DNA from: a virus
Taxonomy: Duplodnaviria > Heunggongvirae > Uroviricota > Caudoviricetes
Strand: one strand, 5' to 3'
DNA length: 64,000 nucleotides
IMG/VR virus record: IMGVR_UViG_2886837984_000001
Span: 1 to 64,000 of that record
Shown here: positions 1 through 64,000 of the stretch, in pieces
How the letters are laid out: each line of letters starts with the position of its first letter
Numbering within the stretch: the first letter of the stretch is position 1
The notes under the pieces: model-generated
Seen by the model: only the letters and a program-made list of their open reading frames with translations
Told to the model about the DNA's origin: nothing
Databases searched by the model: none
Made by a program: the position numbers and the translations under genes

Positions 1-468
1 CTCTTTGATGTTGTCGATATCAAGGTCTCCAAGCGACTTCGGAAGGGGAGCGGTCTTCTCGATCCACGCATAGGCATACTGTTCGCCGTCGATGAGACCG
101 CCCATGAGGACGTCTCGCACGAACGACTTGTCACGGATCTGGTCTGCGAAGGTGTTCGCCTTCTCGATATTCTTCGGTACGTTCTTCTTCTCGTTCTTGG
201 TGGCGTAGGCCACGCGGTCGAGTGTCGGGAGTGATTTCATGTAATCGATGACGTTCGTGTAGACGCCGTTTCGCGAGTACATCCGACGGGACAGGCGTTT
301 GATTTGACGGTGGCTGGTCATCGGGTTGTTGATCCATTGTCGGATCGTCTCGGGACTCTCTTCGCCAAAATACACTCTGTCCGCGCCTTGCGACGTCAAG
401 AGGTCGAAGAACGAGTTGAATTCGTGTGTCTCTTCCGGTAGTTCCGGGTTTTGTGCGGTTTCTGTCAT
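1..468 (-). CDS. Putative portal protein, N-terminal part. It is 5' complete and runs off the window edge.
   Basis: ATG at 468 is preceded by AGGAAAGG. The frame stays open to position 1 on manual translation. It sits immediately downstream of the terminase large subunit, and the composition looks portal-like. The product call rests on gene order. Confidence 0.45.
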   Translation of the reverse strand, partial: MTETAQNPELPEETHEFNSFFDLLTSQGADRVYFGEESPETIRQWINNPMTSHRQIKRLSRRMYSRNGVYTNVIDYMKSLPTLDRVAYATKNEKKNVPKNIEKANTFADQIRDKSFVRDVLMGGLIDGEQYAYAWIEKTAPLPKSLGDLDIDNIKE

Positions 469-492
469 TGTTTCACCGCCTTTCCTGATTGA

Positions 493-1926
493 TTAGTCGA
501 AGAACAGTCCGTACTCGAAGTCGGAGTCTTCGGCTTTGAGCTCATCCTCTAAAATAGAGGCGAGCAGGTTTCCGTAGGCGAGGGAAGAATATCTGTCCTT
601 ACGCATACGGCCTTTTTCCTTGAGACGGATCTTTCCGTTCAAGATCTCGTACTCAAGGTTGATCATCTCGTTGATGAGTGCGGTCGTCTGAAAGAACGGC
701 GCTAACATGCGCGCTTGCGTCTCTGAGTCGATTTTGTCGAGCTCATATTTATCTTCCAGGTAGTCCCGTCCCTCGAGGTCGTTCGCAAGTAGTTCGATTT
801 TCCCGTTCTCGATTGCGGCACGAAGTTTCGTGGCGATCGTATGGTTGATGTCGACCGTTGCTTTGACCGTATAGATGACCGGGAGAGCCATCGAGGGAGC
901 TCGTTCGGCCAACGCTTCGTCATTGTCCGACTTCCACGCCTCGTATTCGCTATCCCTCTCGTCGTCCCGTGTAACCTTGATCAATTCGTCATAGACCGAC
1001 ATCCCTAGACCGAGGGCATCGAGAACCGCCCAATCTGCTTCGAAATCATAAAAAAGACGCTTAAACATAAGCGCCTGGTAGTCTGAGTTTGCCCCGTTCA
1101 ACGAGTAGATGTTGACGATCTGTCGTTTGTACTCGCCGCCGTTAGGAAGCAACCGGATCAATGTGAAAATCGAGTTATCGTTATCTTTACCGCCGCTAAG
1201 GGCGACGTCTAGCGAGATGATTCGTTTCTCTCCGTTGACCTTCGGTATCTTCATCTTGGCGACACGTTTCACCGACGACGCGATAGTAGCCTCGTCAAAG
1301 AAGATGGCCGGTTTCAAGACTTTCCGACACTTTTGCATGTCTTCGAGACGGAAATAAGCTTTTTCTGACGAACCGTAGAACAGCGCCTCGTACTCCATCG
1401 AGAATGCGATAGGGTCGAAGTCATCCTCTTGCATCACCTGTTCGATGAACTTCGGCGGAAGCAACCCCTCATGGATCGAGAGGTTGTACTCGAGGTTGAC
1501 GGCGCAATAGTCGTCGTTCCCCTTGAACATCTGATAGGCGATCGCCTTCCATTTGTCGTACACCCAATTCGATCGATAGTGAGCGGACGTCAGGATGATC
1601 TCTGCGTTCGGCTCGACGGGGTAGTCTTTGTATTCGGTCTTGTTCTTGAATCCTGGAATCCGCTGAACGTTCAAGAACGGACGGAATATTTTGGTATAAT
1701 TCTCTGCCTTCAAAAGAATCGCTTCATCGGCCACCAATACCTGAGCACGAACGCCTCGGGCGTTTTCGTTGTTCGGTACGACGGTGATGGACGATCCGTT
1801 ATGGAAGAATACGTCGATGTTGCCACCACTGGTTTGAATCTTTTTGATCTCACGGGCGATATTCGGGTACTGCATGAGTTCCTTCTCTATCTTCTCCGTG
1901 ACAATCATCTTGGCTTGCCCTTTGGT
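493..1926 (-). CDS. terL: Terminase large subunit, exon 3. Covers the ATPase from after the P-loop through Walker B (VLVADE) and the nuclease domain.
   Basis: The first part (TKGQAKMIV...GNIDVFFHNGSSI...ARGV...LVADEA) aligns with T4 gp17 AHKGSMSAEVL...GSIELDNGSSI...VRGN...YIEDCAF. The frame is open from 1926 and carries no Walker A of its own. The region immediately upstream is intron sequence ending in G. Confidence 0.85.
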   Translation of the reverse strand, partial: TKGQAKMIVTEKIEKELMQYPNIAREIKKIQTSGGNIDVFFHNGSSITVVPNNENARGVRAQVLVADEAILLKAENYTKIFRPFLNVQRIPGFKNKTEYKDYPVEPNAEIILTSAHYRSNWVYDKWKAIAYQMFKGNDDYCAVNLEYNLSIHEGLLPPKFIEQVMQEDDFDPIAFSMEYEALFYGSSEKAYFRLEDMQKCRKVLKPAIFFDEATIASSVKRVAKMKIPKVNGEKRIISLDVALSGGKDNDNSIFTLIRLLPNGGEYKRQIVNIYSLNGANSDYQALMFKRLFYDFEADWAVLDALGLGMSVYDELIKVTRDDERDSEYEAWKSDNDEALAERAPSMALPVIYTVKATVDINHTIATKLRAAIENGKIELLANDLEGRDYLEDKYELDKIDSETQARMLAPFFQTTALINEMINLEYEILNGKIRLKEKGRMRKDRYSSLAYGNLLASILEDELKAEDSDFEYGLFFD

Positions 1927-3050
1927 CAGTTTTGTTATCGCATGGGCTTTTTATCCCTTGCTTCTACGCCTACATGGTCTCGGCGTAGCTCAGCATACAT
2001 CTTCACCCTCTAGGGGTGTCGGAGACTCGTGCCGGAATTATATTCTTCTTTGCGAAGGTTCATCCGGTATGCGTTACGATGCCGCCTGACTTTTAATCCA
2101 GGCGATTATCTCGGTATTGGGACATCAAACCATATCCTTTTACCGATATTCCCCGATCATAATCTCGGAGATTGCTCACCGAGACGGCGCCGGAAGATTA
2201 GCGTCGAAAAGTTCTTTCATGAACATAGCTTTCTTGAATTTTCTATCTAAGTGAATTTTCGAGTTGAAGTAATGAGCGTTTAAAAAACGAACAATATCTT
2301 CTCTTCTTGTAATCATTAGTTTATCGTTGTTTTTTCGTTTGGCATAAATACTCGATTTAATACCTAGCGAATCAAAATAAACTTTTAATTCGTTGAGAAC
2401 GACATCTTTATATCCCACGATTTCAACAGCGTAACGATACCGCTCATATCCCCGTTTATCTCTTCCGAACGACATATAAAGAGAACCATCTCCGTCAACA
2501 AATCCTCTAACGAAATGTTTCATCATCGCTGGGTTGATGCCGGTGAGACTCATCGCATATGTTTTGTTATGACCTATCCCGTAAGAAATTATGTCATTAC
2601 ATAATTCGGTTGAATGTATGATAATTTCGCAAGAAGGATATTCTTTACCATTAGACTTAGCTATTTTTTCTCTAACTGGAACATTAGCTTTGATGGCGTT
2701 TTTAAATTTCTCAAGATGACCCTTATCTTCGCCCTTTAAGGTTATTTTTAACGCCTTTGCCCCGGTCTTATCAATGATACAACCGTCTGCTGCGATAAAC
2801 CCTAACCAATACGACTTTTCTTCCGAGTCAATGACTTTAAAGAAATCTTTGTCATAATGATACCGAACAGTCATTCGAGAATATTTGGTATCGGTGATCC
2901 CCAAGGATTTGATTTTATGTCTCACGGATATTTTCGATCTGTTAAGAACGTCTCCGATTTCCTGAGCCGACATGTTTTTTGCATTTTCACTTAGATACAA
3001 TTCTTCTTCTTCAGTCCATTTTTTAACTTTTCGCATATATCTCCTTATTC
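1927..3050 (-). other. Group I-like intron 2 of terL. The homing-endonuclease ORF sits at its 5' end, followed by a structured core of about 250 nt.
   Basis: It lies between exon 2 (ends ...IAIVSG at 3051) and exon 3 (starts TKGQAK at 1926). The core at 1930 to 2175 is about 70% identical to intron 1 and shows compensatory hairpin changes. It ends ...AACAAAACUG followed by the exon. Confidence 0.55.
2176..3036 (-). CDS. LAGLIDADG-family homing endonuclease with two motifs and an N-terminal sigma-70 region-4-like HTH. It is encoded inside the intron.
   Basis: Motifs YWLGFIAADG and FVRGFVDGDGSL. The N-terminus EEEELYLSENAKNMSAQEIGDVLNRSKISVRHKIKSLG is HTH-like. It has its own RBS, AAGGAGATATATG. 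Confidence 0.85.
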   Translation of the reverse strand: MRKVKKWTEEEELYLSENAKNMSAQEIGDVLNRSKISVRHKIKSLGITDTKYSRMTVRYHYDKDFFKVIDSEEKSYWLGFIAADGCIIDKTGAKALKITLKGEDKGHLEKFKNAIKANVPVREKIAKSNGKEYPSCEIIIHSTELCNDIISYGIGHNKTYAMSLTGINPAMMKHFVRGFVDGDGSLYMSFGRDKRGYERYRYAVEIVGYKDVVLNELKVYFDSLGIKSSIYAKRKNNDKLMITRREDIVRFLNAHYFNSKIHLDRKFKKAMFMKELFDANLPAPSR

Positions 3051-3128
3051 ACCACTAACGATTGCTATTTTACTTTTTGGGAAAAGCACACATCTCGTAA
3101 TACAGTAAATCGCAGTCAGGAAGGATTT
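3051..3128 (-). CDS. terL: Terminase large subunit, exon 2. A 78-nt micro-exon encoding KSFLTAIYCITRCVLFPKSKIAIVSG, which supplies the Walker A lysine.
   Basis: Joining exon 1 to exon 2 gives AARGLGKS, a Walker A motif. The peptide aligns with T4 gp17 [25 protein letters not shown]. It is flanked by intron ends: ...AAAAGUG upstream, and an in-frame stop right after GGU downstream. Confidence 0.7.
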
Positions 3129-3402
3129 CACTTTTGTTATCGCAAAGGCTTTTTATCCTCTGCTTCTATATCTACATGGTCTTGATATAGGTCAGCATAT
3201 ATTTTCTTCTCGTCTAGAGAAGCCAAGGACTCGTGGGCGTCACTATGTTCTGCCAAAGCAGTTTCAGACATGCCTATGCGTTACGATATCACTCATCTTT
3301 TAAAACGAATGATTATCTCGGTGTTGGGAACGTGCAATCCATATCCTTTCACCGATATTCCTCGGTTTTCCATACTAGATCGCTCTAATAGGGGGCGAAT
3401 CC
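3129..3402 (-). other. Group I-like intron 1 of terL, 274 nt and ORF-less. It is inserted inside the Walker A codons, between GLG and KS.
   Basis: The exon 1 frame hits a stop 6 codons into this segment. The segment is homologous to the core of intron 2 with covarying stems, for example CTACGCC...GGCGTAG versus CTATATC...GATATAG. The 5' splice site follows a U, with GCCC seven nt downstream to pair with GGGU. The 3' end is G. Confidence 0.6.
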
Positions 3403-3672
3403 ACCCAATCCCCTGGCCGCGATGAACGCGGTGATACTACTGTGGAACATCATATAAATCAAAATCATCTGGAACAGCTTTAAGTCGAGACCGAAATAAT
3501 CTTTGATGAAGCGGTGTGGGTTTGCTCGATAGAAAGAACCCCATACCAAAAGCCCTTCATTCAATCTGTCGGCCTTGTTTTTAGGAAGACCGTCTTTTCG
3601 CTGCTTCTTCTCGCGAGAGTATATGTTTCCTCCGCGCTTGTCTTTGTTTCTGTTGACTTGAAACGCACCCAT
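3403..3672 (-). CDS. terL: Terminase large subunit, exon 1. It is the N-terminal 90 aa, ending ...LFQMILIYMMFHSSITAFIAARGLG.
   Basis: The sequence aligns residue for residue with T4 gp17 [24 protein letters not shown], directly before GKT. Its ATG overlaps the stop of the upstream gene. Confidence 0.7.
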
Positions 3673-4532
3673 TACTTGTCACCATCCAAAACGGACTCGA
3701 TATCGTCGTTCTTCGAACGGAGGTCGAGCGCTCGTTGCATCTGGTTGGTGAACCATTTAGTCATGTATTTCTTGATCCCGTCCACATCCTCGAAGATGTC
3801 TAATGGCTCGGGGATAGGACGCTCGTTCTCGATCTTCTCCATAAACTGACCGAAAGTGGCCGTGGAATTCTCGTCAAAACCGGTCTCCTGGAGTGGTTTG
3901 ATACGGGCATCACCCATTTGGCTCGATGCCGTTCTTTGGAGTTTTTCGTACTCAGATACATTTCCGTTAAATAAAGCTTCGTCTGATTTATGCAATGTGA
4001 TCACATAGCTTCGATAAAGGTTTCTTTTGACCGGTGTATCCGCCTCGTAAGCACTCAACATCTCTTGATACATCGCTTCTAGTTTGATCTTCTCTGCCGA
4101 ACTGAAACCGACCCACCGAGTCTTACTTGCCTGGCTCAACTCGTCGTCATCTTCTGATTCGGGGAACTCCGAGTCGTCCCATGTAAGGTTCGACATGCTG
4201 CTGATGCTGATGGATTTGAAGTAGTTCCCTAAGACCGCTTTTCCTTCCGAGCTATTTTCTGCCGCAATCCACTTGTCTTCGATAAACGGTTTGTCCATCC
4301 GTCGAAGCGTGTCGTAGACCGATACCTGGCTCGTCTCGTCAAACTGGTCTAAAATACATGTTTTACAGGTCGGGAATAGGGCGTCAGAATGATACGGGTT
4401 GGAGGATTTATAGTATTCGCTATATTTCCTCTCCTCACCGCAACAGGTACACGTCTTCAGCGTCCCGTTCTTCACCTTGCTGCTCAGACCCTTGAATTTG
4501 TCTGTGTTGACCGGTCTTGCCATGTCTGTCAC
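3672..4532 (-). CDS. Hypothetical protein with an N-terminal Cys4 zinc ribbon. It is a positional candidate for the terminase small subunit.
   Basis: 286-aa ORF with a CTCCGE...CKTC motif. It lies immediately upstream of terL exon 1 and is translationally coupled to it. It has an acidic central region. Confidence 0.6.
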   Translation of the reverse strand: MTDMARPVNTDKFKGLSSKVKNGTLKTCTCCGEERKYSEYYKSSNPYHSDALFPTCKTCILDQFDETSQVSVYDTLRRMDKPFIEDKWIAAENSSEGKAVLGNYFKSISISSMSNLTWDDSEFPESEDDDELSQASKTRWVGFSSAEKIKLEAMYQEMLSAYEADTPVKRNLYRSYVITLHKSDEALFNGNVSEYEKLQRTASSQMGDARIKPLQETGFDENSTATFGQFMEKIENERPIPEPLDIFEDVDGIKKYMTKWFTNQMQRALDLRSKNDDIESVLDGDK

Positions 4533-4535
4533 TCC

Positions 4536-5726
4536 TTAATTGAAGCGCAGGTTATATGTACAGAGTCGTCCGAGTTCACGCTCCCACACCATGAATTTCT
4601 GATGGGGGATGCTTGTCGCCCGAATGTCTTTCGCAAATTCGTCCACACCCGAGAGTGTGCCGTTTTGAATGATGTCAACGCCGTGAACTTCTTTTTCGAA
4701 GTGGTGGTGTCGATGTCCAAGGAGAACGGCAGCCGGTTTTCGGCCGGTCATGAGCGTCAAGTTCTCGACCACGTTGTTCGGTCGATCCTTGTGACCATGA
4801 ACCCCGTACACTAAGTCTCCGCAAATGTTGATTTCACACAATTCTTCATCGATTTGATTCTCGTGGAACGTCACACGAGCGTTGTTCTCGAGACGTGCTT
4901 TCACGTACCAGTGGATGATATCCATGAAACTCTCAGAAGAGAGCGTCAAGTCTTTCTGTGGTGTGATGCGGTCGTGGTTGCCTCGCACACAGTAGTAGTC
5001 GATACTGAAGTGCTCGGATAGTTCGTTCACGACCTCGGCAAGCACCTCTCCGACACGCATTGTCTGAATCGATACGTTCTCCGTGTTTTCGATACGGATC
5101 GTCTGATGGATGAGTCCTGAAATCATGTCGCCCAATACGGCCACATGCAGACGCTCGATCCCGTTCTCGATCCCGTGTTGGATCACACGGTTCTTGAGGT
5201 AGGCGACCCGTTCGAAGAACACGTTGTTGTCGAACTTGTTCCATGCGTTGTTCGCATGTGTCCCGAAGTGCCAGTCCGAGAAGACCGTGAGACCTTCGCG
5301 TTCCGATACGACGGGAACAGAAAAGTCTTCTTGGATGAGCGGTTTGCTCTGTGCAAGAAGACGGATCTCATGAAGCATATTCGCTTTCATCTCTTCGACT
5401 CGAGCCTCGTCACGCACATAACCTTTGTAGATACGGCGTTGGTCTTGCACCCGAATCTTTTCTTTTTCGAGCTCACGACGTTTGATTTCGAGTTCTGCTG
5501 TCAGATCGTCAAACGATACCGACTTGTCTTCCGCATATCTCATACCTTCTTGGAAGGCCGCATATTTCTTGCGCCACTTCGACTCGCCGTGATCCTTGCC
5601 AAACTCTTCGTTCAAGATCTGTCCGACCTCTACCCAACTCAGACCGTATTGATCCTTGTTCGAGCAGATGCGGACGAAATAATCTTGTTCGGTCTCGTCG
5701 CTCAATCGTTTGATTTCAATCATCAT
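4536..5726 (-). CDS. Calcineurin-like metallophosphoesterase family protein.
   Basis: Motifs HVAVLGD, VRGNHD, GVHGHKD and LGHRHHH. The N-terminal 150 aa is an extra domain. Confidence 0.7.
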   Translation of the reverse strand: MMIEIKRLSDETEQDYFVRICSNKDQYGLSWVEVGQILNEEFGKDHGESKWRKKYAAFQEGMRYAEDKSVSFDDLTAELEIKRRELEKEKIRVQDQRRIYKGYVRDEARVEEMKANMLHEIRLLAQSKPLIQEDFSVPVVSEREGLTVFSDWHFGTHANNAWNKFDNNVFFERVAYLKNRVIQHGIENGIERLHVAVLGDMISGLIHQTIRIENTENVSIQTMRVGEVLAEVVNELSEHFSIDYYCVRGNHDRITPQKDLTLSSESFMDIIHWYVKARLENNARVTFHENQIDEELCEINICGDLVYGVHGHKDRPNNVVENLTLMTGRKPAAVLLGHRHHHFEKEVHGVDIIQNGTLSGVDEFAKDIRATSIPHQKFMVWERELGRLCTYNLRFN

Positions 5727-5920
5727 TAGTCCTCCGAATCTACTGGTTCAACGGTCGTTTTCTCGGTGATGCTGATGACGACTTCTGCGTCATGGAAACG
5801 TTTCAAGACTTCCATGAGGTCGTATTCGAACTCACCGGCTTTCGTGATTTCTGTGACGCGCATCGTGCCGACGTCCAATGATCCTTTAAGTGAAACCGAA
5901 TGTTTGATCTCTGCTGGCAT
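5726..5920 (-). CDS. Hypothetical small protein.
   Basis: ORF in an operon context. The start is more likely the internal ATG at 5920 (MPAEIKH...) than the TTG used by the ORF track. Confidence 0.4.
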   Translation of the reverse strand: MPAEIKHSVSLKGSLDVGTMRVTEITKAGEFEYDLMEVLKRFHDAEVVISITEKTTVEPVDSED

Positions 5921-5921
5921 C

Positions 5922-6083
5922 TCAGACCACCTCCGATTCAAAGGTGAAGTCTTCGACCTTTTCGAGCTCGTCTTTTACGATATCGAGTTGCTCTTTGATC
6001 TCCGTGTTGCATTTGTGACCGGCTTTCTGAAGCTCTGCAAGAACCTCAAGGAAGCGGAGTCGGTAGTTTAATTTTTCGTTCAT
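5922..6083 (-). CDS. Hypothetical small protein, 53 aa: MNEKLNYRLRFLEVLAELQK...
   Basis: ATG at 6083 with GGAGAG upstream. Its stop lies 1 nt before the ATG of the next gene. This is the first gene of the leftward operon. Confidence 0.35.
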   Translation of the reverse strand: MNEKLNYRLRFLEVLAELQKAGHKCNTEIKEQLDIVKDELEKVEDFTFESEVV

Positions 6084-6104
6084 CGTTCATCTCTCCGTTT
6101 CTAT

Positions 6105-6190
6105 GTATGTTCTAATGTTAGAATATATAAGTTCTATAATTAGAAGATTAATGTTCTAACGTTAGACTATTTATGTTCTAATGTTAGAAT
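6105..6190. promoter_or_regulatory. Array of four palindromic sites, TGTTCTAA-YG-TTAGAAT, spaced about 22 bp apart. A candidate operator array upstream of the leftward late operon.
   Basis: Three near-identical copies at about 6106, 6152 and 6174, plus a degenerate TTCTATAATTAGAA at about 6133. They are read directly from the sequence. Confidence 0.45.
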
Positions 6191-6200
6191 TTTGTTTGCA

Positions 6201-6247
6201 AAAAAAAGACTCGCCCTAGTCCGCATCGTTGATAGGCGTGGCGAGTT
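6201..6247 (-). terminator. Putative rho-independent terminator on the minus strand.
   Basis: GACTCGCC and GGCGAGT arms are followed on the minus strand by a U8 run (A8 on plus, 6200 to 6207). Confidence 0.35.
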
Positions 6248-6364
6248 CATGTCTAATTCAATTGCGGAGAGGTCTCCCTAACCGCTTTAGTCCGGGTGTG
6301 GTACAGGACTTTGCTCTGGTGTCGACGAATCGACATGATAGTAGAATCGAATGAAGGGGAGTTT

Positions 6365-6462
6365 GTTGGCCAGGTTTCCCACACCTCATTAGAGTTTTTT
6401 AGCCAGGTGTCTAATCACCTCTCGAATTTTATTTAGCCAGGTGTTTTGCCACCTCACGACAT
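6365..6462. promoter_or_regulatory. Three copies of TTAGCCAGGTGT-N5-6-CACCTC, an inverted repeat AGGTG/CACCT, at a spacing of about 31 bp.
   Basis: The copies sit at about 6369, 6401 and 6433. The palindromes GAGGGTTGACCCTC and GACGTC...GACGTC follow. Confidence 0.35.
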
Positions 6463-7114
6463 TCGATTCTAGAAAGGTGAGGGTTGACCCTCATGATAAA
6501 ATGGCGCCTTTATTGGACGTCAAAAATGAAAATATAACGCCTGAAACCAAAAGTGACGTCCCACGTAGTTGTGGCTTTTTCGTCAGGTTGCGAACCTGAT
6601 CCGGTGATAATTTGTCCGCAACGAGGCAGGACGATGTATGCACTCAATTGTGCGGTGCGCTAGGCACAAAATATAAAGACCCGACGAGGTTCGCTTCTAT
6701 GCTAGGCGTGTCGGGTTCCGGTAAATCAAATAAGACCCCAAAGGGTCGTGACAAATTTCTTTGCCACCAAATTGGTCTTTACAAATCAAATTTGCACCAC
6801 TTAAGGCGCGGGTTATCCAAATGAGGACACCCTCAATATAGAAGGCTCGAAGTGTTTCGCATATTCAGAGGCGTTTTCGAACTACTGTTCTAAAAAATAG
6901 ATGACGCCCCGTCTACGCCTTAGGGGGATAGCTTTCGTAGCATTGTTTTCCTTTTTTCAAAGCCGCTACGCCGGAGCAGGTTTCATCTCTAACCCGCTAG
7001 TTTTGAACACCCATTCGCCCACACAGCCTTTTGTCCGAAGTCTCGTTGACAGTCGATTGGATCGATACAAGATGACCTTCGGGGGTCTGAGTAGGAATTC
7101 TGGATGCCAAATTT

Positions 7115-7167
7115 GATAAAAACTCGGCTTACAGCCCGGGGAATGATAGACAGGCCGAGTTTTTATC
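7115..7167. terminator. Candidate bidirectional terminator hairpin.
   Basis: AAAAACTCGGC ... GCCGAGTTTTT stem, flanked by an A-run and a T-run. Confidence 0.4.
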
Positions 7168-7395
7168 AATAAATACGCTGTATTGTGTGTCTTCGCCTTG
7201 GCGGACAAGCAAATTAATCAGCGTTGACAGCCGTGGCTGTGAAGTAAAACGGGCCACTTAACTTGTTTTGAAGTTATCCTTCTAGCAAGCCACCTCTGGG
7301 ACTTTGTTGAGGTCTTTCCTCTAATGTTGAGTCTTCACGACTCACATATCCGAAGATACGCATCTTTAATGTGGTGCTGACTAATCAGCATGATA

Positions 7396-7668
7396 TTAGT
7401 TTTTGCAGCAACAAGGACTTTCGACTTTAAAACCTCTTGCTTTAACCCGCTCGGCTTGAATGTCGATAGGTTGATTTTTATTTTCTTCGAGATCTTTAAT
7501 GTGGTTTTCGAGTTCTGCAAGACGTTGCTTATATTCGCCTAAGTAATCTTTACGGTTTTGTAGCAACTCTTCCTGAAAATTAATCTCTGACTCTGTACTT
7601 CTAATTTCAGCATTAATACGTTTTGCTTCCCTTTGCAGAGTGCTAATCACGGCTTTCATCTTCATCAT
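7396..7668 (-). CDS. Hypothetical coiled-coil protein, 90 aa.
   Basis: It is the only sizeable ORF in the 2-kb non-coding hub and has a weak RBS. Its heptad-like content is charged. Confidence 0.35.
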   Translation of the reverse strand: MMKMKAVISTLQREAKRINAEIRSTESEINFQEELLQNRKDYLGEYKQRLAELENHIKDLEENKNQPIDIQAERVKARGFKVESPCCCKN

Positions 7669-8099
7669 CCTTTTCTCTTTTATTGGTTTTTAGCGCTCAA
7701 ATCAGCCTTTTCTAAGGCTAGAACTAAAAATAATCCGCGCACACCTATCTTTCAAGGCGGCGCAGATGTTGGTCGGTCAGTCCGACCTGCTTCGAAATCT
7801 ACCTAGCTAGGTTGCTGTCTTTCTGTTTTTAACGTGGAGCTCGGCTGCACCACTATTAAGTTGTGTGTGATCTTTGAGGGTGGCCGCGCGATAAGCACGA
7901 CCAATTCCCTTGTGATGCGGTATGAATAGTTGCCCGCTCTAACCGAACTCTGCGAGCCGTCTGCGCATGACAGTTTTCCTTGAGACGACGGATTTCCGAC
8001 CCAATGTCGTACTCTCCTCAGACACATAGCCCTACGCATCTGCGCCCATTCTCAAAAGTGGCTAATCCTTCGAGAATCGCGGTATGTATGATTTATGAT

Positions 8100-9350
8100 T
8101 TACAACTTGTTCGCAAACATCTTACATGTCTCAGAACGCTCATCTTGCGTGAGCACCACAATCGCACATTGCGGATCGCCTTTAAGTTTGTTCACGGCCT
8201 CGATGATGCCCGAAGATTTCACGAACGCATCGTTCGTTTGAGCGAAGTCGCCCGTAAAGACGATCTTCGAATCCTTGCCGACACGCGTACCACAGTTTCG
8301 AATTTCTTTTAAACTCAAATCCGAACACTCGTCCACCAAGATCAATGTCGAATCCATCGATAAGCCTTTGACAAAGCTGATTTCGTGTTTCGTGAGCTGT
8401 CCGTTCTCCGACATATGTACAGGGTCTTGGATAGGGTCGTCTAAATGTTGTACGAAAGTCTCGTAGAACACGCCCATCTTCTCGTCCATGTCGCCAGGTA
8501 GGAATCCGACGCTCGATACATCTGCTTTACGCATGAGTGCGATCCGACCAAAGTCGCCTTTTCGAATCGTTTTCTCTTGCGCCATCTTCACCGACATCAT
8601 CGTCTTGCCTGAGCCAGCCAATCCTAAGATGAATACCGATGTGATATCCGGGTTGTTCAAAGCATCCAACGCACAAGCTTGTTCGGCGTTACGCGGTTTG
8701 ACGACACGATATTCGGGGAGTTTGATTTCCACGAACGACTCGCCGTTCCAACGTCGCACCATCTCTTTGAATTTCTGTTGTGACGGGTCGTCGATGATAA
8801 CATATTGGTTGATCTCCAACTTCATCTCATCTGCCACCGTCTTGTCGTCCATCCATACTCGGTCGATCAACTCTGCTTCCACGTCATCGTTCGGGTCGAG
8901 TTTTGTATATCCCTTGTATGAATACACATCCGTCGACACTTGCTGAAGCTGTTTTACTTCGACTCCGAATCCATGCGCTTGAATCCCGAGCAACATATCT
9001 TCCGTAATCAATCCGTACTCAGGGTTTTGAAGCAGACACTCTAAGAATTGGTTGTCCACATACTGTTCATCATATTCGCCGTGTTCAAGTAGCTTGTTCA
9101 ATCGATAAGGTTTCGTGTTGTACTCGAGACGGTCTTGATGTAACGTCAACCAATGCTGTGCGACACGCGCACGATAGGCTAGGTCACTCGACCGTGACGA
9201 CTTGTGTTTCTCGATCTCTCGTAAAAGCATGGTCGTCACGACGACCTCATTCGGATTCAAGGCGCTGATGTTATTCAGCACCACATTCGTATCGACTACA
9301 AACTTCTTCATCTTCGTTTCGGTCGTCATCATGTTATCCCCGATCATCAT
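8100..9350 (-). CDS. phoH: PhoH-like ATPase with an N-terminal PIN domain, the PhoH2 or YlaK type.
   Basis: PIN motif KKFVVDTNVVL. PhoH Walker A GLAGSGKT and LILVDECS. Confidence 0.8.
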   Translation of the reverse strand: MMIGDNMMTTETKMKKFVVDTNVVLNNISALNPNEVVVTTMLLREIEKHKSSRSSDLAYRARVAQHWLTLHQDRLEYNTKPYRLNKLLEHGEYDEQYVDNQFLECLLQNPEYGLITEDMLLGIQAHGFGVEVKQLQQVSTDVYSYKGYTKLDPNDDVEAELIDRVWMDDKTVADEMKLEINQYVIIDDPSQQKFKEMVRRWNGESFVEIKLPEYRVVKPRNAEQACALDALNNPDITSVFILGLAGSGKTMMSVKMAQEKTIRKGDFGRIALMRKADVSSVGFLPGDMDEKMGVFYETFVQHLDDPIQDPVHMSENGQLTKHEISFVKGLSMDSTLILVDECSDLSLKEIRNCGTRVGKDSKIVFTGDFAQTNDAFVKSSGIIEAVNKLKGDPQCAIVVLTQDERSETCKMFANKL

Positions 9351-9363
9351 CGAATTTTCGTCG

Positions 9364-9654
9364 TCAGTTAAACTTGTCTTTCACCTTGTTTGAAGGTCTA
9401 AATGTAACCGTCTGTTTGTCTTGCGTCACCACGGGTTCTCTTGTCTTCGGGTTTCGTCGGATCGTGCCTTTTCGTGTCTTCACTTCGAACGTGCCGACCT
9501 CGGCAATCGTAATCTTCTCTGCTGTCTTCAGTTCTCTGAAGAGCGAGCGGAACACCGTGTTGATAATATCTGTCGTCGTCGGAATATCTGCGCCGATGTC
9601 TTTCGCCAAAATCTTGGCGAACTCGGAGCGGTTCATCGCTTTCTTTTTGCTCAT
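9364..9654 (-). CDS. HU/IHF-family histone-like DNA-binding protein, phage TF1-like.
   Basis: MNRSEFAKILAKDIG...GTFEVKTRKGTIRRNPKTREPV..FRPSNKVKD matches the HU fold signature. The likely start is the ATG at 9654, which has AGGATGG upstream. The ORF track begins 7 codons earlier. Confidence 0.75.
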   Translation of the reverse strand: MSKKKAMNRSEFAKILAKDIGADIPTTTDIINTVFRSLFRELKTAEKITIAEVGTFEVKTRKGTIRRNPKTREPVVTQDKQTVTFRPSNKVKDKFN

Positions 9655-9822
9655 CGTAATCATCCATCCTGTCATCGTTTAATAGAAGAAGAGAGACGTG
9701 CGTCCACATCTCTCTTCGGTTTTTATGTATGCGGTAAAATAATCATTTTACTTTTTTATTTAATACCCTTCATAACTAAGGGGGAGTTAGACAAGAAATA
9801 TTTCACATTTCCACCTAATCCC

Positions 9823-11274
9823 TTATGAATTCGAGCATTTCTTACAAATTGTTCGGAATCCGTCTTTTGAAGATGTGTTTTTCTGGAAATAACGGTCGTT
9901 AGAGATCAGCTTTGTCTCTCCGCACTTCGTACACGTCTTGTATTTTCCTTTGAGTTTGTGCGTGTACACATGCTCGTCGACCTCTTCAAGATACGTCTGA
10001 TGGACTTTCTTCGGAATCGAAGAGTTGACCATGCGGTTGATTACCACGGTCGACAACCCAAGCTTCTCGGCCACGGACGATTGTGTCTGCGCGTCGATCA
10101 GGAGCGAGCACACGTCACGCTCTTCCGTCGTGAGTGGTGCTTTGTCCAGGAGTCGCTTGAATTCCCATAAGAGCCAGTACCAATCAGACGTATAGTTCCC
10201 GTCGTACTTGTCCCATAGCTCGGCATACATCGTGAGGAGCGGTCGGTACGTCTTCAAGTCGCCAAGCGATATGGCGTTCGTAGACACCTCGACGATCTCA
10301 CCGTCTTCCTTCTCGTAATATGTATTCGAGTTGATGTCGTACACCGGTTTACCGGCGTCAGGGGAGAGTGTGACCGTCTTGACGAGTTGACGCTTCATGA
10401 TCTCGTACTCACCTTTGACGCTCGAGTACGTCTTCCGAAGAAGGTTGTACTGTCGCTCGGGCGTGAAGTGTTTCGGCAACTCCTTGCCCTCAGACTCCTT
10501 CTCGATCGCCTTGATCGTGTTCTGTCTGATGATGTCCTGCATATCCTTCGTCTCGTTCACGCCGAGATAGTAGCGCATGTAGTCGATGTCGCGCTTGAAG
10601 TCCTCGAACACCTCTTGCTGCGTCGTCACCTCGCCGTGGTAGAAAGGGATCTCGTTGCCTTTCTTGTATGTATCCCAATAGGCTTCATCAAGATACTCAT
10701 CCGCCAACTTGAAGGACGAACGCTTACGCTTCATATCCAACTTCTGTTCGCTCGTGAGCTGCGTCTTGCCTGTCGCCTCTAGGACGGAGAAGTCGTTCGT
10801 GAGGACTTCGTGAGCGGTATCCGTGACACGCTTCATATAGTCGTACTCACGGGGGCGCTTCTGGAACACATGGTCTGTGCTCTCTGACAGTGATTCTAAG
10901 AATGCACGTTCCTGCTCTTCGCTATCGAACTTCGTGAACAGGATGTAGTCCGCAAGCGTCGCGAGTGTCTTGTCTAGCGTCTGGTCTTCCGAAAGGAATG
11001 ATGACGCCTTCTTGTGCTCCTTGATGATCGTGCGTTCGGCCGACATGATGTCCTCGAGGAAGTCTACCTCTCCCAATAAAGAGGAGACGAGCTCGTTTCG
11101 CTCTTCCCCGTACTTCGAGAGGTAGTTTAGCTTCGAGTGGACGAGTTCGCGCAACGCCTGGATGTCGCCTCGTTCTTCGAACGGGCTGTCACCGAAACGC
11201 ATTCCCTCGAAACGCTTCGGCAGTTCCATCCCGTCGATGATGATCGTTTCTACTTCTTCACGCACGACCAGCAC
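9823..11274 (-). CDS. Putative transcription regulator. It has a sigma-70 region-4-like HTH near the C-terminus and a C-terminal Cys4 zinc ribbon.
   Basis: LTTEERDVCSLLIDAQTQSSVAEKLGLSTVVINRMV is sigma region-4-like. The zinc ribbon is CTKCGETK...CKKCSNS. Confidence 0.6.
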   Translation of the reverse strand: MLVVREEVETIIIDGMELPKRFEGMRFGDSPFEERGDIQALRELVHSKLNYLSKYGEERNELVSSLLGEVDFLEDIMSAERTIIKEHKKASSFLSEDQTLDKTLATLADYILFTKFDSEEQERAFLESLSESTDHVFQKRPREYDYMKRVTDTAHEVLTNDFSVLEATGKTQLTSEQKLDMKRKRSSFKLADEYLDEAYWDTYKKGNEIPFYHGEVTTQQEVFEDFKRDIDYMRYYLGVNETKDMQDIIRQNTIKAIEKESEGKELPKHFTPERQYNLLRKTYSSVKGEYEIMKRQLVKTVTLSPDAGKPVYDINSNTYYEKEDGEIVEVSTNAISLGDLKTYRPLLTMYAELWDKYDGNYTSDWYWLLWEFKRLLDKAPLTTEERDVCSLLIDAQTQSSVAEKLGLSTVVINRMVNSSIPKKVHQTYLEEVDEHVYTHKLKGKYKTCTKCGETKLISNDRYFQKNTSSKDGFRTICKKCSNS

Positions 11275-11461
11275 CTCCGTATTGCTTCGACCATTCCACG
11301 AGGGCAGAAGACAACTCTTCTGTCACCTCGAAGATCGAAGCAGGGCGTCCGTCGAATTTCGGGTCTTCATCGTATGTACGGATCTTGGCGAGAAGCGGGT
11401 AGACCTTTTGTGAACGTAGGAACTGATATTGTTTGAGTGATTTGCAGACATAAAGTTTCAT
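11258..11461 (-). CDS. Hypothetical small protein.
   Basis: It is a 67-aa ORF that overlaps both its neighbours. Confidence 0.3.
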   Translation of the reverse strand: MKLYVCKSLKQYQFLRSQKVYPLLAKIRTYDEDPKFDGRPASIFEVTEELSSALVEWSKQYGGAGRA

Positions 11462-13836
11462 TTTGAATTATCTCCCTTAATACTTTTTGATTTCGTTAAT
11501 TTTTCTGAAATAAGTTCACCGAGCATCGTCTTCCGTTTGATGCTGCCGTCCCGTTTGACGCTACCGTTGATAGTGTAACCCGTACCGATGATGACGAGTC
11601 GTTCTCGTGCTCGCGTGATCGCCGTGTAGACGAGTTGGCGGTTTAACATATATGTATTCGACTTGTCGGCCACGAAGATGACCGCCTTGTTCGACGACCC
11701 TTGCATCTTATGGACAGTCATCGCGTACCCGAGAGAAGAGTTCTTGAAGAGCTTTCTTTCCCACGCATACGTAACGCCGTTGACGTCGATATAGAGCGTC
11801 TTCGAGTCAAGGTGGATACCGACGACCTTGCCGATCTCGCCATTAAAAAGTTTTGCTTTGTCTGCCGACTTTTCAAGTTTAGCCAGAGGCGGCATCGTCT
11901 TCTTCTTAATGATCTCTTGTGCTGTCAGTTCGCTGTCCGGTTGCTTTACAAACAAGATCTGCTGGAACGAGTGATACAGAAGGACATTGGGCGTGTTGTC
12001 TGTGATGAGTATCGGGTCTCCGATGCGATATGTATATCCGGCGAACTCGATCTCAGGTGAAATCGGATTGTGAGGGTTGAACTCGTTCTGAATCTCTTTG
12101 TTTAGTTCTTGGACGCCGATATCTCCTTTGTTCGTAGGGGAGATGACCGTGATGTCCGATAGGTCGATCTTTTCTGTCAGCTTCTTCATATAGACGATGA
12201 CGGCCTTCTTGATCTTTTCTTTCGACGTCTGATGGAAGATGGTGTCCGAGCCTAGCCGCGAAGCACCGTTGTTTTCAGACACGAGCTTCTGCTTCTGACG
12301 TGCTCTCGTGGCGAGATCTAAGATACCGCCTTCCGCTTGACGGAAGACCTTGGTGAGCTCGATCGTCTTGACACCGTTTTGCGTGAGGTCAAGGAGAACC
12401 TTTCCTGCTCCGACCGATGGTAGCTGCTCGGGGTCTCCGATAAAGACGAACCGTTTTGCGATCCCTTTGTTCTTCGCGATGTGATACATGATCTCTGTGT
12501 CGGTCATCGAAAACTCGTCTGCGACGAACACTTCTTCGTTGATCGCATAAGGTTCTTTATCGTCTTCCTCTGCCGTAAAATCCTCTTCTATGAAGGCGTC
12601 CGAATATTCGGCGTCCTTCTCGTCTTTGTCGACACCGATACCGAGCTTGCTGTGAAGCGTTCCTGCCTTGACCCCGGTATACTCTTGCAGGAGTTTCGCT
12701 GCACGTCCGGTAGGGGCTGTGAGCGTTACCGCCCATCCAGCGCTGTCGACCATCTGCACGAGCGCCTTCTGAAGCATCGATTTACCTGTTCCTGCGTATC
12801 CGAGCAGGCAGACGATGGTATGATCTTTTACCGCATAGAAGAACTTCTTCTGCTGTTCGGTGAACGTCACCTCGTTCTTTTTCTCGAACTGGACGATAAA
12901 CGCATCCACCTGCTCGTCGTTCAAAGGAAACTCGTCGACATCTCGGTTGACGTAGTCTGCGATAAACTCTGAGGTGAACGTCTCGCGGAAGTAGGTGTTT
13001 TGGAACGCCACCGTCTTACGCTCCTCGTCGATATGGATGTCGTTTCCGAGGTTGACTTCGTTGATCCGTGAGACGGGGATCGAGAGGAGGTCGAACATCT
13101 CGTCGATAAACGCCTTCTTACTCATATATGTAGAACCTGATTGTTCATTTTCTTTCGTTATGTATCGTGCGGCCGAAGTGATCCGATAGACGCTTTCTTC
13201 CGGCACACCCATCTTGAGGGCGATCGGGTCGACCGTCTTGAAGCCGAGTCCACGGAAGTTCGTGAGCACATATGGGTTGTCTGCGATGATCTCTAGCGCT
13301 CTATCTACGCTACCGTAACGTTTGAGGAGTTGTTCTCCCATCTGCGCGTTGACACCGAAGTTGGTGAGTTTGGCCGAGATGATCGCTCCGCCTTTTCGGT
13401 TCTTGACCTTGTTGACCAACGTATTGTAGTTCTTTCTGCCAAACCCTTTGACTTCCTCCCATCGGAGAGAGTCTGTCTCGACCTCTTTAAAGATATCGAA
13501 CGGCTTCTTGTAGACCTCCATAAACTCTTTGACCTGATTCTCGGTCAAGAAGAGACTCATGAGCGCCAGTTTTTCCTGCGGTGTCTGCGGACTTCGCTCC
13601 ACGAAGCTGATGGGCTCATATTGCTTGCCATACGTAGGGTGCGACGTCTCTTTGACATAGCATTCGACGACCATGCCCACTGAGAATTCCGGCATGTAAC
13701 CCTTTAGTGTCGCCCGGGTTCTCGTATCGACTTCCTTGGTTTGGTAGATATAGAAGCGTTTGTCGTCCGATACATAGCTGATCTTGGTGATTTCAAGTTG
13801 TTTTGTTTCTTGTTTCAATGAAAAATCTCCTCTCAA
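11458..13836 (-). CDS. RecD-like SF1B DNA helicase, RecD2 or Dda-type.
   Basis: Walker A LLGYAGTGKS. VFIGDPEQLPSVGAG and YAMTVHKMQGSS resemble helicase motifs. It has a long N-terminal extension. Confidence 0.8.
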   Translation of the reverse strand: MRGDFSLKQETKQLEITKISYVSDDKRFYIYQTKEVDTRTRATLKGYMPEFSVGMVVECYVKETSHPTYGKQYEPISFVERSPQTPQEKLALMSLFLTENQVKEFMEVYKKPFDIFKEVETDSLRWEEVKGFGRKNYNTLVNKVKNRKGGAIISAKLTNFGVNAQMGEQLLKRYGSVDRALEIIADNPYVLTNFRGLGFKTVDPIALKMGVPEESVYRITSAARYITKENEQSGSTYMSKKAFIDEMFDLLSIPVSRINEVNLGNDIHIDEERKTVAFQNTYFRETFTSEFIADYVNRDVDEFPLNDEQVDAFIVQFEKKNEVTFTEQQKKFFYAVKDHTIVCLLGYAGTGKSMLQKALVQMVDSAGWAVTLTAPTGRAAKLLQEYTGVKAGTLHSKLGIGVDKDEKDAEYSDAFIEEDFTAEEDDKEPYAINEEVFVADEFSMTDTEIMYHIAKNKGIAKRFVFIGDPEQLPSVGAGKVLLDLTQNGVKTIELTKVFRQAEGGILDLATRARQKQKLVSENNGASRLGSDTIFHQTSKEKIKKAVIVYMKKLTEKIDLSDITVISPTNKGDIGVQELNKEIQNEFNPHNPISPEIEFAGYTYRIGDPILITDNTPNVLLYHSFQQILFVKQPDSELTAQEIIKKKTMPPLAKLEKSADKAKLFNGEIGKVVGIHLDSKTLYIDVNGVTYAWERKLFKNSSLGYAMTVHKMQGSSNKAVIFVADKSNTYMLNRQLVYTAITRARERLVIIGTGYTINGSVKRDGSIKRKTMLGELISEKLTKSKSIKGDNSK

Positions 13837-13896
13837 TTTCGTTCTTTATTTCTATATAAAATATACCATATCTAAATCAAAAAGTAAAGCGTCTTA

Positions 13897-13931
13897 GGGG
13901 TTGACACGAAATCAAAAAATATGGATAATAA
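13897..13931 (+). promoter_or_regulatory. Sigma-A-like promoter: TTGACA, a 17-nt spacer, then GATAAT. It lies upstream of the recombinase gene.
   Basis: GGTTGACACGAAATCAAAAAATATGGATAATAA. The spacer carries the recurring AAATCAAAAA box. Confidence 0.45.
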
Positions 13932-13968
13932 AGTTATCAACAACTAAGCATAAGGGAGCGGATCGACA

Positions 13969-14988
13969 ATGGAAGCCATCAAAACAGTAGCGTTGAACAC
14001 GACAAACATTCAGAGCAATATCCGATTGTTCTTAGATAAGAAGGGGCTCAACTCCGATCAGACACGACGGGCATATGAGCGAGATATCGAGGAGTTCTTC
14101 ATCTTCTCGAAGAACAAGGCTGTCTCCGGTCTATTGGAGTCAGACGTATCGTTCTCGCCGCAAGACGTCGACAAATATCTCGTCCATCTGTCGGAGAAAG
14201 GGACTGCCTCGTCCACGATCAATCGTAAAGTCGTCTCTGTACGCTCTCTGATGCGCTACCTTGACCGCTTGGACGGATATGACATCAACTTATCGGCGTT
14301 CGATACCGGCTCTGTGAAGGGCGCTCAGAACTCGTATGGGGTGCTCACGTATGAAGAGACGGAGATGATGGCGAGCCGTGTCCTGTCTCACCGTAACGGT
14401 CAGATGAAGGCCGCCCTCATTCGTTTGGCCGTGGTGACGAGTTTCCGCTTGGATTCGCTCTTGCGATTGACGAAGACGGACTTTATGAATCAGCGAGGCG
14501 TGTGGACGGTGACAACGGTGGGGAAGGGCGGAGAACGTGATACGAAGGCTATCCGTGACGAGTTGTACGAAGAGATCCGCATGATCATGATGTTTAAAGA
14601 GGACGATGAGCCGATCTTCAAATTGTCTCCTGGGACTGCGTTGAACATGGTTAAGGGTCTGTCTGAGGAGATGGGGGTTCCGAAAGAGCGCAATATCACG
14701 TTCCACTCGCTGAAGAAGGCCGGTGTGACAGAGGTGTGGGTGCAGACGGGGTACGACGCTATGAAGACGAAGAAACAGGGGGCGCACAAGAACTTCTCTA
14801 CGACAGAGCGGTACATCGAGAACAACGAAGACTTCTCGCAGTCACAGAGCCTCTTGATCGGAAAAGAGATTGACTTGTCTATGTTGGACGGGCTGTCTAA
14901 AGACGAACTGCTCGAGTTCATCAACGGCATGAACCGCAGCGTGAAGATGCAGATCAAAAATGAGATCAAGAAAAAAGGGATGGCGTAA
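13969..14988 (+). CDS. Tyrosine recombinase or integrase, XerD/phage-integrase family.
   Basis: N-terminal core-binding region TRRAYERDIEEF. Candidate catalytic R in VVTSFRLDSL. HSLKKAGVT. The C-terminal motif is GAHKNFSTTERY. Confidence 0.75.
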   Translation: MEAIKTVALNTTNIQSNIRLFLDKKGLNSDQTRRAYERDIEEFFIFSKNKAVSGLLESDVSFSPQDVDKYLVHLSEKGTASSTINRKVVSVRSLMRYLDRLDGYDINLSAFDTGSVKGAQNSYGVLTYEETEMMASRVLSHRNGQMKAALIRLAVVTSFRLDSLLRLTKTDFMNQRGVWTVTTVGKGGERDTKAIRDELYEEIRMIMMFKEDDEPIFKLSPGTALNMVKGLSEEMGVPKERNITFHSLKKAGVTEVWVQTGYDAMKTKKQGAHKNFSTTERYIENNEDFSQSQSLLIGKEIDLSMLDGLSKDELLEFINGMNRSVKMQIKNEIKKKGMA

Positions 14989-15004
14989 GCCGTCCCTTTT
15001 AGTA

Positions 15005-16369
15005 TTATACAGAGAAGTCGTACAGCTTGCCGAGCGCTGACTTCTTCTCGATTTTTCGTTTCATTCTCAAGTGAAGAGGCTTAGGATTCGAAAGGTAGAA
15101 TTTGTCTACGTTACCGATCACCTCGGAGTGTTTGCCGCTGATGACGTCTCGAAAGTACGCACCTTGCTTAAGGGAAGATGAATAAATTTCAGCAGCACTA
15201 GACCACTCCCCTCCCATCTCATTCACCTCTTCAAGCTTTGCGTCTTCTATTTTGAGAAAGTTGTTGAATTTGTCCGAAATCTTTTCAGATCGATTTTCGA
15301 TTGCAATCTTTTTGTTCTTCTGAAACGATTCAAGAATTTCTAGATACTCACCATCGCGCTTTTTGCCTGAGTAGTTTTCAATAAGCAGTTCGGCCGATTG
15401 TTTTGGGTCGCAAAACGGAAGAATTTTTTTCTTGATATATTTGATCACCGTCGGAGGCGTCGCCTTCATGTAGAAGCTTTGCTTTTTGTAGACGTATACG
15501 ACTTGACGAGGACATCCGTCTGGATCAGGGTCTAGTACCGTCTTCATAGCCTCTTCGATATCTTCTTTACATTTATCAATTTTTTCTGCCTTATGCTTGT
15601 TGTTGTATTTGATGTCGCTATATGTAAGGTCGTTATCTACAATCAATTTTCTTCTTGTTGACAGAACTTTCCCCATTTCTTCTGCGGTAATCGCCTGATG
15701 GATAGATCCGGTAGGTTCGTACTCGACGAACAATTCTCCGTTCTCATCAATGTACTGGACTTTTTCGTGCTTGATCACAAGCGCCCAATACTCATCTAAA
15801 CTGCCAATGATTTTTGATTTCAGTAGTCGGTTGAAAGACGACTCCATGTTTCTACGGACTGTGTCGTGGAAATCGATGTAATCACTAAACACCTTGTTTT
15901 GTCCTGCCTCGATCACGTTCTCGTCGATCAGATCGTCAATCTGCATCTTCTTATGAGATTCATCGAAACGGCTCAGATAGGCGTCGTGCATACTTCTCGT
16001 CGCAATACCCATCTCGACCATCCATGACGCTACGGTTCTAGGTCTAAACGCGCTTGGCGACTCAGTACCTTCAAGATACCCGATGATAGCCATATCTAAG
16101 TCGTAGCTATAAGGTACGCGCATATTACTCCCGTTAAGCATTCGGTCATCCTGTCTGTCGGAAACCTCGCTCTTTTTACCTGACAGTCGGTAACAAATAG
16201 ATCTTCCTTCTTTGACTCGTTCTACATTAGAGTAATGTTGTTCGAGCGTTTTGAATAAAGACTCCTCTACTCGTTTCGATGTAAATCGTCGATATTTATT
16301 GAAGTGATCTTTCTGAGGTTTAGTACCATACTCTTCTACGGCCTCTCTCTTAGATAGAACTTTAACCAT
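15005..16369 (-). CDS. Hypothetical protein, 454 aa.
   Basis: It is a long K-rich ORF with an RBS. It converges on the recombinase gene, and its start abuts the AT-rich palindromic region. Confidence 0.7.
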   Translation of the reverse strand: MVKVLSKREAVEEYGTKPQKDHFNKYRRFTSKRVEESLFKTLEQHYSNVERVKEGRSICYRLSGKKSEVSDRQDDRMLNGSNMRVPYSYDLDMAIIGYLEGTESPSAFRPRTVASWMVEMGIATRSMHDAYLSRFDESHKKMQIDDLIDENVIEAGQNKVFSDYIDFHDTVRRNMESSFNRLLKSKIIGSLDEYWALVIKHEKVQYIDENGELFVEYEPTGSIHQAITAEEMGKVLSTRRKLIVDNDLTYSDIKYNNKHKAEKIDKCKEDIEEAMKTVLDPDPDGCPRQVVYVYKKQSFYMKATPPTVIKYIKKKILPFCDPKQSAELLIENYSGKKRDGEYLEILESFQKNKKIAIENRSEKISDKFNNFLKIEDAKLEEVNEMGGEWSSAAEIYSSSLKQGAYFRDVISGKHSEVIGNVDKFYLSNPKPLHLRMKRKIEKKSALGKLYDFSV

Positions 16370-16436
16370 ACCCTCTCCACCTTTACTTAAATGTTAAATT
16401 AATGATAACATAAATACTTTTTTATTTCAATCTTCT

Positions 16437-16710
16437 ATGTAAAGCAATTCTTTGTATATGTATTTATAATAGGCATATCTTCTATATACAAGGATTTGCT
16501 TTACATTTAAAAACGCTCTATTCTTTTCCACTCAGCGTTCTGTTTCACAGAAGCGCTTCGTGTACTCAATTCGCTACGCTCATTTCGTTATATTTTTATT
16601 TTTATAGTCAATTATCTATATACCATATAGGTTTTTATGTAAAGCAAATCTTTGTATATATAAAACAATTATATATATATCTTTCTATACAAGGATTTGC
16701 TTTACATAGA
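16437..16710. repeat. Two direct copies of a 70-bp palindromic element. The arms are ATGTAAAGCAA(T/A)TCTTTGTATAT and TATACAAGGATTTGCTTTACAT, around an AT-rich 24-nt spacer.
   Basis: Copy 1 is about 16439 to 16508 and copy 2 is about 16633 to 16707. A further inverted repeat, TTATTATCTAT...ATAGATAATAA, lies at 16893 to 16930. The region is AT-rich and sits at a strand switch. Confidence 0.5.
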
Positions 16711-16961
16711 ACTTAATTAATCAATACTCAAATAATCATAACCAGCGAAACGAACGTAGTGAGTGTAGCACCCGAACTCTTTTTCGTCAGAAAAAGATGA
16801 GGGGTACTCTCTTTATAATAAGAATCCGATAATATGAAGATTAATGATCGACTTGATTGATTGAAATCAAAAAGTATTATATAATATAGAGGTAGAGGAT
16901 TATTATCTATTATAGTAATCGATAGATAATAATCAATCATAATCGATAGGAGTGAAGGGTA

Positions 16962-17495
16962 TTGAGAGTAGCGTTGATCGGTAAGATGAGAAGCGGGAAG
17001 TCTACCATCGCAGATCTGTTAGAGGAGTATTTGGGATATCAGAAGTTGTCATTCGGAACTCGTCTGAAGCAGTTCGCTCATGAGGTATTCGATGTGGATA
17101 GCGATGTGAAGCCACGAAAGCTGTATCAGGATTTCGGTCAGAAGGCTCGAGAGATCGATCCAGACGTTTGGGTGAAATGGGTCGAGCGAGATATGGGAGA
17201 CAATCAGTTGGTTGTCATCGATGATCTTAGGCAGCCGAATGAGTATGAGTGGGCGAAACGAAACGGGTTCATCTTGTTTCATGTGAGATGTTCCGACGAG
17301 GTTCGGTTGATGAGAATGAAGAGCAAGGGTGAGGATGTCGATCCGAAGCTTTTGAATCACGAAACAGAACGACATATTGATGAATATACATATGATTACA
17401 TATTAGACGGCGAGGTATCACCGCTAGAAAGCTACCAGGCGATCAAGTGGCTAGAAGCATACGGCGATAGTTTGAGCGGTTTGAATTCTAAATAA
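16962..17495 (+). CDS. P-loop nucleotide or nucleoside-monophosphate kinase-like protein.
   Basis: TTG start with AGGAGTGAAGGGT upstream. Walker A GKMRSGKST. LVVIDDLRQPNE resembles Walker B. Confidence 0.6.
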   Translation: MRVALIGKMRSGKSTIADLLEEYLGYQKLSFGTRLKQFAHEVFDVDSDVKPRKLYQDFGQKAREIDPDVWVKWVERDMGDNQLVVIDDLRQPNEYEWAKRNGFILFHVRCSDEVRLMRMKSKGEDVDPKLLNHETERHIDEYTYDYILDGEVSPLESYQAIKWLEAYGDSLSGLNSK

Positions 17496-17516
17496 AAAAG
17501 TAAAGGATGATTAAAG

Positions 17517-17792
17517 ATGGCTTATCCAAAAGACGAACAAGAAACGGTGATCGTATATGAGGCAGAGACGGGGTTGTGGAGTTTCTACTCGACTCACCCG
17601 CCTCATATTCGTAAGTATAAGGAACTTTTGGTCGACGCGACGATGACTGAGGATCAATACGGTATCAACTCGATCCGAGGGAGAATCGAAGATGCGAATG
17701 TACGAATCTCTAAGAAGCGTGTCATGTCAGAGGAGCAACGTGCAGCCTTAGCAGAACGTATGCGTAAGATGCGAGAAGCGCAGAACACGTAA
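17517..17792 (+). CDS. Hypothetical protein.
   Basis: 91-aa ORF with an AAAGGATG RBS. Confidence 0.55.
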   Translation: MAYPKDEQETVIVYEAETGLWSFYSTHPPHIRKYKELLVDATMTEDQYGINSIRGRIEDANVRISKKRVMSEEQRAALAERMRKMREAQNT

Positions 17793-18137
17793 GAATCGAT
17801 TCTGAGAGCCACAGCGTAGAGAGTTATCAGGAGAAAACGATGTCACTAGTTTTGGATATACCTAGGTATTCGGAAAACGTTGGCTCTCAGAAACGCTTTG
17901 GATTGACAGGAAAAAACGACTATGTTGAAAATCGTTCAGCTTAGTGGGTCTTAGAGGGTTTTGACGCCGAGACCCCATCAATACTCGTGGCGTATATCCA
18001 TAAATCGATTCTAAGCGTCAGAGCGCCTGTACGTGTGTACGTTAAACGACCTCATGGGGTTGAGTAAGGGTTAGGTATTAGTCTGGATCAGGTGTTCTTA
18101 AAACGCTGTACGAAAACACAAGAAAAGGGTGAGAAAG

Positions 18138-18287
18138 ATGATGATGATTTTTGCTGGAACTGTTGTGATCGGACTGTTTGTTGGATTGGGGTTCTACCTC
18201 GGCCACAGTACGGGTTTCTATGACGGCTACGAACTTGGGTATCGGGATGGCAATCTCGGGTATCCACGAAAGCTTGGTGAAAAGTGA
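18138..18287 (+). CDS. Small membrane peptide, 49 aa.
   Basis: Strong RBS AAAAGGGTGAGAAAG. Hydrophobic MMMIFAGTVVIGLFVGLGFYLG. Confidence 0.4.
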   Translation: MMMIFAGTVVIGLFVGLGFYLGHSTGFYDGYELGYRDGNLGYPRKLGEK

Positions 18288-18388
18288 TGCACTTATTCGT
18301 AACGGGTGTATTGGCAATATTGGTGATTGGAATCGTGGTATACGGGTTCGAAAAACTACTTACATACAAAGGACGGGATGAAGAATGA
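18287..18388 (+). CDS. Small membrane peptide, 33 aa.
   Basis: Its ATG overlaps the preceding stop and its own stop overlaps the next ATG. The sequence MHLFVTGVLAILVIGIVVYGF is hydrophobic. Confidence 0.3.
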   Translation: MHLFVTGVLAILVIGIVVYGFEKLLTYKGRDEE

Positions 18389-19221
18389 ATAAGGGATTAG
18401 CAATCGTAGGTGGAGCAGTATTGGTATTGGGCTTAGTGGCAACACCATTCGTCGTCGAAAAGATCGAACCAGGTCATGTGGGTGTACATTACAAACCGTC
18501 TAACGGCGTTCAGAAAGAGGTCTTCCAACCAGGATGGGAGGTTGTCGCTCCTTTTGACAAGGTAATCGAGTATCCGACACGTACACAGACGAAATCAATC
18601 AAGGATTTAGTGTTGAGTACAAAAGACGGTAAGAACGTCACAGTCGACTTCTCTTACTCGTTCTCGGTGAACCCTGAAAAGGTCGTCGACTTGTTTAACA
18701 AGTATGGAGCTGTATCGGTGGATGATATCGCAACGAAAGGATATCTTCGTCAACAGTTGTTCGACGCAGCGCGCGATCAGGTTAGCAAGGTGACAGTTCT
18801 TGAGTTGTTCGGAGAGCAGTCATCGCAAGTTTCTTCTGACATTCAGGCACAATTTGCCGACAAGGTGTTAGAACTTGGATTCATCGTCGAAGACTTGTCA
18901 TTGGGTGCTCCGAAGCCAGATGAGAAAACACAAGAGGCGATTGATGCGCGAGTGAAAGCGAGCCAGGAGTTAGACCGTAAGAAGACGGAGCTCGAAATCG
19001 CGAAGGCCGAATCGGAGCGAATCCTCGTAGAATCCGACGCTAAAGCGAAAAAGACCGTGATTGAAGCCGAAGCTGAAGCGAAGGCCAACAAGTTGCTCTC
19101 GAACTCGATCACACCTGAGCTCATCAAACTTAAAGAAGCTGAGGCGCGTCAGAAGCATGGTTGGGTCGAGATTCAAGGTGTCGCTCCGACGTTGACTCAA
19201 GAAGTAGAGAGTAAAAAGTGA
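18385..19221 (+). CDS. SPFH/Band-7 domain protein, prohibitin or HflK-like.
   Basis: N-terminal TM helix, an SPFH-like core, and a coiled-coil tail rich in A, E and K. Confidence 0.75.
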   Translation: MNKGLAIVGGAVLVLGLVATPFVVEKIEPGHVGVHYKPSNGVQKEVFQPGWEVVAPFDKVIEYPTRTQTKSIKDLVLSTKDGKNVTVDFSYSFSVNPEKVVDLFNKYGAVSVDDIATKGYLRQQLFDAARDQVSKVTVLELFGEQSSQVSSDIQAQFADKVLELGFIVEDLSLGAPKPDEKTQEAIDARVKASQELDRKKTELEIAKAESERILVESDAKAKKTVIEAEAEAKANKLLSNSITPELIKLKEAEARQKHGWVEIQGVAPTLTQEVESKK

Positions 19222-19625
19222 TGATCGACCTGTGGGAAGATTTCAAGCTTCACAATCAGTATGAATTTGACGAGAATACAAGGTTTCAACTCGAAGACCT
19301 CCGCGACGGCTATGACGGCTTGTTGCGGTTGGTCGATCGGGCTGAGTTTAACGAAGAAGAGATGTTGATGAAGCTTGACGCGAAGAACCATGCGATTGAG
19401 CAACGTAAACTCGAGCATGACTTCGTTTACCTGGCTGCATTGGTTCATTTTGATGAACCGGAGATGTTTTTTCTTCTGACGAGCGGCCTACATCCCAAGA
19501 TTGCTCTTGAATGTGCGATCGCTCGGTGTAAGTGGATGAAGAATCATCCTGAGACGTTCGATCTGTTTGGTGCGTTTGCGAATCGGTTTGACTATGAGAT
19601 GAATGCGAAGGGGTTGATGGAGTGA
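19218..19625 (+). CDS. Hypothetical protein.
   Basis: ORF with start-stop overlap in the operon. Confidence 0.55.
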   Translation: MMIDLWEDFKLHNQYEFDENTRFQLEDLRDGYDGLLRLVDRAEFNEEEMLMKLDAKNHAIEQRKLEHDFVYLAALVHFDEPEMFFLLTSGLHPKIALECAIARCKWMKNHPETFDLFGAFANRFDYEMNAKGLME

Positions 19626-19909
19626 TGAGAAAAGTGACGATGAATTCCATGTTGAAAGATTATGAATCGGTGCAAGAGGAAGTGGAATACAATTTCTTGA
19701 TTGTTTTCGTTTCGGTAGATGGTGCAAAGCCTGAAATGATCGTAAACCCGCGCGAAAACGTGGATGCGAAGATGGTGTATTACCGCTCGGCCTACGACAA
19801 CGACTTACGTCTGAAGGCGAACCCTAAGATTCAGATTGTGGATTATCAGTTTTCCGAAGGTGACATTTCGCTTAATGCACATTATCGAATTGGAGTTGGG
19901 GAGTTATGA
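19622..19909 (+). CDS. Hypothetical protein.
   Basis: Coupled ORF. Confidence 0.55.
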   Translation: MMRKVTMNSMLKDYESVQEEVEYNFLIVFVSVDGAKPEMIVNPRENVDAKMVYYRSAYDNDLRLKANPKIQIVDYQFSEGDISLNAHYRIGVGEL

Positions 19910-20226
19910 TGACAACCAAAGATAAGCTAAAATCATTGATTTTGATGCTAAATGAGGCGAAAACAGGTAAAATTGAGGTGTATCAGGCAGATTTAGCGCT
20001 TTTCGAGGGATTGATTGAAGATTTAGAAGAGAGAATTCGGCTCGAAAATGAGTCTTCTGACGAAGATTTGTGGTTCGTTTACCTGACTGGTGGCGAGGTG
20101 CAAGGTTTACATAGCTTACTGATGACACGACCGCTCGGACATATGGATAATTTGCGGAAGCAGGTTGAGAAGGCGTATGACACGATCAAGACGCATGATG
20201 ATGCAGAGACGGTAGGTGGGCGCTGA
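19906..20226 (+). CDS. Hypothetical protein.
   Basis: Coupled ORF. Confidence 0.55.
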   Translation: MMTTKDKLKSLILMLNEAKTGKIEVYQADLALFEGLIEDLEERIRLENESSDEDLWFVYLTGGEVQGLHSLLMTRPLGHMDNLRKQVEKAYDTIKTHDDAETVGGR

Positions 20227-20717
20227 TGATGTGGTTAGCATTGTTGGTGGCATATGCGACGGGATTGACGGTGTATGCCGTATTCCTTTACTTAGACCTG
20301 GATGTTGTGACTGCTAGACTCGAGTCGAAACAAGAGAGATATGAGGAAGTTTTGGATGAGTTGTCGGAGTCCCGCTCCACTCTCCGAGACCTACAGGAAG
20401 AGTTGTATATCGCTCAGGCAGACTTAGAAGAAGCGAAAGAGGGAATCGGGGTATGGAAAGATCGGTATCTAGAGGCCGTCAATGCACATAGTTTGTTGGC
20501 AGACGAGCGAGAACAGTCCATCGGAGACCGTCATGACCTGGTGATTCTAGGAGATGACGATGTGTTTGTGGCTTACTATCACGGAGAGTTGGTGGTCGGT
20601 CAGAAGCGAATGAGCTTCAATGGATACGAGGATGATACATATCGGTTTGAAGTGACATTCGGGAACACCAAGGATGAAGGGAATGTGATTTACTTTGACG
20701 GTGGCGAGTATGAATAA
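20226..20717 (+). CDS. Hypothetical membrane-anchored protein.
   Basis: N-terminal TM segment and a coiled-coil region. Confidence 0.55.
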   Translation: MMWLALLVAYATGLTVYAVFLYLDLDVVTARLESKQERYEEVLDELSESRSTLRDLQEELYIAQADLEEAKEGIGVWKDRYLEAVNAHSLLADEREQSIGDRHDLVILGDDDVFVAYYHGELVVGQKRMSFNGYEDDTYRFEVTFGNTKDEGNVIYFDGGEYE

Positions 20718-21020
20718 TAGTTGGTTTCATATGAAACAAAACAGAGATTTAGCGAAAGACGCTTGACAATCGAAATCAAAAAGTATATATTGTAATTAAG
20801 AGGTAGCGGAAACTACCTAAAAATTCATATGAGAATATGAATGATGTACTAGTATCGTACATACGTTTCGTTTTTCATGAGACGACCGCTCACTCGTTGC
20901 CATCGATAGCGGTCTGATCATATGCCTCCCTAGAGGGGTGAAGAGAGGTGTGATTCCTTTCGGGCATACCATACATACCGGATGTTTTTGTGACATTCAT
21001 GATTTACCTCCTCCTTTCGG

Positions 21021-21057
21021 AAAGACCGTCTCCCTTACAGGACGGTCTTTTTGTTTG
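21021..21057 (+). terminator. Rho-independent terminator.
   Basis: AGACCGTC tcccttacag GACGGTCT followed by TTTTTGTTT. Confidence 0.6.
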
Positions 21058-21148
21058 GATAAAAACACACCCCCCTCTCTAGATTAAATGAAAAAGTATT
21101 TTAATATTGGGAGATATAGGGTATGATAAGAGGGAGGAGGAGATGAAG

Positions 21149-21595
21149 ATGTTTTTGATGTATCTGATCGGGTTGGTGTTCTTCGGGGGATTCTTGCTGC
21201 TGATGGTAGGGTCTTTTGCTAATTATATGGATTATAAACAGGAGAGCGAGATGGGTGCGAGGTTGGGTGACACTTTGAACGGCCGTCCACCGGAGAGAGC
21301 GAAGCCTGTCGTGAAGGATTGGGTTCAGGGGTTGCGTAAGCTAGGGATTGAGATTGCGGATGTGGAGACGTATGAGAGTGAGTTGCGGAGGGATCTGAGA
21401 GAGTTGATGAATGTGACGCTGCCTGAGATCGCGAAGATGGATATCGGTTTGGAGATGAAGGTTGAATATGGGGGAGTGATCAGGAGGGAAGTTGATGCTG
21501 TGATCGAGAGAGCGAAGCGAGAGAAGACAGACCGAGTAAAATCAGAGATTGACTATTTGGTGGGATATGGGTTGGGTGAGAAGGCTAAAAAATGA
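21149..21595 (+). CDS. Hypothetical membrane protein.
   Basis: RBS GAGGGAGGAGGAG. The start is probably the ATG at 21149, which is spaced better than the earlier ATGs. It has an N-terminal TM helix. Confidence 0.55.
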   Translation: MFLMYLIGLVFFGGFLLLMVGSFANYMDYKQESEMGARLGDTLNGRPPERAKPVVKDWVQGLRKLGIEIADVETYESELRRDLRELMNVTLPEIAKMDIGLEMKVEYGGVIRREVDAVIERAKREKTDRVKSEIDYLVGYGLGEKAKK

Positions 21596-22030
21596 ATGAT
21601 TTCTCTGACAGGGTAAGGGAAAAGTGAGGTTTTGGGACTCCGAGAGGGGTTCTTTTTTGTGCGTGTATTTAGGAGTCTAAAAAAGTGAGTGAGGATAAGG
21701 GAAAATGAGGGTTTTAAGAGGGATGAAATGAGGAGAGATTTTTTGATGAGTTTTTTAAAGGGGCGAAAAAGTGAGTAAGGGTAAGGGAAATTAAACGATT
21801 TGACGATAACGGATTTTGAGGGAGAAAAGTAAGGCAGGGTAAGGGATTTTATATGATTTAAACGATCTGAAAATAGGGGCAAATGGTATAGTGTGGGGTT
21901 GGGGTTTGTGAGGGGGTTTGGGTATCGAATCGGAAAAAGGAGATATATGGATTTTGATATCGCTATAGGGGGAGGGGAGAAATGAAATTTGATATATGAG
22001 GGAAAAAGATGAGGTGTGGATTTGTAACTA
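21596..22030 (+). repeat. Strand-biased degenerate tandem repeat tract, purine-rich and almost C-free on the plus strand. It carries GGGTAAGGGA and AAAGTGAG units and a G4-like run.
   Basis: GGGTAAGGGA occurs three times and AAAAGTGAG(G/T) three times. GATTTTGAGGG is a further unit. GGGGTTGGGGTTTGTGAGGGGGTTTGGG has four G-tracts. The overlapping minus-strand ORF is a translation artefact. Confidence 0.5.
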
Positions 22031-22287
22031 CTATCGGCCTATCCGAAGGATAGGACGAATGGGTGGATCTTTACTGTCCCCACCGTATTGTTGATAATGG
22101 ATATTATCCACAATTTGAGATTGGACGGATTTTGACGTTTTTTGACTTGGGGCGACTTGGACGATGATGTCGCCACCACGCTCGGACGCTCACGTCTTCG
22201 GACAAAAGAAAAAACGCCACCGCTCGATGGCAATGGCGCTTGTCTATATATGGGCGCTCTAGCGTCCGTTGGGAATTGGTATAACAT

Positions 22288-22503
22288 TCAGACGTTAACC
22301 GAATAGTCAACCTCGTTAACGTAACCCTCGTCGTCGTACTCGACCCACGCCGTCAAGTGTGCTTCTCCCACATCCTCCATCTCATTGACGTACACGCCCA
22401 ACGTGTGCACCTCGTTGCCTTCGGCGTTCCAATCCTCGTTTAGCTTGATTGCCTCTTTAATAGTAAGTCCTTCATTGGCGAGCATTTGTTTGAGTTTGTT
22501 CAT
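22288..22503 (-). CDS. Hypothetical small acidic protein.
   Basis: RBS CAAGGAGGAAAAC. 71 aa. Confidence 0.6.
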   Translation of the reverse strand: MNKLKQMLANEGLTIKEAIKLNEDWNAEGNEVHTLGVYVNEMEDVGEAHLTAWVEYDDEGYVNEVDYSVNV

Positions 22504-22672
22504 TTTTGTTTTCCTCCTTGTTTGTTGTACCCTTATTATCTCATCTGTCGAGATCTTTCCGCACTTTATTTTTATTTTTTTTATTTAATTAAAAAAGAGA
22601 AGAAAATAAATTTCTCCTCTCTCTTATATATGACATAGTTATAAACATACGTTCAAAATCCGTTTAACAGAT

Positions 22673-22969
22673 TTAGTATAATTGAACCCTGCTAAATTCT
22701 GGCGCGCTCTCGCTGGCCGTGTGAGATCTTACGAGCTCGTTCCCCGTAACCTCATACACATACAAACCGCCTTCTTCTTCGTCTTCTCCGTACTCGACAA
22801 ACGCGACACGCTGGCCTTTAGTGTCCACATAATACAAGTTCGTCCATAGTGTCCGGCCGCTCTCCGCGTCCTCAACGCGTACAATTACATCATGAATATC
22901 TTGACCGCCAAACAATGCAGCAGCTTCGCCAGCTTCGAGCTTTACAGTTACGTTAGTAAGATCTTTCAT
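22673..22969 (-). CDS. Hypothetical protein.
   Basis: The start is probably the ATG at 22969, which has CTAGGAGGCG upstream. The ORF track extends 12 codons further. Confidence 0.55.
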   Translation of the reverse strand: MKDLTNVTVKLEAGEAAALFGGQDIHDVIVRVEDAESGRTLWTNLYYVDTKGQRVAFVEYGEDEEEGGLYVYEVTGNELVRSHTASESAPEFSRVQLY

Positions 22970-22998
22970 GTTAACGCCTCCTAGTGTATGTTTAGTGT

Positions 22999-23391
22999 TT
23001 ACCATGTATGGCCGGTTTTGAGGTTTTTAATTATCATATGGTCGCTATCTTCCTTATTAACCTCAACTTTATATTGGCCTTCCTTTTCCCAAACAGCGTC
23101 ATACGTTTTAACCGCGTACGTTGTGTACTCTTCATCTTCCGATACGTATTCAATGGCCGTAGCATACTCTTCATTAAATTCTGTCGTATATTCTTCTTCA
23201 ATCGCTGCCACAACTTCGGCCGCCTGGACTTCTACAAATTCGCGTTCTTCTTTACTAAAAGATCTTGCAACGTATCCGAATGTATACAAGCCTTCTTTGC
23301 TGCCCGACACGACTTCTAGCGTCATGCGCTCCTTAATTGTAACGTTTACTTGTTGGCCGATTGCGTTCATGATTGTGTTCATCTTGTTCAC
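22999..23391 (-). CDS. Hypothetical acidic protein.
   Basis: 130-aa ORF, E- and Y-rich. Confidence 0.55.
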   Translation of the reverse strand: MNKMNTIMNAIGQQVNVTIKERMTLEVVSGSKEGLYTFGYVARSFSKEEREFVEVQAAEVVAAIEEEYTTEFNEEYATAIEYVSEDEEYTTYAVKTYDAVWEKEGQYKVEVNKEDSDHMIIKNLKTGHTW

Positions 23392-23676
23392 CGTTCCTTT
23401 TCGTTTTGTTGTTTTGCTTACTCTTATTTTCTCATGTCGTGAAGATCTGACACGTTTTTAATTTATTTTTTTATGATCTACTCATTCTTAAAAAATCATA
23501 ATTATCTCTACTCTTATATTAAGTATATATATAAAGACTTGCTCAAAATCCGTTTAACAGGAATCCATATAACTAAAACGACATAATTCCCGGCTCGTGA
23601 TCGTAAACATATTTCTTAACTCGATCACTCGATCAACTGTCTTCAATCAAAAAAAGAGTCTTTCGACTCTTTGCAA

Positions 23677-24426
23677 TCATTCTCCTTCAAACCCTTCCAG
23701 CTCCGTATAAACGCCATAACTTATTACATCGTTAACCTGTATAATATTGTTTTTGTAATCGCCTTGTGTTGACTCTGTTAGACTCATGCAAGGTACATCA
23801 AACATTTCTGTATCATGAGGGTAAATATAAAGATCTTGAACGTGTACATAGGTTTCTTTACTCGTCTCTTTAATGCTGGCGTGTTCTCCGTATTCGTTAA
23901 ACTTTCCGATATGGTTATATTTATCTTTAATTTCGAGCTCGGCCACATTTCGCACTCTGTCGGTCGAACCTTTAGATCTTACGCCATCTTCTAGATATCC
24001 GTATCCTTCTAAAATCCCTTTGTACTTAATACGGTCATACATCATGACGACATGGCCACCCTGTCTTACAAAATAGTACACCTCATAACGATTATTGTAT
24101 TCGCCATGCTTCGAATACGCGTTTTCTGATACATCGATTAGTGCTGTGTTTTGGTCGTCTAAAATGATTTTGCCGCTCTCAACTTCCTTTTTAAATTCCT
24201 CAACCGTTTTTACAATCGCTTTACCTGGCGCTTTCCAGTATGTGCGCGAGCAGCCTAATGTATTTTTAAAAGGATTGTTTGGCCGTTCGTTCGGTTCGTC
24301 AACGCGTACAACTAAACTATATTCGTTCCTTGTTTCATCCAAAACAATAAACTTGTTTACATTTTTGGCCGTTTCCACCTGGTGCAATACAGTTACATTT
24401 AATTCGTTTTCGATTAGATTTTTCAT
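23677..24426 (-). CDS. Hypothetical protein.
   Basis: 249-aa ORF. Confidence 0.6.
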   Translation of the reverse strand: MKNLIENELNVTVLHQVETAKNVNKFIVLDETRNEYSLVVRVDEPNERPNNPFKNTLGCSRTYWKAPGKAIVKTVEEFKKEVESGKIILDDQNTALIDVSENAYSKHGEYNNRYEVYYFVRQGGHVVMMYDRIKYKGILEGYGYLEDGVRSKGSTDRVRNVAELEIKDKYNHIGKFNEYGEHASIKETSKETYVHVQDLYIYPHDTEMFDVPCMSLTESTQGDYKNNIIQVNDVISYGVYTELEGFEGE

Positions 24427-24680
24427 TTTGATTAGCTCCCTTTTTGATTTGGGTTATCTTGCTTAATTACATTATCGCACGTTTATATATTTAATTTTAT
24501 ATTATATTTTTTTATTTTAATAGCATTGATCGTAAACATTATTAAAAATTTAAATCATCTCGCTATAAAGTAATAGTATTAAACGTTTCTTCAATATCCG
24601 TTTAACAGATTTAGTATAACTAAAACTTGATAATTTTTGAACGTGATCACTCAACAAAAAAAGAATCCTTTCGGATTCTC

Positions 24681-24899
24681 TTATCTTTCGTAACACGTAT
24701 GAATTTCATTTCTTGCAATGCCGATCAAATAATATTTTCCGTCAACCGTTTCAACGTCATATATTTTTTCTTTGTCTGATCCGTTTATATAGTCTTCATA
24801 ACTAAATTTATAGTTTGCGACTTTTAACCCTTCTGATTCTAAAACCCGTTGAACGTTCATCATCTTACGTCCGCTTTTGGCGCTCTCGCGTCCTCGCAT
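24681..24899 (-). CDS. Hypothetical small protein.
   Basis: ORF that overlaps the upstream gene end. The start is uncertain. Confidence 0.35.
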   Translation of the reverse strand: MRGRESAKSGRKMMNVQRVLESEGLKVANYKFSYEDYINGSDKEKIYDVETVDGKYYLIGIARNEIHTCYER

Positions 24900-25252
24900 A
24901 GCTTCATAAACAACGCGGCCTCTCTATCCAGCTTTTCGCGTTCCTCGCGCTCTCTCACGCTTTCGAAAACATAACCTTCAAACGTGTATGCCTTGTGATC
25001 TTTCTTAATCTCATAAGTACCATGTGATCCGTACATATCACAATTTACTTTTTCAATTAGCGTGATATTTTCAAACACGCTTAGATTGATGATAGCAGCG
25101 TACTGTAGTGCTTGCTCTGGCGTGTCTGCCTCAACTTCGTTAAACCTTTGCCCGTGATCTTTGCGCTCGCTTTCCCATGTATACATACCCGTTTCAGGAT
25201 CAAACAATAAATCATATTCTACAACAAACCCTTTAACAATAAATTTACTCAT
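24860..25252 (-). CDS. Hypothetical protein.
   Basis: The start is probably the ATG at 25252, which has AAGAGGAGG upstream. A palindromic operator promoter lies immediately upstream. Confidence 0.55.
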   Translation of the reverse strand: MSKFIVKGFVVEYDLLFDPETGMYTWESERKDHGQRFNEVEADTPEQALQYAAIINLSVFENITLIEKVNCDMYGSHGTYEIKKDHKAYTFEGYVFESVREREEREKLDREAALFMKLCEDARAPKADVR

Positions 25253-25288
25253 ATCAATAACCTCCTCTTTTGATACTCTTAGTATACC

Positions 25289-25309
25289 ATGCGTACAATG
25301 TACGCGCAA
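25289..25309 (-). promoter_or_regulatory. Promoter with an embedded 15-bp inverted repeat GCGTACA-A-TGTACGC. On the minus strand it reads TTGCGC, 17 nt, then TATACT.
   Basis: It is one of four near-identical boxes. See also 31364, 31939 and 32623. Confidence 0.5.
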
Positions 25310-25397
25310 TACTTTTTTAATTAGCTATCATATTTATTTTACGATCACATAGGCCGATCACATAAAAAAAGCACTCAACCCGTCAACGGTCAAGCGC

Positions 25398-25967
25398 TCA
25401 ACTTATCTTAATAAATTTTTTAATATCCTCGTCAATCACATAAACCGCATAAACCTTTTTGCCATGCTCGATCAACTTTACTTTAAACAATGGAATTGCT
25501 TTACCTTGTATCAATCCCGTATACATATCATATTCATTCAAGATGTGATTGCGATAATACTTTACATTGTTTGTCTTGCATATCCATTTAATCACGGTCT
25601 CTTTGTCGCTATCATAGCAGCGTATATAATTATACGTATATTTTGGTAGATTAACATTAACAATGTAGCTCTTACTCTCATTATGCAGGTTTACAGGTGA
25701 TCCCGTACACGTCAACCGATCTCCATCACTTTCTAGCGCTCTCACATGGCCTTTTTGGATCTCCGCAACGGCCGGCACTATATCATACTTTGTTACCATG
25801 TTAGCGGGTAAACATCGCGCGAGCTCGGGATAGATGTTACACGCTATATAAAATAACTCGTCTAACGTCTCTTGATCTTGTTTGTCTAACCATCTGTTAT
25901 AAGTTTGCAAGTAATAGCAATCCTCATCTTTTAGTTTAAAATTGTTAACGTCTCTCATCGTATACAT
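25398..25967 (-). CDS. Hypothetical protein.
   Basis: 189-aa ORF. Confidence 0.6.
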   Translation of the reverse strand: MYTMRDVNNFKLKDEDCYYLQTYNRWLDKQDQETLDELFYIACNIYPELARCLPANMVTKYDIVPAVAEIQKGHVRALESDGDRLTCTGSPVNLHNESKSYIVNVNLPKYTYNYIRCYDSDKETVIKWICKTNNVKYYRNHILNEYDMYTGLIQGKAIPLFKVKLIEHGKKVYAVYVIDEDIKKFIKIS

Positions 25968-25985
25968 ACATTCAAACCCTTTCTT

Positions 25986-26552
25986 TCAAGCCGTTACGAG
26001 CTCTTTATTTTTATTCAACTTCTTTTCAAGTTCCTCAACCGTTGGCAATTCTTCAAACATCTCTATTGCCTTATCCATGCTTAAACGCTTTACAGGTACA
26101 CCGTTTTCGAGCTTATACATATGAATCGAATCGCTTTGTCGTGTGCGGTTTGTTGCTTTAGCAGCGCTTTCGAGACGGCCGAACATATCGCGCTTCTCTT
26201 TGTGATCGTAACGGATTTGTGCCATATAGTAATCAAACATGGTACGTTGATTGACACTTTTTTTATAAAAGTAATCTACACCACTATTGCGTATAAATAC
26301 AATACCGTCCTTGTGATTGCCTAACATTTCGGCCGCTGTATGGATATAAAAATCATTTTCATATCTTGCATTTTTACCCTTTACCTTTTCAGTGAGCTCG
26401 GGAAACAATTCTGTTACGGCCTTTTTGATTGTCTTTTTAAGTCGATCAACCTTGTTTTCAATAACTCTTCTTTCTTCATTGTATACATTGTGTTTTCTCA
26501 TATCTAATTCTTGATAGCGAGCGATTTGTTTCAAAAGTGTCATTGTTTTCAT
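25986..26552 (-). CDS. Hypothetical protein.
   Basis: 188-aa ORF. Confidence 0.6.
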   Translation of the reverse strand: MKTMTLLKQIARYQELDMRKHNVYNEERRVIENKVDRLKKTIKKAVTELFPELTEKVKGKNARYENDFYIHTAAEMLGNHKDGIVFIRNSGVDYFYKKSVNQRTMFDYYMAQIRYDHKEKRDMFGRLESAAKATNRTRQSDSIHMYKLENGVPVKRLSMDKAIEMFEELPTVEELEKKLNKNKELVTA

Positions 26553-26606
26553 TTTGATTTCTCCCTTTTTGATTATGATTTTTTAATTTATTAGCAGCTT
26601 ACAACG

Positions 26607-27017
26607 TCATCTAAACCATGATTTATTAATTTCTTCGTAACGCTCTTTTGTGATTGCCTGGCACGTCTCAACGTATTCTTTTTTAACTTCGTTGTGGCCG
26701 TCCAAAACATTGAAGATTAATAACGTGCCATTGTCGTAAACGTCTACTAGCTTAAACGTGTCGAGCGGTGCGTTTTCGCGTCCGTCTTGTGGATCGTAGT
26801 AATAAATACCTTTAGCAGTTGCGTTTGTTACCATGTATAAACGGTGGCTTGCTTCGTCTTCGTCTTTAAATCCATCTTCAAACAATTCGCAATCGTTACA
26901 TAAACACCATTCGTCACCGCTATCCAACCATACAATTTCAACCTCTTCATTTTGTTCTTCTAGATTATTTAAAATTGTGTTCCATTGTGTAAGACTGATT
27001 CTTTTTGCAGTTTCCAT
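26607..27017 (-). CDS. Hypothetical protein.
   Basis: 136-aa ORF. Confidence 0.6.
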   Translation of the reverse strand: METAKRISLTQWNTILNNLEEQNEEVEIVWLDSGDEWCLCNDCELFEDGFKDEDEASHRLYMVTNATAKGIYYYDPQDGRENAPLDTFKLVDVYDNGTLLIFNVLDGHNEVKKEYVETCQAITKERYEEINKSWFR

Positions 27018-27104
27018 GTGTAGCAGCTCCCTTGTTTTTGAGTGTTAAAATAATTGTTTTAACGGATAAATTGCTTTTAAAATCCCTTACAGGGTAATGA
27101 TTTT

Positions 27105-27377
27105 TTAAACAGTCATTTCGAGCCGTGATAATTCTTGATAGACTTCATCAAACTTCTGATCACTATCCGTCAAAATTAGTTCATGCTCGCTTTGCCATAC
27201 GTTGATATATTTATCGAGCATAATAATATAGTTTGGTGTTTGGCCGTCTACCTGCAATGCCTTGTTGTTATAAATGATATAGCTATCATTCAACGTCCCT
27301 TCAAAAACTTCCATATCCAATTGTTTTTCGCTTGCAAGTTCCAAAATTTTTCTTGATTCGTCCGCTGTTAGTCTCAT
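27105..27377 (-). CDS. Hypothetical protein.
   Basis: 90-aa ORF. Confidence 0.5.
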   Translation of the reverse strand: MRLTADESRKILELASEKQLDMEVFEGTLNDSYIIYNNKALQVDGQTPNYIIMLDKYINVWQSEHELILTDSDQKFDEVYQELSRLEMTV

Positions 27378-27436
27378 TTTTAATCATTCCTTTTCTGTTT
27401 TTTGATTTCAGTACATGGCCGATTTATCGGCCTGGA

Positions 27437-27919
27437 TTAATTGTTTTCACCGTCTTGTGTAAAATAAATCATATTTTCTAAATCCTCGCGAATCAAAATA
27501 ATTTCCTCATATGATCCACCGTCATCAATGTAATGGCCGTTATAAATTTTTTCTAATGCAGCTTGTAATTCTTTTTCCGTGTGATTTTCTACGTTTGTTG
27601 TGTATTCATAATAAAAATGATTAAAGTAACGGCCTAGCCCGTAAACTTCTTCATATTCATATTTAAAACCGTTGATTTCGTCCGAAAACTCAACTTTTAA
27701 TTCTTTATCAGCCTCGTTTAAATGGCCTTGTAAATTTTCAAGCGTGATCTTTTTGTGCGCTTGCTGGCGCTTGTTAAAAATATGATCATCTGCCTTGTTT
27801 TCGTCCCCGTTAAAAAAGATTCTCGCGAAATCATATTGACCGATTTGTTTGTACATCTTATCCAGCTCCCTTTGTTTGATGTGATTATTATACAGTTTGT
27901 AAGGCCGTTGACGCTTCAC
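27437..27919 (-). CDS. Hypothetical protein.
   Basis: 160-aa ORF. Confidence 0.55.
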   Translation of the reverse strand: MKRQRPYKLYNNHIKQRELDKMYKQIGQYDFARIFFNGDENKADDHIFNKRQQAHKKITLENLQGHLNEADKELKVEFSDEINGFKYEYEEVYGLGRYFNHFYYEYTTNVENHTEKELQAALEKIYNGHYIDDGGSYEEIILIREDLENMIYFTQDGENN

Positions 27920-28496
27920 TTTTTTGTACTAGCTTATAATCATATGGATTAAAACCGTGTTCTCGAATATACTCGCCTAACAACTTACGATTAACAAAAC
28001 TCAAACGACTTATTTCTTTTACTTCGTCCCACTGTTTAGCGATTGATAATTTTTCATCGTTCGATAAATTAGGATACATTTTATTGATTTTTTCAGTGGC
28101 GTATTTATTTAGCCGCTCGATTTCGCTCTTGTTTTCCGTCATTTCTTTAAAGTCCTCGATTGCAGCTGGCGACACTTCGCGATCACGTTTAAAGCCTTCG
28201 TATTTTCTTACTGACTTGTAACGGTCATCGGCTGGACGTAACGTGTAATAAGTTGTCGTTGCATATTTGTTTAAAATCGTTTCGTTTTGTTCGATGTGAT
28301 TAAGTGTCGGTACAACAAAACAAAATTCTTTTTTATTTCGTCCATAATATACGGCTGTTACTTCATCAACTTTGTTAGACACAAGGATAACGCTTGCTCT
28401 TTGTGTTTCGTGCATATCGTAAGGATATAAAGCATATTCTTTAGACGTTTCTTTAATTTTTGCTTTTTTAAACTCTGTAAATGTCATTCTTCTCAT
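27888..28496 (-). CDS. Hypothetical protein.
   Basis: The start is probably the ATG at 28496, which has AAAGGATGA upstream. Confidence 0.55.
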   Translation of the reverse strand: MRRMTFTEFKKAKIKETSKEYALYPYDMHETQRASVILVSNKVDEVTAVYYGRNKKEFCFVVPTLNHIEQNETILNKYATTTYYTLRPADDRYKSVRKYEGFKRDREVSPAAIEDFKEMTENKSEIERLNKYATEKINKMYPNLSNDEKLSIAKQWDEVKEISRLSFVNRKLLGEYIREHGFNPYDYKLVQKSEASTALQTV

Positions 28497-28527
28497 TTTA
28501 ATCATCCTTTTCGTTTTGATTTTTTGT

Positions 28528-29058
28528 TTAAAACTTTTCGAGCGATCCATGCGCGTTAAAACCCATCATAGTTAAGTGAGCATATTCTAAAACTTTTTCA
28601 TCGTTCCGGGATTCTTCAAAAATGTTATTTAGATGACTTTTAACCGCGAAACGAACCGCCTTTTGAATATCGCTTTCGAGCTCGTTGTAAGTCGTTCCGC
28701 TCTTTTTGGCAAAGTAAGCAGCTAGATAGTGATCTCCGAACGTGTCCCACGCTATTAAGCACTTAAAATCATCTTCTTTGTTGCGATTAATCGTATCGAC
28801 TAGATCGTTTTTATCTTCGTTGTCGAGACGGCTAAAATAATACGTATCTAAAACGATATGCGGTTGGTAACATGGTTTAACGTCATACTGTAAGATGTCC
28901 GTTTTAAAGGTTTTACAAAACGCTTTAATCGCTCGCTCAACGTCCCAACCCTGCCGATCGTTTAGGTGTTTTAAATACTTGTCTCTCGCTTGATTGATTG
29001 CACGTTTTCTAAAACGTCCGTGTAGCTCGTCAATTTCATACAGTGTAATCTGTCTCAT
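28528..29058 (-). CDS. Hypothetical protein.
   Basis: 176-aa ORF. Its ATG overlaps the stop of the upstream small ORF. Confidence 0.6.
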   Translation of the reverse strand: MRQITLYEIDELHGRFRKRAINQARDKYLKHLNDRQGWDVERAIKAFCKTFKTDILQYDVKPCYQPHIVLDTYYFSRLDNEDKNDLVDTINRNKEDDFKCLIAWDTFGDHYLAAYFAKKSGTTYNELESDIQKAVRFAVKSHLNNIFEESRNDEKVLEYAHLTMMGFNAHGSLEKF

Positions 29059-29225
29059 TTTTTTAGATCCTCTTCGTCCAAAACGTAAGTTTCGATAAAA
29101 TATAAATCTTCGTCACACTCAAAACACTGATATGAATAATCCTCTAAATCACTTTTATATACTTGACTGTCACATCTACTGCACAAACGGTTGATACAAT
29201 CTTTTTCAATTACCTTTTCATCCAT
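29055..29225 (-). CDS. Small zinc-ribbon protein, 56 aa, with two CxxC pairs.
   Basis: RBS AAGGGAGCG. MDEKVIEKDCINRLCSRCDSQ...CFECDEDL. It is not in the ORF track. Confidence 0.45.
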   Translation of the reverse strand: MDEKVIEKDCINRLCSRCDSQVYKSDLEDYSYQCFECDEDLYFIETYVLDEEDLKK

Positions 29226-29261
29226 CTTTATTCGCTCCCTTTAAAATATTTATTTTAGCGG

Positions 29262-29528
29262 TCATTTTCTGAAACAATTACTTCTAAAAACATATCCGAT
29301 CAAAAGGCTTTTATCATTCCAGCAAGTTTGATATAAGACTTCTTTGTAAAATTCTGAAGCGTGAAACAATATCCCGTTTCGGCCGTGATACTGCAAGCGA
29401 TCCATAATAAACTTTTTAACGACTTTATCTGAATTGTAAGAAAGATTAGTGTTCTTGTTTTTTAGATCCGTATAGCCGTTAAAAATTTCATCGGCTACAC
29501 GGTCAATTTTTCTAGTTCTCATGTTCAC
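29262..29528 (-). CDS. Hypothetical protein.
   Basis: 88-aa ORF. Confidence 0.5.
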   Translation of the reverse strand: MNMRTRKIDRVADEIFNGYTDLKNKNTNLSYNSDKVVKKFIMDRLQYHGRNGILFHASEFYKEVLYQTCWNDKSLLIGYVFRSNCFRK

Positions 29529-29890
29529 ATATCCTTTCTTTTTGCTAACGTTTCTTTTAATTCGCTCGCTAGTTCCGGTTTGAAAAACTCAACGGCCTCT
29601 ATAAAGTAATGCAGCCGCGATTCATAATATTTAGCGTTTCCAATGTCTCCGTATTTTTCAAACGTCTCTTTAAACTGCATATAGCCGTTAAACTCTTCTT
29701 TAATTTGATCGTCCGTTAAAACGATTTCGCGTTCATAATTTTCCGCTGGCGCGTCGCTTTCATAGTCCCTAACACCGAAAGCCTTCCTAATGATTGCAAT
29801 TTGAGTCATAACTCTAATACTTTCTTCGCGAGACGTTAACGTTTTAAAATCAAGCTCTTTAACCTTGTTTAGTAATGTAACGTTGTTCAT
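29525..29890 (-). CDS. Hypothetical protein.
   Basis: 121-aa ORF, coupled to its neighbour. Confidence 0.55.
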   Translation of the reverse strand: MNNVTLLNKVKELDFKTLTSREESIRVMTQIAIIRKAFGVRDYESDAPAENYEREIVLTDDQIKEEFNGYMQFKETFEKYGDIGNAKYYESRLHYFIEAVEFFKPELASELKETLAKRKDM

Positions 29891-29908
29891 TTGTTTACCT
29901 TCTCTCTT

Positions 29909-30340
29909 TTAATACTCTTCTTCTAACACTGATTTAATAGCGAGCTCCAAACCCTTTTTAAGATTCGGCCGCTCGTTAACGCTTGTCATTGATAAGTCTA
30001 GCGCTTGCAACGTGTCGCTTAAATCGTAAGTATAACTGTATTCATGATTTCCTAGTTCATAGCGAAACATCTCTAAAATGAAACCCTCTCCGGTTTGATC
30101 GGATTCAATAGCTGCCTTTAATTCTTGTTCCTGTCGCTCGAACATATTATCAAAATCCATTAAGCTATCTTTTTTAATAAATCCTCCATTGCCAATATCC
30201 AAAACCATGTTAGTTTGATCTTTTTCAAGTTCTAACTTTTTCATACCTTCGTCAAACTGTTTGTTTGAAAATGCGAACATGATAGGAAAGTCATTTAATT
30301 GTTTTTGGTGTCTATCCTTCATTTGCTTATAAGCGTTCAT
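29909..30340 (-). CDS. Hypothetical protein.
   Basis: 143-aa ORF. Confidence 0.55.
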   Translation of the reverse strand: MNAYKQMKDRHQKQLNDFPIMFAFSNKQFDEGMKKLELEKDQTNMVLDIGNGGFIKKDSLMDFDNMFERQEQELKAAIESDQTGEGFILEMFRYELGNHEYSYTYDLSDTLQALDLSMTSVNERPNLKKGLELAIKSVLEEEY

Positions 30341-30366
30341 TTTTGAAACCTCCTATATTTTTTTAT

Positions 30367-31104
30367 TTAAAAGAAAATTTTCATATTTTGCGATCCGGTT
30401 TTTTGCTTGTTCTGTTTCGCTTCATAACGATCAACCGTTTCCCATCGATACGTATTCATATTGTTGTATTCGATTGTGATAGCGTTGTCCATGTCGTCGC
30501 CATCTTCTTTTGTCATACGTGACCGCCATACTTTTTTGTATTTAGATTCATAAATGAGTTCGCACGTTTGACACTCTCCGATTGATTCTGTTAGTGTCTC
30601 AACCTCTTCTAAGCGTCGATCAATTTCAATGTATGGCCGGCCGTCTTCTGCTTTAGTTTCGGCCATGTAGTCGTGAATTTCGTTTAATAGCAGCGCTTTT
30701 AATTCTTCTTCGTTTTGGCCGAACAAGGTTTCTAACGTCCATGCTTTCCGGCCTTTTGGCGCTTCGCTCTTAAACTCTCGTTCTGTTACCTTTACATGGT
30801 AGCGCGTTTCTAACCCTGCATACACATAGCTTTCGGCACTCAATGAAAAGTATCGTGTTTTACCGTCAATCTGTTTAATAACGGTGCGCTCGTTGCTGTT
30901 ATGCGAATCAGTGAGCAGCGAGAACGTTTTAAACGCTTCGGCCTTTTCATGATCGGTATTGCTTGCCGTTGTCGTGCGAGCCGTTTCCCTAACCGTTTCA
31001 ATGGCCGTTAAAAGCTCGCTTTTATTCATTCTCGATCTACCTGCAATGTTCAATTCTTTCGCGAGTGAGTAAAGTTCTTTTTGTGTTTTGTCAGTGATGT
31101 TCAT
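30367..31104 (-). CDS. Hypothetical protein with an N-terminal SAP/Rho-N-like helix pair.
   Basis: ELYSLAKELNIAGRSRMNKSELLTAI motif. Confidence 0.55.
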   Translation of the reverse strand: MNITDKTQKELYSLAKELNIAGRSRMNKSELLTAIETVRETARTTTASNTDHEKAEAFKTFSLLTDSHNSNERTVIKQIDGKTRYFSLSAESYVYAGLETRYHVKVTEREFKSEAPKGRKAWTLETLFGQNEEELKALLLNEIHDYMAETKAEDGRPYIEIDRRLEEVETLTESIGECQTCELIYESKYKKVWRSRMTKEDGDDMDNAITIEYNNMNTYRWETVDRYEAKQNKQKTGSQNMKIFF

Positions 31105-31125
31105 TTTGGTTAGCTCCCTTATGAT

Positions 31126-31299
31126 TAGTATTTTTTGATTACAGTAACAGTGTTTTCGTTCCCGTTATATGACTCAATTTCAAGCGGCGAAACAATGATA
31201 CTTTTAAACGTATCGGCCGATGGTGCGATACTTACGTCAATCTTTCGGCCGTTGATCCATTCGCTATACTGTTCGCGGTTTGAAAAGTAAACTAGCATG
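31126..31299 (-). CDS. Hypothetical small protein, 57 aa.
   Basis: RBS AACGGAGGTAAAAC. It is not in the ORF track. Confidence 0.45.
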
Positions 31300-31363
31300 A
31301 TGTTTTACCTCCGTTAAAATGATGTTTTTACTTGCTGTTTCTTAACTACCTTTAGTTTAACAT

Positions 31364-31383
31364 AAGCGTACATTGTACGCAAG
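31364..31383 (-). promoter_or_regulatory. Promoter with an embedded palindrome, AAGCGTACATTGTACGCAAG on the plus strand. On the minus strand it reads TTGCGT, 17 nt, then TAAACT.
   Basis: It is one of four near-identical boxes. Confidence 0.5.
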
Positions 31384-31413
31384 ACTTTAAATAAAAGTTT
31401 TTATTTTTTTATT

Positions 31414-31521
31414 TAGATGATGATAAACCCTTGTACGATCCACTGGATGACGATGATTGCAAAACCTGCAACGGCCATACCGGACAAGATCAAATAGTTT
31501 ACGTTGTCTCTCTTTTCCATG
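31414..31521 (-). CDS. Small membrane peptide, 35 aa.
   Basis: RBS TTGGAGGTATGAGAC. The sequence YLILSGMAVAGFAIIVIQWIVQGFIII is hydrophobic. Confidence 0.4.
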
Positions 31522-31636
31522 TCTCATACCTCCAATTACAAGCCTAAACGCTTGTTTAGTTTTTGTACGGCCATTTGGTTGTAATCGTCAACCTGGTTTG
31601 TTACACGTTTACGCTTGAATAGTGCGAGTAGCTTTT

Positions 31637-31876
31637 TCATGATGCGGCCTCGCTTTCCGTTTTATGATCGACAGTGTAAAGATATTCAAAATGTGCAAAA
31701 ACTTTTGAATCGTCACTATTTAAGGCCGTTGCAATATAAATGTGTTCGTAACGATAATTAAGCATATTCATAGACACCGCTCGTTTGTCGAGCTCGTTCT
31801 GCAAGACTACACTATCGACGATATTTAAAGATTTGGCATTTGACACGTTACTATAAACACTATATTTGCGATTCAT
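31637..31876 (-). CDS. Hypothetical protein.
   Basis: 79-aa ORF with AGGGAGGATTTTAAATG upstream. Confidence 0.5.
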   Translation of the reverse strand: MNRKYSVYSNVSNAKSLNIVDSVVLQNELDKRAVSMNMLNYRYEHIYIATALNSDDSKVFAHFEYLYTVDHKTESEAAS

Positions 31877-31938
31877 TTAAAATCCTCCCTTACAAGCGTT
31901 GTGCTCGTGTGTTTGTCGATCTATTAATAATATACAAT

Positions 31939-31958
31939 AAGCGTACATTGTACGCAAG
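31939..31958 (-). promoter_or_regulatory. Promoter with an embedded palindrome, AAGCGTACATTGTACGCAAG. On the minus strand it reads TTGCGT, 17 nt, then TATATT.
   Basis: It is one of four near-identical boxes. It lies 60 nt upstream of the 31876 gene start. Confidence 0.55.
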
Positions 31959-32379
31959 TGTTTTTTAAAATTAATTCTTTTTTATTTCGTTATGACGGGT
32001 TTCTTCTATTAAATAGCGTTTAAAATATACGGTGCTAAATCGGCCATTCGGATTATATACGGACGTGATTGATCCGTTTGGATGGTTTGGCCGTGTTTAA
32101 ATACGATCTATCTTTTTAATACGGCCAAAACATAACGAGCGCTAGCGAGCGATCTAATAGATCGTGATAGGGTAGTCCGTCCTGCTGCATGATCGGCCGT
32201 TGATCGGCCTAGCGATCTATCTTTCTTCCTGGCGTTCGATCCGTCCGGCCTTCGCTGGCGACGCGATCCGCCGCGAGCTCGCAGAGCTCCGCTCCTCGTG
32301 TCGGCGTCGTCAACCTAATAAGGGCGATGCAGACGTTTGTCCAAAAACCGTATAACAGCAAAGTCTTATATAAACCCTG

Positions 32380-32580
32380 TTATTTGTGAGTTTTGCGCGG
32401 TGTAATTTGATCCTTCAGACAATCGATAGTTGTCGTCTTCCAGAGTGGGCGGCCTTTATACGTATATGCGTCGGGCTCCGGCATATTATTTTGTGTGACA
32501 CGGTTCGAGATGGTGCTCCGCGAGATCTCTAGATAATCTGCAACTTCAGTGGTCGTTAAAAGAACTGTTTTATGGGTCAT
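32380..32580 (-). CDS. HTH DNA-binding protein of the excisionase or MerR-like HTH_17 type.
   Basis: The start is probably the ATG at 32580, which has CAAGGAGGCG upstream. HTH motif TTTEVADYLEISRSTISNRV. Confidence 0.6.
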   Translation of the reverse strand: MTHKTVLLTTTEVADYLEISRSTISNRVTQNNMPEPDAYTYKGRPLWKTTTIDCLKDQITPRKTHK

Positions 32581-32622
32581 AATTGACGCCTCCTTGAGTG
32601 GTTTGTAACTAAATAGTAACAC

Positions 32623-32642
32623 AAGCGTACATCATACGCAAG
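32623..32642 (-). promoter_or_regulatory. Degenerate copy of the palindromic promoter box, AAGCGTACATCATACGCAAG. On the minus strand it reads TTGCGT, 17 nt, then TACTAT.
   Basis: It lies upstream of the HTH gene. Confidence 0.45.
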
Positions 32643-32762
32643 CTAATTACAAAAATATTTTTATAAGGGTTTTACAGTCTCTTGTACAAAAACCGTATAA
32701 CAGAAACTCATATAAAAAACCCCGCCGAATTGAGCGAGGTCTGATGTATAACGATGTATGAT

Positions 32763-33143
32763 TTACTGTCCGTATCCGTTAATGAAGCGATCCAGGCTCG
32801 TCATCTCGTTGTATTTCTTAATCCGATATTCGATCAACCGGTTCACGAAGTTAGAGAACAACTTGGCCTTCTTTTTGAATTCATTGTGGTCGTTCGGAGA
32901 GACTTTTTTCATATTCACTTGCGTCCGTACCCACTCGGTGATCGTGAGAAGGCGGTCAACTGCGTACAGGTCAAACTCTTGATTGCTGGCAACGGCTTCT
33001 ACGACGACATCGAGAGAACGAATGGATTCAACTAAACTCATAACTTCTTTCTCTGTCAGGCCGTTCACGTCTTGTTGTCCAAACTGCTCTTTGATGTACT
33101 TGGCTGCGTATAGGGTGTCGGTTGTCATCAACATTGTTCTCAC
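32763..33143 (-). CDS. Hypothetical protein.
   Basis: 126-aa ORF. Confidence 0.55.
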   Translation of the reverse strand: MRTMLMTTDTLYAAKYIKEQFGQQDVNGLTEKEVMSLVESIRSLDVVVEAVASNQEFDLYAVDRLLTITEWVRTQVNMKKVSPNDHNEFKKKAKLFSNFVNRLIEYRIKKYNEMTSLDRFINGYGQ

Positions 33144-33240
33144 TTCCTTTTCAAATATTTTTTAAATACTTTTGTAATTGATTACTTCTGACCTAAATAT
33201 AACATCTTATGAACCCCAAATCAACCCCAAAATACTCGAA

Positions 33241-33816
33241 TTATAGGATTTTTTCAAACCCTTTTTCCGATTTCAGGTAAATGTTTTGTGAATTAGTAGA
33301 AATATAGATTTTTTCCAAGCTTTCGACCTTGCTTAGTACGGCGTCATACTGCTCGCTCGTCATCATCTGCATGATATCGATGATGTTTGATTTTCTATAT
33401 CCATCTTGATAGTGCTCGACCGTTTCCTTTCGCCAATACCTGCGCTTCGTATCGTAAAACTCGTATGCCGGGAATTTTTCCGAATCAACCAAGCGATTGA
33501 ACTGAGACGGGGAATTGTCTGTAAATTTGGCGGCCTCACTAGCAGACATGATCTCGAAGTCTCGAGAAGGGGCGTTCAGATCGATCACAACGTCCTCTCT
33601 TACATAGGATTTAGGTATCTGAGGATAGAGCGTGTCGTAACCCATCTCCTTTATGAACTTAGCCCATGTGCGAGGGGTCATATACCCCTGCTCAATGCCA
33701 TGATCGTCTAACCATTCGCTCAATTTCTCCTTTTTGAACAAGCAAGTTCTAAAGCGGAGGTCTTCGTCTACAAAACAATAGATGCGATTTTGATAGTTAA
33801 CTAGGTTCATCTTCAT
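33241..33816 (-). CDS. Hypothetical protein.
   Basis: 191-aa ORF. It is the first gene of the leftward block. Confidence 0.6.
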   Translation of the reverse strand: MKMNLVNYQNRIYCFVDEDLRFRTCLFKKEKLSEWLDDHGIEQGYMTPRTWAKFIKEMGYDTLYPQIPKSYVREDVVIDLNAPSRDFEIMSASEAAKFTDNSPSQFNRLVDSEKFPAYEFYDTKRRYWRKETVEHYQDGYRKSNIIDIMQMMTSEQYDAVLSKVESLEKIYISTNSQNIYLKSEKGFEKIL

Positions 33817-34143
33817 GGTGTTACCTCGCTTTCTAAATCAAAAAGTAGCGGTTGTTTAATTTATATGTTCCACGGGAACATAATTTGAAACATTATTTTT
33901 TTAATATGCTCACATTTCTTATATATTCTGTGATAGAGTAGAGTTATAGAACGTAGTATAATAATACTATAATGTATTAATACATTAACTTTATACCCCT
34001 ATGGGTAAAAAAGTATGTCTGTCCCAACGATTTTTTCATTTCCCAAGTTTTTAAGTTTGCTAAAGTGTACAGGTTTTGTGTAAGTTTTTATCAGATAGTT
34101 TATACAAATTATTCCTAAATCAAAAAAATAATACAATTAAGAG

Positions 34144-35370
34144 GTGGAGACGATGGTGAACGAAGATCTAACCCCGCAACGTTTAGCAGAAGTATTGCAA
34201 GATTTTCTGTACGAAAACCGTTATGATCATGATTTATTTAATGATTTACAAAAGAATTTGAAAAAACATGAAATATTTTCTAAAGATATTACAGATATTA
34301 TGAATAAAAGAACAGATTTCAAAGATATTCCTGCCACCGAGCTCGTGTTGTTTGCGCGGATTGTGTACGGCCGCTTTCCCGACTTCGAGATCATCAATCC
34401 GCAACGCTATTTCAAGCCAGGAGAGATCAAGGCGGCGCAATATTATACCCGCAACAATCGTCCTGAGTATATCAAACTTCCTTTGACAGTGAACAACGCA
34501 TTAAGCGTCCAGTACGACGAGTATATCGCCATCATGTCGGCCAAACAGCTCGTCAAGATGTTGGATAGCAGCATTGTCACCTACAACTTCGACTCACAGC
34601 GCGACGCGAAGAGCATGGTGGACACGAACGGAAGAATCGTGAGAGCGATCAACGTCAACCAAAAGTCGGTCATCGAGATCGCGCAACTGATGTTGAACGG
34701 AGAATATCTCCCCGATATGCTGACATTTAATATGTTGTTAGGTTCTAATGACGAAAGAGAAGAGTTTTCCTCTAAAGGAAACAGTATTGTCGTCAACGAA
34801 GGGACTCAGCTCGACATCTTGGACGGATTCCATCGTCTGTCTGCCATGCAGCAAGCGGTCGAAGCGAATCCAGAATTCGACTTAAACTTCCCTGTCGCCT
34901 TTAAAAACTTTGATATCCAAAAAGCGAAGCGCTATGTCGGTCAAACGAACACGTTTAACGTCATGCCTAAGGCGTATGTCGAGCAACTGAGAGCCAAAGA
35001 CCACTACGCATACATCGTCAACGAGCTCATCAACAACAGCGACCTGAAGGGGCGTGTGGGGTATCAGCGACGCCCAATCTTCGACAACGGAGAGATCACT
35101 ACGTTCGACCGTCTAAAGAATGCCATTCAGAAACAGTATAACGTCAAGATGAAACGAGAAGCGATGGGTGTGGTGGAGACACTTGTCCCGTTGTTCGATG
35201 AATTGATTTTCCTATACCTATCAGAGAAACCTGATCCACATGAAACATTGTTTGCTACGGTCGACGGGATAGATCGATTGTTAAATAAATATAAAAAGAT
35301 TGATAAAGATATAAAACGTGTCGATTTAGATTTCTTATTAGCCACAACAGAAAAAGGACAATTATTATGA
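34144..35370 (+). CDS. ParB/Srx-fold (ParB N-terminal domain-like) nuclease-domain protein.
   Basis: The LDILDGFHRLSAM motif is of the DGxHR type. 408 aa. RBS AAGAGGTGGAG. Confidence 0.5.
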   Translation: METMVNEDLTPQRLAEVLQDFLYENRYDHDLFNDLQKNLKKHEIFSKDITDIMNKRTDFKDIPATELVLFARIVYGRFPDFEIINPQRYFKPGEIKAAQYYTRNNRPEYIKLPLTVNNALSVQYDEYIAIMSAKQLVKMLDSSIVTYNFDSQRDAKSMVDTNGRIVRAINVNQKSVIEIAQLMLNGEYLPDMLTFNMLLGSNDEREEFSSKGNSIVVNEGTQLDILDGFHRLSAMQQAVEANPEFDLNFPVAFKNFDIQKAKRYVGQTNTFNVMPKAYVEQLRAKDHYAYIVNELINNSDLKGRVGYQRRPIFDNGEITTFDRLKNAIQKQYNVKMKREAMGVVETLVPLFDELIFLYLSEKPDPHETLFATVDGIDRLLNKYKKIDKDIKRVDLDFLLATTEKGQLL

Positions 35371-36431
35371 CAAACTTAGAGAATTTTGAAACCAATAAGC
35401 AAAAATTATTAGATGATGACCTATTTTATAATGCAGAATATAAATTAGATTTCTTAGACAAACATAAAACCAAAACACAGGATTTTAATTTTTACTATCG
35501 ATTATTTATCAACGTAAAAGAAAAAGAAGAAAGCCTTGGTCGTGATATGTACGACTTCTCTCGTCGTGATATCGAGGATGTCGTGTCGGGGATGCACCCG
35601 TCGACCTCTTCTGCTGCCGCCAAAATCATCGCAATGATCAAGCGATACCTGACTCACGCGGCACAAGACGGCGAAAAGAGTTCAAATATCGTTCACCAGG
35701 TAGGCAAATTGACAGATATGGCGAATAGTTTTCTTCCTAGTAATCCGAAATTCTATGTGTCAGAAGCAGAATTACAATTATTAGAAGATAGCTGTATGAA
35801 TCCGCAGGACGCATTTATCTTCCGGGCGATCTTCGAAGGGGTTTTGGGGGCTGAGATGACCGAGCTACGCAACCTAAAGATGAGCGATATCGATATCCAT
35901 CAAAATTTAGTCTCAATCAATATAGCTGATTACAACAAGAACCGGACAATCCGAGTGACAGAGCGATTTATTGATATGGCCGTAAAAGCATATGAACAGA
36001 AAGTATATATATTAAATAATGGCGAAGACGTCAGCGAGAACTTCATGCGCGCAAACACAGAATACGAGTTAGAAGATTCGGGATACATTATGAAGAAGTC
36101 GCATATTGGACGTATGATCAAGGATGCTCCGATTACGACGCCGACGCTATACAAACGATTTAATAACATCAAGGCGTTTCAATCATTCGAGACGATCGAT
36201 AAATATTACTTGAAATTCAACAACATTTATAAGAGCGGTGCGATCTGGTATGGGGCTCGTTATATAGAAGAAAAGCAGATAGCAATCAAGAAACTGACGG
36301 ACGATCATATGAAAGAGGTGGCTCGCCACGTCAAGAACGTCTATCAAGATCTCCCGGTAGATATCAAGAAGATCGTGAACGTTGAGAATATCGAAGAGTT
36401 ATATGTGGAAAAAGGGAAGATTATTTCGTAA
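35367..36431 (+). CDS. Hypothetical protein.
   Basis: 354-aa ORF, coupled to its neighbour. A weak tyrosine-recombinase-like box (LGAEMTELRNLKMSDID) lacks the catalytic Arg, so no product call is made. Confidence 0.55.
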   Translation: MTNLENFETNKQKLLDDDLFYNAEYKLDFLDKHKTKTQDFNFYYRLFINVKEKEESLGRDMYDFSRRDIEDVVSGMHPSTSSAAAKIIAMIKRYLTHAAQDGEKSSNIVHQVGKLTDMANSFLPSNPKFYVSEAELQLLEDSCMNPQDAFIFRAIFEGVLGAEMTELRNLKMSDIDIHQNLVSINIADYNKNRTIRVTERFIDMAVKAYEQKVYILNNGEDVSENFMRANTEYELEDSGYIMKKSHIGRMIKDAPITTPTLYKRFNNIKAFQSFETIDKYYLKFNNIYKSGAIWYGARYIEEKQIAIKKLTDDHMKEVARHVKNVYQDLPVDIKKIVNVENIEELYVEKGKIIS

Positions 36432-36541
36432 GAGGGGAGCAATCCTCTCTTTTTAATTTATTTTAAGCCAGATGCTTGACGTACTAAATCAAAAAGTATA
36501 GTATAGAGAATGTAAGAACAATACATAACACGAAGGAGTGA

Positions 36542-37531
36542 GTGATGGTGGCATTTCAACCAACTCGAGGATTAGTAAAACTTAAAGGGCAGATCACGCG
36601 AATGAACGAACGTTCGGTAAAGGACGATTTCGACAACGAGCGCTGCAAAAAGATCAGCTTTGCACTGAAGACCAGTGAGGTGAACGAAGTTCCTGTTCAA
36701 ATCTTCGGTTATAAGAACGACAAAGTATATTACTCAGAGAAGTCACCAAAAGGTGAGAAGAGCAAGATCGTATCCGTGGATTGGGCAGACCGTTACGAAG
36801 CACCTTCAGAGGGCGCTCAGTTGATCGGTACGCACATCAAGGCAGAAGGTCAAGAAGAAATCACGATCCTGACTTCATACGAAGCAATCGACAAGGTGTA
36901 TGAGAGTTTCAAAAACGGCGATTGGGTGTTCATCCAGGGGTCGACATCTCCTAACTCTTACGAGAGCAACGGTGAGACACGCACGACGATGAACATCGAG
37001 ATCGACAAGATCTACGCCTCTAAAGAAGACAAGTCGTTCGGAGACGAAGGATACGAAGAGATGGCTACGTTCAAACAAAAGGGTGTCTTCCTTGGCGCTG
37101 AGAAAGTGAAGAACGAAGAAACGAAAGAGACTGAAGTTCATGTAGACCTTCGCATCATCCAAGATAAAGAAGGTAAATTTACAGACTTTACATATGTGGT
37201 TCCGGCCAAGACAGACTCGAGCAAAAAACTCGCCAACGGTCTATTGAAAAAAGTAAAAGCATACGACGAAGTCGTGCTCATGGGTTACGTTCGCAACGAG
37301 GCGATCGTTGAAGAGGTCGAGCTCGACGAAGAAGATGATTGGGGCGGAGAGACGGTAGCAGGATTCGGTACAGCCGTCACATCATACCGTCGTGTATATG
37401 AGGTCGTCGGTTTCGATACGGCTTACTGGAAAGAGAACAAAGAGAAATACAAAGAGTCGGACTTCGAGCCAGACGATTTTGACAGCAGCGATGCGATCGA
37501 TTTCGGTGACGATGATGACGACGATTTCTAA
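36542..37531 (+). CDS. Putative single-stranded DNA-binding protein with an acidic C-terminal tail ending DDDDDDF.
   Basis: Tail DFGDDDDDDF resembles the SSB tip DDDIPF. It sits in the replication module upstream of the recombination ATPase. Confidence 0.5.
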   Translation: MMVAFQPTRGLVKLKGQITRMNERSVKDDFDNERCKKISFALKTSEVNEVPVQIFGYKNDKVYYSEKSPKGEKSKIVSVDWADRYEAPSEGAQLIGTHIKAEGQEEITILTSYEAIDKVYESFKNGDWVFIQGSTSPNSYESNGETRTTMNIEIDKIYASKEDKSFGDEGYEEMATFKQKGVFLGAEKVKNEETKETEVHVDLRIIQDKEGKFTDFTYVVPAKTDSSKKLANGLLKKVKAYDEVVLMGYVRNEAIVEEVELDEEDDWGGETVAGFGTAVTSYRRVYEVVGFDTAYWKENKEKYKESDFEPDDFDSSDAIDFGDDDDDDF

Positions 37532-37631
37532 GAAGAAATCGAATTAAAAAAGTAATACATAAAAAACGCCGGAAAGCGTTTATCGACAGAGGACACATCA
37601 ACATTTTCATTTTAAAGAAAATGGTGATTAC

Positions 37632-38678
37632 ATGAGCTTAAAAGACTTGCAACCGATCGTACCGAAAGCGCACTTGGAAGACTATATTACGACGATCTAC
37701 GGGCCGCCAAAGGTCGGTAAGACGACATTGGCGTTCAATCTTGGAAAAGAGCACTTCGGTTCGACACAAGAGACGTTGATCCTTGGTTTCGAGGACGGGT
37801 TCAAAGCTCTCACGGGTGCGATGGCCGTCTCGATCAAAGATTGGTCGCACTTCCTCGAGTTATCAGAAGAACTGATTGACGAGAAGGAAGACATGCCGTA
37901 CAAGCTTCTTGTGTTAGACACAGCGGACGGGATGAGCAGCATGGCGTCGAAGTACGTCGTCCGACGCGAGAGCAAGGCCGACCAGAAGCGCTACCGCACA
38001 ATCAAAGACATCCCTTGGGGTCGAGGCGGAGAAGCGTTGCGTGTCGAAATCCAAGAGGCGATCGAACGTCTCGCCAAGTTTTACGGGATTTTGATCATCA
38101 CACACGGAAAAGAGAAGAAAATCGAGCCTAAAGTCGGCGCTTCTTACGATACGACGACGCTATCTTTAGATGGCAAGGTATTGGATGTCGTTAAGAACAT
38201 TTCAGACTTCATCGTTTATCTTTCTCCCGAGCGTGAAAAAGGCAAGAACAAAGAGGTCAAGCGGTTCATGTATTTCCGCGACGAGTCGATGTTTGAAGCC
38301 GGATCTCGTTTCGACAAAATCAAGGCGAAAGTGCCTTACGGGGCAAAAAACTTCCTCGACACAGTTAAAGATGCGGTCGAGAACGCCAACAAAGGCATCG
38401 GTTCTGACAACGAGACAGAAGAAGTTGAAGAGTCCGCTCTTCCGACGACAGCGTCCGACACACAAGACCAGCAGGACGACAGCGACGCAAGTGAGGTTGA
38501 AGTAAAAGACGTCAAGACGTTGCGCGCCGAACTCCAAGCGTCGGTCAAAGGACTGACTGCTGATCAGAAAAAATCTCTTCGAAGCTTCATGGTCGAGGAG
38601 ATCGGATCGAGCAAGTTTGCTGAGATTGACCAGATTTCTGAATTAGAGTCTATTCAATCGTTCATCGACGAGTTATAA
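37632..38678 (+). CDS. RecA-like AAA_24-family ATPase, a Sak4-like recombination or replication protein.
   Basis: Walker A GPPKVGKTTLA. Walker B LLVLDTAD. Acidic C-terminus. Confidence 0.6.
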   Translation: MSLKDLQPIVPKAHLEDYITTIYGPPKVGKTTLAFNLGKEHFGSTQETLILGFEDGFKALTGAMAVSIKDWSHFLELSEELIDEKEDMPYKLLVLDTADGMSSMASKYVVRRESKADQKRYRTIKDIPWGRGGEALRVEIQEAIERLAKFYGILIITHGKEKKIEPKVGASYDTTTLSLDGKVLDVVKNISDFIVYLSPEREKGKNKEVKRFMYFRDESMFEAGSRFDKIKAKVPYGAKNFLDTVKDAVENANKGIGSDNETEEVEESALPTTASDTQDQQDDSDASEVEVKDVKTLRAELQASVKGLTADQKKSLRSFMVEEIGSSKFAEIDQISELESIQSFIDEL

Positions 38679-38927
38679 TCAGGTTAAGAAAATAAGAACG
38701 AACGTTCGTGTTGAGGAAAAAATGGCTATAAAACACTATAAATTATAGTTTTTACCCGTCATTTTCCTCAACTAAACCTTTTTACCCAAAAATATCTAAA
38801 GAAAGTCATACAATATTCCTAAATTATCTAGATTATTTGCCAATTAAGAGGTATTATAAATAGGTGATATAAGAATACGTATGCAATCAAAATGTTTTTA
38901 TAATTAAGAAAACGGGGGATTCAACAC

Positions 38928-39278
38928 TTGAACGATACATTCTCAACATCCAACCTACGCAGCACAAGCCCGTTCCAAAGCCTACAACGAGACGCTGTCG
39001 AAGCGAAAGCTCAGATCAGGCACTACAAACAACATGAGAACTTCATTGGAATGGTATTGTCAGATAGCACACTCGAAGAAAAAGTGACACACTTGTTCGT
39101 CAAGAAGGCTTCAAAAGGCCACATTGACAAACTCCTGGATATCATTTCAAAGATGACACATGACGAGATGTACGAGACGTATGTCGAACACATGGAGTAC
39201 GTCGGAGACCTTCCAGGTTTGGCGCGACTGTTTACATACCGAAAGGTGACAACGGATTTCAATTTTGCAAATGGTTGA
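38928..39278 (+). CDS. Hypothetical protein.
   Basis: TTG start with ACGGGGGA upstream. Confidence 0.4.
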   Translation: MNDTFSTSNLRSTSPFQSLQRDAVEAKAQIRHYKQHENFIGMVLSDSTLEEKVTHLFVKKASKGHIDKLLDIISKMTHDEMYETYVEHMEYVGDLPGLARLFTYRKVTTDFNFANG

Positions 39279-39372
39279 AATCCAAAAATATTGTCTGACA
39301 AGCGTGTCGAACGGTGTCGAAAACTTAAGGGGATGACTTGGTCATTCCCTTTCATATTAGGAGCTGAAACGC

Positions 39373-39726
39373 ATGAAAAAACAAATCAAAGGAACGGTGA
39401 TCGGAGTTACACTCGTTATCGCATCGATAGGTTTCACCTATAACTTTAACGAAATCAAAAAGTATAATTCAGAAATAGACGCGGTGGTACATAAAAACGA
39501 CTCATTGACGGCTACACTCGACAAACGAGAGTCAGATCTGGCGCTCACCGAGCTCGAGGTGTCTGAACTAAAACTCGCTCTCGAAGCCGAGATTCAAGAG
39601 AAGGCAGACCTTTCGGAGCAATACAAGCAAACCAAAGACAAGCATAGGCGGTCTGAGGAAGAGGTTAAGTCCTTAAAAAAGACATTGGCATTGTTGAACA
39701 ACGAATTAAAGAGCAAGAGCGAGTAA
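39373..39726 (+). CDS. Hypothetical membrane-anchored coiled-coil protein.
   Basis: TM helix followed by a coiled coil. Confidence 0.55.
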   Translation: MKKQIKGTVIGVTLVIASIGFTYNFNEIKKYNSEIDAVVHKNDSLTATLDKRESDLALTELEVSELKLALEAEIQEKADLSEQYKQTKDKHRRSEEEVKSLKKTLALLNNELKSKSE

Positions 39727-39779
39727 ATCGACTCAAAGCTGAAACGCTTGAACGAGCAAAGAAAGAAGAAGAGAAGTCG

Positions 39780-40157
39780 GTGGCAGCCGTCGCACCAAAG
39801 CAAGAAGCGAAGACGTCACAAAAGACCGAAACTAATCAATCGGCAACTCGTTCAACAATGCAAACCTTTAACGTATCCGCTTACAGTATCAACGCACCGG
39901 ACATGAGCTGGTCGACAGGGACGACAGCGACAGGAACGCAAGTCCAAGAAGGGCGAACGATTGCGACCGACCCAAACGTCATCCCGATGGGGTCTCGTGT
40001 CGAACTGTCGTGTCCTAGCTATCCTAGTGTGAACGGCATCTACGTCGCGGAAGATACGGGTGGGGCAATCAAAGGTTACAAGCTAGACCTATACATACAC
40101 AGCGCTGATAGAGCCGTTGATTTTGGCCGCAGACAGTGTTCAGCACGAATCCTCTAA
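39780..40157 (+). CDS. 3D-domain protein, a cell-wall-binding or lytic-transglycosylase-like fold.
   Basis: RTIATDPNVIPMGSRV...GIYVAEDTGGAIKGYKLDLY matches the 3D-domain signature. GTG start. Confidence 0.55.
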   Translation: MAAVAPKQEAKTSQKTETNQSATRSTMQTFNVSAYSINAPDMSWSTGTTATGTQVQEGRTIATDPNVIPMGSRVELSCPSYPSVNGIYVAEDTGGAIKGYKLDLYIHSADRAVDFGRRQCSARIL

Positions 40158-40185
40158 TCAAAATATTTAAAGTGAGGTCATTGAG

Positions 40186-40782
40186 ATGCCGAAATGTAAG
40201 TGGTGCAAAGAGGAAGTCGCGAAAGAAGAAGCGATGGTGATCGAAAAAGAGACCGGTCAACTGCTTAAAAGTGGGAAACCCAAGGTCTTGCGGAGCTACT
40301 ATCACGAGGATTGCATGGATAAATATCTCGAAGATAAAGAGAAGAAGCTGATCGAACAAGAACAGTTGGATGCTCTTGTTAAGACGATCATTGCTATCCA
40401 TAGTATCCGACCCGAGGATTTCCCTCAGCGCTTCTATGTGGACATTCAGGATATTCGGAACGGATATCGTCGTGGAGATCGCAAGCAAGTGAAGAGTAAG
40501 AGCGGCACACCGTACTATGTCATCGAATCGGCTTATGAGTACGTCAGAAGCAACATCGAGTACGCGAAGCTTCAGAAGAGTTTCGATAGCATATACGGGG
40601 AGATGCGGTATGGTCTGGCAATCATGCGAGACAAGTTGCCGATGATCCGACAACGTGAGCTCGAGCGAATCCGGGCGAAACGTGCAGCCAAGAAGCAGTT
40701 GAAAGAAAAGGTCTTCAGGGACGACCGAGCGAATTATAAAAACAAAAAGTATGAAAACGATATTTCAGATTTTCTAGATTGA
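40186..40782 (+). CDS. Hypothetical protein with an N-terminal Cys/His zinc-binding motif.
   Basis: CKWC...HEDC. 198 aa. Confidence 0.55.
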   Translation: MPKCKWCKEEVAKEEAMVIEKETGQLLKSGKPKVLRSYYHEDCMDKYLEDKEKKLIEQEQLDALVKTIIAIHSIRPEDFPQRFYVDIQDIRNGYRRGDRKQVKSKSGTPYYVIESAYEYVRSNIEYAKLQKSFDSIYGEMRYGLAIMRDKLPMIRQRELERIRAKRAAKKQLKEKVFRDDRANYKNKKYENDISDFLD

Positions 40783-40800
40783 CAAAGGTGGGGTACTTGA

Positions 40801-42318
40801 ATGGATCACAAGAAACGGATCAAAGAAAAAGCGGAGATCGAAGAGGCATACCTGGTGGCGTCATTATACCGTCACCCGGATCACTTCTCGACCTTTACGG
40901 CAGCAGAACTGAACGAAGAGATGTTTCTACATCCTTCATGGCGCTTCTATTTCAGTCTAGCGAGACAGATCTTCAACGACGGCGTCCGCAAGTTTGATGA
41001 CGTCATGGTCTTAAAGAAAGTGAAAGAATACGGCGCGTCATCAGACTTCGACGAGTACGGCGGATTCGCACCGATCCAACAGATCTTCAACTCTGTCGAT
41101 GTCGAGCTCGAGAACTTCGATGATTATAAGACGGGTATCCGTTGGAACCACACGATGAAAGAGACGTCAAAGATTCTCGGAAGTAAGGTGTTCGAGAAGG
41201 ACGGCAAGTACGACCCGTACAAGATGAAAGCCAACCAAGTCACGCTCTACTGGCAAGACAAACTGAACAAGTTGACGATGATGGCCTCAGAGAACATCTA
41301 TGAATCAGAGAAGTTGATCGTCGACGCCGAGGTGTATATCGAAGAGATCGAGAAACAGGCAGAGGGAATGTTGCCGTTCTATAACTCAGACCTCACGAAC
41401 AAAGCGGTCGGTGGATGGGCGAGAGGAAACGTGTATATGTTCGGGGGATACGGAAACACCGGAAAGACATCGATTTCGGTCGAGAAACTGGTGCTCGGTT
41501 GTGTTGACAAAAAAGAACAGCTCGTCATCTTGGCAAACGAAGAGGCGGGTAAGTCGTGGCGAGACAAGATCTACAAACACATCATCTTCAAGAAGTTGAA
41601 AGAGACGAAATTCGACACGAAGAAGCTGACACGAGGCGGTCTGACAGAAGAAGAACGTCAGATCATTCGTGCTGCGACGGACGAATTGAGAGCGTTGGTG
41701 GACGGAGACGAGTCATTGATTCAGATCGTCTATCTTCAAAACTATATCGTCGAAGACGTGAAGACGCTCATCAAGCATTATGCGGCTCGTGGGTGTATCA
41801 ACTTCCTGATCGACACGCACAAGGTGAGCGACGAGAAGACAGGCGAGCAACGTTATGCACAGTTCGTCGAAGACACGAAACAATACTACAAGATCGCTCG
41901 CAAGGATGCCGGTGGTCTCAACCTACGTGTCATGCTGAACTTCCAGGTGGCCGAACATACGAAAGGTCGTCGCTACATGGATAACGACTGCATCGGTGAA
42001 GGTAAGGCAGCCAAAGATGAAGCGGCGGTCGTGATGATGTTCCGTAACACGTTCGATGACGAGCTAGAGGGTGGCAAGACAGAGCTCACTTGCTGGAAAT
42101 GGAAGAAGGACGAAATCAACGGCGGTTTCTATAAGAAAGAGTTTAAACTCGACAAGAGTCACCACTACAAACTTCTGTTCGTCACAAAGAACCGTTTCGG
42201 AGCAACGAATGACGGTGGGCAAGAAGTGATCGTGCTTCGCTCAAACTTTGATGCCAACTCGTTTTGGGAGTGCGGTTATACACACGTTCCTAAAAACGCA
42301 GACGGCTATCGTCGCTGA
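40801..42318 (+). CDS. dnaB: Replicative DNA helicase, DnaB-like SF4.
   Basis: DnaB-like N-terminal domain. Walker A GYGNTGKTS. ILANEEAG. FLIDTHKV. Confidence 0.8.
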   Translation: MDHKKRIKEKAEIEEAYLVASLYRHPDHFSTFTAAELNEEMFLHPSWRFYFSLARQIFNDGVRKFDDVMVLKKVKEYGASSDFDEYGGFAPIQQIFNSVDVELENFDDYKTGIRWNHTMKETSKILGSKVFEKDGKYDPYKMKANQVTLYWQDKLNKLTMMASENIYESEKLIVDAEVYIEEIEKQAEGMLPFYNSDLTNKAVGGWARGNVYMFGGYGNTGKTSISVEKLVLGCVDKKEQLVILANEEAGKSWRDKIYKHIIFKKLKETKFDTKKLTRGGLTEEERQIIRAATDELRALVDGDESLIQIVYLQNYIVEDVKTLIKHYAARGCINFLIDTHKVSDEKTGEQRYAQFVEDTKQYYKIARKDAGGLNLRVMLNFQVAEHTKGRRYMDNDCIGEGKAAKDEAAVVMMFRNTFDDELEGGKTELTCWKWKKDEINGGFYKKEFKLDKSHHYKLLFVTKNRFGATNDGGQEVIVLRSNFDANSFWECGYTHVPKNADGYRR

Positions 42319-42330
42319 CGAGGTGATGAC

Positions 42331-43389
42331 ATGGACTATCGTTCGGTAAAACAATACATATTCGACAACGAGTTGATCGAGAACGTGTTAGAAGGACTGG
42401 AATGCGAACACATCCGACCAGAACAGGGAGGACAGCTATTCGTAGCTAGGCTCCCTGAACGGTTCGGCTCAAAGAACCGGCGAGCGGTGCAAATACGAAA
42501 CGTCGTCGGGTTGTATGCGAACGTCCGAAACCGAAACCTTAAAGGCGACATCTTTCAACTGGTGGCCGCCTTACGGTTCGACGATTGGGATGGCAGTTCG
42601 GAAGGCTTGTCTAGCGCAATCAGATGGCTCTCAGAACGATTCGGTATCGTCGACGGTATCGAGATGTCGGATAAGCGCGTCAAGAACGACTGGCTCAAAC
42701 AACTTGGCTCGAGCCGCAAAATCCACGAAAACGACAAGCTACCGTTGCACATCATGAACCAATATGTGATGAAACCGAACAAATGGTGGATCGACGAGGG
42801 AATCTCGTACAAGACGCAAGTCGAGTTCGATGTCGGCTTCGATCTCGAGAGCAGACGCATCATCTTCCCGGTTCATAACGAGCAGGGAGATTTGATCGGT
42901 GTGAAAGGCCGTCTCGTCCACTACGAGCGAGAAGAGGATAAGCAGTTCAAATATCTCTACCTTCACGCCTGTAACAAGTCGATCGAATGGTTTAACCTTC
43001 ATCGGGCGTTGCCGTTCATCGAGGAGAAGAGACGGGTCATCATCTTCGAGGGTGCGAAATCTTGTATGTCGGCTTGGTCTTCGGGGATTAAGTATACGGT
43101 GTCGATCGAAGGGGATTCGGTAACAGACGCACAGGTCAAGAAGCTTCAGAAACTACCACTTGATACCGAGTTCATCGTTGCGATGGACAAGGACAAGGAC
43201 GAAGAGTATGTCAGGGGAATCGCAGCACAGCTAGGAATGCGGAAGATCAGTTATGTAATGGACGACAATGGGTTGCTTGGCAAGCCGGAAGACAAGACCT
43301 CTCCGATGGACAAAGGGTGGGACGTCTTACGGACACTATTAAAAGAACGGAAGACGTATCGAAAATCAATCACATCCAAAGGAGCTTAA
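42331..43389 (+). CDS. DNA primase, DnaG-like TOPRIM catalytic core.
   Basis: TOPRIM glutamate in IIFEGAKSCM. DxD in VAMDKDKDEE. It sits directly downstream of the helicase. Confidence 0.7.
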   Translation: MDYRSVKQYIFDNELIENVLEGLECEHIRPEQGGQLFVARLPERFGSKNRRAVQIRNVVGLYANVRNRNLKGDIFQLVAALRFDDWDGSSEGLSSAIRWLSERFGIVDGIEMSDKRVKNDWLKQLGSSRKIHENDKLPLHIMNQYVMKPNKWWIDEGISYKTQVEFDVGFDLESRRIIFPVHNEQGDLIGVKGRLVHYEREEDKQFKYLYLHACNKSIEWFNLHRALPFIEEKRRVIIFEGAKSCMSAWSSGIKYTVSIEGDSVTDAQVKKLQKLPLDTEFIVAMDKDKDEEYVRGIAAQLGMRKISYVMDDNGLLGKPEDKTSPMDKGWDVLRTLLKERKTYRKSITSKGA

Positions 43390-43393
43390 TACT

Positions 43394-43717
43394 ATGAAAC
43401 TCAGCAAACAAGAACAGGCATACGCACTAGCGTTGATCGAAGAATACGGGGCGACGTTCGACTTTTACTATCGGGTGGACTGCAATTTAGAAGAGCATCA
43501 TCGACGATTCGACGAGGCGACAAGAAAAGTGAAGCTGATGGACGCGATCAACGACGGTGTAAGGTTTGAGTTAGCTGAGAAGTTTAAGCAAAACTTAGAT
43601 GAGAATGAAGAAGTACATACATATACAGAAGACGAGATGGCGAAAGCATATGCTGAAATGGGCAGTCTCGAGCAAACAGAAGATCAATTATGGGGAGCGG
43701 TGTCGGTTGAAAACTGA
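43394..43717 (+). CDS. Hypothetical protein.
   Basis: 107-aa ORF. Confidence 0.5.
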   Translation: MKLSKQEQAYALALIEEYGATFDFYYRVDCNLEEHHRRFDEATRKVKLMDAINDGVRFELAEKFKQNLDENEEVHTYTEDEMAKAYAEMGSLEQTEDQLWGAVSVEN

Positions 43718-45284
43718 ACTGGCTAAAAAGATTTTGGAGAAACGGGGTGTCGATGAGTCGTTCTTCGTCTATGACGAGAGCGATATCCTCGACCCTTATT
43801 CTCTTTTAAACATCAAAAAGGTATGTAAACGCATCTTGGATGCAATCAAGAAGGGCGAAAACATCGGGATTTCTGCCGATATCGACCCGGACGGGGTGAC
43901 GAGCGCGGTTTCGATGCGAAAAATCCTCATCCGTCACGGTCATCCGCCTAATAAAATCAGGATTTTAACACACGATCGGTCGCTCGGACACGGTGTAAAA
44001 CACCAAATGGAGTCCGCTTTTGACTTCTCAGAGCTCTTAATCATCGTGGATTCGTCTTCTAACGACGAGTTTGAGTGTGAGGAGCTGGCCGATTGGATGG
44101 ATGTCATCATCCTTGACCACCATGAGATTGAGAACAATAACGAGTTCGCGACCATCGTCAACCCGATGCAACGGAAATGCGGCTACACCAACAAACGTGT
44201 GAGCGCAGCGACCATCGTGTACCATGTCGCTCAGGTGCTCGACGATATGCAGGAGACATACTTTGCGGACGAGATCATCGATATGGTCGCGCTTGGCATG
44301 GTGGCCGACGTCGTTTCAGTCAAAAAGAAGAGTAATCGTGCATTAATATACAAAGGATTGAATAATATTACAAACATTGGGCTTGAAGCGCTCGTGAAAC
44401 TGAAGAATCAGTTCACCGAACAGCTCAAGACGAGCGATTTTGCTTTCAACGTCATCCCGACGGTCAACTCGGCCTTGCGATTTAACGATCAGGACTTGGT
44501 GTATGAGCTCTTTACGACGGAAGACGAGTACGAGGCGAAAAAGATTGCGAAAGAACTGAATGACCGTAAAGAGGCGCGTCGAGCAGAGGTTCAGGCGTTC
44601 GTCGAATCGACATCGATCATCGTCAACAGCAATGTCGTGGTCGGTTATCTCGAGAACAACAACGGAAACAGTTCGATGAACGGTCTCGTGGCTCAGAAAT
44701 TAGCCTCAGAATACAGCAAGCCGGCCATGATCCTCAACCCTAGTCATATCGAAGGGAAGCTTGGTGGGTCACTCAGAGCGCCAGGAGACTTCGATTTACG
44801 GTCATACTTGGCTGACAGCGGACTATTCGACTATGTGTTAGGCCATGCGAGCGCTGCCGGGTTCCGAATGAATAGCGAACTGGTTGATGATTTACGTGAT
44901 TATATCGAGACGAACGAGATCGAATTCGAGGTCAGAGAGGCGTATGACGTCGAGGTGGAAACACTTGTCTCGGCAGAACTGACGGACATTGAGGAGATCA
45001 ACCGGATCACGGGTGCTGGATTCGACTCGGTGACGGTGAAGTATACAGGGTACGTCGACAAAGCTGAGACGATCGGCAAGACGGGAGATCATCTCGCGTT
45101 CATGGTCGATGACATCAAGGTGATGAAGTTTTATGTAAAAGATGACGACCCGATTCGCTCAATCAAGAAGGGTGACACGATTTCAGTGCTCGGTATCCCG
45201 TCCATTAATTCGTGGTACAACTTCCAGAAGCGTGAAAAAGTCTACACGAACCAGATTCTAGCCGAAAAGGTGGTTAAGGTATGA
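43707..45284 (+). CDS. recJ: RecJ-like ssDNA exonuclease with DHH and DHHA1 domains.
   Basis: DIDPDGVTS. ILDHHE. The DHHA1 region is GGSLRAPGDFD...GHASAAGF. The start is uncertain. TTG at 43707 is proposed, since it overlaps the upstream gene end. Confidence 0.7.
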   Translation: MKTELAKKILEKRGVDESFFVYDESDILDPYSLLNIKKVCKRILDAIKKGENIGISADIDPDGVTSAVSMRKILIRHGHPPNKIRILTHDRSLGHGVKHQMESAFDFSELLIIVDSSSNDEFECEELADWMDVIILDHHEIENNNEFATIVNPMQRKCGYTNKRVSAATIVYHVAQVLDDMQETYFADEIIDMVALGMVADVVSVKKKSNRALIYKGLNNITNIGLEALVKLKNQFTEQLKTSDFAFNVIPTVNSALRFNDQDLVYELFTTEDEYEAKKIAKELNDRKEARRAEVQAFVESTSIIVNSNVVVGYLENNNGNSSMNGLVAQKLASEYSKPAMILNPSHIEGKLGGSLRAPGDFDLRSYLADSGLFDYVLGHASAAGFRMNSELVDDLRDYIETNEIEFEVREAYDVEVETLVSAELTDIEEINRITGAGFDSVTVKYTGYVDKAETIGKTGDHLAFMVDDIKVMKFYVKDDDPIRSIKKGDTISVLGIPSINSWYNFQKREKVYTNQILAEKVVKV

Positions 45285-45784
45285 GTGACGACAAGGTATT
45301 GAAGTGGGACAAGACATGGATGAACTTTGCTATCGATATGGCTGATACACATTCGAAATGCGCTTCTCATCGAGTGGCATGTGTGCTAGTCAAAGACGAT
45401 AAGCCGATCTCGATCGGTGTGAACGGGACGATCCCAGGCGCTACGAACTGCAACGAAATCTTCTCAAAAGTGGACGGTGTTTGGCATACGAAGGTCACGA
45501 TGACGGATGACTTATATCGCTGCGATGATCAACTGGCGCACCACAAATGGTCAAAAGAGAACGAGATTCACGCAGAAATCAACGCTTTGGCAAAGGTAGC
45601 GAAGTCGCATGAAAGTTGTGACGGGGCGACGGCCTACGTGACGCTGAGTCCATGTCGGTCGTGCGCGCTTGCGATGATCGCGTCGGGGATCAAGCGGGTC
45701 GTGTATCTGAATACATATGATAAGAGCGATAGTTTCGAACTTTTCCGTCAAGCAGGGGTCGAACTGAAAAAGTTAAATATCTAA
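45281..45784 (+). CDS. dCMP deaminase, zinc-dependent.
   Basis: HAEINAL and SPCRSCA zinc-binding motifs. Confidence 0.85.
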   Translation: MSDDKVLKWDKTWMNFAIDMADTHSKCASHRVACVLVKDDKPISIGVNGTIPGATNCNEIFSKVDGVWHTKVTMTDDLYRCDDQLAHHKWSKENEIHAEINALAKVAKSHESCDGATAYVTLSPCRSCALAMIASGIKRVVYLNTYDKSDSFELFRQAGVELKKLNI

Positions 45785-45886
45785 TTAAAAAAGTATTGTG
45801 TTATGTATTGCGAAGTGCTATTCTTGGATTAGGGAGTTAATTCCCAACAAGGATGGCACTTTTTTAAATCGAAAGGATGGAAGAAG

Positions 45887-46423
45887 ATGAAGATTGAGAA
45901 CTTAGACGAAGAGCTTAACAAGCTGACAGTAGGAGCTTTTGATTATGCCGATGAAATCAAAAGACTGTATGACTACGTAAAAAATGAAGAAGAAGCCGTT
46001 AACAAAAAGATGAGCGCTGTAGATTTAATTAGAGAAGACTTGTTACATATCTTAGAGTTCGAACCGCTCAATGCGCCGGGCAGAAGTCAGGTGTCTACAG
46101 CACTACATAAAGCATCTGTGAAGCGACGAGAAATCAAGAACAGACGCGACTTACTAAGACGTATCTCTAACCATTTGAGACCTCTTGAAAACCCTTTGAA
46201 AACAGCACTCCCACATGTTGAGAAGATTTTTGGTCGGCAAGCTAAAGCAATCGAAGATTCGACTTACACGCTACGCTATCTTAAGGTGTCTAATGTGAAA
46301 AATAAATCAATCCACAATGTCGAAGATCTTCCGGAGAACAAGGCCGACAGCTTTTACAATCGCTACAAGGGTCGTCACCATATGGACAACGCAAACGCGT
46401 TCAAGGAGGTTGTTTCGAAATGA
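45887..46423 (+). CDS. Hypothetical protein.
   Basis: 178-aa ORF with GGATGGAAGAAG upstream. Confidence 0.55.
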   Translation: MKIENLDEELNKLTVGAFDYADEIKRLYDYVKNEEEAVNKKMSAVDLIREDLLHILEFEPLNAPGRSQVSTALHKASVKRREIKNRRDLLRRISNHLRPLENPLKTALPHVEKIFGRQAKAIEDSTYTLRYLKVSNVKNKSIHNVEDLPENKADSFYNRYKGRHHMDNANAFKEVVSK

Positions 46424-46791
46424 TTTCAACAAATCCAGACGTAAACGTACATATCGATACAGCTCTAGCTAAACCAGGAATGAGACGAGTCGAGAAGCTT
46501 CGCAAGATGTTGGACTCTTACTACGAAGGCAATATGATTGACTTGTCGGAGTATACGGAAGAGATTGAAGAGCTGATGGACGCATACATAGATTCGATTG
46601 GTCAGCTAGAAGACAAGAAGGAATTGACTGTCGTATTGACGTCTGTGGAAGCGGACGACGAAGCGAAAGGGTTTTACTTTGGAATGAAGTACAAGGCCAA
46701 AGACCTCAACAATGGCTATTACACGCTTTACGCCAAAGATGGCAGCAAGGCTCACTTCAGCAAGAACCAAATCCGTCGGGTGTTACGTTAA
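46420..46791 (+). CDS. Hypothetical protein.
   Basis: Coupled ORF. Confidence 0.55.
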   Translation: MISTNPDVNVHIDTALAKPGMRRVEKLRKMLDSYYEGNMIDLSEYTEEIEELMDAYIDSIGQLEDKKELTVVLTSVEADDEAKGFYFGMKYKAKDLNNGYYTLYAKDGSKAHFSKNQIRRVLR

Positions 46792-46792
46792 T

Positions 46793-47005
46793 ATGGGACG
46801 GATCAGAATCTCAGGATTCGAGTCGCAGTACAAGTTTACGCGACGTGTGATGGAGATGAAAGAGCGAGGATATAAACTCGTTGACATGGGCGCTGAGGTC
46901 GTGTCGATGCACATGGATACATATAACTACAACGGAACCAAGATCATGCGAGAAGGAAAAGGGTCTAAGAAACATTGGGCGGTAATGGAGCGTGTTGAAG
47001 CTTAA
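46793..47005 (+). CDS. Hypothetical small protein.
   Basis: The ATG lies 2 nt after the upstream stop. The start in the ORF track is an upstream alternative. Confidence 0.45.
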   Translation: MGRIRISGFESQYKFTRRVMEMKERGYKLVDMGAEVVSMHMDTYNYNGTKIMREGKGSKKHWAVMERVEA

Positions 47006-47047
47006 ATCTAAATAAAAAAGTATTTTAATTAAAAGGGGTAGATTGAG

Positions 47048-47689
47048 ATGATCACAGCGTTTAAGACAAACATTCTTTCAAGTACATATCCTACGCTAAA
47101 GAAATTCAACAAAAAGCAGCAATCTCGCAAAGACCTTCGTATGGGAGACGTCGTAGAAACGGATTATGGCGTCGGAATTGTGACGAATGTTGACAAGGAC
47201 TCATATAATGTGGCTGTCAAGCCGACGCAAGATAGATATGGGTGGGAGAGCCAGTATTGTGTGGCGAAAGATTCGGTGATGCTCAGTGACGTCTCGATCG
47301 ATCCTAAAAGCAAGCTGCATCGCGGGGCGTGGATGATCATCGAAGATAGTGCGAAATACATGAATCAGAAATATGAGATCGAAAAAGGTAAAGCGGTCTT
47401 CTTAGGCTTGGAATGGAAGATCGAAGCAAAACGTGAGGAGCGTCTGAGCAGACCGGGGGCTTGGGGTCAAAAGCCATATCGTCGCTATACAGGCGTCAAT
47501 CCAAAGGGACAGAGCTTCGATTTCGAGTTGTGCGTGGCTTCCGGTACATATTTCGGATATGCAGACAAAGTGATGTACGCCCTCGGGTTGAATGACGGTT
47601 ATATCTCCCATCTGGACGGTACAGGATGGGTGGTACGTCGACAAATCGTTGATCACGACGTAAATCATGGGTTGTGTATCAACATCTAA
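47048..47689 (+). CDS. Hypothetical protein.
   Basis: RBS AAAAGGGGTAGATTGAG. Confidence 0.6.
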   Translation: MITAFKTNILSSTYPTLKKFNKKQQSRKDLRMGDVVETDYGVGIVTNVDKDSYNVAVKPTQDRYGWESQYCVAKDSVMLSDVSIDPKSKLHRGAWMIIEDSAKYMNQKYEIEKGKAVFLGLEWKIEAKREERLSRPGAWGQKPYRRYTGVNPKGQSFDFELCVASGTYFGYADKVMYALGLNDGYISHLDGTGWVVRRQIVDHDVNHGLCINI

Positions 47690-47730
47690 TAAAAGGATAG
47701 TTTTAAAAGACAGGGAAACGAGGAGATTAA

Positions 47731-48036
47731 ATGGTTTCTAATGTAGAAATTAAGCATACAGACGGAGCGAAATATCATTTTGGAATCGGGCAGTCTGCCG
47801 TCGGTTTGATGATTATGTGGATCAAAATCACCCCAAAAGGGAAGCGGAAATCTCTAGATGTAGGAGATCAAATCACTAACGATTGGAGATATCGGCAACT
47901 AGATAGCGCCGAAAGAGCAACATATCTTAATGAAAAGGTCTTGGAGATTGTACCAAAAGATGTCATTGAAGAAGCGCTCTTAAAAACTTGGGAAGAGATG
48001 AAGCCGAATGAGATTAAATTTTCAGGCGGGTTTTAA
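47731..48036 (+). CDS. Hypothetical protein.
   Basis: RBS AACGAGGAG. Confidence 0.55.
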   Translation: MVSNVEIKHTDGAKYHFGIGQSAVGLMIMWIKITPKGKRKSLDVGDQITNDWRYRQLDSAERATYLNEKVLEIVPKDVIEEALLKTWEEMKPNEIKFSGGF

Positions 48037-48046
48037 GGAGGAGAAA

Positions 48047-48484
48047 ATGATGGATCTTAGTAAGTTTGAAAAGATTGACGGGCGCGAGGCGCTACGACGG
48101 CTGGTTGAAGGACTCGAAATTTTCACGAACAAAGGAACCGAACTTCGCTTAAACTTTAAACATAGTCAAGTTGTGAACGGAAACAGCGAGATAGTCTCAT
48201 TATATTACCCTGTGAATGTAATTCTTTCAGGTGACTGGTATATCCCGAAACCCTTCGATGTCCGCCAAGCGATGCGCGACAAACCGGATGAATGGGTTGG
48301 GGCTTTTGAGAACGGTCAAGATAACTGGATTCAAGTAGGGTTTGACGCGATCAGCATGGCACCGGCTACGGCTTATCACGGTTACACAGGAAAAGTAATT
48401 GTAAACGAAGATAACCCCAACATTCCAACGCGTTCTACATTAGACAGTTGTATTCCAATCGAAGACGTACCGGCCGCCAGATAA
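48047..48484 (+). CDS. Hypothetical protein. It is a paralogue of 53060 to 53833.
   Basis: RBS AAGGAGGAG. It shares GDWYIPKPFDVRQAMRDKPDEWV...VGFD...IEDVP with the other copy. Confidence 0.6.
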   Translation: MMDLSKFEKIDGREALRRLVEGLEIFTNKGTELRLNFKHSQVVNGNSEIVSLYYPVNVILSGDWYIPKPFDVRQAMRDKPDEWVGAFENGQDNWIQVGFDAISMAPATAYHGYTGKVIVNEDNPNIPTRSTLDSCIPIEDVPAAR

Positions 48485-48582
48485 AAACGACATTTGATAG
48501 GATTAAATTAGACTCTAAAATCTAAATATTTCAAATCAGACGATAGAGTCTAATTATAAAAACATTCAATTTGAGGTGAAAA

Positions 48583-48843
48583 ATGAATCTGTTTATAGAG
48601 CGATTGCAAATTCTAGGACAAGTAATCTTGGTTACTGTCGTCCTAGTAGCGGTAGGTGGGATTACGGTAGGAGCAATTACGTTGGTTGCTTGGGGATTAT
48701 CTCTAATCCACCAGAACCTTCCAGGTATTCTGATATTCGCAGCAATCGGGATTTACATGACGTATCAGGCATTTCTGTTGGTTAAGTGGTTGATCGGAGA
48801 GCCGGTTATGTTGGCCTTCAAAAATCGAAAGAATAACAAATAA
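48583..48843 (+). CDS. Hypothetical membrane protein.
   Basis: RBS TTGAGGTGAAAA. Two TM helices. Confidence 0.6.
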   Translation: MNLFIERLQILGQVILVTVVLVAVGGITVGAITLVAWGLSLIHQNLPGILIFAAIGIYMTYQAFLLVKWLIGEPVMLAFKNRKNNK

Positions 48844-48906
48844 AATGTTGCTTTTAATATTTGGTACCGACATCGATGTCGGTACCAAAAGAGGAGATAG
48901 ATAAAA

Positions 48907-49149
48907 ATGAAAAAATTGATTATTGAAGTTATTTACGACAACGGGGTCAAGCAAACCATCGAAACATCAGCCGAAAACAAGGCGGACGTTTTAGGAGCCA
49001 TCAATACCGTAAAAGAATCTTACAAAGACCCTGATAAAGCGGGGTATATTCAAATCCCAGATCAAGAGAACGACTCGATTGTGTTCGTTAACCTACTCAA
49101 AACATCGAGTATCGAATTTCAGTATAAAGATCTCTTTAAAGAAGAATAA
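48907..49149 (+). CDS. Hypothetical protein.
   Basis: RBS AAAGAGGAGATAG. Confidence 0.55.
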   Translation: MKKLIIEVIYDNGVKQTIETSAENKADVLGAINTVKESYKDPDKAGYIQIPDQENDSIVFVNLLKTSSIEFQYKDLFKEE

Positions 49150-49180
49150 AATGTTGGATTTATGAGAGGAGCGATGTTTC

Positions 49181-49369
49181 TTGAGCAGGTCACTAGACGC
49201 AGAAATCGCAGTAAACGATCATGGTTGGGTTTGGGAAGAGTCTTACGACAGAAAGTTCCTTGTACCACCAGAAGGAGATCAGCGTCGAGGATGGACGGCT
49301 ATGTGGGATCAAGACGGAATACCCCATTGGCTGCCTAAATTTTCCGAAGGCGAAACAGACGACAAATAA
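49181..49369 (+). CDS. Hypothetical small protein.
   Basis: TTG start with AGAGGAGCG upstream. Trp-rich acidic protein. Confidence 0.4.
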   Translation: MSRSLDAEIAVNDHGWVWEESYDRKFLVPPEGDQRRGWTAMWDQDGIPHWLPKFSEGETDDK

Positions 49370-49389
49370 AAAATAAAAGGATGATACAT

Positions 49390-49782
49390 ATGAAAAAAAC
49401 ATTACTAGCAATCATTGGAGCAACATCATTAGCAGCGGTTCTCGCTGGATGCGAAACAGAAGCGGACGTGGTTTCTCATAACCTGTCAAAATCAGCAGAC
49501 TCGTTTGAAGTACAGCGCCGAGTCGTATTCTTTAACGGGATTACAGACAAGTATCTTTTAACAATCGAAGGACTCTGCTCGATCAGCGAGGACGGCAAAC
49601 AGCTCGAGGTGACCTGCAAAACCGAGGAAGATCGATACAAGAAACATTTCTTAGGCTTAAGCGATAACGTAAGTTACTTTGTCGAACAGACAGACGCCAA
49701 GTACGAAGACGCTTATCATTACAAAGTGTTGTTCCGACCAGAAGAGATTATTCCAGATATTGAACTTCAGTTGAGCAAATAA
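49390..49782 (+). CDS. Lipoprotein with a signal peptide and lipobox LAGC.
   Basis: RBS AAAGGATGA. MKKTLLAIIGATSLAAVLAGC. Confidence 0.65.
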   Translation: MKKTLLAIIGATSLAAVLAGCETEADVVSHNLSKSADSFEVQRRVVFFNGITDKYLLTIEGLCSISEDGKQLEVTCKTEEDRYKKHFLGLSDNVSYFVEQTDAKYEDAYHYKVLFRPEEIIPDIELQLSK

Positions 49783-49810
49783 AAATTCTATTTTATGAGG
49801 AGAGAACCTT

Positions 49811-50053
49811 ATGAAAAAAGGCACAGTAATTGAGTGTATCAAAACTGTCGAAATGAGAAACGTAGATGAAATTACATTTACAAAAGGCCGCAAATACACC
49901 ACATACCCATACACATACAAAGATGGATGGGAGGAGCCACGGCGGGTTATTTGCGCTAAAAACGATCAAAACTCTCGTCATATTATCCGAGATGTCGTAA
50001 GAGAAGATAGCGAAGAGTTTTTCAACACACATTTCAAAGTGGTAGGCGAATAA
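49811..50053 (+). CDS. Hypothetical protein.
   Basis: RBS GAGGAGAGAAC. Confidence 0.55.
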   Translation: MKKGTVIECIKTVEMRNVDEITFTKGRKYTTYPYTYKDGWEEPRRVICAKNDQNSRHIIRDVVREDSEEFFNTHFKVVGE

Positions 50054-50082
50054 AAATCTCATTTTACTAGGAGGAATGAACG

Positions 50083-50769
50083 ATGGATTGGCCTACTGAA
50101 GAAGATTATTATGACGATTATAGCGAGTTCGATGCCCAGGTGAACGACCTCAAAGAAAGTTTGAAAAAGGCAGTCAAACAAGAACATGTTGATGAGATGA
50201 ATCGAATTAAAAAAGAAAATGAAGAGTTGCAAGAGGTTAAGAAGAACTTCGAGGCAATCAAAGAAGATTACGCTCGAAAAGAGCGAGAGTTAGAATACGA
50301 ACGTAAGGGTTTGCTCGCTAAAGTTCGTCAAGAACGCTTAACAGAATTGCTCAAGGGTAGCGAGGTCATTATGTTTAAAGCAGCAACAACATATGTCGAC
50401 GCGCCCAAATGCGATCAGTGTGACGACTATCGATATATTCACTTTGAGTCGCCGTCAGGTAGAAAAATGACAGAGAAATGTTCTTGTAAAGATAGTACGA
50501 AGATGTATGTTGCAGAAAAAATTGTAAGAACTGAGTTCAAAGCAGACAACCATCGTTCAGTCCTGTGGTATAAACCTTATCGAGACAATGGAAACGTAAT
50601 GGTGCTCGACGAGCAGTTGTCGTCAGATGCTTACGACAAAGTATTTAAGCATGGTGACTCTTTTGCTAAGTTGGATCGATATCGAACCATCTTTAACTTA
50701 GAAGAAGACTGTTTAGAGTATTGCAAATTTCTTCAAAAGAAAGACGAAGAAGAGAGTAGTAACCAATAA
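50083..50769 (+). CDS. Hypothetical protein with a coiled-coil N-terminus and a Cys-rich central region.
   Basis: RBS TAGGAGGAATG. CDQCDD...CSCKD. Confidence 0.55.
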   Translation: MDWPTEEDYYDDYSEFDAQVNDLKESLKKAVKQEHVDEMNRIKKENEELQEVKKNFEAIKEDYARKERELEYERKGLLAKVRQERLTELLKGSEVIMFKAATTYVDAPKCDQCDDYRYIHFESPSGRKMTEKCSCKDSTKMYVAEKIVRTEFKADNHRSVLWYKPYRDNGNVMVLDEQLSSDAYDKVFKHGDSFAKLDRYRTIFNLEEDCLEYCKFLQKKDEEESSNQ

Positions 50770-50795
50770 AAGATGAATTTTAGGAGGCGAAAACG

Positions 50796-51005
50796 ATGTC
50801 CGAACTAACTGAACAAGATGTTGCTCGAGGTGTGTGTAAGCACCACGTTCTTCGACGAAGTTGTGAAATCTGCGATCTAGAGCACGAGAACGAAGAATTG
50901 CGGAGATGGGTGTTATGGTCAGCGCGGCGACTACATAAGACGTATAAAGATTACGTGTACGACGGGTTTGAAGAACTGACGGGCGTAAAGCCTGAGCGGT
51001 TGTAA
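50796..51005 (+). CDS. Hypothetical small protein.
   Basis: RBS TAGGAGGCG. CKHH...CEICD. Confidence 0.5.
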   Translation: MSELTEQDVARGVCKHHVLRRSCEICDLEHENEELRRWVLWSARRLHKTYKDYVYDGFEELTGVKPERL

Positions 51006-51019
51006 GAATGAGAGGAAGA

Positions 51020-51172
51020 ATGGAACGTGTCATATTAAAATGTAGTGACGAGCAGAAATACGGATTTGAATCCGCTATTGCACAACTCGGGTATAAGATA
51101 CTCGAGAGCTGGTGGGAATCCGAAGCTAACATAGTGTTCTACGTTGTTCAAATGAAAGGAATAAAACTCTGA
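51020..51172 (+). CDS. Hypothetical small protein, 50 aa.
   Basis: RBS GAGAGGAAGA. It is not in the ORF track. Confidence 0.4.
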   Translation: MERVILKCSDEQKYGFESAIAQLGYKILESWWESEANIVFYVVQMKGIKL

Positions 51173-51173
51173 T

Positions 51174-51392
51174 TTGAATGGAAGGATGATGAAGATGAAG
51201 ATTGTTACGCGAAGCAACTTTGGATTAGATTATTACAAAGAGACGGTTGTTGCAGAGAATGTTAACGAGTATTACGGAACTGAAATGGTAGAAGCTTGGC
51301 ATAAGCAGTACGGCAGCGAAAACAATTCAGAATACCTGGATCTAGTTGAAGATGATTACGAACTATATGACGGTGAAAAGGAGTTGATCTGA
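51174..51392 (+). CDS. Hypothetical small protein.
   Basis: GGAAGGATG upstream. The start may be one of the internal ATGs. Confidence 0.45.
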   Translation: MNGRMMKMKIVTRSNFGLDYYKETVVAENVNEYYGTEMVEAWHKQYGSENNSEYLDLVEDDYELYDGEKELI

Positions 51393-51619
51393 TGACTATT
51401 TATGAGTGGCATATTGATTTCGAAGGTAGCGGTGGGTTGGTTTTAGCTAAATGTAAAGAAGATGCAAAAACGAAGATTATCGAACTTTACGAATTAGACG
51501 ACTTCGCCAAAGATCATTTGCAAATTAAATATCACGAGAAACTTGATTACAAAAGATTAGAGAAAGAAGGAGAAGTACGAACAAGGTTTGGACGTGTTCA
51601 AAAACGTTTCTCCGTATAG
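51392..51619 (+). CDS. Hypothetical small protein.
   Basis: ATGA start-stop overlap. Confidence 0.5.
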   Translation: MTIYEWHIDFEGSGGLVLAKCKEDAKTKIIELYELDDFAKDHLQIKYHEKLDYKRLEKEGEVRTRFGRVQKRFSV

Positions 51620-51645
51620 AATTTCAACAATAAGGAGCTAATCTG

Positions 51646-51873
51646 ATGAGCAAAAAGACTCACGAAGACCTAATGGAAAAGTTACGATCTATTCCTGGTT
51701 ACGACGAAGCCCAAGCGAAACTAAAAGAAGGTATCGACGATCTTACCGAACAATTTCTCGAACAAGGGTTAACGTACAAAGAGGCCGTTTGGTACGCGAC
51801 ATCGATTGTGTTAAATGATCAGTACGAAGCCGGAGAAAAGTATGTTTTGAGGGGTTGGGAGATTGATGAGTGA
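51646..51873 (+). CDS. Hypothetical small protein.
   Basis: RBS TAAGGAGCTAATC. Confidence 0.5.
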   Translation: MSKKTHEDLMEKLRSIPGYDEAQAKLKEGIDDLTEQFLEQGLTYKEAVWYATSIVLNDQYEAGEKYVLRGWEIDE

Positions 51874-52021
51874 GATCACGCAAGTTTACGTGGATACTGA
51901 GCCCGGAATCAATCGATGGCTTAAAGAGAATTCTCATATGGACGTAATTGATATAAAGATGGCTGCCAACGACGAAAGCGAAGTCATTATGATCGTATAT
52001 AAAGAGTATGTAAGTGAATAA
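51866..52021 (+). CDS. Hypothetical small protein, 51 aa.
   Basis: GGGAGATTG upstream. Its start overlaps the upstream stop. Confidence 0.35.
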   Translation: MSEITQVYVDTEPGINRWLKENSHMDVIDIKMAANDESEVIMIVYKEYVSE

Positions 52022-52250
52022 AATTACGATTTGATTGGAGATGAAAATTCTTGCAAAACGATACCAGAACAATCCTGTGGGAATATGAAGATCAGCTTGA
52101 AGTCGAACTGACAGACGATATGTTTCTAAACAGTAAAATCGTGAACGGAGTACGGATGTATCCCTACATAGAAGTCGGGTTTTTCAAATATTATCTCGAA
52201 GGCAATATGGACAATTAGACGAATAAAATCTCACTTTTAGCGGAAGGAAG

Positions 52251-52766
52251 ATGAACGTGAATTCAAAAAATCTACTTACACAGAGAATGAGCGAAGAGTA
52301 TGCCAGAAGGAAAGGAATATCTGGAGACGTGATTGGGGTGTTCGCAGAGGAGTTTTACTTCCTGAGCAACTTTTACAATAGCAAAATTAATTTCAAAACA
52401 GGCCAGCGATTTCTTAATGGAGAAGCTGCTTTTCAAGCTATGAAAGATCCGTCTAGGGCAGAAGAGTTTTACAACCTTCAGCCCAATGAGGCAAAAAGAT
52501 TAGGAAGGAGAGTCAAGCTCAGAAACGATTGGGAAAGCTACAAAGACGAAGCAATGCGAAAGGTAGTTCTTCGTAAATTTCGAGGAAACGATAAGTTAAA
52601 GCGACTTCTCCTTAATACTGGTGACAGCTATTTAGTCGAAGGAAACACATGGAACGATAAATGTTGGGGAGTTTGCGCTGGAGAAGGGGAAAATAGACTC
52701 GGAATAATATTGATGGATGTGCGAGAAAAGATTAAAAAAGATAATTCTAAACTGCTAAGCAAATAA
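52251..52766 (+). CDS. NADAR-domain protein of the YbiA/DUF1768 family.
   Basis: FYFLSNF...GEAAFQAMK...PNEAKRLGRRV...WESYKDEAMRKVVLRKF...LLNTGDSYLVEGNTWNDKCWGVCAGEGENRLGIILMDVR matches the NADAR signature. Confidence 0.7.
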   Translation: MNVNSKNLLTQRMSEEYARRKGISGDVIGVFAEEFYFLSNFYNSKINFKTGQRFLNGEAAFQAMKDPSRAEEFYNLQPNEAKRLGRRVKLRNDWESYKDEAMRKVVLRKFRGNDKLKRLLLNTGDSYLVEGNTWNDKCWGVCAGEGENRLGIILMDVREKIKKDNSKLLSK

Positions 52767-52794
52767 AAGAATAATTTGATTGGACGTGAGAGAT

Positions 52795-52974
52795 ATGCAG
52801 GTGTTTGAGGTGTGGTTCAAGGACAGCGGGCATAGTCTTTATGCGAAATGGGAGCAAGACGAAAACTATACGGTTCTCTACAAGCTAGATCCTGAAACCG
52901 ACAAAGAAGTGGTGAATATGTACATCCCAACGTGTCACATTGAAAAGATAAAACCGAAACATATAAGAATTTAA
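52795..52974 (+). CDS. Hypothetical small protein.
   Basis: The ATG lies 5 codons inside the track ORF. Confidence 0.4.
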   Translation: MQVFEVWFKDSGHSLYAKWEQDENYTVLYKLDPETDKEVVNMYIPTCHIEKIKPKHIRI

Positions 52975-53059
52975 TATCTAATTAAAAAAGTATTATTATT
53001 TGGTGGTGTTGTGTGTTACTATAAACATGTAGCATCACCAATTTTTAGGAGGAATACAT

Positions 53060-53833
53060 ATGATCGATTTGAGAAAACACGAAAAAGTTAGTGGTATCAA
53101 GGGTATTCACGCTCTCTTGGATGGAAATCCTATCTACGATCGTCACGGCAACAGATTTGAGTTTGACAAAGAACACGGAACCGTATGGTTTTATAATCAG
53201 TATACGGCGCACGAAGATACGACGTCTCTCTCTTTACTTCTTCTTGAAGACTGGTATCTTAAAAAGCCATTTAACGCGCAGCAAGCAATGATCGACAACC
53301 CTGACACATGGGTAGCGGCTTACGAGACCGATGAATGCAAACACTGGTACAAGGTCGGGTTTGAGCTAGAGACGATGTCCGTGGTTACTTTGCCTTACGA
53401 AAAGGATGAGAAAGTGACAAGTAATCACGTTGGATACCTGGATGACATTGAGCTTGAGGATATTCTGAAGAAGTGTATTAATATCGAGGACGTTCCTGAG
53501 TCTGCTAAAAATCATGCTGATTTGTTTAAGAAGAAGAAATATGTGTCACCCGCATTATTGTGTTGGTTTAAAGACACATACAAACACTTGAGCGACGAAG
53601 ATCTCGATAAGGTTCTTTCTGGAATTGTGGAGTACAAAGACGACAGTATTCCTGTTGAGTTTGTATGTGGAGCTGTGATGATTCCGTACACCGGACTTTC
53701 TATGCCTCAGGTGAGGTACAAGATACATGAAGAAACGGCAAAATTATACGGTATCCGAGAGGAATTTCCTCATTTTGCCGATGATAGAGGTGTGCTGGTG
53801 ATTAAGTATAAAACACCGCAAGACGTATTATAA
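53060..53833 (+). CDS. Hypothetical protein. It is a paralogue of 48047 to 48484, with a C-terminal extension.
   Basis: RBS TTAGGAGGAATAC. It shares EDWYLKKPFNAQQAMIDNPDTWVAAYE...VGFELETM...NIEDVPE with the other copy. Confidence 0.6.
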   Translation: MIDLRKHEKVSGIKGIHALLDGNPIYDRHGNRFEFDKEHGTVWFYNQYTAHEDTTSLSLLLLEDWYLKKPFNAQQAMIDNPDTWVAAYETDECKHWYKVGFELETMSVVTLPYEKDEKVTSNHVGYLDDIELEDILKKCINIEDVPESAKNHADLFKKKKYVSPALLCWFKDTYKHLSDEDLDKVLSGIVEYKDDSIPVEFVCGAVMIPYTGLSMPQVRYKIHEETAKLYGIREEFPHFADDRGVLVIKYKTPQDVL

Positions 53834-53854
53834 AACGATGATTTTAGGAGGAAG

Positions 53855-54457
53855 ATGAAGATGGGAACGAAAAAACGAGGACAAGTACATGTAATGCTAG
53901 ATATCGAAACTTTAGGTACGGAGTCAGACACTTTAATCTTTCAGATTGCAGCATCAAAGTTCGATATTAAAACAGGTGAGATCCGCGAGAACTTCAACGT
54001 AATTCAAAACATTGATGAAGTTAAATCGGCCACAATCAATCCAAGTACATTGTTATGGTGGCTAGAAACCAACCCGTTGCTTTTGCGAGATCTGCTGGCT
54101 AAAAAGGGTGGCAAGGTTTCAGACGATATCTTGCTCGAATTCAAAGACTGGATCGATTACATTCAAGGAACACTATATGACGACGTGTTACTGTGGGGGA
54201 ATGGCGTGATTTTCGACAACCGATTCCTGCGAGAGCAGATGATTGGACGTGGATATGAATATCCAATCAAATATAAGAATGACCGCGACGTTCGGACGAT
54301 TTTGCATTTGGCTGCGGAGAAGATGGGTGTTACTGAGGTAAGTATCAAAGAACGCTTGAAAGACGATCGTCTTACCGAACATCACGCACTCGACGATGTA
54401 GAAGCTCAGGTTAAACTGGTTTCGTATTGCTATAACGTATTAATGGGCAAGTTATGA
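53855..54457 (+). CDS. DEDDh 3'-5' exonuclease, a DnaQ or RNase T-like fold.
   Basis: Exo I VMLDIETLG. Exo III HHALDDV. Confidence 0.7.
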   Translation: MKMGTKKRGQVHVMLDIETLGTESDTLIFQIAASKFDIKTGEIRENFNVIQNIDEVKSATINPSTLLWWLETNPLLLRDLLAKKGGKVSDDILLEFKDWIDYIQGTLYDDVLLWGNGVIFDNRFLREQMIGRGYEYPIKYKNDRDVRTILHLAAEKMGVTEVSIKERLKDDRLTEHHALDDVEAQVKLVSYCYNVLMGKL

Positions 54458-54816
54458 ACTGTCCATTTTGCGAGATCAAAGAGAACAAATATCAAGACGA
54501 CCTGTTTCGTGTGATCAGAGATCAATATCCGGTGTCGCCTGGACACAGCTTAATCATTCCTGTGCGACACGCTGAAACCTACTTCGATTTAACCGAAGGA
54601 GAAAAGGTGAAGATTTGGAAGTTGGTTGATCTAGTCAAAAAAGAATTAGAAACAGAGTTTGGGACAAGTTCGTTTAACGTAGGATTCAATGTGGGTTCAG
54701 TCGCAGGACAAACTGTACCACACTGTCATGTCCATATCATCCCGAGATTTGAAGGAGACATGAAAGATCCTCGAGGCGGAGTACGGGGCGTAATACCGGA
54801 AAAACAAAAATATTAA
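54454..54816 (+). CDS. HIT-family (histidine triad) nucleotide hydrolase or transferase.
   Basis: HxHxHxx motif HCHVHIIPR. Confidence 0.8.
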   Translation: MNCPFCEIKENKYQDDLFRVIRDQYPVSPGHSLIIPVRHAETYFDLTEGEKVKIWKLVDLVKKELETEFGTSSFNVGFNVGSVAGQTVPHCHVHIIPRFEGDMKDPRGGVRGVIPEKQKY

Positions 54817-54828
54817 GGGGCGATTTAG

Positions 54829-55101
54829 ATGAAAAAGTATATTATCGAAGACAAAATGAGTGTTCAAGGGTTGATGGACGAGCTAGGCAGAATGGATGAA
54901 TTACACGCCGGAAAACTTGTTCGACACGTAAAGACTAAAGGAGTTTATCGGATTAGCCACTTCAGCGTACTTAATCAGAACGGGGGTTCTGAGTTGGCAG
55001 TAAACTATCATCCTTTTGTCGAAGTAGGCGGTTACGACATTACATCGGTACGTCATACTCGATCATGCGAAGAGTTTTTTGATGGGCGCTTTGAGTTTTA
55101 A
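54829..55101 (+). CDS. Hypothetical protein.
   Basis: 90-aa ORF with GGGGCGATTTAGATG upstream. Confidence 0.5.
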   Translation: MKKYIIEDKMSVQGLMDELGRMDELHAGKLVRHVKTKGVYRISHFSVLNQNGGSELAVNYHPFVEVGGYDITSVRHTRSCEEFFDGRFEF

Positions 55102-55136
55102 GTAAATAAAAAGATAAATTTATCGGAGGGACAACG

Positions 55137-55682
55137 ATGGAATTAACAGTAATTTATATCATTTTAGCAGTATTGATCATTGGTTTATCGGTCGGAATCT
55201 TAGTTGGTCGTTCTGTTTTTCCTAAAAAAGAACAATACTATGTCGTAGATGAGCCACCAGCACAAGAGCGTACAGAAGCAGATCGTTCGAAAGATGAATT
55301 TAGAGAAGAAATGAACCGACGGAAAAACCGAGTAAAAAACTTAGGAGTTTATATGGCACGATTTATGCAAGCTATTGATAGTTACGACCTATCGACAAAT
55401 GGTAGAGAGTTTGAGGCGCTAGGATATACAAATATGTTTATCAATCACGGGCATAGCGACAGTTTTGCTACATATATCTATAAGAACAAGCAAAAAGAAA
55501 TGGACGAGTTATTAAACGATCATTTCTGTAATTTTTCTTCATGGAGCTTCTCGAAGAAGGTTTTTGAGGAAAAGGCAGAAATTATTATCGATTTAGCCAA
55601 GTCGATTGTAGATGGCTATGCGGCTTACAGTGAAGAAAAAATGAAATCAAAAATCAAAGAGGTTAAAAATGAAGTTGTTTAA
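55137..55682 (+). CDS. Hypothetical membrane-anchored protein.
   Basis: RBS TCGGAGGGACAACG. N-terminal TM helix. Confidence 0.55.
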   Translation: MELTVIYIILAVLIIGLSVGILVGRSVFPKKEQYYVVDEPPAQERTEADRSKDEFREEMNRRKNRVKNLGVYMARFMQAIDSYDLSTNGREFEALGYTNMFINHGHSDSFATYIYKNKQKEMDELLNDHFCNFSSWSFSKKVFEEKAEIIIDLAKSIVDGYAAYSEEKMKSKIKEVKNEVV

Positions 55683-55911
55683 AGAGCGGCTAAAAATATC
55701 GCTGCTAGGTGTAGGACAATTTGTCTTAATGATATTATCCTGTCTCGCTGTCGTCAGCGTTGCGATGACCATTGTGGTGCTCGTTACGATCTACGCGTGG
55801 AAAGTGGTTGTCTTTTTGATGTGGGCGGCAGGAGCAATATTTGCGCTAATAGTTTTGTTTTTAGTGACTTTCTACATCTATTGGCAATTCATTGAGCCGT
55901 TTAAGAAATAA
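55669..55911 (+). CDS. Hypothetical membrane protein.
   Basis: Overlaps the upstream gene. Two TM helices. Confidence 0.5.
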   Translation: MKLFKERLKISLLGVGQFVLMILSCLAVVSVAMTIVVLVTIYAWKVVVFLMWAAGAIFALIVLFLVTFYIYWQFIEPFKK

Positions 55912-55949
55912 GAAGAGTCCGAGAAAATCTAGTTTTTAACGGAGGAATC

Positions 55950-56318
55950 ATGGAGAAATTTAAAGTTGTTGTGGCTGGCGGACGTGAGTTTGACGACTAC
56001 GAGCTGCTTAAAAAATCCATCTCTGGCATCCTAAGAGGTCGATTTAAGCGTTCTGAGGTTGAGATAGTGTCAGGAGCAGCCAGGGGAGCGGACGTACTAG
56101 GAGAACGATTTGCTAAAGATATGAGGTGTTCGGTTAAACGCTTTCCGGCGAATTGGGACATAGGCAAGCAAGCTGGATACATACGTAATAGCGAGATGGC
56201 TGACTACGGAGATATGTTGATCGCATTTTGGGATCAACAGAGCCGTGGAACAATGCACATGATCAATCTCGCAAAGAAGAAGGGTCTAGAAGTACACGTT
56301 GTCCATTACGAAACATGA
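55950..56318 (+). CDS. SLOG-superfamily protein with a DprA/Smf-like Rossmann fold of the DUF2493 type.
   Basis: VVVAGGREFDDY...IVSGAARGADVLGERFA...IRNSEMADYGDMLIAFWDQQSRGTMHMINLAKKKG. Confidence 0.45.
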   Translation: MEKFKVVVAGGREFDDYELLKKSISGILRGRFKRSEVEIVSGAARGADVLGERFAKDMRCSVKRFPANWDIGKQAGYIRNSEMADYGDMLIAFWDQQSRGTMHMINLAKKKGLEVHVVHYET

Positions 56319-56326
56319 GGTGGCAT

Positions 56327-56737
56327 ATGCCGAAGCTAGTAGTAACACTTAAGAACGGCAAACAGGTCGAGTCAAAAGAATGTCCGTTTATACAGGCTAT
56401 TATGTGGCGCACAAGGATATTAAAAGGGGAGACGATCAAACTCCCTACTTGTGACGGCGCGATACGTATAGACGGTCGTTCGGTGGCCTTCCCGTCGGTA
56501 GAGGATTACATATTGTTAGAAACCACTCAGGCCGCTTTCTGTATGATGCTCGAGCCCTACGTCCACTATAAGAACGAGAAGGGTCAGACGTTTCAGTACA
56601 GCGAGGTCACAGGAGACTTCGAGAAAGCAGAAAGAAGAGCAAACACAGCGGTCTATTGGAGAGTCGATGCGTTACCCGATAGCACCTGGACGAGATTAGG
56701 CAAAGATACAATTATCAATAATTTGACGGTTGTGTGA
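56327..56737 (+). CDS. Hypothetical protein.
   Basis: ATG at 56327 with TGAGGTGG upstream. Confidence 0.5.
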   Translation: MPKLVVTLKNGKQVESKECPFIQAIMWRTRILKGETIKLPTCDGAIRIDGRSVAFPSVEDYILLETTQAAFCMMLEPYVHYKNEKGQTFQYSEVTGDFEKAERRANTAVYWRVDALPDSTWTRLGKDTIINNLTVV

Positions 56738-57148
56738 GTAGATTGATTCGAGTATATTGAAAACATAAAAATACAGAGGAGCGATGACGATGAAGGTGGC
56801 GGATAAAGAGTCGTATATGAAAGACGAAATTCGGCGTATGATTCAGGAGAGCGATGATCTCGCTTGGCAGCGCCAGCAAAACTAAAGAAGAAGCTCTAGA
56901 TGACAGAGCTATCGATGCTGTGTACGGGTATTTCATCAAAGATCAGAGCGGAGATACGCTCGAACAGTTCACGAAAAGCTTCTTCGGACTATGATCAGAC
57001 AGGCTGCCAATAGGCGGCCTTTTGTATGATTAAAAATAAATAAAGAAAAGTGTTGTATATCTAATTAAAAAAGTATAGAATCAAATTAGGAAGTAAGAAG
57101 TACATATCTAATCAAATTGACGTTTTATCACACAGAGGAGGAATTGAA

Positions 57149-57349
57149 ATGGTTTATTTTGAAATCGTAATGACTATGTTTCTTGCAGCTATGTTTTTGT
57201 TTCTGGCATATATTATGATGGACGACTTCTTGAGTTGGACGGGGTTTTGGGATCGGGTTCTCTCTGGGTCACTTTTATTATTAACGGGTTTACCAGGAAT
57301 CGCTTTGTTTATAGCTGCTACGCTCGATTTTTTTACGGCAATCTCATAA
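57149..57349 (+). CDS. Hypothetical membrane protein.
   Basis: RBS CAGAGGAGGAATTG. Confidence 0.55.
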   Translation: MVYFEIVMTMFLAAMFLFLAYIMMDDFLSWTGFWDRVLSGSLLLLTGLPGIALFIAATLDFFTAIS

Positions 57350-57374
57350 ATTAGGAGTTTTAGGAGGCTAAAAA

Positions 57375-57563
57375 ATGTCATTAGAAGCGGAAGTTATTGA
57401 GGCAGTACGGAAGCGGTTGGAAGAAGAAATGGAGAAAGCGGAAGCTGCGTTTAATTCCGCAATTTTCGAGCATGACGAACACTACGAAAGCGGACGCGGA
57501 GCGGCGTATGATTTCGCGTTACAAATTATCAAAACAGAAATGGGTCGTCGTGGCTTAAAATAG
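57375..57563 (+). CDS. Hypothetical small protein.
   Basis: RBS TTAGGAGGCTAAAA. Confidence 0.5.
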   Translation: MSLEAEVIEAVRKRLEEEMEKAEAAFNSAIFEHDEHYESGRGAAYDFALQIIKTEMGRRGLK

Positions 57564-57628
57564 GTGTGACGGGCGCTGACGGAGGGTTGGCGCTTTATAA
57601 AAACTAACTTTTATAGGAGGTGAATTCA

Positions 57629-57799
57629 ATGGGGAGAAGAGTTTTGATTATTAAGACTGAGACGACTAAAAACGACCCCCTGGTCAAAAGGTTGATTGGA
57701 ACGATATGGCCTTCTTTTAAACTTAAAGGTGCAGATGTTGTTATTCCAACATGTGGTGGAATCGTCATTAAAGACGGCGAGTATGAGTTTGTAAAATAA
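57629..57799 (+). CDS. Hypothetical small protein, 56 aa.
   Basis: RBS TATAGGAGGTGAATTC. It is not in the ORF track. Confidence 0.45.
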   Translation: MGRRVLIIKTETTKNDPLVKRLIGTIWPSFKLKGADVVIPTCGGIVIKDGEYEFVK

Positions 57800-57825
57800 A
57801 AAGTGACATTTATAGGGGTGATAAA

Positions 57826-58074
57826 GTGAGAGTGGTTGATTATTTGATTGAGTTGTCACCGCAGTTAAAACGGAAGACACGGCTCGATATTTATCCGTTG
57901 TCTCTTGAAATTATTAATATCCGAGTAAAACGAAACATGTCGCAAGAAGAATTGGCAGATGATCTTGGTATTGAAGTGTCCGCTTTAGCAAAGTATGAAT
58001 TCGCTGATGAACAATATGGTATAGATGAGTATAAGATGTTTCTAGAAAGACTTAAATTATCCGAGAAAAAGTGA
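57826..58074 (+). CDS. XRE-family HTH DNA-binding protein.
   Basis: GTG start with ATAGGGGTGATAAA upstream. The HTH is MSQEELADDLGIEVSALAKYE. Confidence 0.5.
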   Translation: MRVVDYLIELSPQLKRKTRLDIYPLSLEIINIRVKRNMSQEELADDLGIEVSALAKYEFADEQYGIDEYKMFLERLKLSEKK

Positions 58075-58097
58075 CTTTATAGGAGGTGGCAAAGTAA

Positions 58098-58274
58098 GTG
58101 AAACAAACATCGCGAGTACAATGCCCGAAGTGCCAGAAGTTTCAAGAAGATATGATTTATGATCTAGTAGAAGCCGGAGAGATGGAGGGTAGTTTTGAAA
58201 TGGAATGTGAACATTGCGAAACTGTCTTTTTGGTAAAATATACGTTTAAGCCATATGTAGAAACAATTCAATAA
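58098..58274 (+). CDS. Small zinc-ribbon protein, 58 aa.
   Basis: RBS TAGGAGGTGGCAAAG with a GTG start. CPKC...CEHC. Confidence 0.4.
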   Translation: MKQTSRVQCPKCQKFQEDMIYDLVEAGEMEGSFEMECEHCETVFLVKYTFKPYVETIQ

Positions 58275-58288
58275 AAGGAGCGGTTCCT

Positions 58289-58471
58289 ATGACTGATAGA
58301 AAGACGGAATTATTAGTTGCCTGTATGCAGTTGCTAGAGAAACAAGATAATTCCTTCATTGTCCTCGACCTACTAACCGAAACAGTGCGCTACGACGGCG
58401 CTGACTGCGATGGATATTGTCTTTTAGAGGACATCAAGGCAGAATTAAACCTCGATCAAACAAATATTTGA
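58289..58471 (+). CDS. Hypothetical small protein.
   Basis: RBS AAAAGGAGCGG. Confidence 0.5.
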   Translation: MTDRKTELLVACMQLLEKQDNSFIVLDLLTETVRYDGADCDGYCLLEDIKAELNLDQTNI

Positions 58472-58506
58472 CCGAGAAAAAGTAAATTTTATTAGGGAGA
58501 TATTCT

Positions 58507-59013
58507 ATGGCTAGAGCGATAGATGTGGCAATGTTTCTGGTCTATTTAAGAGACGTAGATGCGATAAAGCGCGGGGATTATAACACTTTAAGCAACCTTA
58601 AACTGCAAAAACTCTTGTACTACTGTCACGGAGGACATTATCGTTGGGATAACGAGCGACTGATAAGCGACAATGTCTTCGAAGCGTGGGAATATGGGCC
58701 GGTAATTCGAACGATTTACTATAAGTTGCGACACACTTGTCAAAACGATTTGCCCAATTTAAAGCAACTCAAATGTCGCGACAAATATAGAAATTGGGAG
58801 CACTATGAGAAAAGTCTGAGTGTCGACGAACGTGAAACCATCAAAGTTGTTTGGGGTCAACTAAAGAATCAACCAACCTTTGACCTGGTTAGCCAAACTC
58901 AATCTGAACCGCCGTGGAAAAAAGCAAGAGATTCAGGAATCCTCTTTTTGTCTGATCAAGACATCAGAAATCATTTCAGGGAGGATATCACGGTCGAACC
59001 AATAAAAGTTTGA
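58507..59013 (+). CDS. Panacea-domain protein, DUF4065 or SocA/PanA-like.
   Basis: LKLQKLLYYCHGGHY...FEAWEYGPVIRTIYYKL. RBS TTAGGGAGATATTC. Confidence 0.6.
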   Translation: MARAIDVAMFLVYLRDVDAIKRGDYNTLSNLKLQKLLYYCHGGHYRWDNERLISDNVFEAWEYGPVIRTIYYKLRHTCQNDLPNLKQLKCRDKYRNWEHYEKSLSVDERETIKVVWGQLKNQPTFDLVSQTQSEPPWKKARDSGILFLSDQDIRNHFREDITVEPIKV

Positions 59014-59077
59014 TTTGATTAGGATTAATGGCCGATTTTCGACCTACATACCAAATAAGAAGAAGAGGGTGTCAACA

Positions 59078-59536
59078 ATGGGCAATTATACTGGCCTTCG
59101 GGTAAAAGTGACGGTAAAAGAAGAGTACCGAAATATGATTAAAGAGATTAACCAGGATGGCTCTTGGTTTGATTTTGTAGATAAATATCCGTTCTTGAAT
59201 GAATACGCACGACTTTATAGAGCAGAATTTATCCCGAGAGGAGCGATCGCAGCGTACCTCCCGGATGATTGGGAAGAGCCGATTACAGGATTTGGCGCAA
59301 GCAAATATCCTATGTATAAAGCGACCGACGGTTTTGAACGCCATATAGATTTAAATACTGGCCTATGGTCGTTCCAGTGTAGTTTAAAGAACGAAAACAA
59401 TGAAATCGAAAAGTTCTTCGAAGACGTTTTGTGCAAGATTATTGAGTCATCTGATCACATCGAATATCTGTACGAAGCGTGGAAAGAAAGTGTGATGTAT
59501 GAGTTTTTGGACGGAAAAATTATAAAACGAGGTTGA
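59078..59536 (+). CDS. Hypothetical protein. It is a possible partner of the upstream Panacea-domain gene.
   Basis: ATG at 59078 with AGAAGAGGGTG upstream. 152 aa with no recognised motif. Confidence 0.5.
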   Translation: MGNYTGLRVKVTVKEEYRNMIKEINQDGSWFDFVDKYPFLNEYARLYRAEFIPRGAIAAYLPDDWEEPITGFGASKYPMYKATDGFERHIDLNTGLWSFQCSLKNENNEIEKFFEDVLCKIIESSDHIEYLYEAWKESVMYEFLDGKIIKRG

Positions 59537-59576
59537 ATCCGAGGAAAGTAAATTTTTATAAGGGAGATGATTTTGA

Positions 59577-59909
59577 GTGAATTTTGAACTGATTGAAACG
59601 CTGCCAACGGCGAGAATTTACAAGTTTGACGAACTTTTGTGTTCGAGTGTTACAGGTAAAGAACTAGACAATCCAACAAACTACGTACTCGTATCGGACG
59701 CTAAAACACATATAGAACGACTTGTATTTCCTGTCTATTTGCAAGATGGGTTTTCTGAAGACGACATCCTGAACAAAACTCCTAACGCTTTACGCGTAGA
59801 CTATTTTCAGATCGCAGGAAAGATGACGTTGATGATCGAAGGCGGAGACCCTGGTAGCATCCTGCCAGACGAAGATTATCTTAATCAACTAGTATTCGCG
59901 AACAGATAA
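59577..59909 (+). CDS. Hypothetical protein.
   Basis: GTG start with AGGGAGATGATTTTGA upstream. Confidence 0.45.
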   Translation: MNFELIETLPTARIYKFDELLCSSVTGKELDNPTNYVLVSDAKTHIERLVFPVYLQDGFSEDDILNKTPNALRVDYFQIAGKMTLMIEGGDPGSILPDEDYLNQLVFANR

Positions 59910-59939
59910 TAAAAGTTTAGATTTATAGGAGGAATGAAG

Positions 59940-60245
59940 ATGAGTTATATTAGAGAAAAGTTTGGTGTCAATCTTAAGCAACAGATTAAAAATTACTTAA
60001 CCGAAGAAGGCTTTAAGCCATATAACGAAGTCAATCAAAATGACATGGAATTCTTTGCTCAGAGCGAGCAATACGACGTCAAAATCGAAGTGGATTTGGA
60101 TGATCAGGAAATTGAGTTTTATGTCGACTACCGTTATGGCGGAGGTACGGTGGTGGATGCGTCTATATTCTACAACAGAGATTTTGATGACTTTGAAGAA
60201 AAATATAAAAATATTGTAGATCAAGCATCATTTTGGATGGAATAA
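59940..60245 (+). CDS. Hypothetical acidic protein.
   Basis: RBS ATAGGAGGAATG. The second ATG is used as the start. Confidence 0.55.
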   Translation: MSYIREKFGVNLKQQIKNYLTEEGFKPYNEVNQNDMEFFAQSEQYDVKIEVDLDDQEIEFYVDYRYGGGTVVDASIFYNRDFDDFEEKYKNIVDQASFWME

Positions 60246-60279
60246 AATTTAGATTTGATTAGAGAGAGGAGAAATCTTT

Positions 60280-60654
60280 ATGGGGGTTGCAATATTTTTA
60301 GTCGCTTTATCTCTATTTTTGTTTTTGTCTTTCGACTTCATATTTTGCGATTTCGAGTTGACGGGAAGTTTAATCGGAAAGACTTTCTGGTCGTTTAAAG
60401 GAATTTTTATAGAATATTCTACATACGAGGTGTCGAAGGCCGAATATATGCCGAGCATTTACGGCGGGTATTATCGAGTGGTTGTGGAGGAGGACGGGGT
60501 AAAAATTCCAATCGATTGTCCTGACAGCGTAGCTAGAAAGCTATGCGACATCATGGCTCTTAACAGTAAGGGTTCGAGAATCTCAGTAAAAGCGAAAATC
60601 GACCATAAGAGATTGAAGATGGTTTCTTTGAAGGGGTATATGGTCAAACAATAG
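60280..60654 (+). CDS. Hypothetical membrane protein.
   Basis: RBS GAGAGGAGAAATC. N-terminal TM helix. Confidence 0.55.
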   Translation: MGVAIFLVALSLFLFLSFDFIFCDFELTGSLIGKTFWSFKGIFIEYSTYEVSKAEYMPSIYGGYYRVVVEEDGVKIPIDCPDSVARKLCDIMALNSKGSRISVKAKIDHKRLKMVSLKGYMVKQ

Positions 60655-60668
60655 GAGGATTGATACAT

Positions 60669-60875
60669 ATGAACACATTTAAGTTTACGCTAAAGCCTAC
60701 ATTGAAGTTTAAAGCAATCGAAAAGATTGAAGACATTTCTGCTGCTATCGAACACGGAGAATGCTTCTATGACGATGACGCTATGGAAGAAGTTGAAGAC
60801 CAAATTTCTGACCTCCTAAAACTAATGAAAAAAGTACGAGAAGAAAATCGCCTAATGGACGAAGAGGAGGATTGA
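60669..60875 (+). CDS. Hypothetical small protein.
   Basis: RBS ATAGGAGGATTGATACAT. The same 19-nt context precedes the next gene. Confidence 0.5.
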   Translation: MNTFKFTLKPTLKFKAIEKIEDISAAIEHGECFYDDDAMEEVEDQISDLLKLMKKVREENRLMDEEED

Positions 60876-60880
60876 TACAT

Positions 60881-61864
60881 ATGGAATACTTTACAGCAGA
60901 CCTACATTTCTGCCATAAGAACATCCCAAAGTTCGAATCAACACGTACTCAGTTTATCGATAACATCGAACTGATGAACGAGACGATTATCGAAAACTGG
61001 AACGCTGTCGTGACAAACGAAGATGTCGTCAACATTATCGGAGACGTTGGTATCGGAGCTCAAGCAAAAATCGTTGAGTGTGTTAAGCAGCTAAACGGAA
61101 ATCTTCGATTATGGCCGGGCAATCATGATCACGGTAATTTACTCAAGAAGCTCGAAAGCGAAGCTGGCGTCGAAGTAATGCCTTACATGACGAAGATCAA
61201 GACTCACGGCGTTGTGGTGTTCGTGACACATTATCCGATGGACATCGGGGAGCGTCCAAACTTGTTTAACATTCACGGCCACATTCATAGTGAGCCAAGC
61301 CGTCTACGCAATCAGATTAACGTGGGAGTCGATCAGGATTGGGGTTTGCCATTCGGACAACCGATTCCGAAAGAGATGGTTGAGGAGCGGATCTTGAAGG
61401 TGTCTGAGGTGTTGTGTCGTGAACGAGAATTATCGGTAAAAGAGTCTGAGCAACCTTCTAAAGTGTTTGTAGATTGGTTTGAAAAACGCAAAGATTTAAG
61501 CGAAAAATTCTTAGACACTCCGATTCTGTCTCGCAAAGAAAGGATCGTTCGAATCTTATGGCTTTGGTACGACTATCATACAGAAAAGTTCGATCAAACG
61601 CTTCTCCATGATACATTCGGCAGATTTGGGGAGTCGAGAGTAATTGGACACGTTGATCAAATGAAGTCTAACGGGTACGCGCTTGATAAGCATCGTCGAA
61701 TGATGAAAACTGCGTACTTGTATGGTGTAACCGAGGAGCAAATGTTCAAGGGGAAAATGTCGAGCTATCGAGCGGTTCACGTAGATGAAATGTTCGAGCA
61801 GTATGAAAATATGGTTAAACGCGAATCAGAGTTGTTTGAAGATATGAAGTCAAGAGGGTTATAA
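60881..61864 (+). CDS. Calcineurin-like metallophosphoesterase.
   Basis: ADLHFCH, IGDVGIG, WPGNHDH, VTHYP and NIHGHIH motifs. RBS GAGGAGGATTGATACAT. Confidence 0.7.
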   Translation: MEYFTADLHFCHKNIPKFESTRTQFIDNIELMNETIIENWNAVVTNEDVVNIIGDVGIGAQAKIVECVKQLNGNLRLWPGNHDHGNLLKKLESEAGVEVMPYMTKIKTHGVVVFVTHYPMDIGERPNLFNIHGHIHSEPSRLRNQINVGVDQDWGLPFGQPIPKEMVEERILKVSEVLCRERELSVKESEQPSKVFVDWFEKRKDLSEKFLDTPILSRKERIVRILWLWYDYHTEKFDQTLLHDTFGRFGESRVIGHVDQMKSNGYALDKHRRMMKTAYLYGVTEEQMFKGKMSSYRAVHVDEMFEQYENMVKRESELFEDMKSRGL

Positions 61865-61973
61865 AACTTTCATTTGATTACTTAATCAATTACAAAAGTA
61901 TTTTAATAGATATATACACACTCTCCCTTTGATGATATAATTAAGTCAAATATTAACAAGGGAGAGTTTTTAT

Positions 61974-62516
61974 ATGAAAAAAATGCTAGTTATTCTAGGT
62001 ATTTTGATTATTGTTGGGGCAGGGATTGGTTATACAATGATTTCTGGCTCTGCGAGCTCCGAAATACCAGCGGATCGATATGGTAAGTTTGAGACATTTG
62101 AGGCTGATGACCGCGAACTGATAGAGTATGTGATCGAGTATAATAAATTCAACGAAGAATTAAAGACTCTAGATTTAACATATGCTTTCATTTTAGGTTC
62201 TGACGACAAACTGAATCAATACGAACTAGCAATGTCTTACGTCGAGCTCTACACAGAACTCCAGGGAAAGATCTATATCTTCAACAAAAATAACAAGGTT
62301 CCATCTGAATATAAGACCCTACACGAATCATTGATCAAAGAAATCGGAATCGCAGATTTGATCACAGAAGAGTACGAAGATGCGATCGAGAACGAAGATT
62401 TCTCTAAACTAGAAGAATTAATGAAAATCTCTAGCGATGCTCGTAAAGATGGGTTGGCGTCGACAGATCGTATAGAATATTTTGAAGATGTGAATGAATT
62501 CATCCTTAAAAACTGA
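61974..62516 (+). CDS. Hypothetical membrane-anchored protein.
   Basis: RBS CAAGGGAGAG. N-terminal TM helix. Confidence 0.55.
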   Translation: MKKMLVILGILIIVGAGIGYTMISGSASSEIPADRYGKFETFEADDRELIEYVIEYNKFNEELKTLDLTYAFILGSDDKLNQYELAMSYVELYTELQGKIYIFNKNNKVPSEYKTLHESLIKEIGIADLITEEYEDAIENEDFSKLEELMKISSDARKDGLASTDRIEYFEDVNEFILKN

Positions 62517-62542
62517 GACCTAAATGGTCTCTTTTTTGTCAC
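62512..62542 (+). terminator. Rho-independent terminator.
   Basis: GAGACC taaat GGTCTC followed by TTTTTTGT. Confidence 0.6.
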
Positions 62543-62628
62543 AAGAATGAATTAAAAAAGTATTGTTGCTTATTATCATGTGTGCTACAATAAGGTTGTG
62601 CAATAAAATATCTATTTTGGGAGGGATT

Positions 62629-62784
62629 ATGATGACAAAAGTGGTCTGTTTGACGGAATTTAGAGGCAGAAAGTTGGCCAGAGACCATAAAGAGCGTGAG
62701 TATCTGACAAATCTGACGCGAGAAGTCTTACATATGATTCAAAAAGAGATGCCAAAGCGAGACAATCCGACCGCAAGTGTTTGA
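62629..62784 (+). CDS. Hypothetical small protein, 51 aa.
   Basis: RBS TTGGGAGGGATT. Confidence 0.45.
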   Translation: MMTKVVCLTEFRGRKLARDHKEREYLTNLTREVLHMIQKEMPKRDNPTASV

Positions 62785-62826
62785 TTGAAACGCCGTCTAA
62801 ATAAAAAAGTATAGGAGATGTTTTAT

Positions 62827-64000
62827 TTGTTTGAAGCGATCGATAGAATCATCAACCAAGCTGACAAAGACGTAACGAACGAGAATGCGAACGTGAGCGG
62901 ATCAGAACCACAGGGGATCATGGCGATCATGGCAGGGAGCGTCGGGCAAGAGTATGCGCTCGAGAAGCTTGTCGATAAAGACGTGGCTGAATTACATCGT
63001 ATGGGATATCTACATATTCATGACCTTGATTACTATCCGACAGGAACGACGACATGTCTTCAGATTCCTGTCGGTAAATTATTGAAGGACGGATTTTCGG
63101 TGAAGGACAGCTTCATGCGAGAGCCAGGGAACATCACATCGGCCTTTGCGTTGGTTGCGGTTATCTTCCAGATCCACCAAAACATGCAGCATGGCGGGCA
63201 AGCTATGAGCGCATTAGACGTAGATTTAGCACCGTATGTCACAAAGACGTTCGACAAACATTATAAGTGGTTCGTTGATGCAGGTTTATATAAACACGAA
63301 GCACTTAGCTTGGCTAAAGCAAAGACGATCGACGAAACTTATCAGGCTGCCGAAGCATTTGTTCATAATATGAACTCAATGACATCTCGAGGCGGAGGGC
63401 AAACGGTGTTTAGTTCTATTAACTTTGGCTTGGGAACTAAAGATGAAGAAAGAGCGATTTCCTTCGCCTTGTTACGTGCGATGAAGAATGGTTTAGGAAA
63501 AGGCGAACAACCAATCTTTCCAATCATGATTTTCCAGCTTAAAAAAGGTGTGAATATGTATAAGGGAGACCCAAACTATGATTTGTTCGAAGAGTCGTTG
63601 TCGGTGACGGCAGAACGTTTCTTCCCGAACTACGTGTTCCTGGATGCGAGTTTCAATGGCCGTCATTACGACGCAGATAGACCCGAGACATGGGCTGCAT
63701 CGATGGGCTGTGTGGATGGAAGTTCGGAGATTGTTACAGACAAAGGAAGAGTGAGCATCGAAACGCTATTTAATGTTTTAGAAGTAACCGAGGGCGCTAA
63801 ATGGCAAGCTCAATCTTGTTATATCGAACCAAAAGATCAACTCGTCTTCGATTCTATTGCAGGACGCTTCGTGAAGGTCTTGAAGGTTATTAAGAACCCC
63901 GATCAAGCAAACTGGTTCAAACTAACTTTCTCAAACGGAATTAGCATCTATGCTACCGAAGATCATCCTTTCGACATCGTTGGCAAAGGCAGAACTTTTG
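62827..64000 (+). CDS. nrdD: Anaerobic ribonucleoside-triphosphate reductase NrdD, class III. It is 3' partial and interrupted by an intein starting at about 63718.
   Basis: TTG start 9 nt after AGGAG. It aligns to T4 NrdD at NENAN, HIHD/HVHD, HGG/YGG and KGDPNYD. After ...AASMG comes CVDGSSEIVTDKGRVSIETLF, an intein block A. ...ATEDHPF is block B. The window ends inside the intein. Confidence 0.75.
   Translation, partial: MFEAIDRIINQADKDVTNENANVSGSEPQGIMAIMAGSVGQEYALEKLVDKDVAELHRMGYLHIHDLDYYPTGTTTCLQIPVGKLLKDGFSVKDSFMREPGNITSAFALVAVIFQIHQNMQHGGQAMSALDVDLAPYVTKTFDKHYKWFVDAGLYKHEALSLAKAKTIDETYQAAEAFVHNMNSMTSRGGGQTVFSSINFGLGTKDEERAISFALLRAMKNGLGKGEQPIFPIMIFQLKKGVNMYKGDPNYDLFEESLSVTAERFFPNYVFLDASFNGRHYDADRPETWAASMGCVDGSSEIVTDKGRVSIETLFNVLEVTEGAKWQAQSCYIEPKDQLVFDSIAGRFVKVLKVIKNPDQANWFKLTFSNGISIYATEDHPFDIVGKGRTF

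Follow-up and report, generated by a model that had tools for sequence, protein, structure and literature searches.

A phased palindrome array before the late operon of an SPbeta-like Exiguobacterium phage as a putative operator platform

What is the function of four evenly spaced palindromes that lie directly in front of the first late gene of a phage? Among the SPbeta-like phages, the switch-on of the late genes is known for SPbeta alone, where it depends on YonO. YonO-driven transcription of the SPbeta late operon starts upstream of both yonK and a non-coding RNA; the sequence of the promoter is undefined (Forrest et al. 2017, PMC5467207). The DNA analyzed here, a stretch of 64 kb that is called the window below, is assigned from its protein matches to an SPbeta-like phage of Exiguobacterium sp. 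SH5S4. The YonJ homologue of the window matches, at 100% identity, an NCBI protein encoded on a 121-kb contig. No nucleotide-level relatives of the window were found among the deposited phages, and scans of the whole window for tRNAs and for Rfam families at the gathering score returned nothing.

The palindrome array and its surroundings

Four copies of the palindrome TTCTAA-N2-TTAGAA were read directly from the sequence. They start at positions 6110, 6132, 6154 and 6176, with start-to-start steps of exactly 22, 22 and 22 bp, and two of the four are perfect, while the other two carry one mismatch each. Site 4, which is nearest to the late genes (6110..6123), is the perfect copy TTCTAATGTTAGAA (TTCTAA-TG-TTAGAA), and its centre is located 33 bp upstream of the ATG at 6083. 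Site 3 (6132..6145; TTCTATAATTAGAA, one mismatch, TTCTAT-AA-TTAGAA) is centred at -55, and site 2 (6154..6167; TTCTAACGTTAGAC, one mismatch, TTCTAA-CG-TTAGAC) at -77. The distal site 1 (6176..6189) is again the perfect TTCTAATGTTAGAA (TTCTAA-TG-TTAGAA), centred at -99. On the minus strand, which is the late strand, the unit is a 22-bp direct repeat composed of A-TTCTAA-NN-TTAGAA-C and a 6-bp A/T spacer, and each of these repeats holds one 14-bp palindrome. All four sites have a 6-N2-6 arrangement that can be extended to 7-2-7 on one side, i.e., the geometry of the LuxR/GerE/NarL operators.

The phased pattern GTTCTA-N3-TTAGA-N8-GTTCTA-N3-TTAGA was matched three times in the array and in none of 100 dinucleotide-preserving shuffles. 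The palindromes and the spacing of about 22 bp described in the original prediction are therefore real, and the 17-mers quoted there are correct. Lone palindromes with up to two mismatches were not enriched over the whole window (9 seen, 5.8 expected), and the signal thus resides in the clustering and the phasing. No credible second copy of the array was found in the 64-kb window. The sole other site with one mismatch or fewer, at 7710-7723, was attributed to chance; it overlaps a small unrelated hairpin and is missing from the close relative L015. This site was also rejected as an autoregulatory site of the 90-aa ORF at 7396-7668, which encodes a coiled-coil protein devoid of a DNA-binding signature. 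The Cheo/LexA box, GAAC-N4-GTTC, had no match with up to one mismatch in 6100-6200, and its 38 matches in the window against 34.7 expected correspond to the chance level, so that the earlier statement that the array is not a LexA box holds.

The array occupies about 125 bp, from a hairpin with a T8 tail to the ribosome binding site (RBS) of the first late gene. The RBS, GGAGAG (6091..6096, minus strand), is located 7 nt before the ATG at 6083 and is kept in L015. The first late gene (5922..6083, minus strand) encodes a 53-aa helical protein of phrog_29480. It is followed on the same strand by genes for a YonK homologue (5726-5941; Pfam YonK), a YonJ-like metallophosphoesterase/exonuclease (4536-5726; Pfam YonJ_N) and a YonG-like protein (3672-4532; Pfam YonG_N). 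The large terminase gene (TerL homologue) lies downstream of the YonG-like gene and is split by a LAGLIDADG ORF. By these matches the genes downstream of the array are identified as the SPbeta late module, and the original placement of the palindromes at the head of the leftward late/packaging operon was borne out by the RBS and the start codon. Upstream of the array, and in the same direction, the genes encode a RecD2-like helicase, a 67-aa protein, a 483-aa protein (9823-11274), an HU-like protein (9364-9675) and a PIN-PhoH protein (8100-9350). Between the PhoH gene and the array lie about 2 kb of leader, structured and non-coding, with one credible ORF; the translations of the ORFs at 7803-8039 and 6966-7208 are implausible as proteins.

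The upstream border of the array is marked by a terminator-like element at 6200..6246 (minus strand; hairpin 6209-6246), which lies directly 5' of the array on the late strand. It has the stem ACTCGCC/GGCGAGT, followed by T8 on the late strand. The hairpin scored 31 bits (E=0.002) over the full model length against the Rfam abiF RNA, RF03085, for which the gathering score is 37. It carries a conserved loop of 23 nt, and in seven loci the stems covary and the loop is invariant. A second and more diverged copy of the hairpin is present at about 6676-6718. Two unrelated phage contigs, L010 and L011, share an identical 20-nt loop on stems that differ and covary, again in the leader of a late/terminase operon. 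A scan of genome contigs with the loop sequence gave one chance match, in a Variovorax coding region. RNAs with the abiF motif act as antitoxins against AbiF toxins, and two such motifs are present in RCd22 (PMC12373285). No Abi_2/abiF gene was seen adjacent to the hairpin of the window, and the abiF-like hairpins could therefore be phage-borne antitoxin decoys. DUF3800-I and DUF3800-VIII RNAs were observed in the equivalent leader of the relatives.

Conserved layout and changing sequence in the relatives

Syntenic relatives of the locus were reached via homologues of YonJ, the 53-aa protein and the 483-aa protein. Seven independent syntenic relatives have an array at the same place with 22- or 21-bp phasing, and the order of hairpin with T-run, array, RBS and orthologous first late gene is shared. 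The comparison of related phages recovered the layout, and the sequence of the palindrome differed from that of the window in every relative except L015. Type 1 comprises the window and L015, in which YonJ is 95% identical, and consists of four sites of A-TTCTAA-NN-TTAGAA-C at 22 bp. Type 2 (L005/L006 and L024) has four sites of AAC(C/T)TA-N2-TA(G/A)GTT, also at 22 bp. Type 3 (L016/L017, L020 and L021) is built from xxCTAA-A-TTAGxx, with an N1 spacer and a phasing of 21 bp, and the ATTAG cores in L016/L017 and L020 are at -133, -109, -88, -67 and -24. A fourth type was found in L007, with a YonJ of 63% identity, where a larger and more complex repeat set of irregular spacing is followed by an extra gene.

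The pattern of change within the arrays was informative. The four site centres of L015 are as in the window, the outer arms are invariant and the central dinucleotides are changed; its inner sites are degenerate (site 3, TTCTAT-TT-TTAGGA; site 2, TACTAA-AT-ATAGAA). The best palindromes of types 1 and 2 are found at the outer positions, and an inner site has often lost one of its two half-sites. This preservation of the arms and of single half-sites, with free spacers, points to protein contacts rather than base pairing. The proteins flanking the array are 85-95% identical across the types while the motif is swapped, which is the pattern expected if an operator and the specificity of its regulator turn over together, as the aligned loci suggest. 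Since the layout is kept and the sequence is replaced, selection appears to act on a DNA-protein interaction of changing specificity, and not on the sequence or on an RNA fold.

Some copies of the locus are incomplete. Three type-2 units remain beside a TnpB insertion in L003/L004, and one type-3 unit is missing from L021. In L018/L019, a TnpB element stands in place of the array and the RBS is damaged; these copies are more likely to be defective, the alternative being that the array is dispensable. In the viral contigs, the exact phased pattern had no match, and scans with the short palindromes were saturated with single chance matches, L209 excepted. A locus search seeded with the YonJ homologue yielded no relatives in viral or genome contigs. 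Of the more distant phages that encode a member of the 483-aa family, Geobacillus E3 shows irregular repeats only, and no comparable array was found in Mammaliicoccus phi127 and L029.

The promoter content of the array was compared with that of the rest of the window. No sigma-A-type promoter passed the scan on the late strand of the array, and the A/T-rich hexamers of the array are not conserved between the types. A plus-strand promoter match, TAGACT-16-TGTTAGAAT, was discarded, because one such match was seen against 2.8 expected and it is absent from types 2 and 3. A common motif, TTGACA...AAATCAAAAAGTAT...-10, is shared by the window's remaining transcription units; at least ten copies of it were found within one mismatch, and none in the array. 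The absence of this common promoter motif from the array indicates that the late operon is controlled differently. A MrpR-like protein is encoded at 35367-36431, and the dispersed AAATCAAAAAGTAT motif is probably its target. The MrpR protein of SPbeta binds at the promoter of yonP, which lies upstream of yonO, and its peaks are not at yonK; operators of the SPBRE type occur singly and are distributed over about ten early promoters (PMC10516654). The window shares with the MrpR (YopR)/SPBRE system the phage group, a MrpR-like protein and a dispersed, promoter-embedded motif. The palindromes, in contrast, form one cluster of unrelated sequence at one locus, and it is the AAATCAAAAAGTAT motif, not the palindrome, that has the distribution of SPBRE/MrpR-type operators.

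A candidate binder and the alternative readings

The original prediction had read the array as a platform for a dimeric regulator. After the comparison of the relatives, in which the position, a number of about four sites and the phasing of 21-22 bp are kept, this is the best-supported reading, and from the sequences compared we consider it somewhat probable that the array is an operator platform for cooperative regulator dimers controlling late transcription. The four palindromes phased at 22 bp would act as an operator or enhancer-like platform for dimers of a phage-encoded, sequence-specific regulator. We infer that the dimers would load cooperatively across about 90 bp, between the hairpin that ends the leader and the RBS of the first late gene, and the spacing of two helical turns would put every dimer on one face of the DNA. 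Binding would start at the two strong outer sites, with the weaker inner ones filled afterwards. Transcription of the packaging/structural operon would then depend on the occupancy by the dimers. The favoured sign of this control is activation, or recruitment at a non-canonical late promoter, and repression or a roadblock is nearly as compatible with the data.

Three proteins of the phage had been named as candidate regulators, and only the 483-aa protein (9823..11274, minus strand) gained support. It matches phrog_5767, annotated as 'sigma factor' (4e-59), and is so labelled in GenBank annotations. Its C-terminus contains a sigma-region-4/LuxR-GerE-like helix-turn-helix (HTH; about residues 380-425) and a CxxC...CxxC zinc ribbon. 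The profile matches of the HTH to sigma region 4 and GerE/LuxR are weak (E 0.02-0.06), and Foldseek aligned the C-terminus with DesR, EsrB, GerE and sigma-4 domains at probabilities of 0.9-0.99 but with E values above 0.7. The AF2 model (pLDDT 60.7, pTM 0.30) is confident only for residues about 340-483. No Pfam sigma domains were detected in the protein; the region-4-like HTH was detected alone, and the N-terminal 340 residues are modelled with low confidence. Because the overall model is poor and no fold match is significant, 'sigma factor' is taken here as the PHROG/GenBank label of a protein of putative function. The protein was also considered as a diverged YonO, and this was rejected as it has no RdRP or DPBB match.

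The genomic position of the protein is suggestive. In the Exiguobacterium group, the gene order is helicase, 67-aa protein, 483-aa protein, HU, PhoH, leader and late genes. In the relative L013, an 860-aa YonO-like/RdRP-family protein is followed by HU, PhoH and YonK, and by synteny the 483-aa gene fills the YonO slot of the SPbeta-type relatives. Since it is seated in the position of the SPbeta late RNA polymerase YonO, the 483-aa protein is proposed as the most likely binder and the late switch, an assignment that we regard as tentative. A copy of the dispersed early-promoter motif (AAATCAAAAAGTAT; 11467..11510, minus strand) lies directly upstream of the 67-aa and 483-aa genes and suggests that the 483-aa gene may be under the general early/repressor control of the phage. 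HTH dimers of the LuxR/GerE type typically bind inverted repeats of the 7-2-7 type, and this rule matches the 6/7-2-6/7 geometry of the array. As a counterpoint, a true sigma region 4 binds the -35 element as a monomer, and not a palindrome.

The HTH is also the part of the protein that varies most. Among five close homologues, residues 401-412 form the most variable 12-residue segment (0.43 against 0.77 overall). In the HTH segment the two type-1 phages share 95% identity, and phages of different types only 41-50%, against 75-80% in the remainder of the protein. The correlation between HTH and array type is imperfect, and phylogeny confounds it. The type-3 arrays of L016 and L021 are very similar, but their HTH segments are clearly different, and the near-identical homologues P0133 (from L016) and P0135 are only 45% identical in this segment. 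The real regulator may also be encoded outside the 20-kb stretches that were compared. The other two proteins first named fared less well: the ORF at 32380-32622 has only sub-threshold HTH_17/CI matches, and the ORF at 57626-57880 has no family match at all. The ORF at 33241-33816 is a further HTH candidate, again with a sub-threshold match. The 53-aa protein, YonK and the YonG-like protein were rejected as specificity determinants, being nearly identical between type-2 and type-3 phages; the solved structure of YonK, 2h4o, carries no functional annotation.

The position of the proximal sites bears directly on the sign of the regulation. The centre of the proximal site is 33 bp before the ATG in the window and 26 bp in L005. 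At this distance from the start codon, any core promoter, start site or 5' UTR has to coincide in part with sites 3 and 4 (centres -55 and -33; -48 and -26 in L005). For this reason, repression or a roadblock explains the array almost as well as activation, and sites at such a position are more usual for repressors than for classical activators that bind upstream. In a specific form of this reading, which we consider rather unlikely, another HTH protein of the phage, Xre/SinR-like or of the HTH_17 type and encoded elsewhere, would cover the region as dimers or tetramers, occlude the late promoter and block read-through from HU, PhoH and the leader until late in infection or after induction. 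The upstream genes are indeed co-directional and set apart by hairpins only, the sub-threshold HTH candidates at 32380-32622 and 33241-33816 are present, and the outer bases GTTCT-N6-AGAAC resemble the SinR inverted-repeat operator. However, no Xre/SinR-type protein was found in the roughly 70 ORFs scanned. The palindrome occurs at one place only, whereas sites at several promoters would be expected of a general lysogeny repressor, and it differs in sequence from the dispersed promoter motif that is the probable target of the MrpR-like protein. The phased repeats could also be a pac site, bound by a small terminase or the YonG-like protein for the start of headful packaging. The pac/cosB regions of SPP1, lambda and P1 are composed of phased short repeats, the YonG-like and TerL genes are found about 1.5 kb downstream of the array, and lineage-specific turnover of the sequence is also expected of a pac/TerS pair. 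Palindromic sites suit dimers better than ring-shaped TerS oligomers, though, and an array set so tightly against the RBS suggests expression control. Type-2 and type-3 phages have almost the same YonG-like protein, also in its N-terminal zinc-finger region, and the pac site of SPbeta lies between yonR and yonP, upstream of yonO, and not at yonK (bioRxiv 10.1101/2021.11.22.469490). We therefore judge a pac site to be improbable.

A role in replication or partition, with an initiator or a ParR/ParB-like protein on the four 22-bp dyads, is very improbable. The array resembles the four iterons of the lambda origin, which are bound by the O protein: the site number, the internal dyad symmetry and the pitch of about 22 bp are similar, and the array too has A/T-rich flanks. 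Moreover, GGTAATAC repeats accompany a ParM-like gene in the distant relative L029, and the array of L007 shares GGTAATA repeats. Unlike the lambda origin, however, the array is neither in nor beside a replication gene. The genes for a Sak4-like ATPase, a DnaB-like helicase, a primase and RecJ lie at 36.5-45 kb, 30-39 kb away and on the other strand, and no initiator or partition gene was found beside the array or in the window. The cumulative GC skew has its minimum near 33-34 kb and no inflection at 6.1 kb, and an origin or centromere would leave unexplained the fixed position of the array against the late-operon RBS in all relatives. Equally remote is an RNA element, in which the transcribed array would fold into hairpins that control the stability, processing or translation of the first late genes. 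The surrounding leader is rich in structured RNAs, and arrays of type 1 far exceed their shuffles in predicted folding (z -3.4 to -4.7; about -4.6 in the comparison of the types). Repeated palindromes fold well automatically, however, and the type-2 and type-3 arrays are no better than shuffles (z -1.1 to -2.0); the degenerate inner sites retain one half-site and not the pairing, single palindromes would form only 5-bp A/U-rich stems, and the predicted fold spares the RBS. No Rfam match of the array rose above the noise. As its structure is not conserved across the homologous loci, the array is not a conserved structured cis-regulatory RNA. Lastly, the 22-bp units are direct repeats in A/T-rich intergenic DNA, which is prone to slippage, and could have arisen by neutral tandem duplication and be palindromic by accident. 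Such an origin is hardly credible, because the divergence is non-random, with outer arms kept and centres free, and the layout is kept in at least four sequence-unrelated versions across the relatives.

Relation to known late switches and implications

The platform for regulator dimers, which we prefer, has counterparts in several known systems. One is the start of the SPbeta late operon itself. There, as here, the site is at the head of a yonK-yonJ-yonG-terminase operon preceded by a long non-coding leader, HU and PhoH, and a dedicated phage factor encoded just upstream, which is a candidate in our case, switches the operon on. In contrast to SPbeta, no YonO is present in the window or in the syntenic slot of this phage, where the 483-aa HTH/zinc-ribbon protein is found instead, and SPbetaL6 has no phased palindromes before yonK. 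The operators of NarL, GerE and LuxR are inverted heptamers in a 7-2-7 arrangement, to which four-helix HTH domains bind as a dimer, and they are similar to the (A)TTCTAA-N2-TTAGAA(C) unit with its 6/7-2-6/7 arrangement, and the C-terminal domain of the candidate matches this class as well as it matches sigma region 4. The candidate differs from these regulators in that it has no receiver domain and carries a long unique N-terminus and a zinc ribbon; the array differs in having four phased sites and not one or two, and in the N1 spacer of type 3.

The late activators of Gram-positive siphophages (the RinA/LtrC/ArpU superfamily and Alt of TP901-1) bind repeats before the late promoter or terS, and thus likewise place a dedicated factor on repeats directly before the packaging/lysis operon. 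Homologues of RinA, LtrC, ArpU or Alt were not found among the ORFs scanned. The sites described here, in contrast to those of the siphophage activators, reach to about 20 bp from the RBS and are palindromes phased at two helical turns. As far as the sequences indicate, the array resembles a classical cooperative operator platform, with the twist that the layout is conserved while the motif, and possibly the recognition helix, diversify.

The array represents a compact control element in a related lineage that lacks YonO, and it comes with a concrete candidate factor. The three or four palindrome types, present in phages that are otherwise 85-95% identical, provide natural 'swap' variants for the study of specificity. 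If the link between the array and the 483-aa protein is true, a DNA-binding switch would have taken the place of a phage RNA polymerase as a module, and the late operator would co-diversify with its regulator. If the link is false, the locus is still a clean case of an operator with kept layout and sequence turnover. A broader proposal, which we put forward as speculative and rather doubtful, is that in a YonO-less branch of the SPbeta-like phages the late RNA polymerase was replaced by a dimeric HTH/zinc-ribbon switch of about 480 aa acting on a four-site platform, with the platform and the recognition helix co-diversifying into orthogonal 'late-specificity types'. If this proposal is correct, these types would be analogous to the immunity types, for the activation of late genes, and a possible benefit would be the avoidance of cross-activation or hijacking by co-resident phages and satellites.

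Palindromes and promoter-like sequences around the array

At 713–768 of the viral contig IMGVR_UViG_3300021256_002689, a non-coding stretch contains three perfect 21-bp units in tandem, and the type-2 palindrome AACCTAAATAGGTT lies in each of them. This contig is apparently unrelated to the phages compared here; the same DNA-binding specificity may be in use elsewhere, or the resemblance may be a coincidence.

A plus-strand match to a sigma-A-like extended -10 promoter (TAGACT-16 bp-TG-T-TAGAAT) was built from array sites 2 and 1 at 6163–6190, and its orientation is opposite to that of the late genes, so that transcription from it would run antisense to the hairpin and leader described below. 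This candidate was rejected, because one such match against 2.8 expected is within chance, and the sequence shows no conservation in array types 2 and 3.

A second motif, AAATCAAAAAGTAT, was dispersed over many intergenic sites, with at least 10 copies in the window at no more than one mismatch (11480 on the minus strand, 13874, 13909, 16864, 20773, 33835, 36486, 39452 and others). The copies are flanked by TTGACA-like and TATAAT-like hexamers, and one lies immediately 5' of the 67-aa and 483-aa genes. These sites resemble a set of early promoters that share an operator, a parallel to the SPBRE sites of SPbeta. An MrpR (YopR)-like protein is encoded at 35367–36431 of the window (PF22822, 8e-16).

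Insertions in the late region and the form of the genome

IS605-family TnpB elements have inserted repeatedly among these phages (L003/L004, L018/L019, L006 and L025), and two of the insertions hit the array itself. In L003/L004, the element lies upstream of array unit 2 and three units are left, while in L018/L019 the array is wholly replaced by TnpB and the ribosome-binding site is changed from GGAG to GCAG. The element of L006 is located after YonJ.

The large terminase gene on the minus strand is split into a 95-aa N-terminal piece (3385–3672) and a 471-aa C-terminal piece (493–1908). The intervening sequence of about 1.5 kb carries a LAGLIDADG homing-endonuclease ORF (2176–3036) and is probably an intron. 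This region is arranged differently in L007 and L024.

In the distant relative L029, GGTAATAC/GTATTACC repeats that look like a parC centromere (7570–7700) precede a ParM-like (ALP_N) gene. The GGTAATA unit of these repeats also makes up part of the complex array of L007 (6850–7030). Contigs of 119–123 kb from three samples suggest complete phage genomes, possibly extrachromosomal.

Structured RNAs and repeats in the late leader

The leader contains two minus-strand hairpins with covarying stems: a proximal copy at 6209–6246 with the conserved loop ACGCCTATCAACGATGCGGAC, and a distal copy at about 6676–6718, which is diverged. Hairpins with this loop were also found in L015, L016/L017 (two copies each), L005, L020, L021, L024, L007, L010 and L011; across the copies the stems covary and the loop is conserved. 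Unrelated phage contigs from metagenomes, with GC contents of 38% and 52%, share the 20-nt loop at 100% identity, and there too the hairpin lies directly 5' of a gene that is late or terminase-like. Against the Rfam abiF RNA, the proximal hairpin scored 31 bits (E=0.002), below the cut-off of 37. The antitoxin of AbiF toxins is an abiF-motif RNA, and RCd22 has two abiF motifs (PMC12373285). Because no abiF gene adjoins the hairpins of the window, a possible role for them is as antitoxin decoys that the phage encodes and expresses together with the late leader.

Three tandem units with 33–34-nt spacing, TTAGCCAGGTGT...CACCTC, occupy 6359–6470 within the leader. Each could form a small AGGTG/CACCT hairpin, and the units resemble repeat-type RNA antitoxins in form; their Rfam match was at noise level (IMES-2, 12 bits). 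About 700 bp upstream of the array, the leader also has a perfect LexA-type box, GAAC-N4-GTTC (6879–6890), in a stretch conserved with L007, where the box has one mismatch. The count of this motif over the whole window is at chance level.

DUF3800-I/DUF3800-VIII RNA motifs were detected above the Rfam gathering scores in L007 (6444–6566), in the non-coding leader that separates PhoH/HU from the first late gene, and in SPbetaL6 (8209–8274), directly upstream of yonK. Structured RNAs with ties to defence genes seem to accumulate in the long late-operon leader of SPbeta-like phages. This could be what has been noted as an 'unannotated non-coding RNA' ahead of yonK in SPbeta.

Follow-up and report, generated by a model that had tools for sequence, protein, structure and literature searches.

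A gene-oriented A-rich box in an SPbeta-like Exiguobacterium phage is a probable operator of its MrpR/YopR/SroF-type repressor

The window, a 64-kb stretch of a genome of roughly 121 kb, comes from an SPbeta-like phage of Exiguobacterium sp. SH5S4 and shows synteny to the yopQ-yopR and yorF-yorK segments of SPbeta. On the plus strand, a DndB-like gene (34144–35370), the counterpart of SPbeta yopQ (sroE), lies directly upstream of a gene for a 354-aa integrase-fold master repressor of the MrpR/YopR/SroF type (35367–36431, plus strand) and overlaps its start. After this pair come yorF/yorG/yorH/yorI/yorJ/yorK-like genes in the SPbeta order. Pfam DndB was assigned to both the product of 34144–35370 and SPbeta YopQ, and the same DndB-like/repressor gene pair is present in L004, L007 and GVE3.

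The product of 35367–36431 is identical to P0001, a protein of Exiguobacterium sp. SH5S4 named 'phage lytic cycle repressor'. It matched Pfam MrpR_N_CB above the cutoff (8e-16) and MrpR_C_cat under the cutoff (18.5 bits), but the latter family (PF22823) is precomputed for P0001. Full-length phmmer matches were obtained with 9rd5 (phi3T SroF-DNA; 4.8e-16), 8a0a (MrpR; 2.6e-10) and 8bj6, and BLASTP aligned the protein over its full length with phi3T SroF (3e-21), its closest solved homolog. The best seven Foldseek matches of its structure model were all SroF, YopR or MrpR at probability 1.0, with a TM of about 0.3 that is low because of domain orientation and the moderate model (pLDDT 66.8). Alignment with SPbeta MrpR, guided by Table 3 of PMC10516654, revealed the loss of the recombinase catalytic residues (Arg I to V/L, Lys to D, His to N, Arg II to Y/K, His/Trp to V and Tyr to I), so that the Tyr nucleophile is gone and only the catalytic Glu is kept; columns near the C-terminus of this alignment are uncertain because identity is only ~20%. 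MrpR's wild-type Gly136 is retained. Several residues with which phi3T SroF reads DNA are conserved or similar (Y26, F234, K304, K233 replaced by R, R238 by K), and H237 is replaced by I, a difference as expected if specificity were altered.

A 16-base motif with the approximate consensus WT-C-K-AAAT-M-AAAAA-GTAT-W recurs through the window, as the preliminary description had proposed. Allowing at most two mismatches, CTAAATMAAAAAGTAT has 22 matches in the window against 0.18 expected, a count reached by 0 of 100 shuffles, and a PWM scan at a score of at least 14 returned 30 sites against 0.5 expected; in an unbiased count, AAAAAGTAT was one of the most over-represented 9-mers. The motif is long, A-rich and non-palindromic, contains an A-tract, recurs often across early regions and has a conserved core of ~18–20 bp. 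The claimed intergenic location also held when tested across the window: 23 of the 30 sites are intergenic at a coding fraction of 0.795 (p about 7e-11). By the same counting, box density is 3.4 per 10 kb in the window, 6.1 in phi3T and 1.2–1.8 in SPbeta. The motif marks operons for early functions, replication and nucleotide metabolism, and copies of it overlap several strong promoters of the sigma-A type; no box was found in the late packaging genes (1–9700). Sixteen positions had been listed earlier, 13 of which fall within ~12 nt of a site with at most two mismatches (13872, 13907, 16862, 17488, 20771, 21084, 33833, 36484, 45781, 47008, 52978, 57061 and 62797). Another two, at 37540 and 62548, have three mismatches and were picked up by the PWM, and the last, at ~34113 (plus strand), is the degenerate copy CTAAATCAAAAAAATA, a weak candidate below the PWM threshold. 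That list was also incomplete, having overlooked plus-strand copies at 39450 and 50203.

Specificity for the plus strand, also claimed at the outset, is wrong. At least eight copies lie on the minus strand (9748, 11480, 16414, 25309, 28325, 30355, 31401 and 31974, with weaker ones at 24504 and 25045), two minus-strand copies lie beyond the interval 13870–62820 covered before, and every minus-strand copy is within or ahead of minus-strand genes. The motif follows gene orientation on both strands, with 29 of the 30 sites co-oriented with local transcription; an automatic block-based count gave 28, and 13872 was reassigned by hand, having the same orientation as the plus-strand gene at 13969. The sole anti-oriented PWM match, 22585 (plus strand), is a doubtful copy. 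Such near-perfect co-orientation is not obviously needed by a monomeric DNA-binding repressor, and a promoter-level or RNA-level element would fit it too.

Copies of the motif are placed inside a -35/-10 spacer, abutting a -35 or directly before a ribosome-binding site (RBS), and judged by sequence, sigma-A-type hexamers flank or overlap the boxes at 13907, 16414, 16862, 20771, 36484, 57061, 25309, 45781 and 62548. Among the spacer copies, CGAAATCAAAAAATAT (13907–13922, plus strand) fills the spacer between TTGACA (13901–13906) and GATAAT (13924–13929), and CGAAATCAAAAAGTAT (20771–20786, plus strand) that of TTGACA (20763–20768) and TATATT (20786–20791). The box CTAAATCAAAAAGTAT (36484–36499, plus strand) occupies the spacer of TTGACG (36476) and TAGTAT (36499–36504), after a terminator 3' of the repressor gene (36429–36455) and ahead of the yorF-like replication operon. 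On the same strand, TGAAATCAAAAAGTAT (16862–16877) lies between TTGATT and TATAAT ahead of a dNMP-kinase-like gene at 16962, and two copies of CTAATTAAAAAAGTAT lie in a TTAATA/TATTAT promoter-like site ahead of the gene at 53060 (52978–52993) and in the spacer of TTGTAT and TAGAAT (57061–57076). Further copies touch or precede a -35. On the minus strand, TGAAATAAAAAAGTAT (16414–16429), ahead of 15005–16369, overlaps a TTGAAA -35 with a 17-nt spacer and a TATCAT -10, and CTAATTAAAAAAGTAT (25309–25324) abuts TTGCGC, the -35 of a promoter in which a palindromic operator is present as well. Two other palindrome-operator promoters have a minus-strand box upstream of their -35, CTAAATAAAAAAATAA at a distance of 18 nt (31401–31416) and CGAAATAAAAAAGAAT at 16 nt (31974–31989). 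On the plus strand, CTAATTAAAAAAGTAT (45781–45796) abuts TTGTGT (-35), with a 17-nt spacer and TATTCT, and the 3-mismatch copy TGAATTAAAAAAGTAT (62548–62563) abuts TTGTTG (-35), with a 17-nt spacer and the extended -10 TGTGcTACAAT.

Judged from these sequences, the association of the motif with promoters is real, and several copies lie in or just upstream of sigma-A-like promoters. Together with the A-rich sequence, reminiscent of UP elements, this would suit a motif that lacks a dedicated binder and simply forms, as an A-tract spacer or UP-like element, part of a duplicated sigma-A promoter cassette. Such an origin is nevertheless quite improbable: conservation is limited to the 16–20 bp core while the surrounding -35 and -10 differ in sequence and register, the core is conserved between phages despite diverging flanks, some copies have no recognisable promoter and lie beside an RBS or within genes, and a generic promoter scan showed no overall enrichment. 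The position of the -35 relative to the motif start varies (-8, -6, -5, -1, +15 or further downstream). A preceding TTGAC(A/G), previously attributed to many of the sites, is clear at 13907, 20771 and 36484 only and not at most sites; the sites 16862, 16414 and 57061 have weaker TTGnnn hexamers, and the remaining copies either precede the -35 or abut an RBS.

The RBS begins 0–3 nt after the motif at four sites: CTAAATAAAAAAGTAA (17488–17503, plus strand), followed by the RBS and an ATG at 17517; TTAAATAAAAAAATAT (30355–30370, minus strand), followed by AGGAGG and the ATG of 29909–30340; CTAAATAAAAAAGTAT (62797–62812, plus strand), followed by AGGAGA; and CGAAATCAAAAAGTAT (11480–11495, minus strand), which lies in the last codons of a RecD2-like gene and is followed by the RBS AAGGGAG and the ATG of 11258–11461. 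Three copies are inside genes: CGAAATAAAAAAGAAT in 27888–28550 (28325–28340, minus strand), CGAAATCAAAAAGTAT in 39373–39726 (39450–39465, plus strand) and CGAATTAAAAAAGAAA in 50083–50769 (50203–50218, plus strand; PWM score 20.7). The other boxes are TTAAATAAAAAAGTAA (9748–9763, minus strand), intergenic and ahead of minus-strand genes; CTAAATCAAAAAGTAA (13872–13887, plus strand), in the divergent intergenic region upstream of a tyrosine-recombinase gene at 13969; TTAAATGAAAAAGTAT (21084–21099, plus strand), just upstream of the gene 21107–21595; CTAAATCAAAAAGTAG (33833–33848, plus strand), at the start of a plus-strand block upstream of the sroE/sroF-like genes; CGAATTAAAAAAGTAA (37540–37555, plus strand), between the yorF-like and yorG-like (AAA_24) genes; and CTAAATAAAAAAGTAT (47008–47023, plus strand), 24 nt upstream of the gene at 47048. 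A low-complexity match at 24504–24519 (minus strand; score 18.0) is a weak candidate, as are those at 25045 (minus strand), 39276 (plus strand) and 54825 (plus strand). The gap between motif end and start codon ranges from ~7 nt to several hundred nt. The motif is therefore not a fixed promoter core, since its offset to the sigma-A-like hexamers varies and copies occur at RBSs and inside genes.

Phage-specific promoter classes, such as those of SPO1 gp28 (middle) or T4 late promoters (TATAAATA), have a fixed distance to the start site and replace host hexamers. The window motif resembles them in being repeated, oriented and upstream of phage genes, and it could in principle be the recognition element of such a class, with GTAT(A/T) as the -10-like part and, as its reader, a phage sigma-like or transcription factor or a phage RNA polymerase encoded beyond the window. 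It is long, non-palindromic and strictly co-directional with genes; a -10-like A/T-rich sequence often follows GTAT (TATAAT at 39450, TATAGT at 36484, TATTAT at 16862 and 52978); and a candidate transcription factor is available in the 483-aa protein of 9823–11274, annotated 'sigma factor', which combines a zinc ribbon with a region-4-like HTH. We nonetheless regard a promoter class as unlikely. In contrast to the SPO1 and T4 motifs, the window motif floats relative to sigma-A-like hexamers and RBSs, its distance to the hexamers varying widely, and no fixed motif-to-start geometry replacing host hexamers was found among the window sites. At 17488, 30355, 62797 and 11480, with an RBS 0–3 nt after the motif, a start 6–8 nt past a GTAT-based -10 would therefore lie beyond the RBS. 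Moreover, the sigma-like protein has an ortholog in GVE3, where the motif is absent, late genes, the expected targets of a phage sigma, also lack it, and the analogous SPbeta and phi3T elements are experimentally repressor boxes.

The copies immediately 5' of Shine-Dalgarno sequences could alternatively point to a signal acting in RNA, in a 5'-UTR or between cistrons, for example as one bound by a translational regulator or a nuclease, and given the co-orientation nearly every copy, if transcribed, would be read as the A-rich strand. This is very improbable, as spacer copies in an operon's first promoter (36484 after the terminator; 13907 in the divergent region) would be outside that transcript, no Rfam matches were obtained, and the homologous system works on double-stranded DNA.

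That system is known from SPbeta and phi3T. The SPbeta repeated element SPBRE is the operator of MrpR/YopR/SroF (Lazarevic 1999, cited in Kohm et al. 2023, PMC10516654); MrpR ChAP-seq peaks were found at 10 SPbeta promoters, all with the 15-bp SPBRE, and MrpR-SPBRE binding is supported by EMSA and reporter repression (PMC10516654). The phi3T box, Phi3TRE (CAGTAATTTTATTTTTATTCTTAATG), is asymmetric, has a double A-tract and spans 26 bp, of which a SroF monomer reads 24 (crystal structure 9RD5; bioRxiv 10.1101/2025.11.27.690993). Like the window box, SPBRE is non-palindromic, A-rich, 15–20 bp long, repeated over early regions and co-oriented with genes, and it occurs in the -35/-10 spacer, upstream of the -35 and directly before the RBS. 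In the SPbeta and phi3T sequences that we extracted, the spacer-embedded class is represented by TAGACAAATACAAATAATATGTATATAAT, the class abutting or upstream of the -35 by phi3T ...AAAATTACTATTGACG and aimR, and the class before the RBS by yopM, yopV and phi3T 33419, with boxes of all three classes co-oriented with genes. SPbeta also shares with the window phage a syntenic genome and an integrase-fold repressor gene after a DndB-like gene, but the two repressors are only about 20–26% identical, the host is Bacillus rather than Exiguobacterium, and the boxes of the two phages differ in sequence (aCAAAtAcAAAaAATATGtATA versus CKAAATMAAAAAGTAT). Phi3TRE is likewise asymmetric, with consecutive A-tracts and an AATAAAAA core on the sense strand, has a density similar to that of the window box (about 3–6 copies per 10 kb) and falls into the same placement classes; its flanking specificity positions are AGAAT...AAAATTAC, whereas the window has CTAAAT...GTAT, and 24 bp are read in its crystal structure as against a conserved core of ~18–20 bp in the window. 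The only part of the window box shared with phi3T is the AATAAAAA A-tract core, and since the sequence of the window box matches neither SPBRE nor Phi3TRE, it is a distinct element. With at most two mismatches, the SPbeta box has two matches in the window and the phi3T box one, and the window box has 0–2 in the loci of these two phages, so that neither known box is essentially present in the window, nor the window box in SPbeta or phi3T.

The distribution of the box among relatives follows that of the repressor. The window shares it with L004, whose repressor is 76% identical, at orthologous sites with divergent flanks: the boxes at 25309, 31974, 36484, 37540 and 45781 correspond to L004 positions 628, 6067, 11114, 12180 and 20400, the box at 33833 is kept at 8521 with a diverging downstream flank, and a copy similar to 28325 lies at 3263. 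The box at 39450 also has an L004 copy (14076), where conservation is not separable from coding constraint. In L005/L006 (repressor 61% identical) the box at 36484 is retained in the same promoter spacer as CGAAATATAAAAGTAT, and the box is absent from the phi3T, SPbeta, GVE3 and Brevibacillus loci (repressors 26–31% identical). Repressor lineage and box co-vary, which indirectly supports binding of the box by the repressor.

Taken together, the motif is probably the operator box of the SroF/MrpR/YopR-type repressor encoded at 35367–36431, the counterpart of SPBRE and Phi3TRE. From homology at 26% identity and the anatomical analogy, we infer that this repressor binds the motif and represses these promoters; the known arrangement of SPbeta and phi3T, with a different box sequence in the Exiguobacterium phage, is the most likely reading. 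The preliminary description had left the choice between a promoter class and a shared regulator site. The latter is favoured because the window encodes an MrpR/SroF-type repressor and the SPbeta and phi3T boxes share the anatomy, and the former is not, given the variable hexamer offset and the copies at RBSs or inside genes.

By analogy with SPbeta and phi3T, the catalytically dead integrase-fold monomer would, during lysogeny, clamp each asymmetric A-tract box between its two domains, CB and CAT. RNA polymerase would be kept from sigma-A-type early promoters by boxes that lie in the spacer or that touch or overlap the -35, boxes before ribosome-binding sites or within operons would serve as extra repression or roadblock sites, and jointly the boxes would silence, on either strand, the operons for early functions, replication and nucleotide metabolism. 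Simple promoter occlusion is inapplicable to the in-gene copies (28325, 39450 and 50203) or to the RBS-abutting ones. Induction would need removal of the repressor, which in SPbeta and phi3T is achieved by a LexA-controlled antirepressor.

No arbitrium system (aimR-aimP-aimX) was recognised in the 64-kb window of the roughly 121-kb genome, where one candidate (15005–16369) was compared, its product showing no AimR similarity and no PDB match. A homolog of Sar, the small antirepressor under LexA control, was not detectable by BLASTP, which aligned phi3T Sar with no part of the 116-aa product of the ORF 38928–39278. This ORF is preceded by a 250-nt gap, in which a Cheo-box-like site (AGAACGAACGTTCGT) occupies positions 38694–38708.

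The A-rich motif CTAAATMAAAAAGTAT was found at two or fewer mismatches 22 times in the 64-kb window, against a mean of 0.18 in 100 dinucleotide-preserving shuffles, none of which reached 22. Among the top over-represented 9-mers in an unbiased, strand-specific count of the window, with expectations taken from a third-order Markov model, were AAAAAGTAT, CAAAAAGTA, TAAAAAAGT and AAATCAAAA. A position weight matrix (PWM) built from the 22 copies retrieved 30 sites at a score of at least 14, compared with 0.5 in simulated sequence. The informative core covers about 18–20 bp, from about 2 nt 5' of the C through 1–2 nt past GTAT, and is non-palindromic. Coding sequence takes up about 80% of the window, yet 23 of the 30 sites lie between genes (p about 7e-11), so that the over-representation and intergenic enrichment proposed in the preliminary description were both borne out. 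Thirteen of its 16 coordinates correspond to copies at two or fewer mismatches, and two more (37540 and 62548) are three-mismatch copies recovered by the PWM, while the one near 34113 is degenerate. Its designation of the motif as plus-strand was incorrect: eight copies (9748, 11480, 16414, 25309, 28325, 30355, 31401 and 31974) lie on the minus strand, all in or ahead of minus-strand genes, and when the window was split into transcription blocks 29 of the 30 sites were co-oriented with local genes. No copy was detected by the PWM scan in the first 9.7 kb, a region of terminase-like and other late-type genes.

The position of the motif relative to sigma-A-like hexamers differs among copies. Those at 13907 (TTGACA/GATAAT), 20771 (TTGACA/TATATT), 36484 (TTGACG/TAGTAT, directly 3' of the terminator closing the repressor operon) and 57061 fill the promoter spacer; two overlap the -35 (16414 and 16862), three abut it (25309, 45781 and 62548), two lie 16–18 nt upstream of it (31401 and 31974), and four are placed 0–3 nt 5' of a ribosome-binding site (RBS; 11480, 17488, 30355 and 62797). 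Because this offset is so variable, the motif represents a separate binding site instead of a constant component of the promoter core; of the two options suggested earlier, a promoter class or a shared regulator site, the latter is thus favoured. Scanning for generic sigma-70 promoters and terminators gave no useful signal (34 hits against 34.9 expected). The main rival explanation, a dedicated phage promoter class, would account for the strict orientation and could draw on a sigma-factor-annotated protein of 483 aa encoded in the window (9823-11274(-)), but the variable geometry, the copies set against RBSs, the late region devoid of copies and the experimental identification of analogous elements as repressor boxes make it improbable. 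In PHROGs, the 483-aa protein corresponds to phrog_5767 'sigma factor' (4e-59), a designation that several phage records also give it; it contains a weak region-4/LuxR-type HTH at residues about 381–420 and a C-terminal zinc ribbon. Its orthologs are found in Geobacillus virus E3, Staphylococcus and Mammaliicoccus SPbeta-like phages and phiCD211, with no tblastn match in B. subtilis SPbeta or phi3T, and it may be a late-gene regulator. A promoter for a T7-like single-subunit RNA polymerase, which would likewise appear as a long asymmetric motif just before the transcript, was rejected, as no such polymerase is encoded in the window and the elements homologous to the motif serve as repressor boxes.

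A candidate for the protein that binds the motif is encoded at 35367-36431(+). This 354-aa protein is 100% identical to an Exiguobacterium sp. SH5S4 protein with the UniRef name 'phage lytic cycle repressor', and aligns over its full length with phi3T SroF (9rd5, 9rgl; E 4.8e-16), SPbeta MrpR (8a0a; 2.6e-10) and YopR (8bj6, 8bjv); in BLASTP it shares 26% identity with phi3T SroF (E 3e-21). Homologs with 26–30% identity were found by tblastn in phi3T/SPbeta, Geobacillus virus E3, an Alicyclobacillus phage, Brevibacillus phage Sundance and large B. anthracis siphoviruses. A protein search of genome contigs and viral contigs with the repressor returned no related locus. An AlphaFold2 model based on a shallow alignment was of moderate quality (pLDDT 66.8), and in a Foldseek search with this model the SroF, YopR and MrpR entries ranked above Xer and integron recombinases. 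Alignment with SPbeta MrpR, interpreted using Table 3 of Kohm et al., showed substitutions at both catalytic arginines, at the histidine, at the His/Trp position and at the tyrosine nucleophile, with the glutamate alone kept. Gly136, the wild-type residue, is present in the window protein and its relatives, while the SPBc2 reference record (yopR, L001 31280-32257) has Glu at MrpR position 136 (FEEVSG); G136E is the c2 allele, which renders the SPbeta c2 repressor heat-sensitive (Kohm et al., PMC10516654). Among the base-reading residues of phi3T SroF, Y26, F234 and K304 are identical in the window protein, K233 is replaced by R, R238 by K and H237 by I, a pattern consistent with a binding mode that has been preserved while its specificity shifted.

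Kohm et al. (2023, PMC10516654) established that MrpR binds DNA as a monomer and adopts a tyrosine-recombinase fold. ChAP-seq placed it at ten SPbeta promoters, each with a copy of the 15-bp SPbeta repeated element (SPBRE); SPBRE DNA was shifted by it in EMSA, and PaimR and PyosX were repressed about five-fold (PMC10516654). The structure of phi3T SroF on the 26-bp box CAGTAATTTTATTTTTATTCTTAATG showed one monomer clamping the DNA with both domains and reading 24 of 26 bp, with two consecutive A-tracts at the centre (Chmielowska et al. 2025, bioRxiv 10.1101/2025.11.27.690993). We took SPBRE copies from the SPBc2 record and phi3T boxes from KY030782, and found the same placements as for the window motif: in the spacer, near or upstream of the -35, and before the RBS. 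The SPbeta element aCAAAtAcAAAaAATATGtATA lies in promoter spacers (e.g., TAGACA-AATACAAATAATATGTA-TATAAT; yonP, yorZ, yosX and yorE), upstream of the -35 (aimR and yonX) and directly 5' of the RBS (yopM, yopV and a second yonX copy). The phi3T box ttaAGAATAAAAATAAAAT occurs in the same three placements; the yorE-like promoter reads ...AAAATTACTATTGACG, and a box preceding a gene reads ...AAAATTAAAAAGGAGAATTTTGATG. The genes next to the boxes have the A-rich strand as their sense strand in both phages. Besides SPBRE, the right-hand third of SPbeta (L002, NC_001884 100001-134416) contains six to seven copies of a phi3T-type box, AGAATAAAAATAAAAT, at no more than one to two mismatches; these may be a trace of recombination among SPbeta-like phages or a second box type.

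Conservation of the box was examined in a syntenic region of a 123,423-bp Logan contig encoding a repressor 76% identical to that of the window (L004). Its 21-kb locus holds eight motif copies at two or fewer mismatches (0.05 expected), and pairwise alignment of orthologous intergenic regions showed that the box is kept while its flanks diverge (33833/L004 8521 and 36484/L004 11114). The in-gene copy at 39450 is also kept (L004 14076), inseparably from coding constraint. In two short metagenomic contigs with a 61% identical repressor, the promoter after the repressor gene reads gcTTGACTatCGAAATATAAAAGTATAATAT, placing the box, altered at one or two positions, in the spacer here too. Simple duplication of a promoter cassette, or a UP-like A-tract, would leave unexplained both this core-confined conservation and the copies that lack a promoter, and is very improbable. 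Every box occurs in its native phage at a density of 1–6 copies per 10 kb. Neither phi3T nor the Brevibacillus prophage locus contains the window box, which has just 0–2 chance-level matches in the SPbeta and GVE3 loci, and the SPbeta and phi3T boxes have just 1–2 matches in the window, implying that box sequence tracks repressor lineage. The phi3T box, whose repressor is likewise the closer homolog, shares only the A-tract core AATAAAAA with the window box. The co-variation argument is limited to three lineages because no clear spacer-embedded repeat was found in Geobacillus virus E3 or in the Brevibacillus gelatini prophage (repressors about 30% identical), where the search revealed nothing beyond strong sigma-A promoters preceded by an AT-rich stretch.

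We infer from these observations that the window motif is quite probably the operator box recognised by this phage's master repressor of the SroF/MrpR type, which would bind it and repress the associated promoters. Repressor monomers would clamp each asymmetric box; boxes inside or against early sigma-A promoters would block RNA polymerase, those 5' of an RBS or within operons would probably add repression. The late genes are unmarked. An RNA-level role for the motif as a whole is highly unlikely: it may hold for the RBS-adjacent copies but is inapplicable to copies in the spacer of an operon's first promoter, and Rfam gave no match in the window. A tRNA scan was also empty. In SPbeta, phi3T and the window phage alike, boxes are nearly always co-oriented with transcription, and a subset lies 0–3 nt 5' of the Shine-Dalgarno or in genes, which leaves room for a polar function, either an orientation-dependent RNA polymerase roadblock/anti-roadblock or a second role in the mRNA. 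None of the published accounts consulted explains the co-orientation or the RBS-adjacent subset in any of the three lineages. SPBRE has been known since 1999, its binder since 2023 (PMC10516654) and the structural mechanism since 2025 (bioRxiv 10.1101/2025.11.27.690993). The type of system is therefore already known and no new kind of mechanism is revealed; new here are a third, distinct box sequence and the Exiguobacterium host, to which the integrase-fold monomeric repressor/repeated-box system of SPbeta MrpR/SroF is extended. If the operator reading is true, the SroF system reaches beyond Bacillus arbitrium phages, and the window provides a natural specificity variant for studying how SroF-type clamps read long A-tract boxes, as well as a ready map of about 25–30 candidate sites of early-gene control in a phage of 121 kb that is itself uncharacterised.

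In phi3T, SroF is released by Sar, a LexA-controlled, DNA-mimicking antirepressor (bioRxiv 10.1101/2025.11.27.690993). The window contains a LexA (Cheo) box-like site, AGAACGAACGTTCGT (38694-38708), in an unusually long 250-nt intergenic gap 5' of a 116-aa ORF (38928-39278(+)), which recalls Sar in position and size but shows no similarity to it in BLASTP. Gene 15005-16369 tested negative as AimR, and no arbitrium genes were recognised within the window. A joint reading, in which SroF-type boxes have a polar or mRNA function and the Exiguobacterium SroF system dispenses with arbitrium and uses an unrelated LexA-controlled antirepressor (38928-39278), is conceivable yet doubtful. A separate palindrome, GCGTACAATGTACGC (seven strand-hits, 0.15 expected), fills the spacer of four minus-strand promoters with the -35 TTGCGT (25291-25307, 31366-31382, 31941-31957 and 32625-32641), three of which also carry the A-rich box just upstream. 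The palindrome represents a second operator, and its fourth copy, directly 5' of an 80-aa HTH (CI-like/HTH_17) gene (32380-32622(-)), suggests an autoregulated dimeric repressor; the arrangement resembles SPbeta yopS and the features that NC_001884 annotates as 'palindrome'.

Pfam and PHROG scans of the window showed a large phage, revealing a RecD2-like helicase, PhoH, dNMP kinase and a tyrosine recombinase. The DndB-like gene (34144-35370(+)) is followed by the MrpR_N_CB protein and then by AAA_24 (Sak4-like), DnaB-like helicase, primase and RecJ-like exonuclease genes, an order that agrees with SPbeta yopQ-yopR ... yorF-yorG-yorH-yorI-yorJ-yorK; in the related contig, the corresponding genes have precomputed YorF and Phage_SPbeta_YorH matches. 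Megablast of two window segments against INPHARED identified no phage close at the DNA level. At 121,308 bp for the Exiguobacterium sp. SH5S4 source contig and 123,423 bp for its relative from Logan, both approximate the genome size of SPbeta-like phages and may represent entire phage genomes that were assembled separately from the chromosome. The terminase-large-subunit-like ORF aligns with positions 330–589 only of the phrog_2 profile and adjoins a LAGLIDADG homing-endonuclease gene (493-1908(-) and 2176-3036(-)); given this partial match and its neighbor, an intron, intein or homing element may interrupt the terminase gene. Further over-represented strand-specific 9-mers are scattered over the plus strand, namely CAAACCCTT(T) (six observed, 0.28 expected), AAAAGTGAC, ATACATATGA and TCGAGCTCG.

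Follow-up and report, generated by a model that had tools for sequence, protein, structure and literature searches.

What is the role of the 590-bp non-coding region that separates two oppositely oriented genes in a large Exiguobacterium phage, and is it read by the tyrosine recombinase encoded nearby? The window, that is, the whole 64,000-nucleotide stretch of DNA analyzed here, comes from a phage-like contig in Exiguobacterium sp. SH5S4, with the Tsamsa-like "Tyrovirus" phages as distant kin. To our knowledge, neither the origins nor the early control regions of large Gram-positive siphophages (Tsamsa/Tyrovirus-like phages and their Exiguobacterium relatives) have been mapped. The region is a conserved non-coding control region, and it looks more like a replication origin or a transcription switch than like a pair of recombination sites. 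Its features and those of its surroundings are the following:

13969-14988, plus strand: Xer-like tyrosine recombinase, 339 aa (Pfam Phage_integrase, 1.7e-10, and a SAM-like domain; PHROG integrase)
15005-16369, minus strand: ORF454, family without assignment, candidate box-binding protein (initiator or regulator)
16402-16430, minus strand: leftward promoter-like site, TTGAAA-17-TATCAT, with a perfect copy of an 18-nt phage motif at 16413-16430
16437-16506: palindrome 1, consisting of box 1 (16437-16459, plus), a 24-nt spacer of 75% A+T and box 2 (16484-16506, minus)
16523-16588, minus strand: element A, 66 nt, two hairpins, hairpin 1 with apex GCGTAGC (alignments, covariation; CM R1, 86.3 bits)
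16637-16707: palindrome 2, consisting of box 3 (16637-16659, plus), a 25-nt spacer of 92% A+T and box 4 (16685-16707, minus)
16745-16810, plus strand: element B, 66 nt, inverted paralogue of A (alignments, covariation; CM R1, 69.5 bits)
16857-16885, plus strand: rightward promoter-like site, TTGATT-17-TATAAT, with a second perfect copy of the 18-nt motif at 16861-16878
16898-16934: third palindrome, two perfect 13-nt arms (16898-16910 and 16922-16934) around an 11-nt spacer, in the leader of the kinase operon
16962-17495, plus strand: dNMP kinase (Pfam AAA_18 and DNMK, PHROG 139), which opens the rightward gene block

The preliminary description of this DNA had reported an AT-rich strand switch, and our results agree with it: GC content drops to 0.19-0.30 across 16350-16750, versus 0.40-0.50 in the flanks, and the region sits between ORF454 on the minus strand to its left and the dNMP kinase on the plus strand to its right. 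The recombinase had been described as adjacent to the palindromes. A tyrosine recombinase gene is indeed present (its matches to NCBIfam XerA/C/D are far under the cut-offs), but ORF454 lies in between. The gene order RecD2, Xer-like recombinase, ORF454, control region and dNMP kinase is common to five related metagenomic or genomic loci; the kinase is 79-85% identical in the relatives, and their contigs cross the control region without breaks. Two more distant kinase-bearing contigs (L138 and L139) were dropped because of a different context or too short a flank. In DNA searches (megablast, blastn) that covered 50,697 phage records together with 72,556 plasmids, we found only a 46-nt AT-rich chance match, to Lak phages.

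The two palindromes are built from one 23-mer, ATGTAAAGCAAATCTTTGTATAT, which occurs four times in alternating orientation with 0-2 mismatches and nowhere else in the 64 kb; 100 shuffles of the sequence yielded no match. The two direct copies of about 70 bp that had been claimed are real, with small corrections to their coordinates: the first copy was off by 2 nt, and the spacer of the second is not 24 nt long but 25 nt if counted between the 23-mers, or 27 nt between the 26-nt arms (16633-16658 and 16686-16711, 92% complementary). The arms of palindrome 1 are 23 nt long and 91% complementary, 24 nt apart. The palindromes start exactly 200 bp from each other, and palindrome 2 occupies the center, between elements A and B. 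They are listed second and third among the short-range inverted repeats of the whole window, and fold far better than shuffled sequence both as RNA (z-scores of -7.1 and -8.7) and as DNA (-6.1 and -8.5). The third palindrome also exists (DNA fold z-score of -5.8), although at 16898-16934 and not at 16893-16930 as first placed, and has no equivalent in relative L004. A single box has an internal dyad of only 7/9 around 5 nt. The box pattern matched no viral contig in public collections, and its one isolated match, in a Muribaculaceae MAG, was taken as chance. A second iteron-like array is found in the window at 6109-6190.

The conserved core of the region, overlooked in the preliminary description, consists of elements A and B, neither of which has another copy in the window. 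Their two-hairpin fold is marked by compensatory changes in 8 of its 16 pairs, and 95% of the cells in the alignment are paired, compared with 29-48% when the partners are slid; G.U accounts for just 2 of the 126 cells, and these belong to the one row whose register is ambiguous. In each element one of the two predicted hairpins is a GC-GNA-GC mini-hairpin, and both have a tandem G.A beside the helix. Hairpin 1, a 2+2-bp helix with a GNA triloop, has the apex GCGTAGC or GCGCAGC in four of the five distinct copies of A, while in the B copy of L004 GCGTAGC is found at the apex of hairpin 2. Element A is kept in every relative, and every copy of B is followed by a weak, terminator-like hairpin and TTTAT (16799-16821 in the window). 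No Rfam family matched the region at gathering thresholds, and a tRNA scan was likewise empty; at E <= 10, Rfam gave only chance-level matches (miRNA-like ones on the palindromes, and RAGATH-30 with 18 bits against a cut-off of 59.5 bits). A search of metagenomes for the hairpin-1 pattern hit more than 120 contigs, mostly from unrelated repeat families, which we discarded: the pattern is too degenerate, and according to CM R1 they match in the 26 selected nucleotides only, without hairpin 2. We also rejected the idea of an invertible segment, in which A would be flipped between flanking 32-nt inverted repeats, as supporting evidence was lacking and the orientation of A does not vary among the six assemblies.

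Between relatives the boxes differ in sequence, number or presence, with arrays of 2-6 homologous boxes. In L007 and L136 the array consists of four 21-bp boxes in alternating orientation, of which the first three start 37-38 bp apart. Palindrome 2 is found in L004, L007 and L136 with co-varying arms; it is absent in L130, where an unrelated palindrome is present, and L133 has no long palindrome. The arms change symmetrically (ATGTAAAGCAA in the window, ATGCAACGCAA in L004 and ATGCAATGCAA in L136), which fits protein sites with diversifying specificity. The type of the gene-proximal palindrome or box follows the identity of ORF454, which drops to 74, 46 and 26% in relatives, and is independent of the recombinase, which stays at about 75%. 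ORF454 is the candidate reader of the boxes, and the recombinase at 13969-14988 is a neighbour that probably does not read them.

ORF454 itself had no match in Pfam, PHROG, NCBIfam or PDB by sequence and profile searches, and an AF2 model searched with Foldseek assigned no function. Its family comprises 89 representatives in a scan of 1.84 billion, with the N-terminal ~200 aa most conserved and a variable C-terminus. While the model as a whole is poor (pLDDT 58.8), residues 1-65 are modeled as three helices and a beta-hairpin (block pLDDT 67-82), so that the predicted N-terminus looks like a winged helix. A distant homologue has a plasmid-like setting: its gene is part of a chromosomal island of 9 kb and is flanked there by genes for a tyrosine integrase and a serine resolvase. 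The neighbourhood of homologues in Bacillus phage C30-2 was uninformative.

On these data we propose that these 590 bp form the cis-acting site belonging to a mobile "box + ORF454" cassette; we tentatively favour, as plausible though short of probable, that the region serves as a phage-specific replication origin. The four 23-bp boxes, as two head-to-head pairs, would be bound by a sequence-specific protein, most likely ORF454. Each pair brackets a spacer of ~25 bp with 75-92% A+T, which could melt. Elements A (minus strand, left of the central palindrome) and B (plus strand, right of it) would then fold on the exposed single strands, two hairpins each, and the hairpins may be the signals at which a primase or helicase of the phage enters. 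The two leading strands would start at the edges of the bubble and run inward across it, in the geometry of ssiA and ssiB in the RSF1010 oriV; the placement of A on the minus strand to the left and B on the plus strand to the right is the one that inward leading-strand priming would require.

An origin at this place, with a DNA-unwinding element and repeats, had already been suggested. The suggestion is compatible with boxes that flank AT-rich spacers and track ORF454 and with the opposed hairpins. One property expected of an origin is found: AT-rich stretches suited to unwinding lie next to the putative initiator sites (the spacers and the GC dip given above). These candidate sites, the boxes, occur in four copies unique to the region and in 2-6 copies in relatives. 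ORF454, the candidate initiator, tracks box type and has a predicted winged-helix-like N-terminus; it matches no initiator family. The elements have two traits of ssi-type signals, namely paired inverted copies on opposite strands and a conserved hairpin with a GNA-type mini-hairpin, as this motif is defined in PMC13037366. On the other side, the region has no DnaA boxes, and GC skew counts against an origin: the cumulative minimum does fall here, but the switch in gene orientation alone accounts for it, with no skew switch beyond transcription. The minus-strand genes to the right have a mean skew of about -0.14 and those to the left of about -0.04, the opposite of what an origin would drive. 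That the phage has a DnaB-like helicase and a primase of its own (primase at 42331-43389) speaks for the proposed origin. The location of these replisome genes, 17-30 kb away and beside another strand switch at 33.8-34.1 kb, counts against an origin here, as do the missing palindrome 2 in L130, the lack of a long palindrome in L133 and the second iteron-like array of the window.

The direct palindromes had also been read as paired sites for the neighbouring recombinase; as direct repeats they would allow resolution, here of multimers. The recombinase gene is 1.4 kb away, in conserved synteny, and TTATGTAAA, at the outer end of one box, resembles what we take to be the XerD arm of Bacillus dif. 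We found this 9-mer not to be enriched in the window (2 occurrences versus 0.73 expected) and rejected it as a dif-like half-site. The related gp19 of Tyroviruses has been proposed to resolve dimers of a plasmid-prophage (PMC9703825). Yet arms of 23-26 nt and spacers of 24-27 nt do not have the geometry of a core site of the dif, loxP or attP-core type (11-13-bp arms around 6-8 bp), and the site proposed for another Tyrovirus recombinase is 11+6+11 bp (PMC9703825). Nor do the palindromes co-vary with the enzyme: the recombinases of L005, L007 and L130 are 76, 75 and 75% identical to that of the window, yet the palindromes there are altered, replaced or missing (the boxes next to ORF454 differ in L007, and the palindrome of L130 is unrelated). 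If the two direct copies recombined, element A would be lost, yet all relatives retain it, and multimer resolution needs one site per genome and not two. A search for an Xer-type core site beside the recombinase gene yielded nothing but a promoter of sigma-A type that contains a 15-bp palindrome, GATAAT-N3-ATTATC. Given the wrong geometry, the lack of co-variation with the recombinase and the retention of A, we consider paired recombination sites very unlikely. Hardly more probable is that the boxes are another kind of protein-binding array, a partition centromere of a plasmid-prophage or a packaging site, with the hairpins unrelated to it. Alternating inverted boxes of fast-diverging specificity are typical of centromeres and incompatibility determinants, and Tyroviruses, for which a plasmid stage was proposed, have ParM and ParG-like genes near the homologous recombinase (PMC9703825). 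However, a partition gene was not found beside the region in the window; the terminase lies at a distance of 14.5 kb, the relatives' contigs run unbroken through the region, and the conserved A/B pair would be left unexplained.

A transcription switch is a possible, if doubtful, alternative to the origin. The boxes would be operators, for autoregulation by ORF454 or for another factor, that control divergent promoters, with outward RNAs from A and B that, by analogy with nutL/nutR and putL/putR, might act as 5' leader elements, or else be two small RNAs. Consistent with this, the two promoter-like sites mirror each other (the leftward one matches 16859-16878 as inverted repeat I5, 95%) and bracket the region between divergent gene blocks; the leftward site is conserved in L004, and the rightward one in L004, L007 and L130. 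The inner hexamers of the boxes, TTGTAT and TTGAAT, resemble -35 elements, for which the AT-rich spacers could supply a -10, and the 200 bp between the palindromes, exactly the same in L004 and equal to ~19 helical turns, would suit looping. Operators of a repressor should overlap the promoter that they regulate, but the boxes overlap neither of the two strong outer promoters: there are 7 bp between the end of palindrome 1 and the left -35, upstream of which it lies, and 150 bp between palindrome 2 and the right promoter.

Transcription of A and B is favoured by the sites that precede them in some relatives. In L136 a near-consensus sigma-A-type promoter, TTAACA-18-TATAAT (11/12), ends 5 nt before B, and TTAACA-18-TATATT is found by eye at the same spot in L007; the window has TTTACA-16-AATACT (9/12) upstream of B, and in L130 a 9/12 promoter-like site precedes A and a canonical bidirectional terminator comes after it. 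The weak hairpin and TTTAT after every B copy point the same way, and the covariation of the hairpins fits RNA as well as DNA. Such promoters are not conserved, however, as none scored above threshold in L004, nor for A in the window, and terminators are mostly absent. Hairpin 1 is very stable as DNA and weak as RNA: d(GCGNAGC) melts at 70-76 °C and its RNA form is much weaker, and mini-hairpins of this type are found in the G4 origin and in ssiA (PMC13037366). Also counting against an RNA are the near absence of G.U pairs and the lack of any described family in Rfam, even at E <= 10, apart from the chance miRNA-like matches on the palindromes; neither RNA nor DNA minimum free energy folds predict hairpin 1.

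We further suggest, as a speculation that may well prove wrong, that A and B represent single-strand signals of a class that has not been described before, paired and opposed to each other. They could be DNA mini-hairpins at which the phage primase or helicase enters, or else leader RNAs that act independently of a factor. Combined with the swappable box/ORF454 cassette they would form a new origin or control architecture in a clade of large Bacillales siphophages, with ORF454 founding an initiator-like DNA-binding family; this family would then extend to small chromosomal islands. The region offers a compact set for experiments, with variants of the 23-bp box paired with variants of ORF454 and a 66-nt element backed by covariation for which Rfam has no counterpart. 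An origin here would bring opposed single-strand signals like those of RSF1010 to a dsDNA phage and give ORF454 a function; a switch would mean that a Firmicute phage has an arrangement of the nut/put kind. In both cases, annotation should not take it for granted that these repeats are targets of the conserved Xer-like recombinase.

Several known systems resemble parts of this arrangement. In oriS of herpes simplex virus, inverted initiator boxes flank an AT spacer. The units described here are similar in that boxes of initiator type face each other head-to-head across a short spacer of nearly pure A+T and that the whole can form a hairpin, whereas lineage and proteins are unrelated, the units are two, 200 bp apart, and binding by ORF454 is putative. 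The nutL/nutR elements of lambda and putL/putR of HK022 are inverted paralogous antitermination RNAs of divergent early operons, each put element comprising two stem-loops. A and B share with them a size of ~65-70 nt, structure, and inverted paralogous placement, one copy per strand, where divergent operons begin and on either side of operator palindromes. Unlike nut and put, they have no match by sequence or in Rfam, inconsistent promoter placement among relatives, almost no G.U pairs and a DNA-stable hairpin 1. The origin of lactococcal phage c2 is non-coding, transcribed and structured, and is located between divergent early and late promoters. The window has a comparable non-coding AT-rich region with structured segments between divergent promoters, unrelated in sequence to c2, for which we know of no paired inverted elements or box palindromes of the type found here. 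Since transcription and origin function coincide in c2, the origin and the switch need not exclude each other in our region.

Gene content is partly shared with the left-end module of the Tyroviruses Tsamsa and Thrax, which has a RecD-like helicase, the XerD-like gp19, a 'replication initiator' and YlaK (PMC9703825). The window also has a neighbourhood that combines homologues of these: RecD2 (~31% identity), the Xer-like recombinase (32-36% identity) and PhoH/PIN proteins, but no parM or TrwB-like cluster was seen in it, and ORF454 is unrelated to their 'replication initiator', the homology considered having been rejected at an hhalign probability of 0.8%. An architectural parallel to our proposed origin is the oriV of RSF1010, where ssiA and ssiB are two 40-nt inverted repeats used by the primase RepB' (PMC8567376). 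The likeness is one of architecture, and we claim no sequence similarity: the elements here have 66 nt and two hairpins instead of 40 nt and one, the boxes are inverted 23-bp sites instead of direct 20-bp iterons, the host is a Bacillales phage, and no RepB'-type primase was identified in it. Both systems nevertheless have paralogous inverted hairpin elements on opposite strands, beside repeated initiator-type sites and an AT-rich stretch (PMC8567376, PMC13037366), with a GNA-type mini-hairpin in the hairpins and a strand placement that would allow inward priming of the leading strands.

The palindromes between the genes of ORF454, a 454-aa protein, and a dNMP kinase are genuine, and their organisation goes beyond the preliminary description. 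The 23-mer ATGTAAAGCAAATCTTTGTATAT is confined to four sites in the window, with no fifth copy elsewhere in it and no matches in shuffled sequence. These four boxes build two palindromes, whose arms of 23 and 26 nt are 91-92% complementary. The palindromes start 200 bp apart, their spacers measure 24 nt (palindrome 1) and 25-27 nt (palindrome 2) with A+T contents of 75% and 92%, and single-strand folding of both gives z of -6.1 to -8.7 against shuffled sequence. Both had been described at these sites, but at positions wrong by a few bases; the reported third palindrome also exists, but not at 16893-16930, and it has no counterpart in the relative L004. The AT-rich setting between divergent genes held as described, with GC falling to 0.19-0.30.

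Features of the region (window coordinates, strand, description)
15005-16369 (-): ORF454, flanking the region on one side
16413-16432 / 16859-16878: 20-nt inverted repeat
16437-16459 (+): box 1, 23-mer ATGTAAAGCAAATCTTTGTATAT, at most 2 mismatches
16484-16506 (-): box 2, same 23-mer, at most 2 mismatches
16523-16588 (-): element A, inverted paralogue of B
16637-16659 (+): box 3, same 23-mer, at most 2 mismatches
16685-16707 (-): box 4, same 23-mer, at most 2 mismatches
16745-16810 (+): element B, inverted paralogue of A
16898-16910 / 16922-16934: third palindrome, perfect 13-nt arms
16962-17495 (+): dNMP kinase, flanking the region on the other side

The window is phage-like: its genes include terminase, a RecD2-type helicase, a PhoH/PIN protein, a sigma-like protein, a DnaB-like helicase, primase, RecJ and two tyrosine recombinases. 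The closest described phages, large Bacillus siphophages (Tsamsa/Thrax "Tyrovirus" group) and the Lactococcus 949 group, share only 30-36% protein identity, and similar DNA was not found in any deposited phage or plasmid. A 121-kb contig of Exiguobacterium sp. SH5S4 encodes a hypothetical protein with the same sequence as ORF454. In Tyroviruses, noted for three tyrosine recombinases, a homologous XerD-like recombinase, gp19, sits in a plasmid-like neighbourhood, and its role as resolver of plasmid-prophage dimers is a bare proposal (PMC9703825). The second tyrosine-recombinase-like gene of the window (PHROG 5830; 35367-36431, +) lies within the replication module, adjoining Sak4-like, DnaB-like, primase and RecJ-like genes. 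Elsewhere, GC skew is exceptionally strong (+0.56) at 21001-22000, and the ORF at 21107-21595 encodes 162 aa, with a hydrophobic N-terminal segment and a charged, E/K/R-rich remainder.

Homologues of ORF454 and of the kinase led us to five independent related loci (L004/L005, L007, L130, L135/L136 and L131/L133) and an additional partial one (L008). All sufficiently long loci share the gene order RecD2 (-), recombinase (+), a 410-476-aa ORF (-), the intergenic region and kinase (+). In L005 an IS605 OrfB/TnpB-type gene lies beside an HU-like gene (7686-8780), about 5 kb from the region, with no counterpart at the matching place in the window. The boxes vary among relatives, yet keep their symmetry inside each genome.

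Boxes and protein identity to the window, by locus
Window: ATGTAAAGCAA... in both palindromes; ORF454, recombinase and kinase 100% (reference)
L004/L005: ATGCAACGCAA... in both palindromes; ORF454 74%, recombinase 76%, kinase 85%
L007: four TTGCAAGGnGAATTATTGAATA boxes in alternating orientation beside the ORF; ORF454 46%, recombinase 75%
L136: four-box TTGCAAGGnGAATTATTGAATA array as in L007; ORF454 47%, kinase 79%
L130: unrelated palindrome AAGGTAACATGTTTAA, spacer 36 nt; ORF454 26%, recombinase 75%, kinase 83%
L131: ATGTAAACATAGTTG, spacer 34 nt; ORF454 28%, recombinase 46%, kinase 62%

The first three box starts of the L136 array are 37-38 bp apart. Palindrome 2 is of the window type, ATGTAAAGCAA..., in L007, reads ATGCAATGCAA... 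in L136 and is missing from L130. The box types and identities at each locus point to gene-proximal boxes that travel with ORF454 and not with the recombinase, as a cassette. The ORF454 family is unannotated and has 89 representatives, most strongly conserved over the N-terminal ~200 aa. A mediocre AF2 model suggests a winged-helix-like unit in residues 1-65, and no sequence or fold search assigned a function. A distant homologue, P0213, was found in Sporosarcina sp. P37 (L140, 4958-11555), in a ~9-kb chromosomal island bordered by clpP and an ABC transporter. In this island, which resembles a small, plasmid-like integrative element, P0213 has a tyrosine integrase on one side and a serine resolvase on the other, a GIY-YIG protein is also present, and a 1.3-kb non-coding gap precedes P0213. 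No box array lies upstream of P0213.

The conserved core of the region consists of the GC-richer stretches flanking the palindromes, elements A and B, both found in the window, L004, L007, L130 and L136. Eight distinct sequences back a two-hairpin fold. In hairpin 1 tandem G.A divides a 2+2-bp helix that a G-N-A triloop caps, and the apex is GCGTAGC or GCGCAGC in four of the five distinct A copies; hairpin 2 has an outer 3-bp helix, tandem G.A and a 9-bp helix with a single bulged C. In the alignment guided by a covariance model, 95.2% of cells are paired and both sides changed in 8 of 16 pairs, versus 29-48% paired and at most two co-varying pairs when the 3' partners were shifted by 1-3 columns; G.U pairs are almost absent. 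Because the invariant G.A/A.G steps become C.T/T.C on the complementary strands, we infer the functional strand to be the - strand for A and the + strand for B. A and B were the only matches of the model in the 64 kb, and no Rfam family matched them. A pattern scan also returned a very abundant repeat, GCGAACGAGCGTAGCGAGTGAGCCACGCGAACGGAGCGCGCCGGCGAAGCGGCGCGCGAGAGAGCGTGTAGGGGAG, in L016, L018, L023, L025, L061 and more than 40 other loci (soil metagenomes, 60-72% GC). It yielded, too, a 60-nt stretch that at least 14 contigs of different samples share without a difference, as well as AATTACRCGAAG units in low-GC arrays; none had an Rfam match, and all were rejected as A/B homologues. The more distant relatives L131 (4690-4890) and L133 (1815-2025), with kinase identity of about 60%, carry other conserved GC-richer elements at the equivalent intergenic position, with GTTA-loop hairpins (TGAGC-GTTA-GCTCA and ATATTCAC-GTTA-GTGAATAT), which may be functional analogues of A/B missed by the model.

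The 20-nt inverted repeat sets mirror-image promoter-like sites at the two ends of the region, leftward at the left (TTGAAA-17-TATCAT) and rightward at the right (TTGATT-17-TATAAT). Its core, the 18-nt motif TTGAAATMAAAAAGTATT, has 18 matches in the window (at most 3 mismatches) versus 0.33 expected, among them 11479-11496 (-), 20770-20787 (+), 47007-47024 (+) and 62796-62813 (+). Intergenic copies lie on the same strand as the downstream gene, often 5-30 nt ahead of a ribosome-binding site. The motif probably represents a class of phage-specific promoters; the sigma-like phage gene lies at 9823-11274. The recombinase gene has a consensus promoter (TTGACA-17-GATAAT, within 13880-13945), whose -10 overlaps a 15-bp palindrome, GATAAT-N3-ATTATC, that is conserved in L005, L007 and L131 and may be an autoregulatory operator.

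As to the function of this control region, which we infer, the palindromes had been proposed as paired recombination sites of the neighbouring recombinase. This is highly improbable: their geometry is unfit for a tyrosine-recombinase core, they do not track the recombinase across relatives, and resolution between the direct copies would remove conserved element A. The 9-mer TTATGTAAA, which resembles a dif half-site, showed no enrichment. We tentatively read the region instead as a replication origin, also proposed before, and rank this above a transcription switch. The architecture fits: inverted initiator-type boxes would enclose a meltable spacer, and A and B would be a pair of opposed hairpin signals on single strands. 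With A at the left on the - strand and B at the right on the +, they have the placement needed for inward leading-strand priming across a bubble. The oriV of RSF1010 has ssiA and ssiB, two 40-nt inverted repeats that its primase uses (PMC8567376). GCGNAGC mini-hairpins, whose DNA forms melt at 70-76 C and whose RNA forms are far weaker, occur in ssiA and at the G4 origin (PMC13037366), a feature shared with hairpin 1 of most A copies; this apex and the scarcity of G.U pairs count for an origin. Against it, the skew minimum follows from gene orientation, the region has no DnaA boxes, replisome genes are far away, palindrome 2 is dispensable in L130, and a second iteron-like array exists at 6109-6190. 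The latter comprises 3.8 tandem 22-bp units, each with a TTCTAAnGTTAGAA palindrome, directly upstream of a small ORF (5922-6083, -); it resembles an array of operators or iterons and is a candidate alternative origin or partition site. Non-coding sequence that is richer in GC and contains repeated TTAGCCAGGTGT follows at 6200-6480.

A transcription switch, with A and B acting as RNAs, is the main rival and somewhat less probable. A near-consensus promoter ends 5 nt before B in L136, a similar one precedes B in L007 by eye, and in L130 A has a promoter-like site on one side and a canonical terminator on the other; however, neither the window nor L004 conserves these promoters, and in RNA form hairpin 1 would be marginal. 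The layout is reminiscent of nut/put elements, which flank operators. The region is related to known kinds of control region, within an unstudied phage clade, and contributes one novel, covariation-supported element and one protein family worth testing. Origin and switch roles could also coincide, by analogy with phage c2, which has a transcribed origin.
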